Shown here: in pieces, positions 1 through 64,000 of the stretch
How the letters are laid out: every line of letters starts with the position of its first letter
Position numbering within the stretch: the stretch's first letter is position 1
From: Chiloscyllium plagiosum
Lineage: Eukaryota
DNA length: 64,000 nt
Direction of reading: 5' to 3'
Assembly (NCBI RefSeq): GCF_004010195.1
Contig: NC_057719.1
Location: 14,258,364-14,322,363 of the forward strand
Translations under genes and position numbers: made by a program
The notes under the pieces: model-generated
What the model saw: only the letters and a program-made list of their open reading frames with translations
The model's database searches: none
Told to the model about the DNA's origin: nothing

Positions 1-19
1 CAGAAACATGAAACGAGGA

Positions 20-915
20 AGTGTTTATTTATTTGTTCGTGGGACATGAGTGTTGCAGCTGGACCAGCATATATTATCCATCCCTAATTATCCTGGAGAA
101 AGTAATGGTGAGCAGCTTTCTTGAACTGCGGCTGTCAATGGTTACAGGGACAACAACAATGCTGTCAGGAAAAGGGTCTCAGGATTTTTGCTCAGCGACA
201 ATGTTGGAACAGGGATATATGTGCCAATCCAGGAAGATGAGAACAAGCATAGTGGTCCCATACATCCGCTATACTTCATCTTTAAGGTGGTTGAGTTTGT
301 GGGTTTTTAGAACGTGCTTTCAAAAGTATCTTGGTCAGTTAGTCCAGTGCATCTTGCAAATGGTCAACACTATTCCCGTCATGTAGCGGTAGTGAAGGGA
401 ATTGGCTTTGAAGGTTGTGGAGGAATACAGATCAAGTGGGCTGCTCTGTCCTGGACAGTGTCAAACTCTTTGAGTGTTATTAGAGTGAACCCCATCCAAG
501 GAAAATGTGAGGACTGCAGATCCTGGAAAGCAGAATTGAGAGTGTGGTGCTGGAAAAGCACAGCCGGTCTGGCAGCATCCGAGGAACAGGAGATTTGACA
601 TTTCAGGCATAAGCTCATCATCAGGATGAAGGGTTCATGCTCAAAACGTCAATTCTCCTACTCCTCGGATGCTGCCAGACCTGTTGCGCTTTTCCAGAAT
701 CACACTCGCAACTCTGAACCCCATCCAGGTATCTGAATGGTATTTCATCACATACCTCTGTAGATGGTGGACAGGTATTGAGGTGATGAGATGTGAGTTA
801 TTTGCCACAGAAACCCTAGTCTCTGACACTCTTTTGTAACCATATTGTCAAAGTTCAGCTTCTGGTCAATGGTAACCTCTAGGATGTTGGTGATGGTGTG
901 TTCAGTGATGATAAC
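20..915 (-). mobile_element. Degenerate CR1/L2-type LINE 3' fragment, interrupted by a palindromic insertion
   Basis: Minus-strand residues LEVTIDQKLN...QRLGFL...LSTIY and LDTVQDRAAHLI (ORF2 C-terminus). 3' end shared with the Deu-SINE tails. Confidence 0.7.
499..714. mobile_element. Palindromic Penelope-terminal-repeat element (family A)
   Basis: About 85-bp inverted arms (539-621 / 625-707). TSD tgaaccccatcca at 486-498 and 715-727. Confidence 0.8.
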
Positions 916-1254
916 GTGATTGAACATCAAAGGAAATTAACAGAGATAAATTACTTTAAGGGTATAAAAAGAATGGAATTGATTTTTTGCACTAACCTGA
1001 CACAGTGACCAATAACATACAGCACTGACTTCAGAGTTCCATTTCAACCCATCATCTAAACTCCTAATCAGGTGAGATACTGGGATTGAAATTGGCTTTC
1101 AGCTATGGAATAAAATGGGTGGCCTTAAATTGGCAGCCTAGATTACATTACCATGGCTGAATTTTATTTCTTACTGAAGTGATAAGCATACTATTATTGA
1201 TTCTGTCCTCCTGCCAAAGAGCAGAGCCATCTTCACCACTAGCCCAATGGACTA

Positions 1255-1582
1255 AAGAATTAGAATTAGAATCCCAACAGTGTGGAAACAGGCCCTTTGG
1301 CCCAACAAGTCCACACCGAACCTCCAAAGAGTAACCCACCCAGACCCATTCCCCTACATTTACACCAGACTCATGCACCTAACCTACACATCCCTGAACA
1401 CTACGGGCAATTTAGCATGGCCAATTCACCTAACCTGCACATCTTTGGATTGTGGGAGGAAACCCACACAGACGCGGGGAGAATGTGCAAACTCCACACA
1501 GGCAGGCACCCAAGAGTGGGAATTAAACCCGGATCCCTGGTGCTGTGAGGCAGTAGTGCTAGCCACTGAGGCACTACGCCAC
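1255..1582 (-). mobile_element. HE1-type shark SINE
   Basis: tRNA-like head with A/B boxes, conserved body (tgtggagtttgcacattctcccc), CR1-like tail ending in (tctaat)n. Confidence 0.85.
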
Positions 1583-1716
1583 TCCTAAAGAAATTGGAAA
1601 TAAGAAAAAAAGAGTTTCAAATCATAGCAAACTGCAATGTGCAAATCATAGGAGATGTAACATAAACCATACAAACAGTTAGGCTGCAAAGGCTTGAATA
1701 TAATTAATGATCTTAC

Positions 1717-1845
1717 CTTCACAGCCTGTTCCATCAGTAGTAGTGGTGTAGCCCTGAGCACAGAGACAGTGATAAGATCCTCCTTCATTGTTTATGCATT
1801 CTCCATTTGGACCACAGATGTCTCTGGCCAAGCATTCATTAATAT
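1717..1845 (-). CDS. LTBP2: LTBP2 exon: cbEGF, duplicate of 6589-6714 (DINECLARDICGPNGECINNEGGSYHCLCAQGYTTTTDGTGCE)
   Basis: 129 nt, catAG/GTAAGA, phase 1-1, open frame, six Cys. Confidence 0.88.
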
Positions 1846-2399
1846 CTATGGAGCAGAGAACATACTGCAGGAAGTATGACACTAACAGTGGGCGCCCAGA
1901 AACAAAAGCAAGAAACATTGACCCTAAAACCAAATTAACTAGAATTGGGACTTTTAACCATCCCCATTAATTATCCTCTGTTCTGAAGAAGAACTCTGTC
2001 TTGTCCATCACAGATGCTGCCAGGCCTGCTGAATTTCTCCAGCTATTTCAGATCTTCAGCATCACAGTTTTGTTTTATTTCATCCAACTAACTTTTCACA
2101 GTTTTCCTCATTGTTTGGGTCAGCTGTTTATTAGAGCCAATTGCTTTGGTCCAAATCTTCATCTTCAGATAAGGAAGAAAGCAGCTAGCCCACACACCGG
2201 TGAAAGTTGTGTGTTTCTGTTTCCGAGTACAGAACGTTTCATGTGGACTTTACAAAATTTTGGATACACAAGAGCTCTTGCAAAGTCAGCAATATCATGA
2301 AAATCCAAAATCTTTGAGGAAACTCCTTACACTAAGTAGCCACAATCCAACTGTAGTAATAAGCTGAAACAATCCTTTCATATATATTTTTGAAACACT

Positions 2400-3085
2400 G
2401 GGATGTGAATGTTGTCCCAGTCATCTTTGTCTGTATGTATAGAAACTAGTGATAGCAGTTCATGTCTTTTGATGGCCAGTTGGTGTTCGTGTATCCTGGT
2501 GGCAAGTTTCCTGCTAATTTGTCTGATGTAGTGTTTTTTTACAGTTCTTGCATGGTATCTTGTAAATAACATTAGTTTTGCTGGTTGTATCTAATGGATC
2601 CTTTAGGTTCATTAATCGCTGTTTAAGTGTGTTGGTAGGTTTGTGGGCTACTATGATGCCAAGGGGCCTTAAAAAATCAGGACAGCTAAACAGGACAGAT
2701 TTCCAAAACATGAAACCAGATGGATCCAACACACCATGCTTCTATGGATTATCAAAAATACACAAAGCTAGTGCCCCACTCAGACCCATAGTGTCCCTAC
2801 CTGGACAAGCAAAATAAAGACTTGCATGAGAATTCTTAGAGACATGACATTCTAACCAGAGCTCCATCAAAAAATACATCAATTTAGGCCCCATCTACCT
2901 TCCCTTGAAAAAAGAACCAGAAATGAGATCACCCACCTTAAGAAACCAAGACCTATAAATAGAGAGGCAGGACATACCACCAGTGCTTCACCGGAGACTC
3001 GCACTGATAAAGTTACCTAGTATAGTGATGAAATATCTGAAAACAAACCTTCAAGGTCAGTGAGCTAACTTACATACGTATCAGT
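2400..3085. mobile_element. Rearranged Penelope-like retroelement fragment (GIY-YIG inverted, RT piece, 3' end)
   Basis: Minus 2400-2668 encodes IVAHKPTNTLKQRL...NVIYKIPCKNC...RKLATRIHEHQ. Plus 2668-2805 encodes TPCFYGLSKIHK...PLRPIVS. Plus 2802-3085 is the ORF end and terminal repeat. Confidence 0.85.
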
Positions 3086-3149
3086 AATCTTCCTAACTAC
3101 TTGCTACACATGCATGGCCACTGTCAATGACTAATGTGAATAGATGGGG

Positions 3150-4125
3150 AGGCCCAAAGACCAAACCTCATGTAGCCCATTAGTTACTACCTTACACTAC
3201 AAAAAGGACCTATGTTTTGTTTGTTTTATTTTAATTTTTTTTTGTTTCCTGTCTGCTAAATCAATCTCAGTCTATGTTAGCTACTTAACCTTAATTCCCT
3301 TTGCTTTAACTTTGCACATTAAACTCTGATTTGGGACATTGTAAAATGCTTTCTGGAAATCAATATTCACCAAATCCACTGCTTCTCCCTTATCTTTTCT
3401 GTTAGCTGTGTTCTGAAAAAGCTCAAGTAGGTTTGACAACCATGATTTCCCATTGATTAATCCTTGATGACTTTGTCTAAGTTACTTGTTAACTTATCTT
3501 TCACAGTACATGTCCTATATAATCGTTATAATAGACTCCGGGGTCTTCCTGACCACTGTTAATATACTAACTAATTTGTAACTTCACGTTTTCGTCTTCT
3601 CCCTTTTTTAAAACAATAGTGGGGTTACATTTGCCACCCTCCAACTTGCTGGCACTGTTGCAGAAACTATAAAATTTTGGAAACTGACAACTGACATATC
3701 CATTACTTCAATGGCCACTTCCTTTAGTAGCATGGAACATAGATAATCAAACCCTGGGGATTTATCAGCTTTGAGTCCCAATAATTTCTCTGGCACTATT
3801 TTCAAATTTAGTTCAATTTCTTTTTCTTTATGAGATTGTTGATTTCCTAACATTTCTGTGAAGATATATACTTTCATTCATGAAGATAGAAGTAATTATT
3901 TAATTGTCCTGTTTTTCCTTGTCCTACATTATCAAATTTCCTAATTTGTTCTGTGAGGGGCTTAAATTAGTCATCAGTCATATTTTCTCTTTATAACGAA
4001 TGCAGAAGCTTTTACATCCTGATTTTATGTTTCTTCCAAGTTTACTCTTATACATGATTCTTATCTTAAGTAATCTCTTGTCTTTCTTTGTTGAATCCTA
4101 AACTGCTTCCAATCTGAATTTTTGT
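3150..4125 (-). mobile_element. Degenerate CR1 LINE ORF2 fragment
   Basis: LKADKSPG...LLKEVA...VPASWRVANVTPL motif on minus strand. Confidence 0.8.
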
Positions 4126-4266
4126 TACTTTCCTGACCAGCCTTACTTCCACCCCCTCCACAAACTATGCCTTCAACTGCCCCCAAATTGAGTGGCAGTC
4201 CTCTCCACCACAACCCGGTCACTCTGGTTAATCCCAGTCAGGAAGCCAGTCACTTTCTCAACATGG

Positions 4267-4372
4267 CAGTTAAACAGGACAGACTTCCAAAACATGAAAC
4301 CAGATGGATCCAACACACCTCACTTCTATGGATTACCAAAAATACACAAACCTGGTGCCCCACTCAGACCCA
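4267..4372 (+). mobile_element. Isolated Penelope RT fragment
   Basis: QLNRTDFQNMKPDGSNTPHFYGLPKIHKPGAPLRP, near-identical to 2684-2788. Confidence 0.85.
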
Positions 4373-5824
4373 CAGACAATCGTTAAGGTGGTCAGATGCA
4401 ACCCCTAAATGGACATTCATTGACTATTTATTTACTGCTGAGTTGTGAAAGACTCCAGTGTACCTTTTTGTCCAGAAACTAATTGACAATGTGACAGGCA
4501 GTCTCCAGTAACTATCTGCCCAGTTATTTCTCCCTGCTGGGTATGGAAAGTTGTATTTGCGAGTTTCTAGGTATTTAACATTTTGCTGATTAGTTTTGAG
4601 TGAAATCTAGTTTACTGAACATTTCAAAATAATTCATGGACTATTGCTCTGGACTATCGTTCTGGAATTTTCTGACAGCAGAGGGGTAAAGTTTTACTTT
4701 GGCTGTTGGCTACATGCCCTTCTGATTGACACAGTGGAAGGGAAACAGGATGGACCTGCAATGAGCGAGTTATTCCCTATCATTCACTTTCCCCGCTGAA
4801 ATTGAATTTCACGTCTAGCCGATTTCACAAAGCGTGAAATATAAAAGACTTGTGCTCTTAACAAACTTGACTATTACTTCACAAACTCTCCATGACTTAA
4901 TTAGAGTAATGGCTAAAGTGGCTGAATTGAATAATTGACCGAACTGTCAAAATGTTCTGTTGATAACTAAATAATAACAAAACAAACTATTGCTATCCAG
5001 TAAGACAGATATTAAAAATAAGGAAGCTAATAAATGTGCTCTTACACTGTAACTGCTTGTGATTGGTAGTGAGTCTTTGTTAAAGTAAAGTCTTTAGAAA
5101 GACAAAGCTATTCCTGTGCAGGAGAGCTGAAGAATGGTTTCTCTTGGCAATAGCCAACCTGCATTACAAGCTTTGTGATTCACCAAAATACTGAATGCTA
5201 CATGAATGAAGACGACCCCTCACTAAATAACCTAATTTTTTCCACTGGGCATTATAATCCCAATCATGACCCTTGGGTGATGTTCCCCAATTCATCAGTA
5301 ATTTTTAAATTCTGATTTAATCTTAGTTTGATTTTGTTTTCAAATTGTGCTTATTTGCTTTAATCAGAATCTTAATTAAAACTATTTTATTAAGCCACAC
5401 TGAAACACCATAGGTGTTGGGTTCTTGATTATGGAGTGATTGAGATTTCAAAATAAGAATGTGATTTCATATTTGTTCAAATTTTCTGTGCCACATTTTA
5501 TGGAATTTCTGTAAAGCACAATGTCTACTCTATGGATAAAATTGACACCTTGCAAATGGGGTGCACTTTGGACTTTTTACTTTGGACTTTAAAAGGCATA
5601 TTATATCTTCTTGTCACTTTACTAACTTTCTTTACCTTAAATATGCTTAGGTCAAAAATTGCAATGAGTAAAACCTGGCCAACAATTTGACTCCTGGACT
5701 CTAACACATCAAACGTGAAAATATTAGCTGAAATATGCAATTTTTACAATGACAACATGCATATTGTAATTGAGAATAAAAATGAAATCTCATGCTTATT
5801 TTGAAATCTCAAATAGCCTTGTTA

Positions 5825-6380
5825 CTTTTTTTTATTCATCCATTCATGGAATTTGGATATCTCTGGCTGGCCAACAATTATTGTGAGCTGTTTTCTTGAT
5901 ATACTGCAGGCCACAGACTGTAGGTAGACCCACAATGCCATTAGGGAAGAAATCCCAGGATTTTGACCCAGTGAAATATTTTCAAGTGAAGGTGGCAAGT
6001 GGCTTGGAGGGCAACTTACAGGTGGTGGTGTTCCCATGTGCTTGCACCTCTTGTACTTCCAGATGGAAGTGGTCGTGGGTTTGGAAGGTGCTAACGAAGG
6101 ATCTTTGGCAAATTTCAACAGTGCATCTTGTAGATAGTACATACAGAGCTTTGGTGATGGAGGGAGTAAATGTTTGTGATGTAGTGCCAACCAAGTGGGC
6201 TGCTTTGTCTTGGATGGTGTCAAGCTTGTTGAGTGTCCAGGCAAGTGTAAAGTATTCCATCACACTCCTGACTTGTGACTCGCAAATGGTGCACAGAGAC
6301 TCAGGAGGTAAGTTACTCCCTGCAGGATTCCTAGCCTCTGTTGTAGCCACTGTATTTATATGGCGAGTCCAGTTCAGTCG
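5825..6380 (-). mobile_element. CR1/L2-type LINE 3' fragment
   Basis: SQVRSVMEY...LNKLDTIQDKAAHL on minus strand. 3' end atgaatgaataaaaaaa. Confidence 0.8.
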
Positions 6381-6588
6381 GCGATGGCAAGATGCAAAAA
6401 ATGTGACTTTGGCATGTCACATAATCTCAATTGAATGAATTGTCCTATGAGAAAAATACCTGATAAACTTGAGCAGTCAATTATGATTCAGTGCTCTGTC
6501 AGGTCAAAATGAATTCTCATAAATGCTGGTATCATATTAACATGACTAACTTATTATAAGCATGTGTTCTTATCTTAACTGGTCTTAC

Positions 6589-6714
6589 CTTGGCAGCCTG
6601 TACCATCAGGAGTAGTGGTGAAACCCCTGGCACAAATGCAGAAATAGGATCCTTCACTGTTAACACATTCTCCGTTTGGACCACAGACATCCTTGCTCAA
6701 GCATTCATTCATGT
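6589..6714 (-). CDS. LTBP2: LTBP2 exon: cbEGF (DMNECLSKDVCGPNGECVNSEGSYFCICARGFTTTPDGTGCQ)
   Basis: 126 nt, tatAG/GTAAGA, phase 1-1. Resembles recalled human [32 protein letters not shown] module. Not translated in the ORF track. Confidence 0.92.
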
Positions 6715-6813
6715 CTATAAAAGTATATTCATAGCAAAATTAGAAAAAAGATGGAAGACAGTAGAAAATAAACTCTCAACAATTCAATAGGAAATGCAAC
6801 AAATTAATTGAAT

Positions 6814-7133
6814 ACAAAAAACAGAAATTGCTGGAAAAGCTCACCAGGTCAGGCAGCATCTGTGGAGAGAAATCAGACTTAACATTTCAGGTCAAGTGAC
6901 CCTCCGAATGGTTCTGGGGAAGGGTCACTGCATTCGAAACATTGACTCTGAGAAATCAGAGCCAACGTTTCGAATGCAGTGACCCTTCCTCAGAACCATT
7001 CTGAGGAAGGGTCACTTGACCTGAAATGTTAAGTCTGATTTCTCTCCACAGGTGCTGCCAAATCAGCTGAGCTTTTCCAGCAATTTCTGTTTTTGGTTCC
7101 GATTTACGGCAACCGCAGTTCATTTCATTTCTT
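6814..7133. mobile_element. Compound palindromic Penelope-terminal-repeat element
   Basis: About 135-bp inverted arms centred on gaaa near 6952, each arm itself made of two opposed half-units. Approximate TSD aattaatt(g/a)a(a/g)ta. Confidence 0.8.
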
Positions 7134-7437
7134 AATTAATTAAGTATGTTGGAACAGCAGGATGTTTCTTACATGACGTTTTCCATTGCTTATTTTTATG
7201 TCACCATTTCACACACTTCCTTCTAGCTTTTTCTTGGTGCACCCCACCTCCCCGTGTCGTGCTTAATAATCATGATGTGGAGCAGTCTTGTTCAAATGTA
7301 ATTTTTCTATCAAAACCTCGCTTCCTCCACTGACTTATTATTCTGTGTTAATCACTTTCTTCAGTTGACCTGAATTTTTGTAATTATGGAGACAGACGCT
7401 CTCCCTGAAATTCTACTCTCTTTTCTATTGCAGTTGG

Positions 7438-7968
7438 GTGGCTGGAAGAATACAGCAAGCCAGGCAGCATCAGGAGGTGGAGAAGTCGACGTTCCAGGTG
7501 TAACCCTTCTTCAGGACCATGGGTGGGTATAGGGGGAGCTGTAGATAAAGGGGGGTGGGGAGGGGGGCGGAGCAGGGTGGTGAAGTGGGGCTAGGTGAAG
7601 ACAGGTAGAGAGTACGGCCTGGTTGGTCAATGGGAGGAATGAATCCGGTTGGTGGCAGGGAGGAGTGGAAGGGCAGGGGAGGGGCTGGGAAGGGAGTTGA
7701 GGGAAGAGAAGAAAGATTATTTGAAACTGGAGAACTCAATGTTGAGTCCTCCGGGCTGGGGCTGCCCAGGAGGAAGATAAGGTGTTGTTCCTCCAATTGC
7801 GGGGTGGTTCATTTTGGCAATGGAGGTGGCCAAGAATGGTCATGTTGGAAAGGGAGTGGTTGGGGAATTGAAATGAGCGGTGACTGGGAGGTCTGGTTGG
7901 CCCCTGCGGGCCCGGCTGCGATGCTCAGTGAGCCGTTCCCTAAGTTTACGTTCGGTCTTACCAACCTC
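7438..7968 (-). mobile_element. Penelope-like element 3' end (GIY-YIG C-terminus plus terminal repeat)
   Basis: VGKTERKLRERLTEHRS...PDLPVTAHFNSP and LEEQHLIFLLGS motifs, followed by the same terminal repeat seen in family A palindromes. Confidence 0.88.
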
Positions 7969-8039
7969 CATTTTAAAACGCTCCCTTTCCGACATGACCA
8001 TCCTTGGCCATCTTCCAATCTTTCTCTTACAGCTCTCTC

Positions 8040-8240
8040 TTCTGAAGGGAGGCTGGATAAGCTTGGATGTTTTCTTTGGAGTACAGAAGGCTGAGGGGAG
8101 ACCCAATAGAGGTGCATACGATTATATGGGGCATGAAGATGGTGAATGGAAAGTAGCGTTTTGCCTTTGTTGAAGGGTCGATAACAAGGGGGCATAATTT
8201 TAAAATGAAAGGTAGAAGGTTTAGAGAGGAATTTGAGAAT
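8040..8240 (+). mobile_element. CR1 LINE 3' fragment
   Basis: RLDKLGCFL..RRLRGD motif. Confidence 0.7.
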
Positions 8241-8745
8241 CATAGACTCCCCACAGTGCAGAAAGAGGTTATTCAGCCCATCAAGTCTGCACTGATCTTT
8301 CGAAAACTATCTCCATCACCCTAGGAAGAAGTGGGTACTGCAGATGCTGGAGATAAAGTCAAGATTAGAGTGGTGCTGGAAAAGCACAGCAGATCAGGCA
8401 GCATCCAGAGCAGAAAAATTAACATTTCGGGCAAAAGCCCTTGATCATTGAATCCATTCCTATTAAAGGGATTTTGCCTGAAATGTCAATTTTCCTGCTC
8501 CTCAGATACTGCCTGACCTGCTGTGGTTTTCCAGCACCACTCCAATCCTGATACCCATCACCCTAACCAAACCACCCAGCCGGCACATGCCTGGACACTA
8601 CAGGATAATTTAGAAAGGACAATCCTGCACATCTTTAGACTGTGGGAAGAAACTGGAACACACGGAGGAAACCTATATAGACATGGGGAGAACTCCACCC
8701 AGACAGTTGCCCGAGGGCGGAATCGAACCCTGGTCCTGGGTCCTC
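8240..8745 (-). mobile_element. HE1-type SINE interrupted by palindromic element
   Basis: HE1 tail 8240-8323 and body 8555-8745. Confidence 0.7.
8324..8554. mobile_element. Palindromic Penelope-terminal-repeat element (family A)
   Basis: Inverted arms of about 85 bp. TSD ccatcacccta at 8313-8323 and 8555-8565. Confidence 0.8.
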
Positions 8746-9375
8746 TATGCCAATTCTTTTGCCAACCAGCCTGTAGGAGGATTTCCTGTAAAGTCTGAGG
8801 GAACCTCCAGAGGCCCTGAGGGTTGGGGGATGTGCAATGAGGGTAGCCTTCCCACAAAGTGTATCAATCCGATCTGTAGTGGAACCCTTTTGGCACGTGC
8901 CAGGGTGCTTTGGCAGCTGTGCGGGTCATAGTCCTGAATCTCGTTTGGAATCGGATTTGATTGCAGAACAACAATGCCCAGTCTTGGACAACAACAGCCC
9001 TCCAGCCAGTTTGTTGACCAGTGTGTTCAGACAAGCCCATCACTGACCTGCAGCAAGGAGTGTTGATTCTGAAAATTCTGATTTTGGAAGTAAGGGGTGC
9101 AACACTAATTGCCCGCCCCAAATTGCAGGAACAAATCAAGAGTTAAGTGTCTGGAACTACCTGTAGGTCAGACCAGATAAGGAGGACAGATAGCATTCTC
9201 TAAAGGGTACTAGCGACTCAGATATGTTTTTAACCACAGTGAGAGCTTTTTATTCCAGATTTACTAATGTCACAGCCTCATGTCCTTTAAATATTAACCT
9301 GGGGTTCTGGATTACTCGGCCACTAAGCCACTGTAAGATAATGCAATCAATTTCGCTGTGCTATGTACTGGGTCA

Positions 9376-10049
9376 AAGTTAAAAATCACACAATAACACC
9401 AGGTTATTGTCCAACAGGTTTATTTGGAAGCACTAGCTTTCAAGGCACCACCTACCACCAGTGGCACCCTTATACCATCCAAAATCAGAATTTTCAGAAT
9501 CAACACTCCTTGCTGCAGGTCAGTGGTGGGCTTGTCTGAACACACTGGTCAAAAGACTGGTTGAAGGGACAATTGTTGTCCAGGGCTGACCATCGTTGAT
9601 TAGATTACTTACAGTGTGGAAACAGGCCCTTCGGCCCAACAAGTCCACACCGACCTGCTGAAGTGCAGCCCACCCAGACCCATTCCCCTACACCTAACAC
9701 TATGGGCAATTTAGCACAGCCAATTCACCTGACCTGCACATTTTTTTGGATTGTGGGAGGAAACCGGAGCACCCGGAGGAAACCCACACAGACACGGGGA
9801 GAATGTGCAAACTCCACACAGTCAGTCGCCTGAGGTGGGCATTGAACCCGGGTCTCTGGCGCTGTAAGGCAGCAGTGCTAACCACTGTGCCACCGTGCTG
9901 CCCAATCTCAATCAAATCAGGACAACCACCTGATGAAGAAGCAGTACTCCGACAGATGGTGCCTCCAAATAAACCTGTTGGACTATAACCTGGCATTCTG
10001 CAATTTTTGACTTTGTCCACCTCAGTTCAACACCGGCACCTCCAAATTC
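9376..10049. mobile_element. Palindromic element (family B) with captured sequence and nested HE1 SINE
   Basis: Arms aaaaatcacac...caccaggttat.gtccaacaggtttatttggaagcac and its reverse complement. TSD tg(t/c)actgggtca at 9364-9375 and 10050-10061. Confidence 0.78.
9597..9903 (-). mobile_element. HE1-type SINE
   Basis: Full head-body-tail, low divergence from other copies. Confidence 0.9.
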
Positions 10050-10504
10050 TGCACTGGGTCAGCAGGGCTTGTGACTATCTCCTAAAAGGTGGAAATTCAA
10101 CAACCCATTATTCTGACTGATAACACACACTTTGAGTTTTAATTTCATGCATTTGCACAAAGTGTTGTATTTTGTTCCCTTTTGTCTGTTAATTTGCAAT
10201 AGAAAATCTTAAAATGTAAATTTTTTTTTGGAAGTCTTTAATAGACATGACTTTTTGGTACAGTAACAAAAAAATGTTGCTCTGCTGACTTACTGTCTAA
10301 GATATTAAAGCAGGGACCTATCAAAGGATGGAACAGACTCTGTTTGAAGGAGCTTAGGGGATTTCTGGCCTGGCTTTTATACCAATTCAGGCAGGAGAGG
10401 ACCCTGTGGTCTCAGGGATCAGAGACTTCAAGCAAATGCACAGGGACAGGCAGAAGCAACGGACAGAGAAGTGGGATATAATGGCCCTCATTGTTCAAAG
10501 GCTA

Positions 10505-10830
10505 TTTTTATTCATTCACAGGATGTGGATGTCGCTGGCTGTACACTATCCATCCCCCTTGCCCAGAAGGCAGTTGAGAGTCAACCACATCACTGTGGGA
10601 TTGGAGTCACATGTAGGCCAGACCAGGTAAGAATGACAGATTTCCTTCCCTGAAGGACGTAACTGAGCCAGCTGAGTCTTTCTGACAATTCGCAATGATA
10701 TCATAGGTTTTATTTTTAGAATTTTTTATAGAATCCAAGCTCCACCATTTGCTAGGTGGGATTCGAACCTAGCTCCCAGAACATTAGCCGAGTTTCTAGA
10801 TTAATAATCCAGCAATACTATCACTTAGCC
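10505..10830 (-). mobile_element. tRNA-derived Deu-domain SINE (SacSINE1-like)
   Basis: Core ttacctggtctggcctacatgtgactcc...gtggttgactct on minus strand. Related copies at about 9140-9335, 18530-18870, 19705-20080, 25835-26155, 28070-28425, 29725-30080, 33290-33940, 34505-34715. Confidence 0.7.
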
Positions 10831-12203
10831 TTTGCAAGAGGTGTAGCTATGTTTTGGGGATCCAGTTGCCTCATGCATGTCTTCATGGTCTGGTTGGCTG
10901 CTGCCATGGAGGTCTATGCTCAGCATCTCAAGAGTTTCTGGGAGAGATGCACGTTCCTGCATTCCATTGCCTCTGCCATAAGCCCCAGGCATACAGGCAA
11001 GGAGTCTGAGAAACAGGTACATACCCCAGGAACCTTTTCCAAAGGAGGAGACATGGCCAAGCCAGGTGGAATGCAGCTGATTGACAAACCAAATCCAGGC
11101 CCCACAGAAGTTTCTCTCAGGACAATCCAAAAGTGCCCCGACCCCATCTCTGACTCTCTTCAAGCTGAGGAGGTCTATTTGCCTCTGGCAAGAAGACCCT
11201 CAGCATGTAAGGGCCATCTGGATACAAGCACCCACTGTGGTCACTTGGCCAATCATCCAGCGCCTAGAGAGTCCTCCATCCTAGCTATGGTTCCTGAGAC
11301 TACATGAAGATGCAGCCAGAGAGAAATGATCTTCAGAAAGTGAAAAGATCTTTAGAAAACACTTTGGTGGCTTGGGTGATAGGGCACTGTACACGAACTA
11401 AATTTGATTGGTGTTGTTTGAATTTCTGAGTAGCCGCAGATGTCACTGTGATAGCATGTGCCTGACTTGTTTGGGAAGGGGATCAAGAGTTACAAGGAGA
11501 ATGGGGTTGAGAAACCCCATTCAGCTACGATGGAATGGCAGAGCAGACTTCATGGGCTGAATGGCCTAATTTTGCTCCTGTATCGAATGGTCTTTCATAT
11601 GGTCCTATGATCTGATAACACTATGGTAACTTTACCTTTACAGAGAAACATATCATTGAATGTGCCATGGGTTGATATGTTGAGAATTTGCTGGCCCATG
11701 TTGAAATAGGGTGAACAAGGCAGACACAGTGCAATGGGTTATTGTAATAGTTAACTCTGTAAACAAATGTACTCGGACTTCTCCCAAGAAAACTAAGGCT
11801 CTTGGTGAAACAGATATTGAAAGTCTATTAATAACTAACAGAATACTAATATGACATCTCAGACATGTTACTGTTACATTACATAGATTGTTGACTAGCT
11901 AACTGACTAACTGGATGACTATCTATTTGAGCAGCAATCAGACTGACTGTGCAAAGAGTAAGATGGAGTTCTAGTGCCTTTCTGAGATTTGTGCAACCAC
12001 ACAAAAACATTTATATCCAACAAACACCTCAAGTGACAATCACTTCAGAAATGCTATTATTTTCTCTGGTTTCTTTACACAAATGCTGAGTTTTTCCAGC
12101 CATTTCTGTTTTTGTTTCTTATTTCCAGCATCCACAGTTCTTTCGGTTTTTCATTATCTTCTCTGTTTGGTTTTGACTATAGTGACTATCAATAAAAAAA
12201 CTG

Positions 12204-12430
12204 GGGGTCAGTTAGTACAGTCGGCTGGATCGCGATGCAGAGTGCTGCAAGTCCCACGTTGTCTAAGGTTACCATGAAGGACTTTCCTTCTCAACCGTTC
12301 CCCCGTCCTGAGGTATGGTGACCCTCAGGTTAAGCCACCACCAGTCATCTCTCTCTCTAATGACAGGACAGCCCTATGGTCTGATAAGACTTATATAAGA
12401 CTATAAGTTGATAAGGCAACTTCACCTTTA
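12204..12430 (+). mobile_element. tRNA-derived SINE (second family); opposite-strand copy at 44933-45128
   Basis: A-box-like gggtcagttagtacagtcggctgg and shared body ggtgaccctcag.tt.aa.caccaccagt in both copies. Confidence 0.6.
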
Positions 12431-12842
12431 CAATACAAACATATCATTGAATATACCCAATTCTTTAACTGTTTTCCAGAAATTAAATTCATTAGATCGT
12501 TTTGAATTACACAATTTTATTTATCAATGGGTGTGCAAAAGATGATGAGAAATCTACCTGGGTAATTATACAGATTCCTGGCCCATGATGTATTTAGTGT
12601 TAACATGGTGATTTTTTGAAATCGGTTGTGTTGATGTTTCTAATTTTAGAGTCCTTAAAATACCAATTCAAATTACTGCACAATGTTCAATATGCTTTGA
12701 ATGAAAAACCTTAGCTAGAATAAAGTGCAAACGCTTTTCCACATAATTTATTCTGTCATTAATTTTTCACCTCTTTGGACATTTAAAATTATTTTTAAAA
12801 TAGATGAGGAGTACCAGAAAGCTAGTCCACCTGAACATGTGT

Positions 12843-13168
12843 TAGATTAGATTAGATTATTAGATTAGATTACATTAGATTACATTACAGTGTGGAAACA
12901 GGCCCTTCGGCCCAACAAGTCCACACTGACCCGCCGAAGCGAAACCCACCCATACCCCTACATTTACCCCTTACCTAACACTACGGGCAATTTAGCATGG
13001 CCAATTCACCTGACCCTGCACATCTTTTGGACTGTGGGAGGAAACCGGAGCACCCGGAGGAAACCCACGCAGACACGGGGAGAACGTGCAAACTCCACAC
13101 AGGAATTGAACCCGGGTCTCAGGCGCTGTGAGGCAGCAGTGCTAACCACTGTGCCACCGTGCCGCCCA
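12843..13168 (-). mobile_element. Young HE1-type SINE with (attag)n tail
   Basis: CpG-rich, intact gggcggcacggtggcacagtggttagc head on minus strand. Confidence 0.92.
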
Positions 13169-13379
13169 TGTGTTGTAACCTAACATTACCTCTTGGAAAA
13201 CTTAAACATACAGTGGCTATGCAAATCTAATAAAGAGATGCTTCTGTTGTTTGTGTAAATTGGAGCTTAGCAATTCTACAAAGAACTACATATAATTCTT
13301 TGAAAACATTTAATGTTTTGGTCTCAACCACTTTATTGACAGACAGGCTCAACTGGATTAAGAAATCAGCCAGATATTA

Positions 13380-14550
13380 CATTTGGTCTCCTTGTCTGAG
13401 GAAGGGTGTTCTAGTTATGGAGGGAATGTAATAAAGGTTGACTGATTCCTTAGTTTACAGGAATGAGAGAGACTGAATCGGTTAGGTCTTTATTCACTGG
13501 AATGTAAAAGAATGAGGAGTGATCTCATAGAAATCTATAAATTTCTAACAGGACTAAACAGGACAAATGCAGGAAGCATGTTGACTGGGAAGTCCAGAAA
13601 CAGTAGTCACAGTGTAAGGGTATGTGGTAGGGACTGAGATGAGGAGACATTTCTTTACCCAGAGATTAGTGGGACTCTCTGCTACAAACAGATTGGAAAG
13701 GGTGATGGTGGATGATTGTTTTTGTAATTGGAAGCCTGAGACCAGCGGTGTACCTCAGGGATCAGTGCTGGGACCTTTGCTGTTTGTTATGTACTAATGT
13801 TAGTGACTTGGATGCGAATGTAGAAGGTTTAATTAGTAAGCTTACAGATGACACGAACATTGGTGTTGTTGTTGATACTGAGGGGGGTGGTCTCAGGCTA
13901 CAGTCTGATATTGATCAGCTGGAAACTTGGATAGACCAATGGCAGATGCAAGTTAATTATGATAGGTGTTATGAGATGCATTTTGGAAGGTCTAATAAGG
14001 GAAAGAGAGACACAATTAATGGTCAGTCCCTTGAGAGTACTGAGAGCAAAGGGACTTTGGTGTACAAGCCCATTGATCCTTGAAGGTGTCAGCACAGGTA
14101 GGCAGGGTGGTAAAGAAGGTCTTTATTAGCCAGGGTGTAGAATAAAGGAGCAAGGAAGTCTTCTTACATCTTTATAAAACTTTGGTTAGGCCACAGGTGG
14201 AATATTGTGTGCAGTTCTGGTTGCCACACTATTAGGAGAATGTGATTGCACTGGAGAGGGGAGATTCACCAGGATGTTAACTGGGATGAAAAGCCTCAGT
14301 TATGAGGAGAGACTGGATAGGCTCGGTTTGTTTTTGTTGGAACAGAGGAAGCTGAGGACAGATCTGACTGAGGTATACAACACTATGAGAGGCCTGCACA
14401 GAGTAGAATGTGAGAATCTCAGGCATACCCAAGAACAGCTGGCATAAATTTAAGATGAGGAGTATTTGGTTTAGAAGAGATCTAAGAAAATCCTTTTTTC
14501 ACCCAAAGGGTGGTAGATATATGGAATGTACTGCCTGAGAGAATGCTGAG
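13380..14550 (+). mobile_element. CR1 LINE RT fragments (frameshifted)
   Basis: GVPQGSVLGP, SKLTDDT, LYKTLVRP, YEERLDRLGLF motifs. Confidence 0.9.
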
Positions 14551-14676
14551 ATTGCTGAAGTAATTGACTGGGCGGATGGCAGTGGCATTTTACGTTTCAT
14601 TATTTGGCCCATTCTTCATGTTTCAATAACCAGAAGTGATTTGTTTTGTACCATGGAACATCAAGACACTGCCTAC

Positions 14677-14802
14677 CTTCACATCTGTGTCTGTCTTCTG
14701 ATAGTTTGTAGCCAAGACTGCAGGATGAACATTCATAAGATCCCTCAGTGTTTGTACAAAGTCCATTGAAACAAACATCAAGAGTCATACATTCATCGAT
14801 AT
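14677..14802 (-). CDS. LTBP2: LTBP2 exon: cbEGF (DIDECMTLDVCFNGLCTNTEGSYECSSCSLGYKLSEDRHRCE)
   Basis: 126 nt, tatAG/GTAGGC, phase 1-1. C-S-S-C spacing like the LTBP2 CSAC module. Confidence 0.92.
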
Positions 14803-15362
14803 CTATAATACAAAACACAATAAACTGAGTTCACGTTTCTTTTATGCATAACTTTGGAGAAACGTAATGGGCTTTTCAACCAATTGATGAATTACTTTTG
14901 TATTCAGTCCATCTTGAAAATGCTAAATATATTCTGGAAGAATTTTGTAGGTATAGACCTAGGAATATACATTTAATGGAAAAATGGATGGAATATGAGC
15001 AGAGAGGTTCAGGAAGTCAAATGCATTAAAATGCATGTACAAGTAATGGCAAAAAAGAATGGAAACAGCGTTTTGGAATGTATAAATAGGGATATGGGAT
15101 GAAATGTGATTATTTAATTCACCCCCAGACTTTTCCCTATCTTGGAGCTGGGTAGGAAATGGGGCGGGTTGTACAGGCTGGCTATGTCGGAAGGGGAAAA
15201 TGAGGGCGGAGTGCTGGTCAACTTCCTGACTCAACCAAGATAAAGCTAGAGGTGGGAAAGGGCGAGGAACCCCTCCTCACCTGCAGGTCACTTGAGGTCC
15301 TTCAGTGAGTCAATGAGTGGCCCCAGAGATTTAATTGTTTCATCACCAATATTCTATCAATG

Positions 15363-15495
15363 GTGGGTGTGGGTGTTTCTGTGTGTGGATGTGGATGTGT
15401 GAATGTGTGTGCATATGTCTTTGTATCTGTGTGTCTGTGTGGGTAAGTGAGTGTCTCTGTATGAGTGGGTGTGGGTGTGTGTGTGTGTGTGTATA
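15363..15495 (+). repeat. Degenerate (GT)n microsatellite
   Basis: Directly visible GT-rich tract. Confidence 0.9.
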
Positions 15496-15496
15496 T

Positions 15497-15822
15497 GGCT
15501 CAGTGGTCAGCACTGATGCCTCACAGTGCCAGGGACCGGGGTTCGATTCCAGCCTCGGGTGACTGTCTGTGTGGAGTTTACACATTCTCCCTGTGTCTGC
15601 GTGGGTTTCCTCTGGATGCTCCGGTTACCTCCCACAGTCCATAAATGTGCAGGTCAGGTGAATTGGCTGTGCTAAATTGCCCATAGTGTTCAAGGATGTA
15701 TAGGTTAGGTGCATTAGTCAGGGGTAGTTGTAGAATAATAGGGTTGGGGAATGGGTCTGGGTGGGTTACTCTTTGGAGGACTTGTTGGGCCAAAAGGCCT
15801 GTTTCCACACTGTAGGGATTCT
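15497..15822 (+). mobile_element. HE1-type SINE
   Basis: Head tggctcagtggtcagcactg...ggttcgattcc, tail gtttccacactgtagggattct. Confidence 0.9.
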
Positions 15823-16009
15823 GTCGTGTGAGTGGGTTTGTGTATGTGTCTGTGGTTGCTTGTGTTTTTGTGTTGGATTGGAGATGCTGCAGTAACAGCC
15901 TGCAGTCTCCAAGTAGGATCAGAGGGTTGAGAGTTTTGGGGGGAGGGTGGGGGAAAGTGGGGGAGTGGGGCGCAGTGGGCTGGCATGGCTCTCATTATTG
16001 GGCTAACCA

Positions 16010-16500
16010 CAAAATCACAGAAATGCCAAGGCACGGAGAGGGTCATTCAGCCCATCATGTCCACACCGGTTCTGCAAATGAACACCGTTACTTGCTGCCA
16101 ATCTGCTTTCTCCCCTCATACCATTGCACATTATTTCCATCCAAATGCTCATCCAATGCCCTCTTGAATGCCTCAGTGGGATCTGCCTCTACCACTTTTC
16201 CAGGTCAGTGCACACATATACCCACATCCCTCTGCTCCTGCACCCCTTTTATGAGTGAACTTTTATTTTACATTGTCTTTCAGTGTGTTTCCTTCCAAGT
16301 GCATCACCTCAACACCACTCACACTGAACCTCATTTTCCACTTAGTCACCCATTCCACCAACTTCCCGGTGTCTTTTTGGAGTTCCACACTGTCCTCCTA
16401 ACAGTTTACAATTCTTCCAAGTTTCATGACACCTGCAAACTTTGTAATTGTCCCCTGCATACCAAGATTCAGATCATTAATGTGCATCAGGAAAAACAAG
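16010..16500 (-). mobile_element. Degenerate CR1 LINE fragments
   Basis: 3' end plus KFAGV(D)/CEVMH motifs on minus strand. Confidence 0.6.
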
Positions 16501-16705
16501 GCTTTAAACACACTAGTTCCAGCACAGCGCATTTAAATACTCCACGCCTGGAAATTTTAAATAGCGGAAGTTAACAAAAGCCAGAGTCAACAATGGGTTG
16601 GATAAAACAAGTAACTGAGTCTGTTTTGGTGTGGGGCCATGTGTACATTCCTTCTGAGTTAAGTGGTCTAAATTATGTTGCATTTATTTAAACATGTTCA
16701 AATAC

Positions 16706-16828
16706 CTCTGCAACTCTTCAGGTTATCCCCGAGTTCAAACCCTTGGTTACAACTGCATCGGTAGGATCCATCCACATTTATACAATTTCCATTGGCACAA
16801 ATGCCAAATGTCAAGCATTCGTTCTCAT
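16706..16828 (-). CDS. LTBP2: LTBP2 exon: cbEGF ([41 protein letters not shown])
   Basis: 123 nt, tttcAG/GTATTT, phase 1-1. Resembles recalled human DVNECLTPGVCAHGKC module. Not translated in the ORF track. Confidence 0.92.
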
Positions 16829-19393
16829 CTGAAACAGGCATAAATACATCCTAACATTAGAGTTGTATGTTTCCCAAATTTTTTTTTTAACAATTGCAGA
16901 AGGATCTAATTACAGAACAAAACAACCAAAATGCACAAGTCTTCTTTCATCGTAAATAGTTGTAACAATTGACAATCCACAAAGCTGACAGGAGTAACGC
17001 TGAAATAATGTGGAGTGAAAGGCTCTGGTGGCAAGACTACTAAGAAAAGAAAAAAAAAGTTTCCTTTGTTATAAGTGTTCCGTGAAGCGCACACTATCAA
17101 GAATGTATGCACTGATCCCAATTGGCAGCACTGCATCTTGGACGTACTCAAAGACTGAAGTCATTCATCCAACAAATAAATAACAGGTTTCTTGTAGTAC
17201 TGTCCATTGTATGGCAACAACAGGTAAATAAGCCAAAACTACTCAGATGACACTAGTTGCAATTCAGTTTTGTTTCAATCACTCAAATAACAATTAATGT
17301 TTCTTTTTCTTCCACCTTCTCATCACTATTTTGATCTTTATTTTGGATGTTCTGAACCATGCTGGGACAAAATTTTCAGAACGTTATAATTTTACCAGTT
17401 TCCAATCCAAGTGCCTTTTTTTTTTTACATGTTATACAGTCGTAGATTCATACAGCTTGGAAACAGACCCTTCAATCCAACTCGTTGGTACTAACCAGAT
17501 ATCCCAACTAATCTAGTCCCATTTGCCAGCATTTGGCCCATATCCGTCTCAACCCTTCTTATTCATACAGCCATCCAGGTGCCTTTTAAATGTTGTAATT
17601 GTACCTTCCTCCACCACTTCCTCTGGCAGTTCATTCTGTACACTAGTGTACTGATACTTTGTCTTTTAATATAGAACAGTGCTTTGCAAAAAAAGAAATT
17701 GCAATGCTGGAAATTAGAAACTAAAACAGGAATGCTCAACAGGTCTGGCAGCATCTGTGAAGAGAAACCACAGTTAATATATTTGGTCCAGCAAAAATTC
17801 TTCAATGCTTTGCAAACATTTTATGCAATGTCACCCCAGTAAAAATGGAGAGACGGGAAATGGAGAGAAGACGTATGAGAGCTGTGAAGGTTCATGAGAG
17901 TGAGGAGGGATTATTGGAAGAATTCCATAACCCCAGTTATTGCTGTGAGCTCGCAACCCCAAAAGCTCATGTTATGATCTTACTCTCTTTGGGAATCCCT
18001 GGTCCACAAGTATCATTAAGATTCACTGCATTATCAGTGGCAGCAGGACTATGCACTATGTGATTGTCTCTGCTCAGAGATGCTGAGAACAATACTAACT
18101 CTGAGCTCTGATCTGGTTGAGATCAGTTGACCTAGTGGAAACTAGAGATGAACTCCCTCTTCATGCTCTTAGGTCATTGTTCCAAGCACCATGCCATTTA
18201 ACTTGTCCTTGGATGCAGGAACTGTCAGCAATGCCGCACCAATTGTCCATTGCTGTTGCAACAAAAAGATGTAGGCAGCCATCTCCTGGAACCACAAGTC
18301 ATAAGTCATGGTGCTCCCATTGTGAGGTTGGTTGAGGAATTTCAGAATGTTTACCCATCAACACTGAAGGAAAAACATAAGTCCACATAAAGATGATGCT
18401 GCTCTTGTTGGTGGAGCTTGTGGAGGAACAATCAAAGTAACCTTTATACATTACAAGCAGTGGTTTAAAAAGATGCACCATCACAGACTAGGACAACACA
18501 AATGTCCAAAAATGTGATCATTTTTAAAATTCATTCATGGAAGGAGGGCATCGTTGATCAAGTCAGCATTTATTGCACATCCCTAATTGCCCAGACAATA
18601 GTTAAGCACATCACTGTGAAGTCACATGTAGGCCAGGGCAGGTAGGGCTGGCAATTTCCTTCCCTCAGGACATTAGTGAACCAGATGGGTTTTTCCAACA
18701 ATTGTCAATGGATTCATGGTCATCCATATTAGTCTCTTAATTCCAGATTTCTATTGAACTCGAATTCTACCATCTGCTGTAGTGGGATTTGAACCTGTGT
18801 CATTAGGATATTACTTAGGTCTCTGGATTAAGTTAGTCTAGTGATAATACCACTAGTCCATCATCTACCTTGTCGTATGTTTATTGCCCACATTCAAAGA
18901 ACAAATGCTTAAAAACTGTAGTTTTTCTTTTATTTTCCAAATCTCAGATGTTAACATAGATTATGAACACAGTCCGCTTTTAAACAACACCAAAGGAAGT
19001 ATGTTTTATAATATTCTTCCAACCAAAAGATAATTGACCTGTAATGGCAATAGTTTTGAGAAGATGGTGACAGTGCCTGGGGTCAGGAAGATTTAGCATG
19101 TGTGTATTAGTGAGGAGCTGGATGGAGATGATTTGAGGCACCAGATGAAACTGGAAAGATGAGGAGAAGGGCAGTATGGGACTAAGAAAAGCAACATGGC
19201 TTAACTTTCCCATTAGCGTCAAGTTATCTGACACCATAAGTCAGATTTGAAGGAAACAGCCTGGCATTTGGCTGTAAGGTGGATTTGGCATGAATTTAGA
19301 AGTCACAGGAGTAGCAAAGGATAAGGGACTGTACAGGAGCCAATTCCAACACATCATGGCTCATCACGGAATTACTGAGGGACCTGAGCGGCA

Positions 19394-19648
19394 ATGGAAA
19401 ACAGGAAGCAAAAGACTGGCCCTTGATAGGGTTGGCCCTCACTTCCAGATGCTAATCTGAAGATCCTCCTTGAGGCAGTAGGAGAGATTGGAGATGCCCC
19501 CTTTGCACAGGGCTATAGGAGAAGGCCATCTGAAACAAAGCAAACACACCCTGTGGTGGCTGAGAACACTAGGAGGTGCAAAATAGTAGAAGATCAGTAG
19601 AAGAAAATAAATTGTTCAATTGGGTTCTTCCTGTATGCAAGGGTGAGG
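19394..19648 (+). pseudogene. Degenerate Myb/SANT-like DNA-binding exon, probably from a PIF/Harbinger transposon
   Basis: Reading with one frameshift and stops: GPHF/DANLKILLEAVGEIGDAPFAQGYRRRPSETKQ...DQ*KK, then a GTGAGG donor. Confidence 0.4.
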
Positions 19649-20331
19649 ACATCATTAGATTCTCACAAGGTCTTTGGTTGTTCAGAGTTGTCCAGGGTAC
19701 CCTTTTTCATTGTTCTTTCATGCGATGTGGGCTGTCTTTGGCATTTCCTGCTTGCCCTAATTGTCCTTGAACTGGTGATTTACCAGACCATTTGAGGAGA
19801 TAGTTAAGAGTCAACGAGATCTCTGGGGGTTTGGAGTCACATGTAGGCCAGACTCAGTAAGGACAAGTCCTAAGAACATTTGTAAACCAGATGGGTTTTC
19901 ATGACAATAGCTTTCACAGTCTTCATTTCTTGGACCAGCTTTATATTTCAGACTTTTATCAACAGATTGTAAATTCCATTGGCTGTTATGGGGGAATTTG
20001 AACCCATATCTCCAGGGCACTGCCCCGGGCTACTGGACCATTAATCCCGTGAGATTCCCATTACACTAGTATCTATGTCCCCGACTGTTCTCTCAGCAAG
20101 GCTCAGATCTGTCATGTTGAATTATGTTTCCCAGAACTGATAGGAGTAGCTTCCTATGTCAGTGAATCGCCAGCATTGGTCACAGAGGCCAAAGGGTTTC
20201 ATACCTCTCTCAAGCAAATAAACTGCCCCACCTCATCTTCATTCACAAGGCAATCCATAAACATGACCAAGAACAGTGACTGAGATGGTGACTGAAATTG
20301 GAGGTCAGTGTGTTAAACAAACCACCTTGAA

Positions 20332-20918
20332 ATAGAACATAGAACATAGAACAGTACAGCACAGAACAGGCCCTTCAGCCCATGATGTGCCGACCATTGA
20401 TCCTCATGTGTGCACCCTCAAATTTCTGTGACCATATGCATGTCTAACAGTCTCTTAAATGTCCCCAATGACCTTGCTTCCACAACTGCTGCTGGCAATG
20501 CATTCCATGCTCTCACAACTCTCTGTGTAAAGAACCCGCCTCTGACATCCCCTCTATACTTTCCTCCAACCAGCTTAAAACTATGACCCCTCCTGTTAGC
20601 CATTTCTGCCCTGGGAAATAGTCTCTGGCTATCGACTCTATCTATGCCTCTCATTATCTTGTATGCCTCAATTAGGTCCCTCTCGTCCTCTTTTTCTCCA
20701 ATGAAAAAAGTCCGAGCTCTGTCAACCTTCATAAGATAAGCCCTCCAGTCCAGGCAGCATCCTGGTAAACCTCCTCTGACCCCTCTTTAAAGCATCCACA
20801 TCTTTTCTATAATAGGGCGACCAGAACTGGACGCAGTATTCCAAGTGTGGTCTAACCAAAGTTTTATAGAGCTGCAACAAGATTTCATGACTCTTAAACT
20901 CAATCCCCCGTTAATGAA
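20332..20918 (-). mobile_element. Young CR1 LINE 3' fragment
   Basis: DLIEAYKIMRGIDRVD...FFTQRVVRAWNALP. (ttctatg)n tail. Confidence 0.93.
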
Positions 20919-20927
20919 AGAAATGTA

Positions 20928-21145
20928 CACTCATTTCTTCTATAATGTGACAGCCATGTTCCTGTGCAATGCCGCACTACACGAAAATCATGCAATACAA
21001 ATAACACTTAAGTGTCGGTGACCTAATCACATTATATCCAATACACATTTTACAAGTTCATGTTTTAGGAACAGAGTTCCCTACTCACCAATCGCGTTGC
21101 AGCCATTTGCATTAATGAAAGACACATTATAGCAAGAACTGACTG
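20928..21145. mobile_element. Tc1/mariner-pogo (Tigger-like) MITE
   Basis: Imperfect TIRs cactcatttctt-ctataatgtg / cacattatagcaagaactgactg flanked by TA on both sides. Confidence 0.7.
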
Positions 21146-22859
21146 TATATTGTTTCCCTTATTGACTCATGTCACAAGATATTTGAGCCTCATTTATTTA
21201 ATTGTGATATAGGATAAGAGGGAAAAGTGCATGAAGGTGTGTGTGTGTGCCTATAAGGGGAACAGTGAAAACTATGTATGGTCCATACTGTAGGGTATCT
21301 AATCTAATCTGGATCAACTCACTGGCAATAACAGGCGATTATTCCAGGTTGCAAGTTCAGTGTAAGTACCTTCAAAATACTCTCAATGGCAGTTCCTTGA
21401 CCCTTACTGTTCTCCTGGATTAGAAGAGATCAGGTAATGAAATGACCCCTGAACATCGATACATTTTAATGATATCCTCAAGGCCTGCTCCACAGCTGGG
21501 GCACCTCTGTATTCACAACTTTCCTCTTCCACCAATAAGTAGAATGTCCTATTCTAAGACATTACTTTCTTTAAGGTCCATACCATTTTTAAGGTTCACA
21601 CATTTCTGGAGGACTATGTTATAGAGCACACAGTGGACCGCCATAATGAGAGAGACCCTCACAGGCTGACTAGTCCAGGCAATACGACCGGATCTTCAGA
21701 GGTCTGATGGCTTTCCAGATCATGGTCCTTGCAGCTACCTTCAGTCTTGATCCCTAATAAAGGTGCAAGTCCTGATACTTTGAGTATGATACCTTGCCTG
21801 CTAGAATCCAGCAGCGCAGTTAGATGTTGGAATGAAGAGCTGCCAGAGGATGAAGAAGCAGCTGCCAAGACAATGCAGACAAGCATGAAGTTTTTGTTGT
21901 AGTTACAGGGCAGTTAATTGTGGGGGGAATGAAAGTTCTTCTAGTTGATAAATGTCTCTTGGTGGCCAATGGGTGCCTTGATGATGACATGAATGAAACT
22001 GATGACATCTTGAAAGTGGAAGAATCCAGCAATGGTGACCCAACTACTGCTTTTTGCGCCTGCAACCCATATCTGACTGGAATTGAATATCGTCCTGATC
22101 TTGCAAATTCAGCATCACTGAGTATGATATACAAGATTATATTACCTTCTAGTCCCTTGCCTCTCTCCCCAGTCCTCACCCTTGCATACAGGAAGAACTC
22201 AATTGAATGGCTCCACCTCTCCTGCTGACATTACTTTTCATCATTTCTGCATCTAGAATGTGAAATGCCAGCTATTACCTTGCTTGCATTCATCTGGACT
22301 CTATTACATTCAATTCATTTATGCCTCAGGTGGGTGAAAACACCCTGCACTTCCTATACACATGTAGACCATTCTGCAGTTCCTGCATAGCCAATGCATC
22401 TGTGTGTCAACGGCACAGCACTCCTCTCAGGTATGTTCCTTTAATGGACTCACTCAAACTGATATTATGGTCAGAACTAACTCCCTGCTGCATTACAATA
22501 GTTTACCATCATAGGTCTGGACAGCACTGGACTGATCTTGCAATCCCAAACTATTCCTGAACAAGCTCCTTCATTAATTCATTTCCCTCATTGCAGATTT
22601 CAAGGCCTGCATTCCTTTCCGTCCTGATGAAATTTGCTTGTGGCAGTCATGGTGCTGGGAAATCAGCACACTGCCTGGCAGTACTATTTACAACGTCTCT
22701 ACCTCCCACAATATATAAATCATGAACTACAGCATTGTACTTGCTAAGTACTTACAGATGAAGAATAATTCAATGTTAAATTTAGAACGATTCTGTATTC
22801 TGTTCATTTTTTACACCAAGTCATGTCTCTTCTCTATCACAGGTTGTGCATTTGCTATG

Positions 22860-23022
22860 TCAGCCACAGCTGAAATGCTCGTGTTTTCATCTCTCGATGA
22901 GAAACTTGTGTGTTCAAGTCCCACTACAAAACTTGAGCTCAAGATTATAACCTGACGCTCTAGTATTACCTGAGGGAGTGCTGCACAGTTGGACATGCTG
23001 TCTCTCAACTGAGAGATAAAGC
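22860..23022 (+). mobile_element. LF-SINE-like fragment
   Basis: gttcaagtcccact...acttgagc...ctgagggagtgctgcac matches the recalled LF-SINE 5' part. Confidence 0.55.
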
Positions 23023-23544
23023 CAATACTCGGAGTAAATTATTACAGATGCTAGAATCTGTAATGAAAACAAAAAAAAACCTAGCTTCTGATATGAAAAC
23101 ACTTCATTGTTAATATTTTTCTGAAGATTCATGTTTCAAGAATTTTGAATCATGGTTAATTTGAATAAAAATTGAGGAGGTACCTGAACCATTTGTTTTT
23201 AAGGGGATCACGAAAGGATATTTCATTAAAAGACACTTCTTGGAAATCATGTGGTTTACACTAAGTAAATGGTCAAGACTTTTGGCTGTTGGATTTACTG
23301 CATGTTGCTCATCTTCAATTAACTGTTAGATTTACTGGAAGTCATCTGTCTGAGCTTGCGGCTGGCAAAGGGTAAAGTAATTTTGGATATTGTTGGGAAT
23401 ACAGCTAGGGTACAACCTTTCATGAAGGGAGAGATTCCCCAGCTCAGCCTCTGAGAAAAAGGATCCAGTAAAACAGCTGAAATACCGAGTCAACCGTTCT
23501 CCTGAAAAACCTCGGAATTCAGATCATTCCGAATGCAAGTCTGT

Positions 23545-23600
23545 GTTAGGATTCGGCGCTCTCACCGCTGTGGCCCGGGTTCAATTCCCGGTCAGGGATA
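23545..23600 (+). pseudogene. 5'-truncated tRNA-Glu(CTC) copy fused to an HE1 SINE
   Basis: gttaggattcggcgctctcaccgctgtggcccgggttcaattcccggtcaggga equals vertebrate tRNA-Glu-CTC from the D-loop onward, apart from CpG-type changes. Confidence 0.88.
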
Positions 23601-23611
23601 GCTTCTGTAAT

Positions 23612-23927
23612 GGGCAGCATGGTGGCACAGTGGTTAGCATTGCTGTCTCACAGCTCTAGAGACTCGGATTCAATTCCGACCTCAGGCAACTGTGTGGAGT
23701 TTACACATTCTCCCAGTGTCTGCGTGGGTTTCCTCCGCGTGCTCCAATTTCCTCCCACAGTCCAAAAATGTGCAGGTTAGGTGAATTAGCCATGCTAAAT
23801 TGCCCGTAGTGTTAGGTGAAGGGTAAATGTAGGGGAATGGGTCTGGGTGGGTTGCTCTTTGGAGGGTCGGTGTGGACTTCTTGGGCTGAAGGGCCTGTTT
23901 TCACACTGTAAGTTATCTAATCTAATC
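23612..23927 (+). mobile_element. HE1-type SINE
   Basis: Full length, (tctaa)n tail. Confidence 0.92.
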
Positions 23928-24269
23928 AATCTGCGTCAGGATGCTGACTGATATCCATCCTGAGTATTTCAGATTTTTTTTAATTCAAGAGCTAATGGTG
24001 AGTTTTTTTTCCCCCAAAATTCAGTATTTAACTTTTTTTTCATTAAATTGTGTATGCATGTCAGGGTTTATTTAGGAAGGAGAATATACTTTCATATTTC
24101 AAATTTTGTCTTAATCAACTTTATAACTTGGCTGAATAATTCCTGATTTCACAACAGACAAATGATTTTATTGCTTATTCGCAAAACCTGGTTGATGGAT
24201 CTTATTATCCTAAAGCTTGTCCCCATCCCACCTGACGAGCACCTCTTCTAATGTTCAAAGCCTCTACAG

Positions 24270-24455
24270 TAGACAGGCAGAAGGCTGGAAGAACACAGCA
24301 AGCCAAGCAGCATTAGAAGGTGGAGAAGTTGATGTTTCAGGTGTAACTCTTCTTCAGGACTTCCTTCACCTCCTGATGCTGCCTGACTTGCTGTGCTCTT
24401 CCAGCCTCCTGACTGTCTATGTTGGATTCAAGCATCTGCAGGTTTTTTTGGTTAT
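24270..24455. mobile_element. Palindromic Penelope-terminal-repeat element (family A variant)
   Basis: Inverted arms agacaggcagaaggctggaagaacacagcaag / cttgctgtgctcttccagcctcctgactgtct. Approximate TSD aa(g/a)cct(c/g)tacag. Confidence 0.75.
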
Positions 24456-24944
24456 AAACCTGTACAGGCAGTCATGTGGTTGCAAATAGGATCTGTTCTG
24501 GAGTCTCTCACAAGTGAATTTGTTTGCAAGTCGGAGTACATTTCAGGAAAGCGTAAGTACAGAAGAATATTTATTTTTTGGGTCTTTAAATTTTAAAACT
24601 ATGTATGAGATCACATTTTGTAAGTATGAACATTTGTATGTCAGATGTTTGTAAATTGGTGAGCCCGCTGTACATCCTCCACTACACATGCACAATGGCA
24701 GCCAATATGTACCTTCCATTAGATGCAGCACAACAAGATGCCAAAGTTGTTGTGACAGATCCTTCCAAACCTCTGATCTCTACCTGACTTGAAGAATAGA
24801 ACAGCAAATGGATGTAAAAACCATCCTGACATGGTACTGTATCATCATGTCTTCACTGTTGTTGGATCAAAATCATGAAACACCTCCCCCCACCAACCAC
24901 ACCCGCCCCCCCCCCCCCCCCCCCCTCAACACACACACAGACAC

Positions 24945-24986
24945 NNNNNNNNNNNNNNNNNNNNNNNNNNNNNNNNNNNNNNNNNN
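24945..24986. other. Assembly gap (42 N) next to poly-C and (AC)n
   Basis: Run of N. Confidence 0.99.
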
Positions 24987-26249
24987 ACTATAGCAACTCA
25001 AAATGATGGTTCACCAGAGTTACTCGGGAACTGGTCTTGCAAGTGATGCTCATAACCCAAATGAAAACAAAACTGGGTTTGCTGACTGACCATTTACATT
25101 GCTAGGACTTACTAGTGATAAAATTCAAGACTTCTAGGTCTCTTACATTTTACTTTTATTTATTGCAGCATTATTTGCTGCTTATTTTCTCTACTGTGTG
25201 CAAAACAGGAGTCCACTGCCTTGCACTTAATTTCATCTGTCACTGCTTAGCTCAGGAATTTGCCCAGACCATTACATGATTTCTTGTTTGTAGTAATTGA
25301 TTCCATTAATCCTCATCATCGTGAGCTGAGACCTGAGCTGGGATCCAGATTGGAGAAGGGCGAGAGAGAAAGAGTGAGAGCGCGAGAGAGAGAGAGCAGG
25401 AAAGTGCCTTGATTTGGAAACAGGAAAAGCCAAAAAGCTGACCACACTTATTATATGCAATTTATCCTTATTTTTGCAGCATGTACAGCATGCAATCATG
25501 TTATTAAACATGTGATCTGACCATTTTGGTAACTGTCCATCTTCCTAAGTGCACTTCAACAAATGATAGATATTCTGTTTTCTTGTTATTCGTCAGTAAC
25601 TCAAATTGAGTAATGTACTTGAGAAGCTCAAACAAGCTTCTTAACAGTTTAGATTACAATTTGTAGTGACTGATAACTATGTATGTATCTCCTGCTATTC
25701 TGCTCCATGCTGGGCTGAACTTGGCAGTGGGCTGTATGGATTATACCTCGGTCCTGGGCTTATTAGCATTTAAAGCAGCACAGCTCCTGAGCTACGAACA
25801 ACATCCACCTTTTCGCCCCCAGTATAATTATTTTTAACTCATTCACTGGCTGGACCAGCATTTATTGCCCATCCCTAACTGCCCAGAGGCAGTTAAGAGT
25901 CAACCACATTACTGTGGGTCGAGTCAAATGTGGGCCAGACCAGGTAAGGATGGCAGTTTCCTTCCCTGAAGGACATTAATGAAACAGATGGATTTTTCCA
26001 ACAATTGACATGGTCATCATTAATCTTTTCATTCTAGGTTATTATTGAATTCAACTTTCACCATCTACCATGGCAGGATTTAAAAACAGGTCCCTAGAAT
26101 ATCACTTTTGTCTCAGAAACAGCAGTCCAGCAATAATACCATTAGGCCATCATCTTTCCTTGGATGATAATAATACATAGGCAGGGTGAAAATATGTATA
26201 TGCTACCATAGTTACAAATCTACTTATACAGAAGCAACAGTACAAACAT

Positions 26250-27300
26250 TTACGAGTTGAAGTGTGGAGATGAAGTACTGGTGCTTTGACAGTCCTTCTG
26301 GATATTGTGATGGTGAAACCTTTGGGAGATTTATATTTCATTCTAGGGCATCCTTGACTTGGGCATCTTGGTCTGTTGCTGTCACCTTGGTTGTCCATTG
26401 TTCAAGCTTACTTCTGTGTGTTGTTTGTTCATATTTGGCATATTGCACAGAGTCGCTTTACTTAGTTTCTGTTTCTCTCAACATTGCTTCATTAGTTTTG
26501 AGATTTCATGGAATCTAAGTTCATTTCGATATCTCTGCGGGTAACCATGACTTTCAGGTTCGTCTTCTTTCAAGACGTTGCACGGCAGGATACAAGTTTG
26601 TGTTGACAATACTTGTTTGAGTGGCTCAGATGCATGTAGACCACCTTGCTGCGATATATATGGGACCGTCTTCTCTTCCAACTTCTTTTAATGATGATGC
26701 CTTGTTGAAAAACTAGGTATGCATAGTGCCAGGGAGTTTTAAAAAAGGAGGCATTTCTGCAGATCTTCTTTATCTTGGGAAGTAGGCATATATCTTAGCT
26801 CTATAACATTGCCTGTGTCAGGACATATCCTATAACTTGAACAGATGGAGTCAAAAAAGTTGTGACCTGCATTCATTTGGTACTCCTTGCCGTTGAAGAC
26901 AAATTCTTCAGGATATCATTGGTGAGTGTAAATTTAAGTCGTGCATTTTATTGGTTTAGCCCATCGCCGAAATATTATCAGGAAGACAAACTCATCCAGG
27001 GATATTTTCTGTAATTCCATCTCTAACATCCTGGAACATCTTGAGTGACAGACAGATTGAAAGGTAATCTCTGGAAGCAAATCCCCCATATGGCGCGCTG
27101 AAAACAGTGATTTCCTGAGATCGCATTGCCAAATCAGATAAGAAATATCTTTGTTTGGCATTGAGCTTGTCAAGAATTTAACTTCTGTGAATTTGGGATT
27201 CAATTACTCCAATGTCAGAAATTTGTATGGGCATCTCTTTACAGGAATGTTTAGATATCTGGGGTTTAAACACGCTCCGAGTGTACCACCTTTCCCCAGC
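26250..27300 (-). mobile_element. Degenerate, internally deleted Ty3/Gypsy pol
   Basis: Minus strand: GTLGACLNPRYLNIPVKRCPY..TLE*LNPKF, RLPFNLSVTQD, ENIPG*VCLPDNISAMG (decayed YxDD region), PDTGNVIELRYMPTSQDKEDLQK, then ITISRRTVKAP (integrase tail). Confidence 0.8.
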
Positions 27301-27409
27301 ATGCACATAATAGAACTACATTAAGTTTTTCACTTTACTCTTAAGCTTCTCCTGTATATGAAACACTGCACTTTCTTGACAAGCTTTTTGACAGAACTGC
27401 ACCATCTTC

Positions 27410-27865
27410 TTCACGAATGTAATGTAATACTCCCCACTTGCCCAGATAAGTGCAGCTCCAACAACACTCAAAGCTTGACACCATCCAAAACAAATCTGGC
27501 ACCTTGATTGGCACCACATTCACTCCCTCCATATCAATGCTCAGTAGCAACTGTGTGTACCTGTCTATAAGATGCACTGCAAACATTCATCAAGGCTCCT
27601 TATACAGCACTTTTCTAACACATGGCCAGTACCACGAGAAAGACCAAGACAGCAGATACATAGAAACACCACCACCTGGAAATATTTTGCCATTCCTTCA
27701 GTGTTGCTGTGTCAAAATCCTGGAACTTCACTCTTAATAGCATTACAGGTGTACCTGCATCAAATGGACTGCAGTGGTTCAAGAAGGCAGCTCACCACCA
27801 CCTTCTCAATGGTAACTATGGATGAGCAATAAATAGTGCTTACCCACACCCCATGAATGAGTAAG
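27410..27865 (+). mobile_element. CR1/L2-type LINE 3' fragment
   Basis: YSPLA...KLDTIQNKSGTLIGT. Same family as 5825-6380. Confidence 0.75.
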
Positions 27866-28701
27866 TGGCCGAGAGAAACCAAGCCATGCGACAATGCAGA
27901 GATTAGAAAGTCACTCTACTGATTTCTCAAGATTTTATTGCAGAAGCAATTGGATCCAAAATATTCCTCTGCTTAAACGCAGTTTAATAGAGATCAAAAG
28001 AGTCAATAACATCTGTCAAAAAACATATAATGGGTTAAATGCCAAACAACACTGCCATTTTTAAAAACTTAATTCATTGGATGTGGGCCTTGCTGACTAG
28101 ACCAGCATTTCTTACCCATCTCTAATTGCCCAGAGGGCAGTTGAGAGTCAACCACATTGCTGTGGGTCTGGAGTCACATGTAGGCCAGACCAGGTAAAGA
28201 TGGCATCTTCTGTTCCTTGCAGGACATTTAGTGAATCAGATGGGGATTTTCCCAACAATTGACAATGGACTCACGGTCATCATTAGACTTTTAATTCCAG
28301 ATTTTAAAAATTTAATTCAAGTTCCACTATCTACTGTGGCAGGACTTGAATCCATGTCCCCAGAACATTACCTCAGTAATTGGATTAACAGTCCAGCAAT
28401 AATACAACTAGGATATCACCTCCCCTCCCACCTGATATGATGCTTCTCTAAAATGTTTTGGAGTTGCAATTTTTCAAGGAATGTCGCCCTGCATATGTAA
28501 TCAGGTGAGATGCTAATCCTAATCGCCACGGAAGAAGCAGATCCATAAATGTTGGATGGATGCAAAAAAAAACTTGATAATCACAATGTGTATTTAAAAG
28601 GAATATGTTTACTTTTATGCAACTCAAGTTAGTGCACTTTGGCAGGAAATCAAAGGAAAATTCAATGAAGGAGAATCACGCTATTAACATAGCCTACAAA
28701 G

Positions 28702-28871
28702 CAGGAGAGGTGGTACTGCAGATGCTGAAGATTAGAGTCAAGATTAGAATGGTGCTGGAAAAGCACAGCCGAGGAGCAGGAATCCTGATGAAGGGCTTTT
28801 GCCCGATACGTCGATTTTCCTGCTCCTTGGATGCTGCCTGACCTGCTGTGCTTTTCCAGCACCACTCTAAT
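28702..28871. mobile_element. Palindromic Penelope-terminal-repeat element (family A)
   Basis: Inverted arms. TSD catagcctac(a/g)aag at 28688-28701 and 28872-28885. Confidence 0.82.
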
Positions 28872-29724
28872 CATAGCCTACGAAGTGCAGGTTGAACCAC
28901 TGGAAACCCAAAAAGAGGCAGTAAACCAGCAAGATAGCTGAATGTAAAATACTGCAGATCTTGGAAATCTGGAACAATCTCAGCGAATGTGGAGGACCTC
29001 ATCAAGCCTGGTAGCTTCAAAGGACAGAAAAAAAAAGAGCCATTTCAGACCCCTGGGTTGTTGTGCAGTAAAGAGAGAGGCTTCAAGTCGGAGTGTATCA
29101 AGTCAATCAGGTCAGATTGAAGCTGCATGAACAACACTAATCTTCATCTCCCAGCGTTCAATAAAATGTTCGGTCCTAATTTTGAAGACATTGAAGTTTC
29201 ACAATGCTGAAAGAAACAATGTTAAGCATGAACTCCCTGAATGTCTTTGGTGATGGAGCCATCATAATTTGAAAGTCCTTAAAAAAGATGATTCTTGAAT
29301 GGGAAAGGAAACAAGAATATAGGTAAATGTTATAGCAACTATCCTGAAGTTCCCAGTGTATTTGACAAAGAAGATCTGAGGGTCTACAGCTGGACGTGAA
29401 GGTCCTTCAGGTGAATCTCAACTCCAAGTCTCAAACAATTAATCTGCCAACAGAACCTGCAGATAACTTGTCAGTCAACAAGAGCACATCAACTTCGGTA
29501 AAAAGGAAAACAAAAGAAGGGGAGGCAGACTTCAACAATATGAAAGCTAATTATGAAAAGATAATGAAACTAGAAATGTGTTTGGAAAACACAGACCATT
29601 AATGCATTTGCTGAGATTACAAACCACGAAGACACAAAAGTAAGCTGAAAAGAAAAGCCGATGCAGAGGTCTTATTAAAAAAAAGGCTTCTCTCAGCCCC
29701 AAACTCAAACCAGGCAGCTTTGTT

Positions 29725-30605
29725 TTTAAATTCATTCACAGCATGTGACAACCACTGGCTGAGCTAACATTTATTGCCCATCCCTAATTGCCTGGAAGGC
29801 AGTTAAGAGTCAACCACATTGCTGTAGGTTAGAAATCACATGCAGTCCAGACCAGATAAGGATAGCAGATTTCCTTCCCTCAAAGACATTAGTGAACTCC
29901 CCTAACAATGGACAATGGTTTCATGGCCTTCATTAGACTCTTATTTTCATTGAATTCAAATTCTAACATTTATGATGGTGGGATTCAAACCCAGATCATC
30001 AGAGCATTATCTGGGATTCTGGATTAACCAGAATAGTGGTATTATTATTCAGTAATAATACCATTCAGCCATCATCTACACAGATACAGTCTGATTCTAC
30101 ATATAAAACAGTAAAAGGATCAGTATGACTTTGCAAACCTAGACTCGATTTGAGGAAAAGAAAGAGTTAGTTTGTAATTTGCCAAATGTTCAAAGATTTG
30201 TTTGCTTTTGAAGGTATATGGATAGACCACCTATTAACAGTTTATTTTTAAAAGGTTTATAAAATAGGGAAGCAGTGTTGAGTTTGTGATGATGTGATTA
30301 AATGTGTGATTTGGCCACCTTGGTTTCTGCCAGCATTTACTAATGTCTCCTATAATATGAGGGTGCCAGAATTGAAAGATAAATCACAGAACAGGTTGTT
30401 TGGAAAGTTTTATGTTGGAGAAGAGTATCAGGGCCTGTGTTAGGTCCCAGTGATCAGAATGGAAAGGATGTTGATCGCAAAAGTTGAGGAACTCTTCAAT
30501 GAAATCTGTGGGGAAGTTCCTGTGAGGCCAAGAGTGTATTACCAGCAGAAAGGATTGTCCGTGTTTTCCAAGGAGGCTGCATTTTAAAAATATTTTTAAA
30601 TCAAG
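29725..30605 (+). repeat. Local duplication, copy 1 (copy 2 at about 33290-34325; partial copy 3 at 34326-34495)
   Basis: Colinear non-SINE sequence such as gaggaaaagaaagagttagtttg.aatttgccaaa and gggtgccagaattgaaagataaat in both copies. Confidence 0.9.
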
Positions 30606-31529
30606 TCACTGCAGAGGATTTCTTACAGTCAGGCAACTTTTTGAACAGTAGCCAATGCAGTAGTACTTGCTTTATTCTTAAGGCACTACCTAAATGAAAT
30701 ATGTTGCTGATAATTTTGAATGATTGAATATAAAAGCCTTTTGGTTTGTTCAAAAAGAACATCTGATTTAGGATCACATTTAAACAGGCTTCAAATAAAT
30801 ATTAATATTGACTCATGCAGTACATATTAAACATGCCAGAGCAATTTGTGACTTTATACCTAGTAGAATAAACTATATATCCTACCATGCCTAAAAGACA
30901 ATGACTATTTTTATGGACATGCAATTATTAAAAGCAGTTTCATTGTCAGTTTTCTTTTTTTTTTAAGGAGTGCATCCTCTAAAGGATTTATTACGGCGCT
31001 CAGGGAATATTATGAAACTAGTTCAAGAAAAAAATATCCTGTTTTGTTAATCTCATACTGCTGAAAACTCACCCAAAATAAATCTGAAGTAGGAGAACAC
31101 ACACTGCAGTAGCACATCTGTTACACTCCCCCAGTTTTTTTAGTTTGAATTGTTGACCTCTTGCAGCATATGATCCAATATGTGACTGTACGATCAACAA
31201 CATCTGTTTGAAATTTCTAAAAGAATAGGTAACTGGGGGACTGAGGCGTACAGCCTTATTGATGAAGATGAAACACATATAAGTATTAATGCCAATGAGG
31301 AAACAAAACCAGGAAGGATATTATGCAGGATGTGCAGCAGTCATCAGTAGGTATCAAACATCTGGTACATTGTTTGACAGCAGTCTTTTAAATCTGAATC
31401 TAGTCCGTGGTACTGCTGAGCTAAGAACAAGCAAAATCCTGCTATGCAAAATTCAAATGCATCAATTCCAATTACTAGATTTTCTTCCATACAGATACAA
31501 TTCATTTCTAGTGAAACTATGGTTTGTCT

Positions 31530-31860
31530 GGCATCGTGTCCTCCTGGCATGAGCCACACCCTCCTGGCATGGCATGGTGATCTCGTGGCGTGACGCCCTC
31601 CTGGTATTGTGTGGTGACCTCCAGGCCTGGTGCAGCAGTCTCCTCCCGTGTCGTGGTGCCAGCGCAGTGTGGAGCTAGGGCCTGGTGCGGACTGGAAGCT
31701 AAGCGTCAGCGTGGTCTGCTGTACTGAGCTTTTATTTCCAGAATGTTGGACATTTTATTTCTGTATTGTCTAAAAACTTGTAACTAAAGAAGCTGTGCCA
31801 AGTACTTTTGTATCTATGTTGGCGCTATATACTCATTGAGAATATGTGACAATAAAGGTT
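31530..31860 (+). mobile_element. GC-rich degenerate tandem repeat (ctcctggc units) plus retroposon-like 3' end
   Basis: Repeated ctcctggca/t. Ends tgtgacaataaa. Similar ends on minus strand at about 38485 and 53765. Confidence 0.45.
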
Positions 31861-33001
31861 AGTCTACATGAAGGAATGTCAAGGGCAAATTCAGTTCTAC
31901 TGTGCCTGGAGGCCATTACACATCTATTTTATATGGGGCTCAGTTGAGGCTTCTCCCCCTATAAGATAAGATGTTCCAGCTTCAACAAATCAGAAGCTTC
32001 TCAGTCCTCCCAGGCCCATGGGGAGAGATGGCAACTGCTGGGATTCCAACAGTGCTCAAAACAGTGACAACAAAACAGGCTTGAAGTTCCAGGGCCAGTA
32101 TCAGGGCCAGTCTTAGGTCTCAGTAATCAGAATGGAAAGGTTGTTGATTGCAAAGGGCTGAGGAACTCTTCAGTTAAATCTGTGGGTCACCCCGAGGTGT
32201 ATTACCAGCAAATAGGAAGCACTTATGACTTGCTGGTAGTATCTCTGATCCAGGAGGTCCAGAGTTCAAGTCCCACCTGATCCAGAGGCATGTAATAACA
32301 TCTTTGAACAGGTTGATTGGAAAATATTTAAAAAAGTTTACCAAACTGCTGCAGTTATTGAAGTAATGGTTTCCTTCCAAACAAGACCTTGTGAATAGTG
32401 TGGCGACTTGATGGTTCATAGTGCTGTATAATTATCATGACCAAAGTTCTATCTGATAGATGCACGCAATTACCTAATAAAGGAATAATCTTGTTCTGTT
32501 GACCCGTTTGTTGGCTGAATCTTTAGCCAAATGCTTAATGTGGAGCATTTGTCCAAATAGTCTCCACCTGCACTATGAATTATTGGCAGATAAGGAATGT
32601 TAGAAGTAATTTCTGCCGATTTGAAAATGAAATTGGAGACTTAGTCCAATTTTAAAAGATTTTATCTTTCAAGATCTTGTTTGCTGTAAAGTTCAAATTA
32701 CAAAATTTATCTGAGCTCTTTTAAATACATTAGAAGTCAATTTTTGTTTATTTTTCCTTACTGATATCATAAGAATAGACTTTGTTTTGGTGCACATTTC
32801 AAATCTTTTACAGAGTAATATAACAAATACAGGACTGCAATGGCATAAAACTATCAGATTAAATCCACCTTCAAACCACAAGTTCAATAGCAATAACTAT
32901 AAAACTATCAATTTCACTGCCTTTTTTTTGATGCAGCTGTCAGATTTGTGACTAATTATTGAGAAGTGTCAATGGCACACAGTTTATTTTAGGAATCTTA
33001 C

Positions 33002-33121
33002 CTACACATCGTCCATTCATTGCTTTGTATCCAACTGAACAGCTGACACATTCAAAGGAACCCAGAGTATTGATACACTCTCCAGTAGGACATGTATTGG
33101 GACTACTGCATTCATTAATAT
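33002..33121 (-). CDS. LTBP2: LTBP2 exon: cbEGF (DINECSSPNTCPTGECINTLGSFECVSCSVGYKAMNGRCV)
   Basis: 120 nt, acAG/GTAAGA, phase 1-1. C4-x-x-C5 spacing and GxCV end as in the corresponding LTBP2 module. Confidence 0.93.
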
Positions 33122-33339
33122 CTGTGGGATTAATCAAAAACTGAGCTCAGGTTTTTCCATTTAAAACCAGCTTGACGAAGTGACTGAATTATGTATCTGT
33201 TCAAGCCACAGCCCGGGGAGGTTTTGTTGTAAAAGCATTTAAATTGTGTCACAGTAAAAGCTAAGAACAGAAAAACATTACCACATTTTTTTCACTTATT
33301 CATGGGATGTGGGTATCACTGGTGAGGCCAGCATTTATT

Positions 33340-33650
33340 TGATTAGATTAGATTCCCTACAGTGTGGAAACAGGCCCTTCGGCCCAACCAGTCCACACCG
33401 ACGAGTAACTCACACAGACCCACTTCCCCTCTGACTAATACACCTACACTATGGGCAATTTAGCATGGCAAATTCACATAACCTGCGCATTTTTGGATTG
33501 TGGGAGGAAACTGGAGCACCCAGAGGAAACCCATGCAGACAAGGGGAGAATGTGCAAACTCCACACAGACAGTCGCCTGAGGCTGGAATCGAACCTGGGA
33601 CGCTGGTGCTGTGAGGCAGCAGTGCTAACCACTGAGCCACCGTGCCACCC
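33340..33650 (-). mobile_element. HE1-type SINE nested in a Deu SINE
   Basis: Interrupts the Deu SINE of duplication copy 2 only. Confidence 0.9.
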
Positions 33651-35039
33651 CAAATTGCCCAGAAGGCAGTTAAGTGTCAACCACACTGCTGTGGGTCTGG
33701 AGTCACATGTAGGCCAGACCAGGTAAGGATGGCAGATTTTCTTCCCTTACGGCTATTGGTGAAATCCCCAAACAATGGACAATGGTTTCATGGTTTGCGT
33801 TAGACTCTTAATTCTAGATGTTTTATTGAATTCAAATCCACCTTTTGCGATGGTGGGATTCAAACCCAGCTCAGCAGAGCATTATCTAGCATTCTGGAAT
33901 AACAGCTCTGTAATAATACAATTAAGCCATCATCTACCCAGACACAGTCTGGTTCAACACATAAAACAGTAAAAGCATCAGTAAGACTTTGCAAACCGAG
34001 TTGAGGAAAAGAAAGAGTTAGTTTGCAATTTGCCAAACGTTCAAAGATTTATTTGCTTTTTAAAAGTATACGGATAGACCACCTATTAATGGTTTATTTT
34101 TAAAAGGTTTATAAGTGTTGAGTTTGTGATGAGGTAATTAAACATGTGATTTGGCCACCTTGGTTTCTGCCATCATTTACTAATGTCTCCTTTAATATGA
34201 GGGTGCCAGAATTGAAAGATAAATTATAGAACAGGTTGTTTGGAAAGTTTTAGGTTGGAGAAGAGTGGTGTATGGATTCTCCTTGTTCTCCAAGGAGGCT
34301 GCATTTTAAAAATATTTTTAAATCTATTTGCTTTTGAAGGTGTATGGATAGACCACCTATTAACAGTTTATTTTGAAAATGTTTATAAAATGGGGAAGCA
34401 GTGCTGAGTTTGTGATACCATTTGGCCACCTTGGCTTCTGTCCCTCTTTACAAATGCCACCTATAATACGAGTGTGCCGGAAGTGAAGGATAAATGTCTG
34501 GAGACATATAGGCCAGAACAGGTAAGGATGGCAGATTCCTTCCCTAACGGACTTAGGGAGTCAGATGCGGTTTTCTGAAAATTGTCAATGGTTTCATGTT
34601 CATCATCAGGCTTTACCATCACCATCCACCACAGTATGATTTGAAATTGGGTCCCCAGAACATTATCTGGGTCTCTGGAAAAACAGTCCAGCAATAATCC
34701 CACTAGACCATCCACAATTTGCACAATGTCTACAAGTTCAGATTTTGAAAGACCAAAGGAATCTAATTTTGCAAACTACATTGCAACGGCATCATGCCAT
34801 AATGTCCAAATCTTGCTGGGTCAGTCAACCTTGTGATGTGCCAAACCCTTACCTGATGTCATCCATCAAGGTTTTTGAGCTGCTACTTTTGGTCAAACAT
34901 ACAGCGGCTGCCCAGTTTATGAACATTTAACTTATAATGCAATCCCACATGGTGGGGGGGGAGGAGGTGTAATTTTAAAAGAGAAGACATACAAATATTT
35001 CCTGTATTTATGAGTAGCTGTTTTACATTATGAGTAACA

Positions 35040-35300
35040 TGGGCTCAGTCGGTGACTGTCTGTGTGGAGTTTGCACATTCTCCGGTGTCTGTCTGCCAAC
35101 CTCTACGTGCTCCGGTTTCCTCCCACAGTCCAAAGATGTGCAGGTTAGGTGGATTGGCCACGCTAAATTGTCAACAGTGTTCAGGGATGTGTAGGTTGCT
35201 GCATTAGTCACAAGTTAAATGTATGGGAATGGGTCTGGGTGGGTTACTCTTTGGAGGGTCACTTGTTGGGCCTGATTCCACACTGCAGGGGAATCTGATA
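35040..35300 (+). mobile_element. HE1-type SINE (5' deleted)
   Basis: HE1 body and tail. Confidence 0.8.
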
Positions 35301-35694
35301 GAAAAATTCTAATCATCCTGCAGTGTTCTGACTTGGGAACAAATTGACGTGCAAATGCATTTCACAACGGATCCCATCCATCGACTGACTGTATATTTTA
35401 TTGTACCAGATTTCTTAATTTTTAGCTTCTTGATTGATAAAACATTGCATCATTAAAGAAAAGTCCATTATTTGCGCAAGGAGGTGTAAACTGGACAAAG
35501 CAATGTCTGCTTTGTCTGTACTGTCAAACAATTTATCTGAGTAGATACATAGTTGTGATTGTGACAATGAGAAAGGAAAAGCCTGTTCAAACTTTCCGAA
35601 CTCTAATATCCAAAGGGAAAAATGTGGCAGAAACCAGTGAATCTAAAGCAGAGAAATCAGATGAGTGATGAAGGATACTGTGATATACAAGGTG

Positions 35695-37745
35695 GTTATG
35701 CTGGAACAGTGTAAAAGTGGTCACACCACAGCTGGAGTACTGTGTGCAGTTCTGGAATCCACAATTTAGGAAGAATGTGATTGCACTGCAGAAGAGATTT
35801 ACCAGATGGTTGCCTGGGCTGAACAGTTTAAGATACTAAGAGAGTGTAGATCGCTTGGCGTCATTTCCCTTGGAGCAGAGGAGATGGAGGGAGGACATGA
35901 CTAAGAAGTATAAAATTATGAGACTGGGTAGACAGGAAGGAATTTTCCGCTTGGTGGAGAGATCACTGACCAGGCCATAGTTTTCAGAAAAGGAACAGGA
36001 AGTTTATAGGGAACATGAGGGATAACAATGTTCACGCAGTGGGTGGTGAGAATCTGGAACTCACTGCCTATAAAGGTGGTTGAGGTAAAAACCCTTATAA
36101 CATTTAAGAAGCATTCAGATGGACACTTGAAATGCTGAGATATACAACACTAGGGGCTAAATGCTGGAAAATGGGTTAAGAATAGTTAAGTAGTTATTTC
36201 TGACTGGTGCAGATTTGATAGACTGAAAGATCCTTTACTGTGCTACAGACCTCTGTGACTCTGCATCATTTTCTCTAATAAACTTTTAGGAATGAGTGAC
36301 CACAATATGATAGAATTTTACATGTTGAAAGTAAGGGTACTTCTATCTGAAGAAAGGTGTTAAATGTGAATAAGAGAAAATGATGAAAACATTATGGACA
36401 AATTGGCTGGATTGGGAAAGTACGTTAAAAGGCATCTCTGTACACAGGCAATGGATAGTCCTTAAAGAATGATTACACGATTTACTACAACTATACATTC
36501 TTTCAAGATGCAAAACCACAAAATAAAGTTCAAGTCAACCATGGCTGACAAAGGAAGTTAAGAATTACACCACATTGAAAAACAAACGCTAGAAATGGTA
36601 ATAAATCTGAGGACTGAGATTTTTGTTTTTTCAGAATGCAGCCAAAATGGCCCCAGAAACTGATAAGGAAAGGAAAAGCTGAATGTGAATACAACCTCTC
36701 AAAAGAAAGTAAAAAAATCACACAACACCAGGTTATAGTCCAACGGGTTTATTTGGAAGCACTAGCCTTTGGAACAACCACCTGATGAAGGAGCGGTGCT
36801 CTAAAAGCTAGTGCTTCCAAATAAACCTGTTGGACTATAACCTGGTGTTGCGTGATTTTTCACTTTGTACACCGCAGTTCAACATCGGCTCCTCCAAATC
36901 ATGCCAAAAGAAAAACACTCAAACCTGAAAAAAGGAAACATTTACGTAAGACAGATGTGGATCCATTTCAGTTCGTCAGGAGAATTTGCACCGGGGAATT
37001 GAGAAATGGTAGAGCAGTTGAATTAATTAATTTGCAACTGTTTTCACTGAGGAAGATGCAAGAAATCTCCCAGAATCAGGGATTCAAGTAACTAGGAGTG
37101 AAGGAACTTAGTATTTGTAAGAAGGATGTACTGGAGAAATGATGGAGATGAAACTTGATAAATCAGAATGTTGGAGGTGGCTACAGAAATAATTGATGCA
37201 TTGGTGATTATCTTTCAAAATACCATAGAATTTGGAATAATTCTTGCAGATTTGAAGCTAACAGATGACACTTCATTATTTCAGACAGGAAGAAGAGAGA
37301 AAACAGGGAACTATAAACCTGTCAGCCTTACATCAGTAACAGCTAAAATGCTAGCAGTTATCATCTTGATAAATGGACCTTTGGATTAAAAAAATGATCT
37401 CATTGGGCATAATAAGCATACATTTGCAAATGGAAAATCTTGATAGAAAAGGTAGACACAGGAAAGATGTTTTCTCTGTTTAGGGAGTCTAAAACAAAGG
37501 TGCACAATTTAAAATTAAAGGGTGGGAGTTGCCACTTAGAAATTACGTGGGGGTTAAGATTTTTGGAATTCAAAAGGGCTGTGTAAATTCAATTTTGAGC
37601 ATATTAGAGTAGAAATTGGTAGATTTCTATTTTCAGTAGTCTAAAGCATTATAGGGATAGTGCGGGTTAGAGAAATTGAAGTATTTGATTAGTCATATTA
37701 AATAATGGAGCAGGCTAAATGCGCTACTCCTGGTTCTATATTTCT
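35695..37745 (+). mobile_element. Cluster of degenerate CR1 LINE fragments
   Basis: PQLEYCVQFW, SDHNMIEF, PWLTKEV, GNYKPVSLTSV motifs. Confidence 0.8.
36709..36904. mobile_element. Palindromic element (family B)
   Basis: Arms aaaaatcacacaacaccaggttatagtccaac.ggtttatttggaagcactagc and reverse complement. Flanking caaaagaaa repeat. Confidence 0.82.
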
Positions 37746-37844
37746 AACTGACACCACCTGAAATTAAACTCAATATTCATTGAATTAATTCCCGATGACT
37801 AGGATACAATTCACTGTTAGAGAGCAGTCAATGATTTCAATTAC

Positions 37845-37964
37845 CGTTACACTGTCCTGATGGAGCCATGATGTAACCCTCTTCACAGTCACAGTGATAA
37901 GAACCTGGGGTGTTGATACAACGTCCTCTATGGCACAAATGAGCCTGAGCACATTCATTTATAT
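37845..37964 (-). CDS. LTBP2: LTBP2 exon: cbEGF ([40 protein letters not shown])
   Basis: 120 nt, ttgcAG/GTAATT, phase 1-1. SYHCxCxxGYIM matches recalled human LTBP2. Not translated in the ORF track. Confidence 0.92.
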
Positions 37965-39417
37965 CTGCAAAGCAAGAAATCAGGAAAGAAAAGATTAATT
38001 TTTAATCAGTTATGCTGGCAATAATAATCTAAAGGATTTTTAAATTCACTGATGGGATGTGGGCACCACTGGCTAGGCTGTCACTCTCACTTCAGCTCTG
38101 GAATTCAACACTTCTGTCCATGTTTGAATCAAGGCTATAATGAAGTCAGGGGTTGAGTGACCCTGGCAGAACTCAAACTGGGTGTCGGTGAGCAGGCAAT
38201 TGCTGCTTGCTAGTCACTGTTGATGACACCTTCCATCGCTTTACTCAAGGCCTTTGATAAGATCCCTCACAGCTAGGTGCCAAGAAAGTAAAAGTCCACG
38301 GGATACAAAGGCATGAAAAGTGAATGAGAACAGGAGTTCTGCAAGGTCAATGGCTGCAATGGAGATCCAGGAATTTCAGTTATTGCAAGAATGCTGGACT
38401 TGGAGGACCACAATCTTGCAAGTAATTGGGAAGATGCACTTGGGAAGAGTGATGAACCTATTCAGCAAATATTTGAATTAAATTAGCTTTATTGTCACAT
38501 GAGTACAGTGAAACATTTACAAATAACCACTTACAACACCACCTTGGGTACTAAGGTATCTAGGTGCAGATTCTTAAATGAGAAAAATTTGAAAAGTACA
38601 GAAACAAGAAATTCAGCACTAGCTACAAAAACATATAGAAATAAATCAGAAAAAAAAGTCCAGGAGTATAAATATGACTGTAAGATTTATTGTTCACTGC
38701 TCTTCAAGCAGATTCAATATGGAAGTATCAACTTAGAGTCAGGAAAACTAGAAATTGATGAAGGAGCAATACACCTGGTTTAATTTTCAGCAATGAATTC
38801 CAAAAGTATTTTGTGCCTTGCATTGTGACAGTGATGGGAGCAATGCACTGGTGATCCCATCAAATCACATCATTAGTATCAATATGTTGACTTTACCACC
38901 AAAACAGCAGTGGCACATTTGCTTCCAATTTGCAGGAATCATTGCAGAATGGAAGATGATCATCAATGTATCAGCTATCTCTGTAGTCTCCCCACTGTTT
39001 AAGAAGCAAAGCTTTTCTCCGTAAGTCTTAATCTGAGGGATTCATGTCTCCTGAGAATGATGGAGGCAGTGTCAATTACAGGAGCAATCCATCAGGGACA
39101 GAAACAGTATTGGGGTGAGGCAGCAAGTAGCAGTTGTTCAACAAACAGATAAACCATGTTCTTACCAATCACAGAGGAAACCTGGGAGTCCAAGTGCCTA
39201 TTCTGGTTCATAATTTGTACGCTTGCATGTTTTAACAATTCAAACCCATAATCCTTTCTAAGAATATAGGTTACAATTTTTTTAGAAGGTCTTGGATAAT
39301 GAAACAAAACTTCTCATATAAACCTATACTTTTGTTTGATTTCACTTTGGTTTTCGAATGTGTTGAGTATCACATCTCATTCCAGTTTCAAGGGAATATA
39401 ACTTCAGTTGTATAGTT

Positions 39418-39748
39418 GGGTGGCACGGTGACTCAGTGGTTATCACTGCTGCCTCACAGCATCAGGGACCCAGGTTTGATTCCAGCCTCAGGTGACTGTG
39501 TGGAGTTTGTACATTCTACCTGAGTCTGCGTGGGTTTCCTCCCACAATCCAGAGATGTGCAGGTTAGGTGAATTGGCCATGATAAATTGTCTATTGTGTT
39601 CAGAGATATGTAGGCTAGGTGCATTAGTCAGGTGAAATGTAGAATAATAGGATCGGGGAATGGGTCTGGGTGCAGTACTTTTTGGAAGGTCAGTGTGGAC
39701 TTGTTGGGCCAAATGGCCTGTTTCCACACCGTAGGGATTCTATTCTAT
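39418..39748 (+). mobile_element. HE1-type SINE
   Basis: Head, body and tail recognisable. Confidence 0.9.
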
Positions 39749-41021
39749 ATTTACTGAAAATCACTGTTTACTGAGTAGATGAAATAGAAAAAGAGCAAGG
39801 AACCTACTTCCAGTGGGATCTTTCTGCTTGGCCATTGTTACATTGGCATAGGAAATGAAACATAAACCTGGCAACCTGGGAACCTCATGGAAATTCAGCG
39901 AAATCCTAAAGACGATGTGCTCTTGAGTAACCTTTAATGGATATTGTTACTTATCGCTGCACTTCTTAACAATCTGAGAGTCAATTTATTTGTTTTTACT
40001 CCTTGGAAGCTCTTGGAAATTTTATGCAAGTTGGTTGCATTCAAAGGGACCTCTTACAGCTCAGCCGTGTTTCCAGAGTTTGAATAACCCACTCTCAGAT
40101 TTAAAACGGCGCTCAGTCTGCCAAAGCTCAGATTCCTGAACCAAGCAAAGCTCAATATCTTATTAACAGTGTGTAATAAATAACACTTACTATATTATAT
40201 TGAAACAAGGTCCAGTACTGCAGTTGTTTATCAATTAGTTATGTATCCAACTGCATACAAAGGTTGAGCAACAAATTAACAATAGGCGAAAAATATGTTG
40301 CCAATTCTTAGATCCATAATTGCTCTCAAAAAGGGACTACATCAAAAGGTGAACTACACAAAACTGTCCCTAAATGGCTATATTGTAACCGGGATGCATG
40401 AGCCATTGACCAAAGTATTCTTTCAAGAAAAGAACCAACATGGAAATCAAAACTTACTTCATTCCGACAATATCTTTCATTTAATCACTTTCATCCACTT
40501 TACAGAATATATCCGATTTTGCTCACTAGCAATATGATTATTAATACAAAGGTAAACATTAATTTCCAGAATATCATTCTTAGGTGATGAGAACCATATT
40601 TATATAGATTTCAAGTTTGAAACTTCGCCAGTACTTAAAGGTCTACTGGGGTTATTGCCATTATTGTGCACGGTTTTGAGTAGTGTTGCACGTGTTTCCA
40701 TGAACACATTCCTATAAATGTTCACTTCAATCATTTTCTAATACATTTCCTTCATTAAAACATGATGCAATCTCTCTTGAACTTTTTTGTATTATAATTA
40801 AATGTACTGGCATAACTTTAAAGAGAGTCTACATTTTTTGATACAAACAGCTGTCTGCTCAGCACGAAGTCTCACAATTTCAGCAATGATGGTTATATAA
40901 CCTTCTATGTGTTAAACCTAAATCACTGCCACTGTAATATATACCATCCCTTCTAAAGTTAAGTCCAATTCTCCTGCAAGGACAAAGTACTGACATTATT
41001 CTGCACGTTTTAATTATCCAT

Positions 41022-41835
41022 TGTCATGAAGGTGTCTGATTTACACTTTTAGAGTTTTTTAAGTAGTGGCATATGTGATTGGTTACTTTTTTGATACTTT
41101 AAAAAAAACCTTGGTCAGACGTTCCTCTTGGAAAAAAGGGCTGATTTAGTACGAGCAGAACTGAATTGCGAATGGAATATTACTTTCATTGTAGTGCTTT
41201 ATGACAGATGGGGCAAAACTTAAGAGACATCAGTTTGTTTTTGGTTCAGGATAAACAAGATTTGATTTTAGCATAGAAAATCCAGGGATTAAATGTTTTC
41301 AGCTGTTCAGAGAAGACCTGAATAGAGTCAGAAGTAGTTTAACTCCGAAAACAGGAATATAGGAAAAACACAGATAAATCAATCACAAATTTTATTTCCA
41401 GACAAAGATTGCTTGATCAGAAATTGGCAGAGTATTAAAAAACTGAGAAAGTCTAGGCTCTCAGTTTTTTAGTTATTCGTGTAAGATGAGCTCACAGTTC
41501 ACAGGAAAGAACTAGGGAGAATCAGCTGTATCCAACTTTAAGGTTTAACATTGTTAGGAAATAAATCAAAACTTTCTTTTGCTGTGTTTAACGCTCTTTG
41601 AAATGGTGTTCTATATTCGATAACATTATTATTTGTTTTCATCTTTTGTGTAATAAATGCCTGTTCTATTGTTGAGAAAAAGTTCGGCAACATCATGCAA
41701 ATATATTTCAATGATTGACCAATAACTCAACTAAAATAAAAATATTTAATCTATCGAGTCTGATTTTATTCTGGGATCTGGTATGTTGGGTAATACCACC
41801 AGCATGCTCCATACCAGGTGGGGGCTGCTGCCAGG
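41022..41835 (+). mobile_element. Old 5' LTR followed by degenerate tRNA-Pro primer-binding site
   Basis: Starts tgtcatga, AATAAA near 41652, ends ...catacca at 41816. Followed by tgggggctgctgccagg (cf. TGGGGGCTCGTCCGGG). Confidence 0.5.
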
Positions 41836-42110
41836 TTTTGAATTCATTGACTTAAAGAGAGATGTGTCTTTTTTAAAAGAAGCAGGAATGTGGAGGTGCT
41901 TAAAATAATACGGGAGGATTGTGGTGAAGTTTCTTACATAAATTAATTTCCAAGATGGCTTTGAATGTTGTTAATATTCTGGGAATAGAAGACTGAACAA
42001 TTATCCATTTGAATTCTTGGTATAAAGTTAAAGTTATAAAGAGAAGGAAGAAAAAGAGAAGGAAAGAGAAATGGGAAAGATAATCAAAGGGACATGGAAA
42101 GGAAATGCAA

Positions 42111-42398
42111 GGACGGCACAGTGGTTCAGTGGTTAGCACTGCTGTCTCACAGCACCAAGGATACGGGTTCTATTCCAACCTCGGGCGATTGTCTGTGTGG
42201 AATTTGCACAATCTCCCTGTGTCTACATGGGTTCCCTCCAGGTACACGGATTTTCATCCATAGCCCCAAAAATGTGCAGACTAGGTGGATTGGCTATGGG
42301 AAATGCAGGGTTATGGGGTTAGGGTTGGGACTGGGTCTAGATGGCCGGTGTGGGCTCAGTGGGTCAAATGGCCTGTTCCACACTGTAGGGATTCTGTG
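42111..42398 (+). mobile_element. HE1-type SINE
   Basis: Head ggcacagtggttcagtggttagcactgctg, tail ttccacactgtagggattct. Confidence 0.85.
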
Positions 42399-42547
42399 AT
42401 GAAAGAGAATGTGAGAAAAAGAGATCTGAAAATATAAAATCTTGAATGAAAAAGGGGTGTAAATAAAAAAAATGCTTGATCTCAAAAAATATAGGGAAAT
42501 TAGGCAACATGTGTTGGATAGAGAAAAGCTTACAATGAGTTTAAAAG

Positions 42548-43005
42548 GGTGGCACTGGAAAAGCATAGCAGGTCAGGAAGCATCTGATGAGCAGGAGTGT
42601 CAACATTTCAGGCATAAGCCCTCCATCAGGAATATGGAAGGGGCAAGGGGCTAAGAGATAAATGGAGTTGGGTGCAGGGCTGGGGGATGTTGATGCTGTG
42701 TGGTTGAAGGGTCCCAAGGTAGAAGACACGGTGTTCTTCCTCCAGTTGTCAGGTAGTTTTGATTTGGGGGTGGAAGAGGCCCAGGACTTGCATGTCCTTG
42801 GAGGAGTGGCAGAGGGAGTTGAAATGGTTGGCTATAGGGCGATGGGGTTGTTGAGTGCTTGTGTCCCAGAGATGTTCCCTGAAATGCTCTGCGAGTTGGT
42901 GTCCTGTCTTCCTGATGGAGAGGAGACCACATCAAGAGCAACGGTAGATAAGATGGATGGATGTGCAGGAAAGTCTCTGCTGAATGTGAAAAGATCCTCT
43001 GGGGC
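42548..43005 (-). mobile_element. Penelope-like element 3' fragment
   Basis: Degenerate GIY-YIG (LYI.KTGHQLAEHFREHL...HFNS.CHS...LEEEH.VF.LGTLQP) plus family A terminal repeat. Confidence 0.8.
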
Positions 43006-43379
43006 CTACCATAGCTTACAAAAACGTACAGTATATAAACAAGAGTCAGTAGTTTGGAGGATGCACCAGATTCCATTAAAGGACTTGAGTTAACTAAAAA
43101 TCTATGCTTAGTGCATACTTTACTGAAGGTGAAGTCAAAAGATACTTCATCATATTTGAAAAGGTATCTGTGCATTTTGCTGAAACGTTTTAATAACTAC
43201 ATCCATAATTGCATGCAAATTTCATGAACCCATGAAAAAGTAGTTCTAAAGATTTATGAGCTTATTCCTGAAAATTATCAATTAAAACTCTGAATTACAA
43301 GGAAGAAAACTAATCAGATATTTGTAGAATTTTCAAAAGAAAAATAAATTCTATAGGATCATTGTTTTTATAGTTATGA

Positions 43380-44200
43380 AGTCAGAGAGGTCTCCAGCAC
43401 AGAAAAATAACCTTCAAATCCCATTTTCCAGTACTTGGCTCAAAACCATTGAGCATTGTAAATGTAAGTGAATACTTCTTTATGTTATGAAGCTCTCTGC
43501 CTCAACCACCTTTACAAGGCAGAGAGTTCCAGATTCTCACCACCCTTTGGGTGAAAAATGTTTTCCTCACATCTCCTTTCAACATCTTGCCCCTTATCTT
43601 AAATTTATGGCCCCTGGTCATTGGTTCCTCCACCAAGGGGAAACTTTTAATGTATGCCCCTTACAATTGGATCCATATCTATCATGTACCCATCAGTCTC
43701 CTCTATTCCAAGGAAAACAACCCCAATCTGTCCAATCTGTTTTCATAACTGAAATCCTCCAACACTGGCAACATCCTGGTAAATCTCCTCAGCACTCTCC
43801 CCAGTGCAATCACATCCCTCTGATGGTATAATTTCGAGAATGCAGATCATGATCTAGCTCTGGCCTAACTAACATTTTACACGGTTCTAGCATTATCTTT
43901 CTGCTCTTATCTCTATGCCTTGGTCAAGTATACCACATGCCACTTTATCTACCAGTCTCACTATTTTACGTGACTAATGGTCATGCACTTCAAGGTCTCT
44001 CTGACCAGGGTCCTGGGCATCATGTATTCCCTTGCCTTGTGTGTTCTGCCTAAGTGCGGCACCTCACGCTTAACCAGATTAAACTCCATTTGCCACTGTT
44101 CAGTCCATCTGACCAACCTATCCATATCCTTCCATAAGTTAAATCCTCACTATTTATCAATCCATCAATTTTTGCATCATCCATGAACTTACTGATCAAT
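43380..44200 (-). mobile_element. Degenerate CR1 LINE 3' fragment
   Basis: FFTQRVVRIWNSLP and WQMEFN motifs on minus strand. Confidence 0.8.
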
Positions 44201-45573
44201 TCTAACTGATCAAGTTAGAGAAACATGTTGAGAACAGAAGGGAAATCATGTTTCTGGAAGAATTGAGAATTAGTGTTCCTGAATACGTGAAAGCTTAGTT
44301 AAATAAGCATCCAGCATTAAAGATCTGTAAAGCAGACACTCTGTTAGATACTGATGATATCTCAAATAGGTAGTTACAGGTGGGGTGACAGTCATATGGA
44401 AATCTATAAGGAAATCAGAGGAATAGAAAATCTGCCCAGATGGAAGAAGCATTTGTTTCAGGAACAAAAAGATGTTTGCCCAAGTTATGAAGGAGATTGG
44501 GCAGAACCGAAAAGTGACATGAAGTAAATAATATGCATCCGTTGTCTAAGACAGGTCACACCAAAGCCAACTGATGCAGGTTAAATCAGAGCAGTACTAG
44601 AAATGTCTAAGGAATCATCAGGAAAGAAAAGTGTTAAAACTGTAGCAGTGAGATTACACACATGGAATATCCTGCAGAACTTGGCCACATCCTTACGCAA
44701 TTCCAGCCAAAAAAAACATTTTAGTATGTTAGCTTGTGTTTTTTAATACCGCAGTAACCTAGCATTTTATGAGCCCTTCATGAAATACGAGTACTTAGCT
44801 AGACCTAGAACCTGATTGAACACTACTCATCCTCATTGGCTGGATTTACATGTTGTTATCAATGAGTATGGCTGCTGAATCCCTTTTTAGATTTTCTTCC
44901 AACATTTCCACTAAGAGAAATGTCATTCCTAACGGTAAAGTGCCGTAGTCCCATTAGGGACAACTGGTGGTGAGTTGAATCTGAGGGTGACCATGCCTCA
45001 AACTAGCAGTGAAGTTGAGAAGGCACCATGTTCATGGTAATCTCAGCTGGTACAGGAAATGAACCAAGCTGCTGGTATTACTTCACACTGCAAACCAGCT
45101 GACCAGCCAACTGAACTAACTGACCCCCCTTATTTAACACCTCACGAAGAGTAAGCGCCTCTATCGCTAATGTACTTTTTCCGACCCATTGATCTTTTTA
45201 GCTTTTCAAGTTCAAGGGCAGCATTCATTTTTCTGATCAGAAAAATTCCAAAATAAAGCAAATAATTGTGGATGCTGGAGATCTGAAATAAAACAGAAAT
45301 TGCTGAAGAAATTCAGCAGGTCAGGCAGCATTTGTAGAGAGAGAGTAGAGTTAGCTTTTTGAGTCTGCTGACTGTTTGTTAGAAACTGTTAGCTGTTAGG
45401 AGAAAGTGGTATTTATGCTGAAGGTGAGGTTGGAGGTGCTGGGGGACAGGTGAGCGGATTGATGGAGATGGAGCCTAAAGAGAGATGTGAAGGGGTTAGG
45501 CAAATGAGGCAATTATTGATAGGCCACGAAAGCTGAATAAGGAGGAGAAAAAAAAGCTTGGGGTGGAGGAACC

Positions 45574-45856
45574 TGTTGTCCATGACAGGGCTCAGCTATA
45601 TTGGGTGCTACAAGCTAGACAGAGACTTATTGATGCCTAGTTCCAATAGACAAGAGCTGACAGCAGCAGACCATCAGGGACAGTAAAATATTCATCGGCT
45701 ATGATGCTGAAATCTGGTTTGCACTATGGCAGTGAACCTTAGCATCTATTGGTTTTGTTTGTGTTCAGTTTTGCTGCCTGTAAATAAAAGTTCATGCTTA
45801 TATTTATCCAATCGCTTGTCCGTACGTGATGTTCTCCTTCTGAAGATCAAGCTACA
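45574..45856 (+). mobile_element. Possible short solo LTR
   Basis: Begins tgttgt, AATAAA near 45783, ends ctaca. No clear TSD. Confidence 0.3.
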
Positions 45857-46768
45857 GATTTACAGTGGGCATTGTGTGCAATGTAGTACTGACTTAAAGA
45901 ATGAAGATATGGAGAGTTAAAGTGTGCAGTGTGGTGGTTCCACTAAGACTAGGGCGAGAGAATGGGGTTCTATGTAAGAGGGAGTGCCAGCTGTGCCAGC
46001 TACATATCATGTGTACAGTGGCTGTGCTATGATGGTGCCTGTGAGGGGCATCATCAGATTGTTAATAAATGTCAGGATGCATAGCTTCCTTTCAGTAGAT
46101 ATTCATTGAACTGGTGAGTGGTCCTGGGAATGTCATGTTGTAAGATGACACCGTGATTGGGCATAGGGGTGCCCTGGGGCAGGGCGCTTACTTCATGCAG
46201 TGAGGTTGGGTAAGTTACAAGAGGCCTCACAGTGAAGCGTCCTCCAAAAATAACTCAAGCAACTTGAAATTAACCAAAAGAAAACAGAAGGTTCAATCCT
46301 TTAATTATGCCAACAACCCTCAGAAACCACACTCAGAAGCCAATTTTACTGATGGTACCAGCTGGCAGCAGTGTAGCTTTGATTGCAAAGTCTAAATTAT
46401 CAATATAAATATAGAACAACAATGGGCCTATCAGTGATCATTGGGGGATCCTACAAAACCATCCACTTTGAATTGTTAGTCTCTGCCCCTCCTGCCTGCT
46501 TTCTTATTTGCAACAGCTTAGCTGTCCATTCTGCTAGTTGTCCTCAGTTCAGTATTTTCATTCCTCATTCATTAAGCTTTTACAAGGTGCTTTCCAGAGA
46601 TTTGCTTTGGAAATGTAGATGCATTACATCTTCCACCCTTGTGGAATCTCTCTCTGCCATCTCTTCAATTAATTCCTTGTAGCTCATCAAGCTGAAATTT
46701 CTCTCTTGAACACCAAGGTGACTATTCATTATAATATTGTTCCTTTACAGCTGCTATTCTATTTCTTG

Positions 46769-46920
46769 ATTTGGAGATGTCGGTGTTGGACTGGGGTGTA
46801 CAAAGTTAAAAATCACACCTACAATCTTAGACTCCACAACCACCTGATGAAGGCGCTCCGAAAGCTAGTGCTTCTCAATAAACCCGTTGGACCGTAACCT
46901 GGTGTTGTGTGATTTTTAAC
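46769..46920. mobile_element. Family B element with short inverted arm and intact hammerhead-like core
   Basis: TSD attctatttc(t/c)tg at 46756-46768 and 46921-46933. Confidence 0.8.
46841..46870 (+). ncRNA. Minimal type I hammerhead ribozyme-like motif
   Basis: cac-CTGATGA-a-gg(cgct)cc-GAAA-GC-TA-gtg: all core nucleotides present, stem I cac/gtg, stem II shortened to 2 bp. Activity unknown. Confidence 0.5.
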
Positions 46921-47134
46921 ATTCTATTTCCTGCTTTGGTGAGGATATCATTATCATTCCCATCATCATGGTTAGACTTTGTGATTTCCTGATGCAAAGA
47001 GATATCCATGGAGAGGCAAAACCAAGTGGATATTTTGTGTAACTGGATCATAATGGTCTCCTTGAGGAATAGTTGATGTTTAGAATGTAACCAGTATGGT
47101 GCTCCATTTGCTTTGGTCCCATTATCTTGACTTA

Positions 47135-47946
47135 CCATATATACTCGATTAATAGTCAAACTTATTTGACTACTTCTTAAGGTTAAGTTTATGGGGTTGC
47201 CTATTACATGGATACTACTTTTGAGGGACTGAAATTCATGCTCATCGAAATTCATACCGTATCATTAGCAGAAGCCCAACTGATCTGTAACAGGCTGGAC
47301 CTGTTTTCCCTGGAGCATTAGAGGCTGAGGGGTGACCATATAGAGGTTTATAAAATCATGAGGAGCATGGCTAGGGTAAATAGACAAGGTCTTTTCCCTG
47401 GGGTGGGGGAGTCCAGAATTAGAGGACATAGGTTTAGGGTGAGATGGGAAAGATATGAAAGAGACCTAAGGGGCAACCTTTACACACAGAGGGTGGTATA
47501 TGTATGGAATGAGCTGCCAGAGGAAGTGGTAGAGGCTAGAACAATTGCAACATTTAAGAAGCACCTGGATGGGTATATGAATAGGAAGGGTTTGGAGGGA
47601 TTGGGGTGGGTGCTGGCAGGTGGGACTAGATTGGGTTGGGATATCAGGACGAGTTGGACCGAAAGGTCTGTTTCCATGCTGTACATCTCTTTGACGCTAT
47701 GACTCTAAAGAAAAGAAAATGAAATGCGGTATTTCTGAAAACCCGGAGTGGATCAAAACCCAGAGTGGACTGGAAGACTAGGAGCAGAGTGGAGTTACCG
47801 GCACATTGACTCATAAACGTTGATCTGTTATCTGTAAAGAACTAGGGTCAACTTTCACACATGATAAATGTAACGATCCAGATTATTTGGCCAAGAATAG
47901 GGGGTCGACTTTTACATGAGATTGACTATTACTCAAGTATATACGG
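47135..47946. mobile_element. Non-autonomous Tc1/mariner (Tc2/pogo-like) DNA transposon with nested CR1 3' end (about 47292-47706, +)
   Basis: 25-bp TIRs ccatatatactcgattaatagtcaa / ttgactattactcaagtatatacgg with 3 mismatches. TA at both flanks. Confidence 0.85.
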
Positions 47947-48635
47947 TAAGTATGATGCCAAAGGATTTCTGCTCATTCACAGCTTGTGCTTTAGATTCCT
48001 GTCTATTTTCACTACAAGTGAGAATAAGTAACTTGGATGCACGCCCTGCTGAAGCAGACGGACATTACTATGATGCCTTGCTGTCTAAAATTGGATCTTT
48101 AGCCCCAGTCCAATTTTTGAAGGGAGTTCCTCAAGTATCCAAAGTAGAAAAAAGTATCTATTTCTCTAATGCAATCATGATAAAAATTGGCATCTTAAAG
48201 CTTCAAAAGCATTTACATATCTATTAGTAGTACTCTGCATAAAAGCACATTGGTATCGCTTGCACTGAATTGCTGGGATTTAAGAAAGAGTCACATTACA
48301 TTGGAGATGTGGACAGAAGCGAATGGAGTGGAGATTCAGTATAACAAGAATTCCATTCTGTCCTGCGCTGTTGCCCATCCAGATGTTTCTGGTTCCTGAT
48401 ACATAGCTAGCTTTTCGATATGTTGACAGAGCCAGGGATCTGAGGAGTTGTTGCCATTGTCAGTTTGTGTACGATAATGTGAGCAGGGCACCATAGAGTG
48501 TTGTGCCTCTCAGGAGTAGCACACTGGAAACTGATCCCTGCTATTCCTGAAGTCCTCACTAAAGTTAAAGATTTTAAAAAATATCCCAAGATTACTAAAT
48601 ATACCTGACTTTCAGACCAGGGTGACAAAAAGCAC

Positions 48636-48766
48636 AGGCAAAAGTGAGGACAGCAGATGCTGGTGATTAGAGTCAAGAGTGTGGGGCTGGAAAAGCACAG
48701 GTCAGGGGGATTCTCCTGCTCCTCAGATGCTGCCTGACCTGCTGTGCTTTTCCTGCAACACATGCT
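48636..48766. mobile_element. Palindromic element (family A), centre deleted
   Basis: Arms ggaaaagcacag / ctgtgcttttcc. TSD tgacaaaaa(a)gcac at 48623-48635 and 48767-48780. Confidence 0.75.
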
Positions 48767-49869
48767 TGACAAAAAAGCACTGTCCAAGTTTCTGTACGTG
48801 ACAAGAATTATTATTACCAACAACTAACCTCTAGCTACAGATATTAAAAAAATTATGAGCTCTGGACACTTATATCTCTACTAGTTAAAACTAATTTAAA
48901 ATTGTCACTTTTTAGTAAAAGTCAGCCCACTGAATATGGTGTAATGTAGCTTTCATTGGCTTCTGTTTTATTGGTGAGTGAGATGTGAGTCTCATTGGGT
49001 GTGCTCATCCCTAGTTGCCCTCGAGAGGATGGTGGTGACTTCCTTCTTGAACCACGACATTAACCCACAATGCCTTTAGAGACGGAGTTTCAGGATTTTG
49101 ACCCAGTGACAGTGTACAGATTCTTTGAATATGGACTGCTTCAGTATCTGAGAAGTCACAATTAACTTCTATCCTGCCATTGTTTATTTGGAGGAAGTTC
49201 TGTCTCACATTAATGAAAACTAATTGAGTTGCAAATTGACAAGCATGGTATCTTCAGTGTTTGTCCTAAGGCTACATTTTATTGACAAAGTTATGGAGTT
49301 TGAAAGTTTCTAATAATACACTGAATTGATATTGGGAAACACTCTTTCATACATCTAGTATTTCATATTTTTATGCACAATACATATTGTTTCAGGTGCA
49401 TGAGCACAACAATAAACAGTTACTCATTTTTAAATTTATCTTATTTATACTGTTGTTTTCTTTAAATAATTAGTGGAGCTGAGAAATAACAAACAGCCAC
49501 AAATATCAGTAGTTGTTGTTCGTAGGATAATGTAGACCATGGTATAAATTAAGGTAATTATAGTTGCGTAAAGCAAGGGAATACAGTAATGATGAGTGAG
49601 CTCAATCTATTTATAAACTAAGTCAATCTAATGAGCACCAATGCTATGGAGAAAGAATTCCTGGAATTGCTTTTAGGAGTAATATTTTGAAGAACGAACA
49701 AGGGCACAGGCTATATTAGATCATGTGTAATGCAACTTTGAGCGGGGTAATTAATCATCTCGATGGTCACATAATCTAGAACGACAAAGCAGACTTGAAG
49801 GGCTGAATGGTCTACCCCTGTTCCTGTATTCTTATCAATGAGCAAATATGTATGCAAGACCACAACACG

Positions 49870-50310
49870 TGCAACCTGCACCAGAGTACCCAGAGGAAAC
49901 CCACTAGGACATGGGCAGAATGTGCAAACGCCACACAGACAGTCATCAGAGGATGGAATTGAATCTGGGTCCCTGGCGCTGTAAGGCAGCTAACCACTGT
50001 GCCACCCCACGTCCAACAGAATAGAATTCCTACAGTGTGGAAGCAGGACACTCGGCACATCGAGTCCACGCTGACCCTCTGAAAAGCATCCCACACCCAC
50101 CTTATCCCTGTAAAATTGCTTTTACATGACTTACCCCGCTAGCCTGCACATCCCTCGACACCATGGGCAATTTAGAATTGGCCAATCCACCTAACCTGTA
50201 CATCTATGAACTGTGGGAAGAAAGCCATGCAGACATAGGGAGAATGTACAAACGCCACACAGACAGCCACCCAAGGGTGGAATCGATCTGGGTCCTTGGC
50301 ACTGTGAGGT
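49870..50310 (-). mobile_element. Two adjacent degenerate HE1-type SINEs
   Basis: Two successive HE1 bodies. Confidence 0.75.
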
Positions 50311-50378
50311 GCCCCTCTGAACTGAACTACCCCTAATAGGGTCATTTAAATGATAAGCTGCGAATATATTTCCATTTT

Positions 50379-50460
50379 TGGCAGCAGTGGGATTCAAACC
50401 CACACCTCCGCAGAGAATGGAACTTGAGTCCAGTGCCTTAGACTGCTCAGCGACACCACC
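50379..50460 (-). pseudogene. tRNA-Leu pseudogene (82 nt)
   Basis: ggtggtgtcgctgagcagtctaaggcactggactcaagttccattctctgcggaggtgtgggtttgaatcccactgctgcca is colinear with vertebrate tRNA-Leu(AAG/TAG). CpG decay, T-loop TTTGAA, no oligo-T terminator. Confidence 0.85.
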
Positions 50461-51280
50461 CAGACTGTGGGTATGACAAGTATGACTTATACTGTAACAG
50501 AAAATTGCAAACTCAACTCATGTAATTTGCTGTGCAACGATTTTGACGCCATCCTCCAGATTAAATCTTGGAAAATTTAGCCTAAATTATTTACTTATTT
50601 GGAGTTGCTTTTACTTAAAAACAGTTAAATTGCATTTACTCCAAATGTGCAAATGATGATGGACTCAATGGTTGTCTTTGTTGAAGAAACTGAGCCAAAT
50701 TTGGATTATTAATTGTTGAACATACAAATTTTCCACATACATACTGACATTTTGAAAATCCTGTAATGTTCTTTTCCAAAAGAACCAATTAAACAAATTA
50801 AAAATAAATATTGGACAACCAGACAAGATTTTCAGGAAACTGCACTGGGCAATTCAAACAGTATTGTTCAACCAACTGGTGCTCCTGCAGTATTGCATTT
50901 GCATATCAAAATGGATTAGGTATTTAACCCTATTTATGAGTTAATTCCCAATTCTGCATACTTGGAATCACTTTGACATCCATACATGAACTCCCATAAT
51001 TTAACTTTCCAAACAAAAGTTTGCCTAGGAAGAATAAGTAAAATAGTCCAGGTCATGGACATGGGCATGGATTCTGTTTGTAGGTCTCTTTGATCAACAC
51101 CCCAAGTGACATAGATGTGTCGCCTAAGAATGAGACATATGCTAGTGTCACAATCCACTACCAGGGAATCTGACCGAGTCTTTAGGAGAAGCTAAAGTGC
51201 ACATTTTAACTAAGGCAGGATTTCGGGAAGGAAGAAAAGGAATGCAAATATCTGACTTTGATAACAGAATGAGTACTAAC

Positions 51281-51409
51281 CTTGGCAGGTCTGTTTGTCT
51301 TCTAAGATAGCTAATGTATAGCCAGAATAGCAGGAACAGGAGTATGTGCCCGCTGTATTGGTACAATGGCCTTTTCCTTCACATGGGTCTCCTTCACACT
51401 CATTTATAT
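51281..51409 (-). CDS. LTBP2: LTBP2 exon: cbEGF ([43 protein letters not shown])
   Basis: 129 nt, gaAG/GTTAGT, phase 1-1. The DPCxGKGxC...YSCxCYxGYTLA...QxCQ pattern matches the recalled human LTBP2 module DDNECLRDPCKGKGRC. Not translated in the ORF track. Confidence 0.92.
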
Positions 51410-52724
51410 CTTCAGATCCAAATTATAAGATACCAATGGCAAGTGGATTCAACATAGAAAAAGAGAATAAAGTCATGGACGATGAATATACAACACTGTC
51501 ATTTTGTTAGCAATGCTCATTTGGTTACCGTTTCATTACCTAAACATCAAACCTCCCAGTTCTCTCAATGAGTATCCATCAGCAAATAACTTCTTTTTCA
51601 GGTGCTGAGCATTTTCAATATTTTCTGTTCTTATTGTTTCTGCTTTTCTATATTGTTTTCATGCAACCAATTAACAATCAGAATCTTCACCATTGCAACA
51701 GTTGTAGAAATGTGAAGTGCATATGTAAACATTAACAGATTTAATTAAACTATTTACAAGACATGGAAAGGGTGGACGCATTGTTGCAGTCTTACCATCC
51801 ATCTGCAAACCCACTGACAGAGACTCAGTGATGCTCACACTTTCTGTTGTCCGAGGAAAGCAGCCAACATAATCAAATACCCCTCCCAACTCGGTTATAC
51901 TCTCGTCCACCTCCTTACATCATGCAGAAGATACAAACATTTGAAAACATTGATTGATTGAAATTTGTAGAAGATTGACAGCAATAGATTTGGTTGGGTT
52001 AGGTAATCAAGGGTTATTAAGTAAGTGTGGGTAAATGAAATGGAAGCATGTATCAGTTAGGCTTTTTCATCAGCAATAATCCTGAGGGGCTGGATAATCC
52101 TATATTTACAATTCAAATACAAGCCGTCTTGCATATCAACCTGAGGACTGACGTATGATAATCAAAACATTTTCAAGATATAGTCATGTTCATTTTTCTC
52201 TTCCTTTCTGATTATTCAAGGCCTTGGTCATTTCTTCCAAGCAAAATTATGTACATCTTTCAGTTTAATACACTGCATTCCCTGCTCCTGATCTGGTCTA
52301 CTCTACACTGATGTAACCAAATGCAATTGTATGATTGTCTTACCGGACACTTCCTTTCAGTCTGCATGTTTAACCGTGAGCTTTTGGTCACTTACCTGTT
52401 TAATACTCTGCATTGCTCATCATCTTTCTCCCTGTCTGCAGATACTTACTCTGTTCTAACTCCAAGCCAACAGAATTCAGCTTTTGATGAGGCAGTCTGC
52501 AACCTTTCAGACCAAAGTCAAGACAAATAACTGATATTCCCACTTTTTTGCAGACGATTGTAATGACTCATCCATTTACTTGATCTGGTCCTGGTTTTCA
52601 CCCCAACACAAATCTTTCTTTTCATTCTTTGCTCCCTTAACCCATTTATCCTCCATTTGCTTGCTTGAAATCTTCTGTAGCTGTAACCATTTCGAAAAAA
52701 GAAATCTGGTAAATCTAAAACTGG

Positions 52725-53339
52725 CTGGACCTCACAGGATATCAGTTCCCTGATTGGGGCTGTTAATCTGGTCCAATCAGGGAGCCCCATCTGACAGATA
52801 AAAAGGGAAGTGTCTCCGCGGTTATGTTAGAGCCCGGGTGTCCTTGGAGAAGGAGCACGCGGTGTCCACCAACACCCTGGAGTTGTTCAGGGAGAGGTGG
52901 GCGCCGCAGGGAGTGGAGTGCATCATTTCTCCCTCCAACTCTATTTTGTTTTAGTCCCTACCCTCCCCCTCACTGTTTTGATCACACAGCACTGTCCTTT
53001 GATGTGAAGGGCAGTGTTTGTCACTGGCCACCCGGGTGTTTTCCTATCTTCCTGGTGGTGGAATTTGAATAAAGATTTGTGCACTTTGTGTCTTTCACTG
53101 TGTCTCACACGTATACACACACAAAATAAAATAATAAAAAAAAATAAACCGGGGATTCCTGGTGGTGGACTTAAAGAAAAAGAAAAAAAAAAGAAAAAAA
53201 AAGAAAAAAAAGGGAAGTGTCAGTGATTCTGGAACTCTGGTAGCTGACTCTGAAGAGGCAGTATTAAAGTCAAGGGTTGTTCGTGTGTAAATAAAGGGTG
53301 AGTTGATAAGGAGATACTGACCGCTGTGGAGTTACTTCA
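52725..53339 (+). mobile_element. Probable solo LTR interrupted by a LINE
   Basis: CCAAT boxes, gataaaaa TATA-like site, AATAAA near 53290, ends ttca. Confidence 0.5.
52815..53206 (+). mobile_element. Young 5'-truncated Tx1/L1-clade LINE
   Basis: ORF2 end RGYVRARVSLEKEHAVSTNTLELFRERWAPQGVECIISPSNSILF*, 3' UTR, A-rich tail. 15-bp TSD aaaaagggaagtgtc at 52800-52814 and 53207-53221. Confidence 0.88.
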
Positions 53340-53534
53340 ATCTGAAATGTTAACTATTTTTCTCTTAGTTGGCACATATTGAGAAGATCTTCTATTATCC
53401 TTCACATTTGCCATTCTGCCACATTATGTATCTTCACTCAATAATATATTTAGATACCAAATTGATTACCTTTATCTGAAGGAATTAGTTACAAAATGAC
53501 AATAGTAAGAAGAGATTTTCTACATTGATTTTAC

Positions 53535-53660
53535 CTATGCAGTCGATGCCTTGTTGGTTCAGCACAAAACCAATTGAACAAACACATCGATAGCTTCCCA
53601 CTGTATTTTCACATCGTCCATAGCTACAAAACTGTGGGATTTGCCAGCATTCATCAATAT
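53535..53660 (-). CDS. LTBP2: LTBP2 exon: cbEGF (DIDECWQIPQFCSYGRCENTVGSYRCVCSIGFVLNQQGIDCI)
   Basis: 126 nt, acAG/GTAAAA, phase 1-1, full cbEGF consensus. Confidence 0.9.
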
Positions 53661-55850
53661 CTGTCAATCAAAATAATTAATTTCAGAAATAATTACAAAT
53701 TATGGTAGCTTAAGAAAATAACATGAAAGTTATATAGAGCCACACTTGCATAATGAGTTTGAGTTTGATTTATTGTTGTTACGTATTGAGATAGAGTGAA
53801 AAGTGTTGTTTTGCCAGCTATACAGGCAGATCATACCATACATAGTGTATCAGGGTAGCAGAACAAAGTGCAGAATACAGTGTTACAGCTGCAGAGAAGG
53901 TAAGAGAGAGAGAGATCAGAATTAACAATTGAGAAGTCCATTCAAAAATCTGGTAACTGTGGGGAAGAAGCTGTTCTTGAATCTGTTTGTACAGTTTTTC
54001 AAACTTTTATATAAATGTTCCCTTCCTATGTAAAGTTTGTAAATAGCAAGGCAGTATCAAACTGGAAACTTGCGAAGACTTTACAGGAGTAATTCTAATT
54101 GCAGTTAACAACTTGGAATTTTCTTTACTTGTATGACACAGGCTAAAGCTTGGTCAAAATGAAAACACTTTTCTTCTCTCTGTGTATTTCCTAACAATCC
54201 TAAAGTCACTATTTAACTTAGGCAGTTTGCTTAAATAGCAGTGAGTATAATGCATAAACATACCCAAATATATCTTTTAATTACTCAGTGAGATACTTAA
54301 AACTATATAGTGTAGAAAATGGCAAAACCAATGCTGTTGTAGTGGGTATTTTTCCGTGTTTTGAAGAATGAGATATTGATAACACAGTGATTAATATGTA
54401 TCTAATTAATGTTATGCTAGGAGTAGGTAGCATTGGAAGTAAAAGAAAGAAAATAATTATATCTCAGAACAATTACAAAACAATGCTTATGTTGAAAAAA
54501 CAACCTCTGAAATGAGTTTAAGATGAGACATGGTTTATGATTATCTAGATATAAATGATTAATTAACCAATTCTGATGAAAAAAGCCAATCAACCTGAAG
54601 TGAAGGCAAAATTTCCATGATTTTCCTCACACTATCGGCAGGAAACATTCACATAAATCTGTAACACAGCCCAGAAGCAGCATAAATCTCTCAATATTTC
54701 ATGACAATTTTACTCAATTTCTATACCCACTTGTTATTTTTTCTAATTACAAGAAAATCCGCAGTCCATTATCTGATAAAAAAAGAAAAAAAATCCTGGC
54801 AAGGTATAAAGTCAGAATCACATAGAGGCATTTAATTAATATTGTTGGATTCTCAATGCAATGGATTTTCTAATAAAAAATACTCAAACACTGATAGCAT
54901 TAATAAGCTCTCCATGAGAGATACAATGTACTAAAACAATAATTCATTGTTGTACAAATATATCCATTAAAAGCCTTCAGAATGAGTGATGACACACCTG
55001 CAAACTGCCATCATCCATGTGAAGCATACAGTAACAGACTTTTCATAAAATAATTCACTTAGTGCTTTTACCCTCTGCAACTCATCACCTTTCAAAAACA
55101 ACTACGGCATGAGAGAAATCTATAACTTCTGCTTCTTTAAGAGAAGGAGACAGATTAAAAAAAAACAAGTTAAATCCATTCCAGATCTCCCATTTATACT
55201 GAATAGGTGTTATAACCTTTCTCACAGTAAATACTCTTGCTGTTAATGTGAGTGAACATTGAATACCTGATTTAGTTGAATTGTAAGTGCATGCTTCTGA
55301 AGCCACTAAGTTGCCACGTACAAATTATACAAGCTGGGAGAAACAGCAGTAAGAGAGAATAATGATTGCATAGGCAAAGTGTCAAGGAGGATGGTGGCCA
55401 TAGTATATGCCAGGGAGTTTAGTGTGAAGCCGCACCTGAATGAGGCCTTGCACCTGGTCTGATTTATATGTTGGGAATTTGTGCCATCCAGTTGCTTGGG
55501 GAAGGAGAGGAGAGTTGGAATTGGTATGAAAATAAAACACATTGAGGTTTTAATAAGGTGAAAATATATTAAAATAAGGAATTCGCCACTCCATGGCAAA
55601 GATTTGGAAGTCATGATTTAAAGCTTGAAAGGAAATTTGCAAGCAAGAACAACATTTTAGGCGTCACAAATATGTTGTTACATTCTCTCTTGGATTTTGA
55701 AAACTTTCTGGCCCCTGCTCGTGCCATGCCAGGGAGGGGAAAGCACCCCCCAGTTCAAACCTTTGTTTCGTCCACTGGTGAGGAATAAAGCAACCTGTTG
55801 CTATAGTTTTCATACTATCAAACAAATCAGGATTGCAACCTTATTTCTTG

Positions 55851-56074
55851 ATCTGGAGTCGCCGGTGTTGGTCTGGGGTATACAAAATTAAAAATCACAC
55901 AACACCAGGTTATAGCCCAACAGGTTTATTTGGAAGCACTAGCTTTTGGAGCGCTGCTCCTTCATCAGGTAACTCCTTCACAGTTACCTGATAAAGACGC
56001 AATGCTCTGAAAGCTACTGCTTCCAAATAAACCTATTGGACTATAACCTGGTGTTGTAAGATTTTTAACTTTGT
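55851..56074. mobile_element. Palindromic element (family B)
   Basis: About 90-bp inverted arms around a 9-10 nt loop. Approximate TSD caacc..ttt.cttg. Confidence 0.82.
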
Positions 56075-56123
56075 CAACCGTTTCCTTGCAGTTTTTGAAG
56101 AACAATTGTGAAGCATTTCTTAC

Positions 56124-56249
56124 CGACGCACTTTGTTTTCTGATCATTTAGCTGATAACCTGGGTCACAGTTACACAAATACCCCACTTGCTGACTGATG
56201 CAAATTCCTGGACCACAGATGTTTGGCGAAATGTCACATATATTTACAA
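56124..56249 (-). CDS. LTBP2: LTBP2 exon: first EGF-like domain of the central array (xVNICDISPNICGPGICISQQVGYLCNCDPGYQLNDQKTKCV)
   Basis: 126 nt, acceptor ttacAG, donor GTAAGA, phase 1-1. Six-Cys EGF lacking the D-x-D/N-E calcium motif, like the first EGF after the LTBP hinge. Confidence 0.9.
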
Positions 56250-57294
56250 CTGTAAGAGTGAAAACAAAACAAAAACATAATTTCCATTTTAACATAGTAA
56301 AAGCTATTTGCATTTCTTTTCGACAGTTAGTCACTGAATATTAGAATAGAACTTTTGATGGCTGAAGTACATTTTAGGCTTAAATTGTAAACACATTCAC
56401 TATCATGCACAATTACAAAATATCTTCTGTCAGTTTCTACTGACAGAAGACTGAGAGGTGACCTCATAGAAACTTACAAAATTCTTAAATGGATAGGCAG
56501 GGTCAATGCAGGAAGGAAATTCCCCATGGCTGTGACATCAAAATAAGGGACAGAATCTCCGAGTAAAATGTAAGCCATTTAGGACCAAAGATGAGGGGGA
56601 ATGTCTTCACTAGAGAGTGGTGATCTTTGGAATTCTCTATCCCAGAAGGCTGTGAAAGCTATTGAAGTCCCAGTTGATGATAATACCAGACAGGTCAGAT
56701 GTCAAGAATGATAGAAACATTGATCCAGCTTAATAGATCATACATCTTATTTCTGAAGTTTGGTTACTGTTGTACTTTGTCATTAAATATATTCACAAAG
56801 GGCTGCCAATGCTTTATTTTAACAAAATAATGAAAACTTAAAGCAAAGCCCTTTATATATGACAATTTACAAAGATTGTACAGCAACAGAAAAAGAAAGT
56901 TTCAACTCTTTTCCCAGCAATATACTTTACAGTCACTCAATCCCAGTGAAGGGCCACGTCTAAAATAACTGTTAACTTTTTTCTCTAATGAAATATTTCC
57001 ACCCCTTCTCGTCAGATGGCTGAAACAATCTCAATGGTTGATTTGCAGCTCTGATGGCTTGGAAATTTCTTTCCAATTCTGATAGGCTGGAGAAGTTCTA
57101 CCACTGTCACTGTCTGTAGACTTCTACAAACATTAAAAAAAAGGCCCTTCTTCTAGGATGACTTTTCTTCTCAGCTCATACTCGCCCTGGCTCATGACCA
57201 TCCGTTTCTATATCAGAACACTAAATTTGTAAACAGTTACAAATAAATTCATTTAACTTAAAGCTCACTGTTTAAGGTGACTTTGTAACCTTTC

Positions 57295-57515
57295 TCAAAT
57301 CCGGCTGAGCTACCCGGCCCTGAAGTGTCAAAGTTGGTATGAGCAGTCATATTCACTCCCATCCCCATGTGGACCACTTCCCACCATGGGAAATGGATGA
57401 AACTCGGCCTGAACATGGGGGACAGGCCGCTCTCGAAAGCCAGACAATTGGCAGAACCACCGGGTCAAATCCGGCTGAGCTACCCGGCCCCGAAGTCTCA
57501 AAGTCGGTATGAGCA
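57295..57515. repeat. 1.3 copies of a 170-bp unit (51-bp terminal direct repeats)
   Basis: 57295-57345 and 57465-57515 differ at 3 of 51 positions. Confidence 0.9.
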
Positions 57516-60500
57516 CTTTGCCTCACCTAACCAAAAGCTAAAGTCTCTTTTTGTACCAATTCCAAATCAAGTTTCCCAAATAATAACAACATTCTGCAAA
57601 CCTCCATCACAAAGCTCAGTCTTTAATTAAGTTTAAGACAGAAATAGATAGGTTTCTAGTTACAAATGACACAAAGATATATGGGATAGCATAGGACTAT
57701 GGTATTGAGGTCTCTGGCAGAACAGGCTTGAAGAAATGTATGGTTTATTCCTGCTGCCATGTCGCTATACCAATTTTGATCTGGAGAGTGATGTAGAGTT
57801 TTATATTCAAATAGGTATAACCTGGAGTGATGCTTTTCAAATGTATTTAGTTAGCACGAATCATGTTCAACAGAGCAATTTATGCCAAATAAGTTCCCAG
57901 GTATAAATCTAGAGATGACAAAACAATTCTCTACAAAGTTATTTGTAACAGTTATTACTGTTGCAATTACTCCGTTACCACACGTAATATATCAAATTTT
58001 ATCATTGGTGTGCAAAATACGTTACATCAAACAGGATGTACAAGAAGCCTTGTAGAACACACTGATGACAGATTCTGGGGAGTGATGTTAATACTGAAGT
58101 GTTGTACTATAGGGTCAGATATTCGCCTCCTGCATTCTGCATCAGGTGGGCCAGGCTATAATGGGCTGGAGAATTGGGAAGCTCACATCAGGAAATTTCC
58201 CAGCTCAACTCCTGCCAATTCATGCACCGCTCCTCTCATTGACCCTGACTACCCTCCATATCACCCCACTCTCACATTCACCCCAAATAACCCCAGACAC
58301 CCTTCAGACCCTCTAGGTCAACCCACTTCTCTCCTACCCCTCAATGACTCCCACATACCCTCAATGCCAACTTATGTATTCTATGCAGAATTATCAAACT
58401 GCGCAGTAAATTTGGCATGGAAGTACATAAAAGCGCAACCATCCATAACTTTCCTAAAAAGAAATACTGTTGCAACAGCTCGAGAAGATTATCAATAAAC
58501 CAAATGTTTAATGAACTATTATCAGAAACTATAAGCATCTGGCATTTCTTTATCTTTTGTAAATTAACACTGAGCCAGTGACAAAGTTGATCTAAACAAA
58601 CCAAAGCTGTCAATGAAGCAATAATATTTTGTCTCTGCACTTGCTTAAAAGAAGTGGACATCTTGGATTCTCAGGAATACCTCATAATGCACATATGACA
58701 TTGCCAGGACTCCTGAATTCAGGTCTAGTGGGTTATTTTTAAAGATCGACAGTGTCTTTCTGACTCAATGAAAATTCAGCTCAATGTCTACTTTTGCAGC
58801 CAGTTGCCATACTTTGCTTTATTATGTTCTTATGGAGCATTTTTTAATTCCGTGAAAGGGCACTACATAACAAAATAGTTATGATTATTATGAACACTTT
58901 TGCTTGTTTTGATTCCACAGATCATATTAAAAGGTATAATTTTTACTGTGGGTCTATCTACAGCACATGAATGGCTGTAGTTCAAGGCAACAGCTCAGTA
59001 CCATCTTCTCAAGGGCAATTAGGGGTCGGCATTCAAAGCTGCCCCAGCCACTGACACTCACGTCACATGAATGAAATGAAAAATTCTATTGGTGTGCTAA
59101 TATCAAATTTCAGTCAAAGTGCAGAGTGCTCGTTTTAGGTAATAAATCTCACATCACCCCATTGGCAAATTAACACACCCAATCATGCGCTTTCCCAAGT
59201 CACCAAAAACTGGTGGCCAATCAGATAATGTGTGCTTTCGTCCTAAAGACTACAGGATGGACCTAATCTTTGGACAACTCAGCTGTGAGAAGGTAACTGT
59301 TTCTTTTCCTTCTGGTTGTGGGGTGGGCAATCAAAGGGACAGGGAAGTCTGGGTGCCAGATGAGCCTCTGCAGGCATGATGGGCCAAATAGTCTCCTTCT
59401 GTGTCCAAACACTTCAGTGTGTCCATGATCAAAGGCAAAGGGCAGGGGTGTGGCTTTCACAGGTCACCACCTTGCTCCACCATCAGTGCTTCCAATTGCC
59501 ACCCAGACTGCGACAAATGGTGCCCATCTCCCCTACCCTCCAGTGCAGCAAGCAGGTAGAGAAAGTAGCCATCTTTCCTGCAAACTGGGAAGTGGAGTGA
59601 CTGGGAGTTGATGAGCAGAGTGACTATTAATTTATGACTTAAAGTCCTTAATTGTTGGTGGGTCAAGAATGTCCCGAAGGACCTTGCCATCCAGAACATA
59701 ACTGGTGGGGTAGCAAGAAATATAAACATGGAAAATGAGGACAGGAGTAAGCTACTTGGTCCTTTGAGCCTGTTCGATCATTCATGATGATCATGGGCAA
59801 TCAGACAACTCAATAGTCAGTTCTCATTTTCCCTCCGTGCCCTTGGATCCATTTAATTCCAAGCTATCGTAACTTTTCTTGAAGGGAGCAAGTATCTTGC
59901 TCAAGTCAACTTGCTGAATTATTTCCCTTCTCGCTAACTCCAGGGAAGAGAAATTCCACTCCGTGTTTTATAAAAAATACCTCCTGGTTCAATAGCAAGC
60001 TTTTTTCGAATAAAATGCAAGAGGTCCCTTATTTGTGGAACAGCCATCTAATTTTCAAAGATTTTGCAACAACATGTTTGTCCTAAAATTTTGTAAAGCT
60101 TGCCATCTATGAAATTTAAAACTGATCCCTTAATCCTGATGTAACTTCTGAGAAAGTTTGCCAACAATATATTGAATCATTCGATAGTCTATCTTTGTAT
60201 CAATCTACGTTCAGATACAAGCAATTATTCAGGAATATTTTCTAATTTCAATGAAATGTTTGTTAAAAACATCCTTATGTCTTTCACTGAGGTGACACTA
60301 GTTTCACAATTTAAAAGTTTTTCCTTCTAAAGCATCATTTTTCTCCTGTAAGATCCTCTCATAATCCTTTCAGTTTTCTTTCTTTGGCCTGGCTGAGTTG
60401 TCTACAGGGGCTTGGACCTCATTCAACATGCCCAATCTTCACTAGGTGACCCTGTGCTGAACTGTTCTATAAGCAGTATTTTGATGAAGTAAGGTTCGAG

Positions 60501-60804
60501 TCTAGTATTGGCCCCAGCTCCCACATTAGACAACCGACATATGCACAGGTGAAAGCTCAGCACAACCCCTTCAAAGAAGGCAAGGAAATCTCAGCACAAT
60601 ACTAAAGAGGCGCTGTCCACTCCAAACTGCACACCCAGTTTTATTCCCATCTTGCAGGTCAGGCAAAAGGAGCTACTCTGAGACTAAAAGCAAAAACAGT
60701 CAGTCTGATCTATTCCTGAAGAGAAAATCTCCTCTTTCTTTGTCACATAATATAATTGTAGTCTATCCATTTTTGAAGTCATCCATTACAATGCTATTTA
60801 TGCA

Positions 60805-61095
60805 TAAGAACACAAGAACTAGGAGCAGGGGTAGGCATCTGGCCCCTTGAGCCTGCTCCACCATTCAATAAGATCATGGCTGATCCTTTTGTGCACTCAG
60901 CTCCACTTACCGGTCTACGCACCATAACCCGTAATTCCTTTACTGTTCAAAAATCTATCTTTGCCTTAAAAACATTCAGCAAGGTAGCGTCAACTGCTTC
61001 ACGGGCAGGGAAATGCCCCCTAGTTCTAATTTCACCTGCCAGTGGAAACAACCACCTTGCTTCTATCTTATTTATTCCCTTCGTAATTTTATTTG
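60805..61095 (-). mobile_element. CR1 LINE 3' fragment
   Basis: GNLIETNKI...LFPLAGEIRTRGH...LNVFKAKID. Confidence 0.8.
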
Positions 61096-61328
61096 TTTCT
61101 ATAAGATTCCCCATTAAGTGCATTTTCCTCTTCTTTGTTGATTCAGTTCTTCCTCCATTCCATTTCTGTTGTTCAGTTGCCTGTAATAAACTCCTCATAG
61201 CACTAGCTTGTTTTATATTGCACTGGTATCTTTAATTCATATTGCCACTTTTCTTTCTTTTCATTTATCTCCTCTAATTTTATCCTCTGGAAATATCCAG
61301 AGTAAAGGAATTCCTCAGTAAAGGAATT

Positions 61329-62092
61329 ACGGTTCATCTTGGAGTGCCGTCACTAGCGGTGTTCCGCAAGGATCTGTTTTGGGACCATTGCTGTTTGTCA
61401 TCTTTATAAATGACCTGGAGGAGGGGTTAGAAGGTTGGGTGAGCAAGTTTGCAGATGATACGAAAGTCGGAGGAGTTGTAGACAGTGAGGAAGGACGTGG
61501 CAGGTTACAGCGGGATATAGATAAGCTGCAGAACTGGGCAGAAAGGTGGCAAATGGAGTTCAATGTAGCTAAGTGTGAGGTGATTCACTTTGGTAAGAGT
61601 AACAAAAAGATGGGGTACTGGGCTAATGGTCGGATACTTGGTAGTGTGGATGAGCAGAGGGATCTTGGTGTCCATGTACACAGATCTTTGAAAGTTGCCA
61701 CCCAGGTAAATAGTGCGGTGAAGAAGGCATATGGCGTACGGGCTTTTATTGGTAGAGGAATTGAGTTCCAGAGTACTGAGGACATGTTGCAGTTGTATAA
61801 GACTCTGGTGCGGCCGCATCTGGAATATTGTGTGCAGGTTTGGTCGCCATACTATAGGAAGGATGTGGAGGCACTGGAACGGGTGCATCTTTACTCAGTG
61901 AGTCGTGAGTTCATGGAATGCCCTGTCAGTAGCAGTGGTGGACTCTCCCTCTTTATGGGCATTTAAGCGGGCATTGGATAGGTATATGGAGGATAGTGGG
62001 CTAGTGTAGGTTAGGTGGGCTTGGATCGGCGCAACATCGAGGGCCGAAGGGCCTGTACTGCGCTGTATTCTTCTATGTTCTATGTTCTATGC
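61329..62092 (+). mobile_element. Young CR1 LINE RT fragment with internal deletion near 61887
   Basis: GVPQGSVLGPLLF, SKFADDTK, LYKTLVRPHLEYCVQ, ALERV then a jump to the FTQ/W region. (ttctatg)n tail. Confidence 0.95.
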
Positions 62093-62649
62093 TTCCAACT
62101 TGGAATAATTGGTTCCCTGTCCTGTGCTAACAATCCCTACACTAGTTATCACACCTCCCATATGGATGTTTCCCTTTGTGGGATAATTTAGGGTGACAGG
62201 TCATAGTTTTAGAATTAGGGCTTCCTGTATTAACACAGAGATGAAGAGGAATTATTTCTTTCAAAGGGTCGTGAATCTGTACCCAGACTACAATGAACAC
62301 CAGGATACTGAATAAATTTAATGAGAAGGTAGATTTTTAAGAAGTTGAAGGGTTATGGAAAGCCGATTGGAAGGTGGAGTTGAGACCTAGATGAGATCAG
62401 CCATAATTGTATTAAACAGCAGAGCACTTTGAGAAGTTGAAGTGCCTACTCCTGCTCCTAGCTTCTCACTCTTTATGGATATGTTCTGCACTGCTCCATA
62501 CAGGCAACCTCTGATCAGGTAAACCTACCCCTTCCAACTGTCTTCCTTCTGTTCTGATTTTTATTACTTGATTATTTTTCCTGTTTCATAGTTCCAATGC
62601 TTATTGCCTTTTTTTGTATTGTCTTTCCCCAATTACTTTTTACTTTGCT

Positions 62650-63075
62650 TAGAGTCATAGGGATGTACAGCACAGAAGCAGACCCTTCGGTCCAATTTGT
62701 CCACACTGACCAGATATCCGAAATAAACCTAGTCCCATTTTCTATCCTTTGGCCTACATCCCTCTAAATCTCTCTTATTCATATACCCATCCAGGTACCT
62801 TTTAAATGTAATTGTACCAGTCTCCACCACTTCCTCTGGCACCTCCTCCATGTACACACCACCCTCTGCATGAAAAAGGTGCCCCTTCAGTCCCTTTTAA
62901 ATCTTTCCCCTCTCATCTTAAACCTATGCCCTCTAGATTTGGACTTATCCCACCCTTGAAAAAGACTTTGACTGTTCACCCTATCCATGCCCCTCATGAA
63001 TTTATAAAAGTCCCTAAGGTCACCCCTCAGCCTCCTACACTCCATTGAAAATAGCCCCAGCCTATCCAGCCTCTC
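62650..63075 (-). mobile_element. CR1 LINE 3' fragment
   Basis: ERLDRLGLFSMECRRLRGDL...SRGHRFK. Confidence 0.88.
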
Positions 63076-63264
63076 TAAAATCATGCCATTATTATAACAT
63101 CCATTTTCTACCCAATATATAGTACCTAGTTTATTCATCTATCATTGGCATAATTCCTTTTCTACATTCTTCTTTCCTTTGATTTGACTGCCCTCTTATT
63201 TTAGTATCATTTTCAGTCAGTGAACGCCTGATATTACTAATTTTTCAGAAAAGAATAAACATGT

Positions 63265-63402
63265 TTAGGAAGGGTTTTGAGGGATATGGGCCGGGTGATG
63301 GCAGGTGGAACTAAATTGGGTTGGGATATCTGGTCGGCATGGACGGGTTGGACCAAAGGGTCTGTTTCCATGCTGTACATCTCTATGACTCTATGATTCT
63401 AT
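63265..63402 (+). mobile_element. CR1 3' tail
   Basis: ggaagggttttgagggatatgggcc...ctctatgactctatg. Confidence 0.8.
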
Positions 63403-64000
63403 GGGTGAGTCACTTGCATTTTCTGCTCATTCTTAGATTATTATCTCTTAAAATTCTGGGTGGAATAGATTAGTTAGCCAAGAAAAGGTTAATACTATCT
63501 CTCTCTTGTCTAATAAAATCTGGTCCTCACCTTTCAGACTATATAATAACACATATTGCAGCTGCAATTACCATTCTTAACATGAGCAAAACGTTGCTTA
63601 AAGAAAGTAATAAAATGTTAAGGTAGCAGCCTATTTAACAGCAAAAACAACACAGATGGCTTACTCAGACATGTTCTGTATTACTTCATCAGATCCCTGC
63701 TGCACTGACTTTAAATCCAAGCTTGTTACTTAAGGTATACACATGAAGCATATGTTAATTCTATCATGTTTGAGAGATAAAAATCAGACACTGGGAATTC
63801 CAGATTCTTCAGTGAGAGCTAATTTGGTTCCATATTGATTTGGCAACTCTACCAAGATAAGACAATCTGAATAGCACAATCCAAACTCTGTTCTGTCTAC
63901 TTTTATTGTATTTTCTTTTTTAAATGCCAACTTTGTGCTCCCTGTGCTGAAGCAGCTGGTAATCAACATGATTAAATTAGCTTTCTATAAATGGTCTGAG

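Follow-up and report, generated by a model that had tools for sequence, protein, structure and literature searches.

Minimal hammerhead ribozymes (min-HHRs) have been described in the pLTRs of metazoan Penelope-like elements (PLEs; Cervera & de la Pena 2014, PMC4209133). The accessible portion of that paper lists both ACGU and AGCU palindromes, together with some min-HHR pairs lying 100-700 bp apart on opposite strands. The insertion unit of EN+ PLEs, as presented in the available part of PMC3846280, comprises an inverted pLTR, an optional 31-bp tail and a 9-10-bp TSD, and the inverted repeats vary in size from copy to copy (PMC2377424, in part). In vitro, both target strands are cut and extended by PAc, the anole Poseidon element, which is predicted to form a dimer and has two internal RT start sites that bound the tail (Frangieh et al. 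2024, PMC11167929, in part). How tandem and inverted Penelope insertions are made is named as unresolved in the accessible text of PMC8557442. Here we describe palindromic insertions in the window, by which we mean the whole 64-kb stretch of shark DNA that was analysed.

Anatomy of ten palindromic loci

Ends of elements are paired head to head at all ten named loci (10/10; cited by approximate start position), and at every one of them a tail of roughly 30-40 nt is carried by a single arm, which bears out the opposed terminal-repeat copies of the original prediction (Table 1). Eight are simple palindromes of 130-231 bp (499, 8324, 24270, 28702, 36709, 46769, 48636 and 55851), for which the description as short insertions is apt, but the locus at 9376 extends to 10049 through two later inserts. 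Flanking direct repeats, proposed to measure 9-14 bp, are clear at 7/10 loci and degenerate at the other three (6814, 24270 and 55851), and their lengths run from 9 to 15 bp. With the rough ends first assigned, the TSD score reached at least 9 at 7/10 loci, against 9/300 random pairs; once the ends had been re-set by eye after inspection, the scores were 13, 12, 12, 11, 11, 10, 9, 9, 8 and 8, against a background in which 45/3000 random pairs scored at least 8. Inverted ends, the one-sided tail of 30-40 nt and the TSD form an anatomy common to subfamilies A, A2 and A3 and to family B. The palindromes' end sequences recur as solo stubs and as the single-orientation ends of the ORF fragments at 7438 and 42548. 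A calcium-binding-EGF gene on the minus strand spans the window, and most copies sit in the intervals between its exons.

Table 1. Palindromes, element fragments and hammerhead motifs in the window
Feature	Position	Strand	Description
Family A palindrome	500..715		Left arm tailed, centre nearly symmetric, TSD of 13 bp
Family C rearranged ORF fragment	2350..3050		Inverted endonuclease piece, RT piece, endonuclease C-terminus + end repeat (six-frame reading)
Family C min-HHR relic	3002..3039	+	G8 mutated, AUAU palindrome
Subfamily A2 double fold-back	6815..7132		Tailed on the right, with four hammerhead regions; TSD degenerate
5'-truncated Neptune-like copy	7430..8013	-	GIY-YIG fragment + A3 end repeat, min-HHR C3 at 7514; 38-nt inverted piece at 5' end
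Family A palindrome	8324..8554		Near-symmetric centre, 11-bp TSD, both cores mutated
Family B palindrome	9376..10049		12-bp TSD; split by two later inserts (about 9450-9605, then SINE-like repeat about 9605-9905)
Subfamily A3 palindrome	24270..24458		Arms 94 + 95 nt, meeting on stem I microhomology; TSD weak
Family A palindrome	28702..28871		Arms 78 (+15 deleted) + 92 nt, meeting at stem I; TSD of 14 bp
Min-HHR in 28702 palindrome	28781-28816		GATA in GAAA position
Family B palindrome	36709..36904		Tail on right arm, 9-bp TSD
Min-HHR in 36709 palindrome	36779-36813		G12 mutated; AATAAA at 36820-36825
5'-truncated Neptune-like copy	42546..43015	-	GIY-YIG coding fragment 42707-43015, then family A end repeat with min-HHR relic
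Family B palindrome	46769..46920		Arm with tail 50 nt, arm without tail 102 nt; every core base kept, stem II down to 2 bp
Family A palindrome	48637..48766		Hammerhead on neither arm
Family B palindrome	55851..56074		Symmetric centre; each arm with a mutated hammerhead region; TSD degenerate

What had been taken for a single family A resolves into three subfamilies: A, A3 (7438 and 24270) and A2 (6814). The family A repeat was expected to end both GIY-YIG fragments; it does so at 42548, but the end repeat at 7438 is that of subfamily A3. The coding fragment at 42548 matches protein P0001 (62%, E 6e-36); relatives carry RVT_1 and GIY-YIG, most of them with scores under Pfam's cut-off, and the fragment at 7438 matches the same set of RT and GIY-YIG proteins. 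Judged from these matches, the end repeat of families A and A3 follows an ORF composed of an RT with a GIY-YIG at its C terminus. A protein search with the unbroken-frame query from 42548 returned nothing and Pfam did not recognise the decayed ORF fragments in the window; no locus related to P0001 was found in metagenome contigs, which are not shark DNA, and this blank says little. We take families A and A3 to be Neptune-like from a linker Cys motif together with the description given in PMC8557442.

The family C motif is present, but it ends a single copy, a rearranged ORF fragment of 700 bp, and no short palindrome of this family was seen. Its RT piece matches PLE proteins weakly (E 6.5e-5), and a Pfam search and a homolog search with that piece were both blank. 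We tentatively take family C to be Penelope/Poseidon-like, from motifs recognisable by eye.

Hammerhead motifs and their decay

A scan with a strict minimal type I descriptor, allowing at most one core mismatch, gave six matches in the window, whereas 60 dinucleotide shuffles averaged 0.03 matches and never yielded more than one. The motifs quoted in the original prediction were found in place, and its family B consensus, cac-CTGATGA-a-ggagc(agc)gctcc-GAAA-GC-TA-gtg, is the majority reading of about 52,000-53,000 public contigs per run. The family majorities have the CUGANGA, GAAA and UH core, with G10.1-C11.1 and a single additional base ahead of stem II. Stem III is absent, a palindromic tetramer at 15.1-16.1 standing in its place: ACGU in 4/11 arms of A, A2 and A3 (the remaining seven read CpG-type TG or CA) and AGCU in 4/5 family B arms. 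The proposed replacement by ACGU or AGCU thus holds for the A-type families and B, but not for family C, which reads AUAU. Stems I and II differ between families and still pair, as predicted, few of the families being independent: position 3 of stem I is A-U in A, G-C in A2 and A3 and C-G in B, and position 4 of stem II is C-G, U-A and G-C, respectively. No compensatory pairs were seen among the five arms of family B, for which RNAalifold gave a fold other than the hammerhead, and the core is mispaired in monomer MFE folds. Rfam returned no hammerhead family at E up to 1, which is uninformative because the motif lacks stem III. The match to the published consensus (PMC4209133, in part) supports the identification of these sequences as putative Penelope-type minimal type I hammerheads with a palindromic stem III stub, the identity originally proposed.

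Few of the motifs are intact. All core bases are kept in only 5/18 arms, two of which also keep the palindrome; core bases are lost in the other 13, many through CpG-type changes, and in no arm (0/18) does the core persist together with both consensus stems. It had been suggested that either strand supplies a core, which is the case in three of the eight simple palindromes (499, 8324 and 55851) but not in the other five. Since the two cores then lie on opposite strands, one transcript of a simple palindrome would contain at most one sense core and no cis dimer, and structure prediction for two of these three places the cores inside the arm-arm duplex, where they would be buried. In RNA run X21, more than 2,000 reads covered the predicted cut site with no pile-up of ends, in a library type that would miss short cleaved products.

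Junctions and the making of the palindromes

The centres differ in 8/8 simple palindromes of the window. In public contigs, the strand-switch joints of family B differ in 12/12 of those listed, each being found in 1-3 contigs per run; the joints listed are a pre-selected 15 of 39, the simplified contigs drop rare forms, and centres upstream of 36772 are invisible. All of these junctions are unique, the outcome that the original prediction had itself named as speaking against a replicating unit, and no shared centre of the kind expected of a replicating palindromic element was found. Subsequent loss of sequence around the centres could likewise have scattered the junctions; at 28702, one arm carries a 15-nt deletion.

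Family B has two 3' ends, one near 36863-36868 for tailless arms and one near 36899-36903 for arms with a tail, the tail being about 33-38 nt long. The first of these ends is marked by contig depth and by 1,139 loose ends with varied A/T-rich flanks. Of the 12 listed B joints, seven show an offset of 37-38 nt between the starts of the arms, which is close to the length of the tail and slides in position from joint to joint (post hoc P about 0.001; which side bears the tail is not stated for joints). Near-equal arms are found in 2/8 window palindromes, at 24270 (94/95 nt) and at 28702 (93/92 nt, give or take the assignment of shared bases). Stem I microhomology was rejected as the sole cause of the 37-38-nt offset: one of the 12 joints lies exactly on the antidiagonal and two more within 2 nt. 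One joint, in one public contig per run, 'goes back 127'.

We consider it probable that the palindromes, which pair Penelope-type ends head to head at a centre of their own, are heavily 5'-truncated and dead on arrival, built by the Penelope RT and GIY-YIG endonuclease anew at each landing. Firstly, the endonuclease would make nicks staggered by 9-15 bp. Secondly, the two target ends would prime cDNA on the 3' region of the element RNA, one at the tail end and the other at the end of the end repeat, about 37 nt upstream; these would be the pair of internal start sites that in vitro work reported for the anole element. Thirdly, both cDNAs would halt early, near the hammerhead, and their ends would then be joined, in some cases where ribozyme stem I offers microhomology. 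The hammerhead itself would be carried along with the end repeat of the parent as a passenger; any activity would be that of a dimer within tandem parent transcripts, with none in the stubs. A narrower version of this reading is put forward only tentatively, and we think it somewhat doubtful: a PLE RT dimer primed at both nicks may copy the RNA end twice in step, yielding equal cDNAs whose starts are offset by the tail length. It is suggested by the 37-38-nt offset of the joints, the similar length of the B tail and the near-equal arms at 24270 and 28702; 6/8 window palindromes do not fit it. If true, it would explain why head-to-head Penelope insertions have a tail on one arm only.

Could a single cDNA have folded back instead, through the self-priming proposed in the accessible part of PMC3846280, with asymmetry arising from later deletion? 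In 4/8 simple palindromes the tailless arm reaches further upstream than the tail arm, and in 4/8 (24270, 28702, 46769 and 48636) each arm has sequence absent from the other, so a single-cDNA snap-back is insufficient without later deletion; moreover, the sliding offset of the B joints is not tied to one microhomology. We therefore regard fold-back as rather unlikely, although it accounts equally well for the symmetric centres at 499, 8324 and 55851 (3/8), and although it is favoured by the tail arm at 36709, which exceeds the other arm at both ends, and by the junctions at 24270 and 28702, which fall on the self-complementary stem I.

For family B, the template might also be a linear non-autonomous RNA derived from the end repeat (SINE-like or a retrozyme monomer), with its own poly(A) site and mobilised in trans, the palindromes forming at each insertion. 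This is compatible with the paired-end reading preferred above. A comparison of 151 PLE proteins with the window gave no coding match near any B copy, and since no attached ORF was found the template may be non-autonomous; end-repeat-derived non-autonomous elements are described in the available part of bioRxiv 10.64898/2026.07.22.740005. In RNA run X21, poly(A) begins after 36837 in 704 reads and after 36840 in 958 reads, downstream of the AATAAA of family B. However, these positions precede both 3' ends; RNAs that stop there are without the tail and cannot serve as the template. The four B copies of the window are all short, so that an ORF is not expected among them, and public contigs show the element running on upstream, by at least 26 nt, in three variants. 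The window has no B copies in tandem, nor was a head-to-tail tandem of any family found there. Such a template is unlikely in our view, and from its anatomy we tentatively infer a link of family B to an ORF. Family B patterns had 0 matches in metagenome, prokaryote-genome and viral contigs, which are not shark DNA; these blanks say little.

The original prediction's amplifying, palindromic non-autonomous class of ORF-less hairpin retroposons would need fixed centres, blurred by later deletions; it is largely refuted, and we give it very little weight. In its favour are the very high number of family B copies (in each run, about 53,000 public contigs), the presence of TSDs and the deletions near centres at 28702 and 46769. 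Against these stand the lack of any common centre in window copies or listed joints, none of which exceeds three contigs per run, and the loose ends upstream of 36774, which are further element sequence with no mirror arm; the long duplex is predicted to bury the cores, and 48636 has no hammerhead at all. That the host keeps the copies for a function, as intronic ribozymes or hairpins of the EGF-repeat gene between whose exons most of them lie, is scarcely credible, given the loss of core bases in most arms, much of it CpG-type, and the lack of any arm with core and both consensus stems.

Comparison with known systems

The class is already known, since Penelope end repeats with minimal hammerheads have been published, as have inverted insertions with a tail, and the present work adds mainly shark families. 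Among the largely open-access papers covered by a literature search, none was listed on shark PLE palindromes or on a fixed arm offset. The value lies in the dataset: with family B copies in the tens of thousands, the geometry of junctions can be counted directly; the working poly(A) signal of family B could also let stubs end host transcripts.

The motifs resemble the min-HHRs of PMC4209133 in CUGANGA, the extra base, G10.1-C11.1, GAAA, the palindromic 15.2-16.2, UH and the short stem I, and in the occurrence of many unrelated consensus families per genome, mostly as single truncated copies. One turtle entry and one frog entry there have AAUAAA after the motif, as in family B. By contrast, no shark appears in its listed alignment, and palindrome junctions are not tabulated in the accessible portion of that paper. 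Non-LTR retrozymes (PMC7229834 and bioRxiv 10.64898/2026.07.22.740005, available parts) are likewise ORF-less, with a type I hammerhead, and related to PLE pLTRs. However, they are head-to-tail tandem units giving circular RNA, and such tandem units, each with a hammerhead, were not found here; the palindromes are head-to-head, dispersed and tailed, their centres vary, and their cores are minimal and for the most part broken.

Inverted ends, a one-sided tail of 30-40 bp, a TSD and a size that varies per copy are shared with the EN+ PLE unit (PMC3846280, PMC8557442 and PMC2377424, in part). Here, the ORF-less extreme form is the commonest, with 10 palindromes in 64 kb; and the accessible text of those papers proposes self-priming, not two-ended priming with a fixed offset. 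With regard to PAc, family A is Neptune-like and not Poseidon, and inverted arms go unexplained in the available part of PMC11167929. The likeness lies in the two start sites that bound the tail, in the cutting and extension of both target strands, in a protein-assisted hammerhead that is unneeded for insertion and in the lack of RNA ends at the cut site. If the tail-length offset holds genome-wide, it would link the two RT start sites seen in vitro and the predicted dimer to the inverted structure of these insertions.

Palindrome anatomy and centres

The loci, called here by their start coordinates, had been described as short palindromic pairs of opposed element ends with a tail on one arm. 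We showed that all ten are head-to-head pairs with a one-armed tail of roughly 30-39 nt, and that not all are short and simple: the eight simple palindromes span 130-231 bp, and the other two loci are more elaborate (see the table). The arms of the eight (tail/tailless) measure 124/92, 131/100, 127/97, 78(+15)/92, 95/94, 70/60, 131/65 and 50/102. With the originally proposed ends, TSDs are clear at seven of the ten loci (null, 9/300 random pairs). After the ends had been adjusted by eye, scores at the ten loci were 8-13, with 6814, 24270 and 55851 weak; a score of 8 or more was reached by 45/3000 random pairs.

The original prediction took a shared palindrome centre as the mark of an amplifying palindromic class. 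The centres of all eight simple palindromes differ, bearing in mind that deletion can remove the centres of old ones. Two public DNA runs mapped to one family B arm gave 12 strand switches among the 15 of 39 joints listed; these 12 all lie at distinct places, with 1-3 contigs per run each, in a survey of simplified contigs that misses rare joints and any centre upstream of 36772. The proposal of a new class is not supported.

Several local features were also observed. In the double fold-back (6815-7132), the two inner arms have common changes missing from the outer arms, which suggests that a further duplication took place or that a second template was used. A 120-bp stretch at 8969-9088 recurs inverted at 9478-9598, about 400 bp away in the centre of the 9376 palindrome, and may have been captured as a local template when the junction formed, instead of inserting later. 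Directly past the family B tail, the target starts with CAAGAAA or CAAAAGAAA in three of four copies (46756-46768, 55836-55850, 36905-36913), possibly through target preference or tail-end microhomology. Four solo, single-orientation A2-related stubs all finish in a tail-like sequence; none has a hammerhead that could be recognised.

Features of the window and its palindromic loci
Feature	Position	Strand	Remark
Calcium-binding EGF exons	about 1735-1860, 6590-6720, 14803, 33122, 37965, 53661	minus	
tRNA match (gene or SINE head)	50379-50460	minus	Rfam, 38 bits, long variable arm
124-codon open frame	21854-22228	plus, opposite EGF gene	protein-like composition
Palindromic locus	6814		double fold-back, not simple palindrome
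Palindromic locus	9376		palindrome interrupted by two later inserts
Solo A2-related stubs	45290-45359, 17731-17791, 12080-12124, 2009-2049		single orientation

The minimal hammerhead motif

A strict minimal-hammerhead descriptor matched six sites in the window, against a mean of 0.03 in 60 shuffles; an Rfam search of the window returned no hammerhead. The predicted layout agrees with the min-HHR consensus of Penelope-like elements (Cervera & de la Pena 2014), given in the accessible part of PMC4209133 as CUGANGA, an extra base, G10.1-C11.1, GAAA, a palindromic stub and UH; the same part aligns both ACGU and AGCU stubs and mentions pairs on opposite strands, 100-700 bp apart. As predicted, stems vary from family to family with pairing kept; within family B, no compensatory change was found among five arms. 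The hammerhead copies are decayed. All core bases are kept in 5 of the 18 arms with a hammerhead region, and the stub palindrome as well in two of those five; of these two, one has a stem II reduced to 2 bp and one has G-U-rich stems. CpG-type lesions are frequent, the stub reading TG or CA in 7/11 A-group arms. Majority letters across about 53,000 contigs of public runs restore the family B core.

The proposal that either strand supplies a core holds for three of the eight simple palindromes, where both arms carry the hammerhead region; four carry it on one arm and one on neither. Since such cores lie on opposite strands, no dimer is possible in cis, and in the predicted folds of 499, 36709 and 55851 the motif is hidden within the duplex between the arms.

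Family affiliation, setting and poly(A) sites

The 42548 fragment matches an RT/GIY-YIG protein over 42707-43015 (62% match, E 6e-36), its single protein match being from Chiloscyllium punctatum (64% identity), which marks the window as shark-like; full-length relatives matched GIY-YIG in 4/4 and RVT_1 in 3/4 cases, mostly below Pfam cut-offs. The 7438 fragment matches the same protein set; at the 5' end of its element, a 38-nt endonuclease coding stretch is duplicated inverted (7824-7861 and 7976-8013), an inversion junction inside the ORF. Family C, presumably Poseidon-like by its motifs, has an RT piece with a weak protein match (E 6.5e-5), found again by itself at 4267-4375 (92% alike). 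Its copy at 2350-3050 resembles a twin-priming inversion: a minus-strand endonuclease piece stops where a plus-strand piece picks up, and a 140-bp RT piece that belongs far upstream sits between the two. Near the family B copies there is no coding match (151 proteins searched against the window), and family B patterns had no match in metagenome, prokaryote-genome and viral contig collections (non-shark DNA). Family B continues upstream for at least 26 nt, in three variants, in public-run contigs. Its two 3' ends, spaced by about 33-38 nt, together with the inverted arms and TSDs, would tie it to Penelope by anatomy.

Most of the window falls inside a minus-strand gene, which we take to be fibrillin- or LTBP-like; its calcium-binding EGF exons run from about 1.8 kb to 53.7 kb, and those at about 1.8 and 6.7 kb resemble each other. 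A Pfam search with the 124-codon frame gave no match.

In RNA run X21, which shares the species label of run X1 and may not be from the window's species, 704 reads have poly(A) after position 36837 and 958 after 36840, numbers that may contain duplicates and may stem from few genes. These positions lie 12-15 nt downstream of AATAAA (region 36820-36840), which reads ATTAAA, likewise a poly(A) signal, in a common variant. Internal priming is made less likely by the reference, where the following 20 nt contain 3 A. The reads derive from other B copies, most under 90% alike, and end ahead of both B 3' ends, which excludes them as the insertion template. Family B ends may provide transcripts with poly(A) sites.

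Proposed joining of two cDNAs and known Penelope insertions

Accessible portions of PMC11167929 describe an anole element that, in vitro, cleaves both strands of its target and extends them; its RT has two internal start sites, which delimit the tail, and its protein is predicted to be a dimer. In the proposed mechanism, both target ends would prime cDNA, one per RT start site, and the two cDNAs, stopped early, would become joined to each other. Fold-back of a single cDNA fits the palindromes with a symmetric centre (3/8) equally well; in 4/8, each arm has sequence missing from the other, for which plain fold-back is insufficient unless a deletion followed. The junctions of 24270 and 28702 fall on stem I microhomology.

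The 12 listed B joints (36772-36834), pre-picked by software and given without their tail side, have offsets of 32, 37, 37, 37, 37, 38, 38, 38, 42, 46, 47 and 49 nt. Seven lie at 37-38 nt, at positions that shift across 14 nt (post hoc P about 0.001-0.002 relative to a uniform spread). This offset is close to the B tail length, and an offset matching the tail gives equal arms, as at 24270 (offset 27-37 nt) and 28702 (34-38 nt), both ranges depending on the assignment of shared bases. We regard it as rather unlikely that an RT dimer working in lock-step makes both cDNAs equally long, because of this pre-selection, the unrecorded tail side and the unequal arms of 6/8 window palindromes.

The palindromes are real, were correctly spotted and are of a known kind: inverted ends, a one-sided tail, TSDs and inverted repeats that vary per copy are described for Penelope elements in the accessible portions of PMC3846280, PMC8557442 and PMC2377424.
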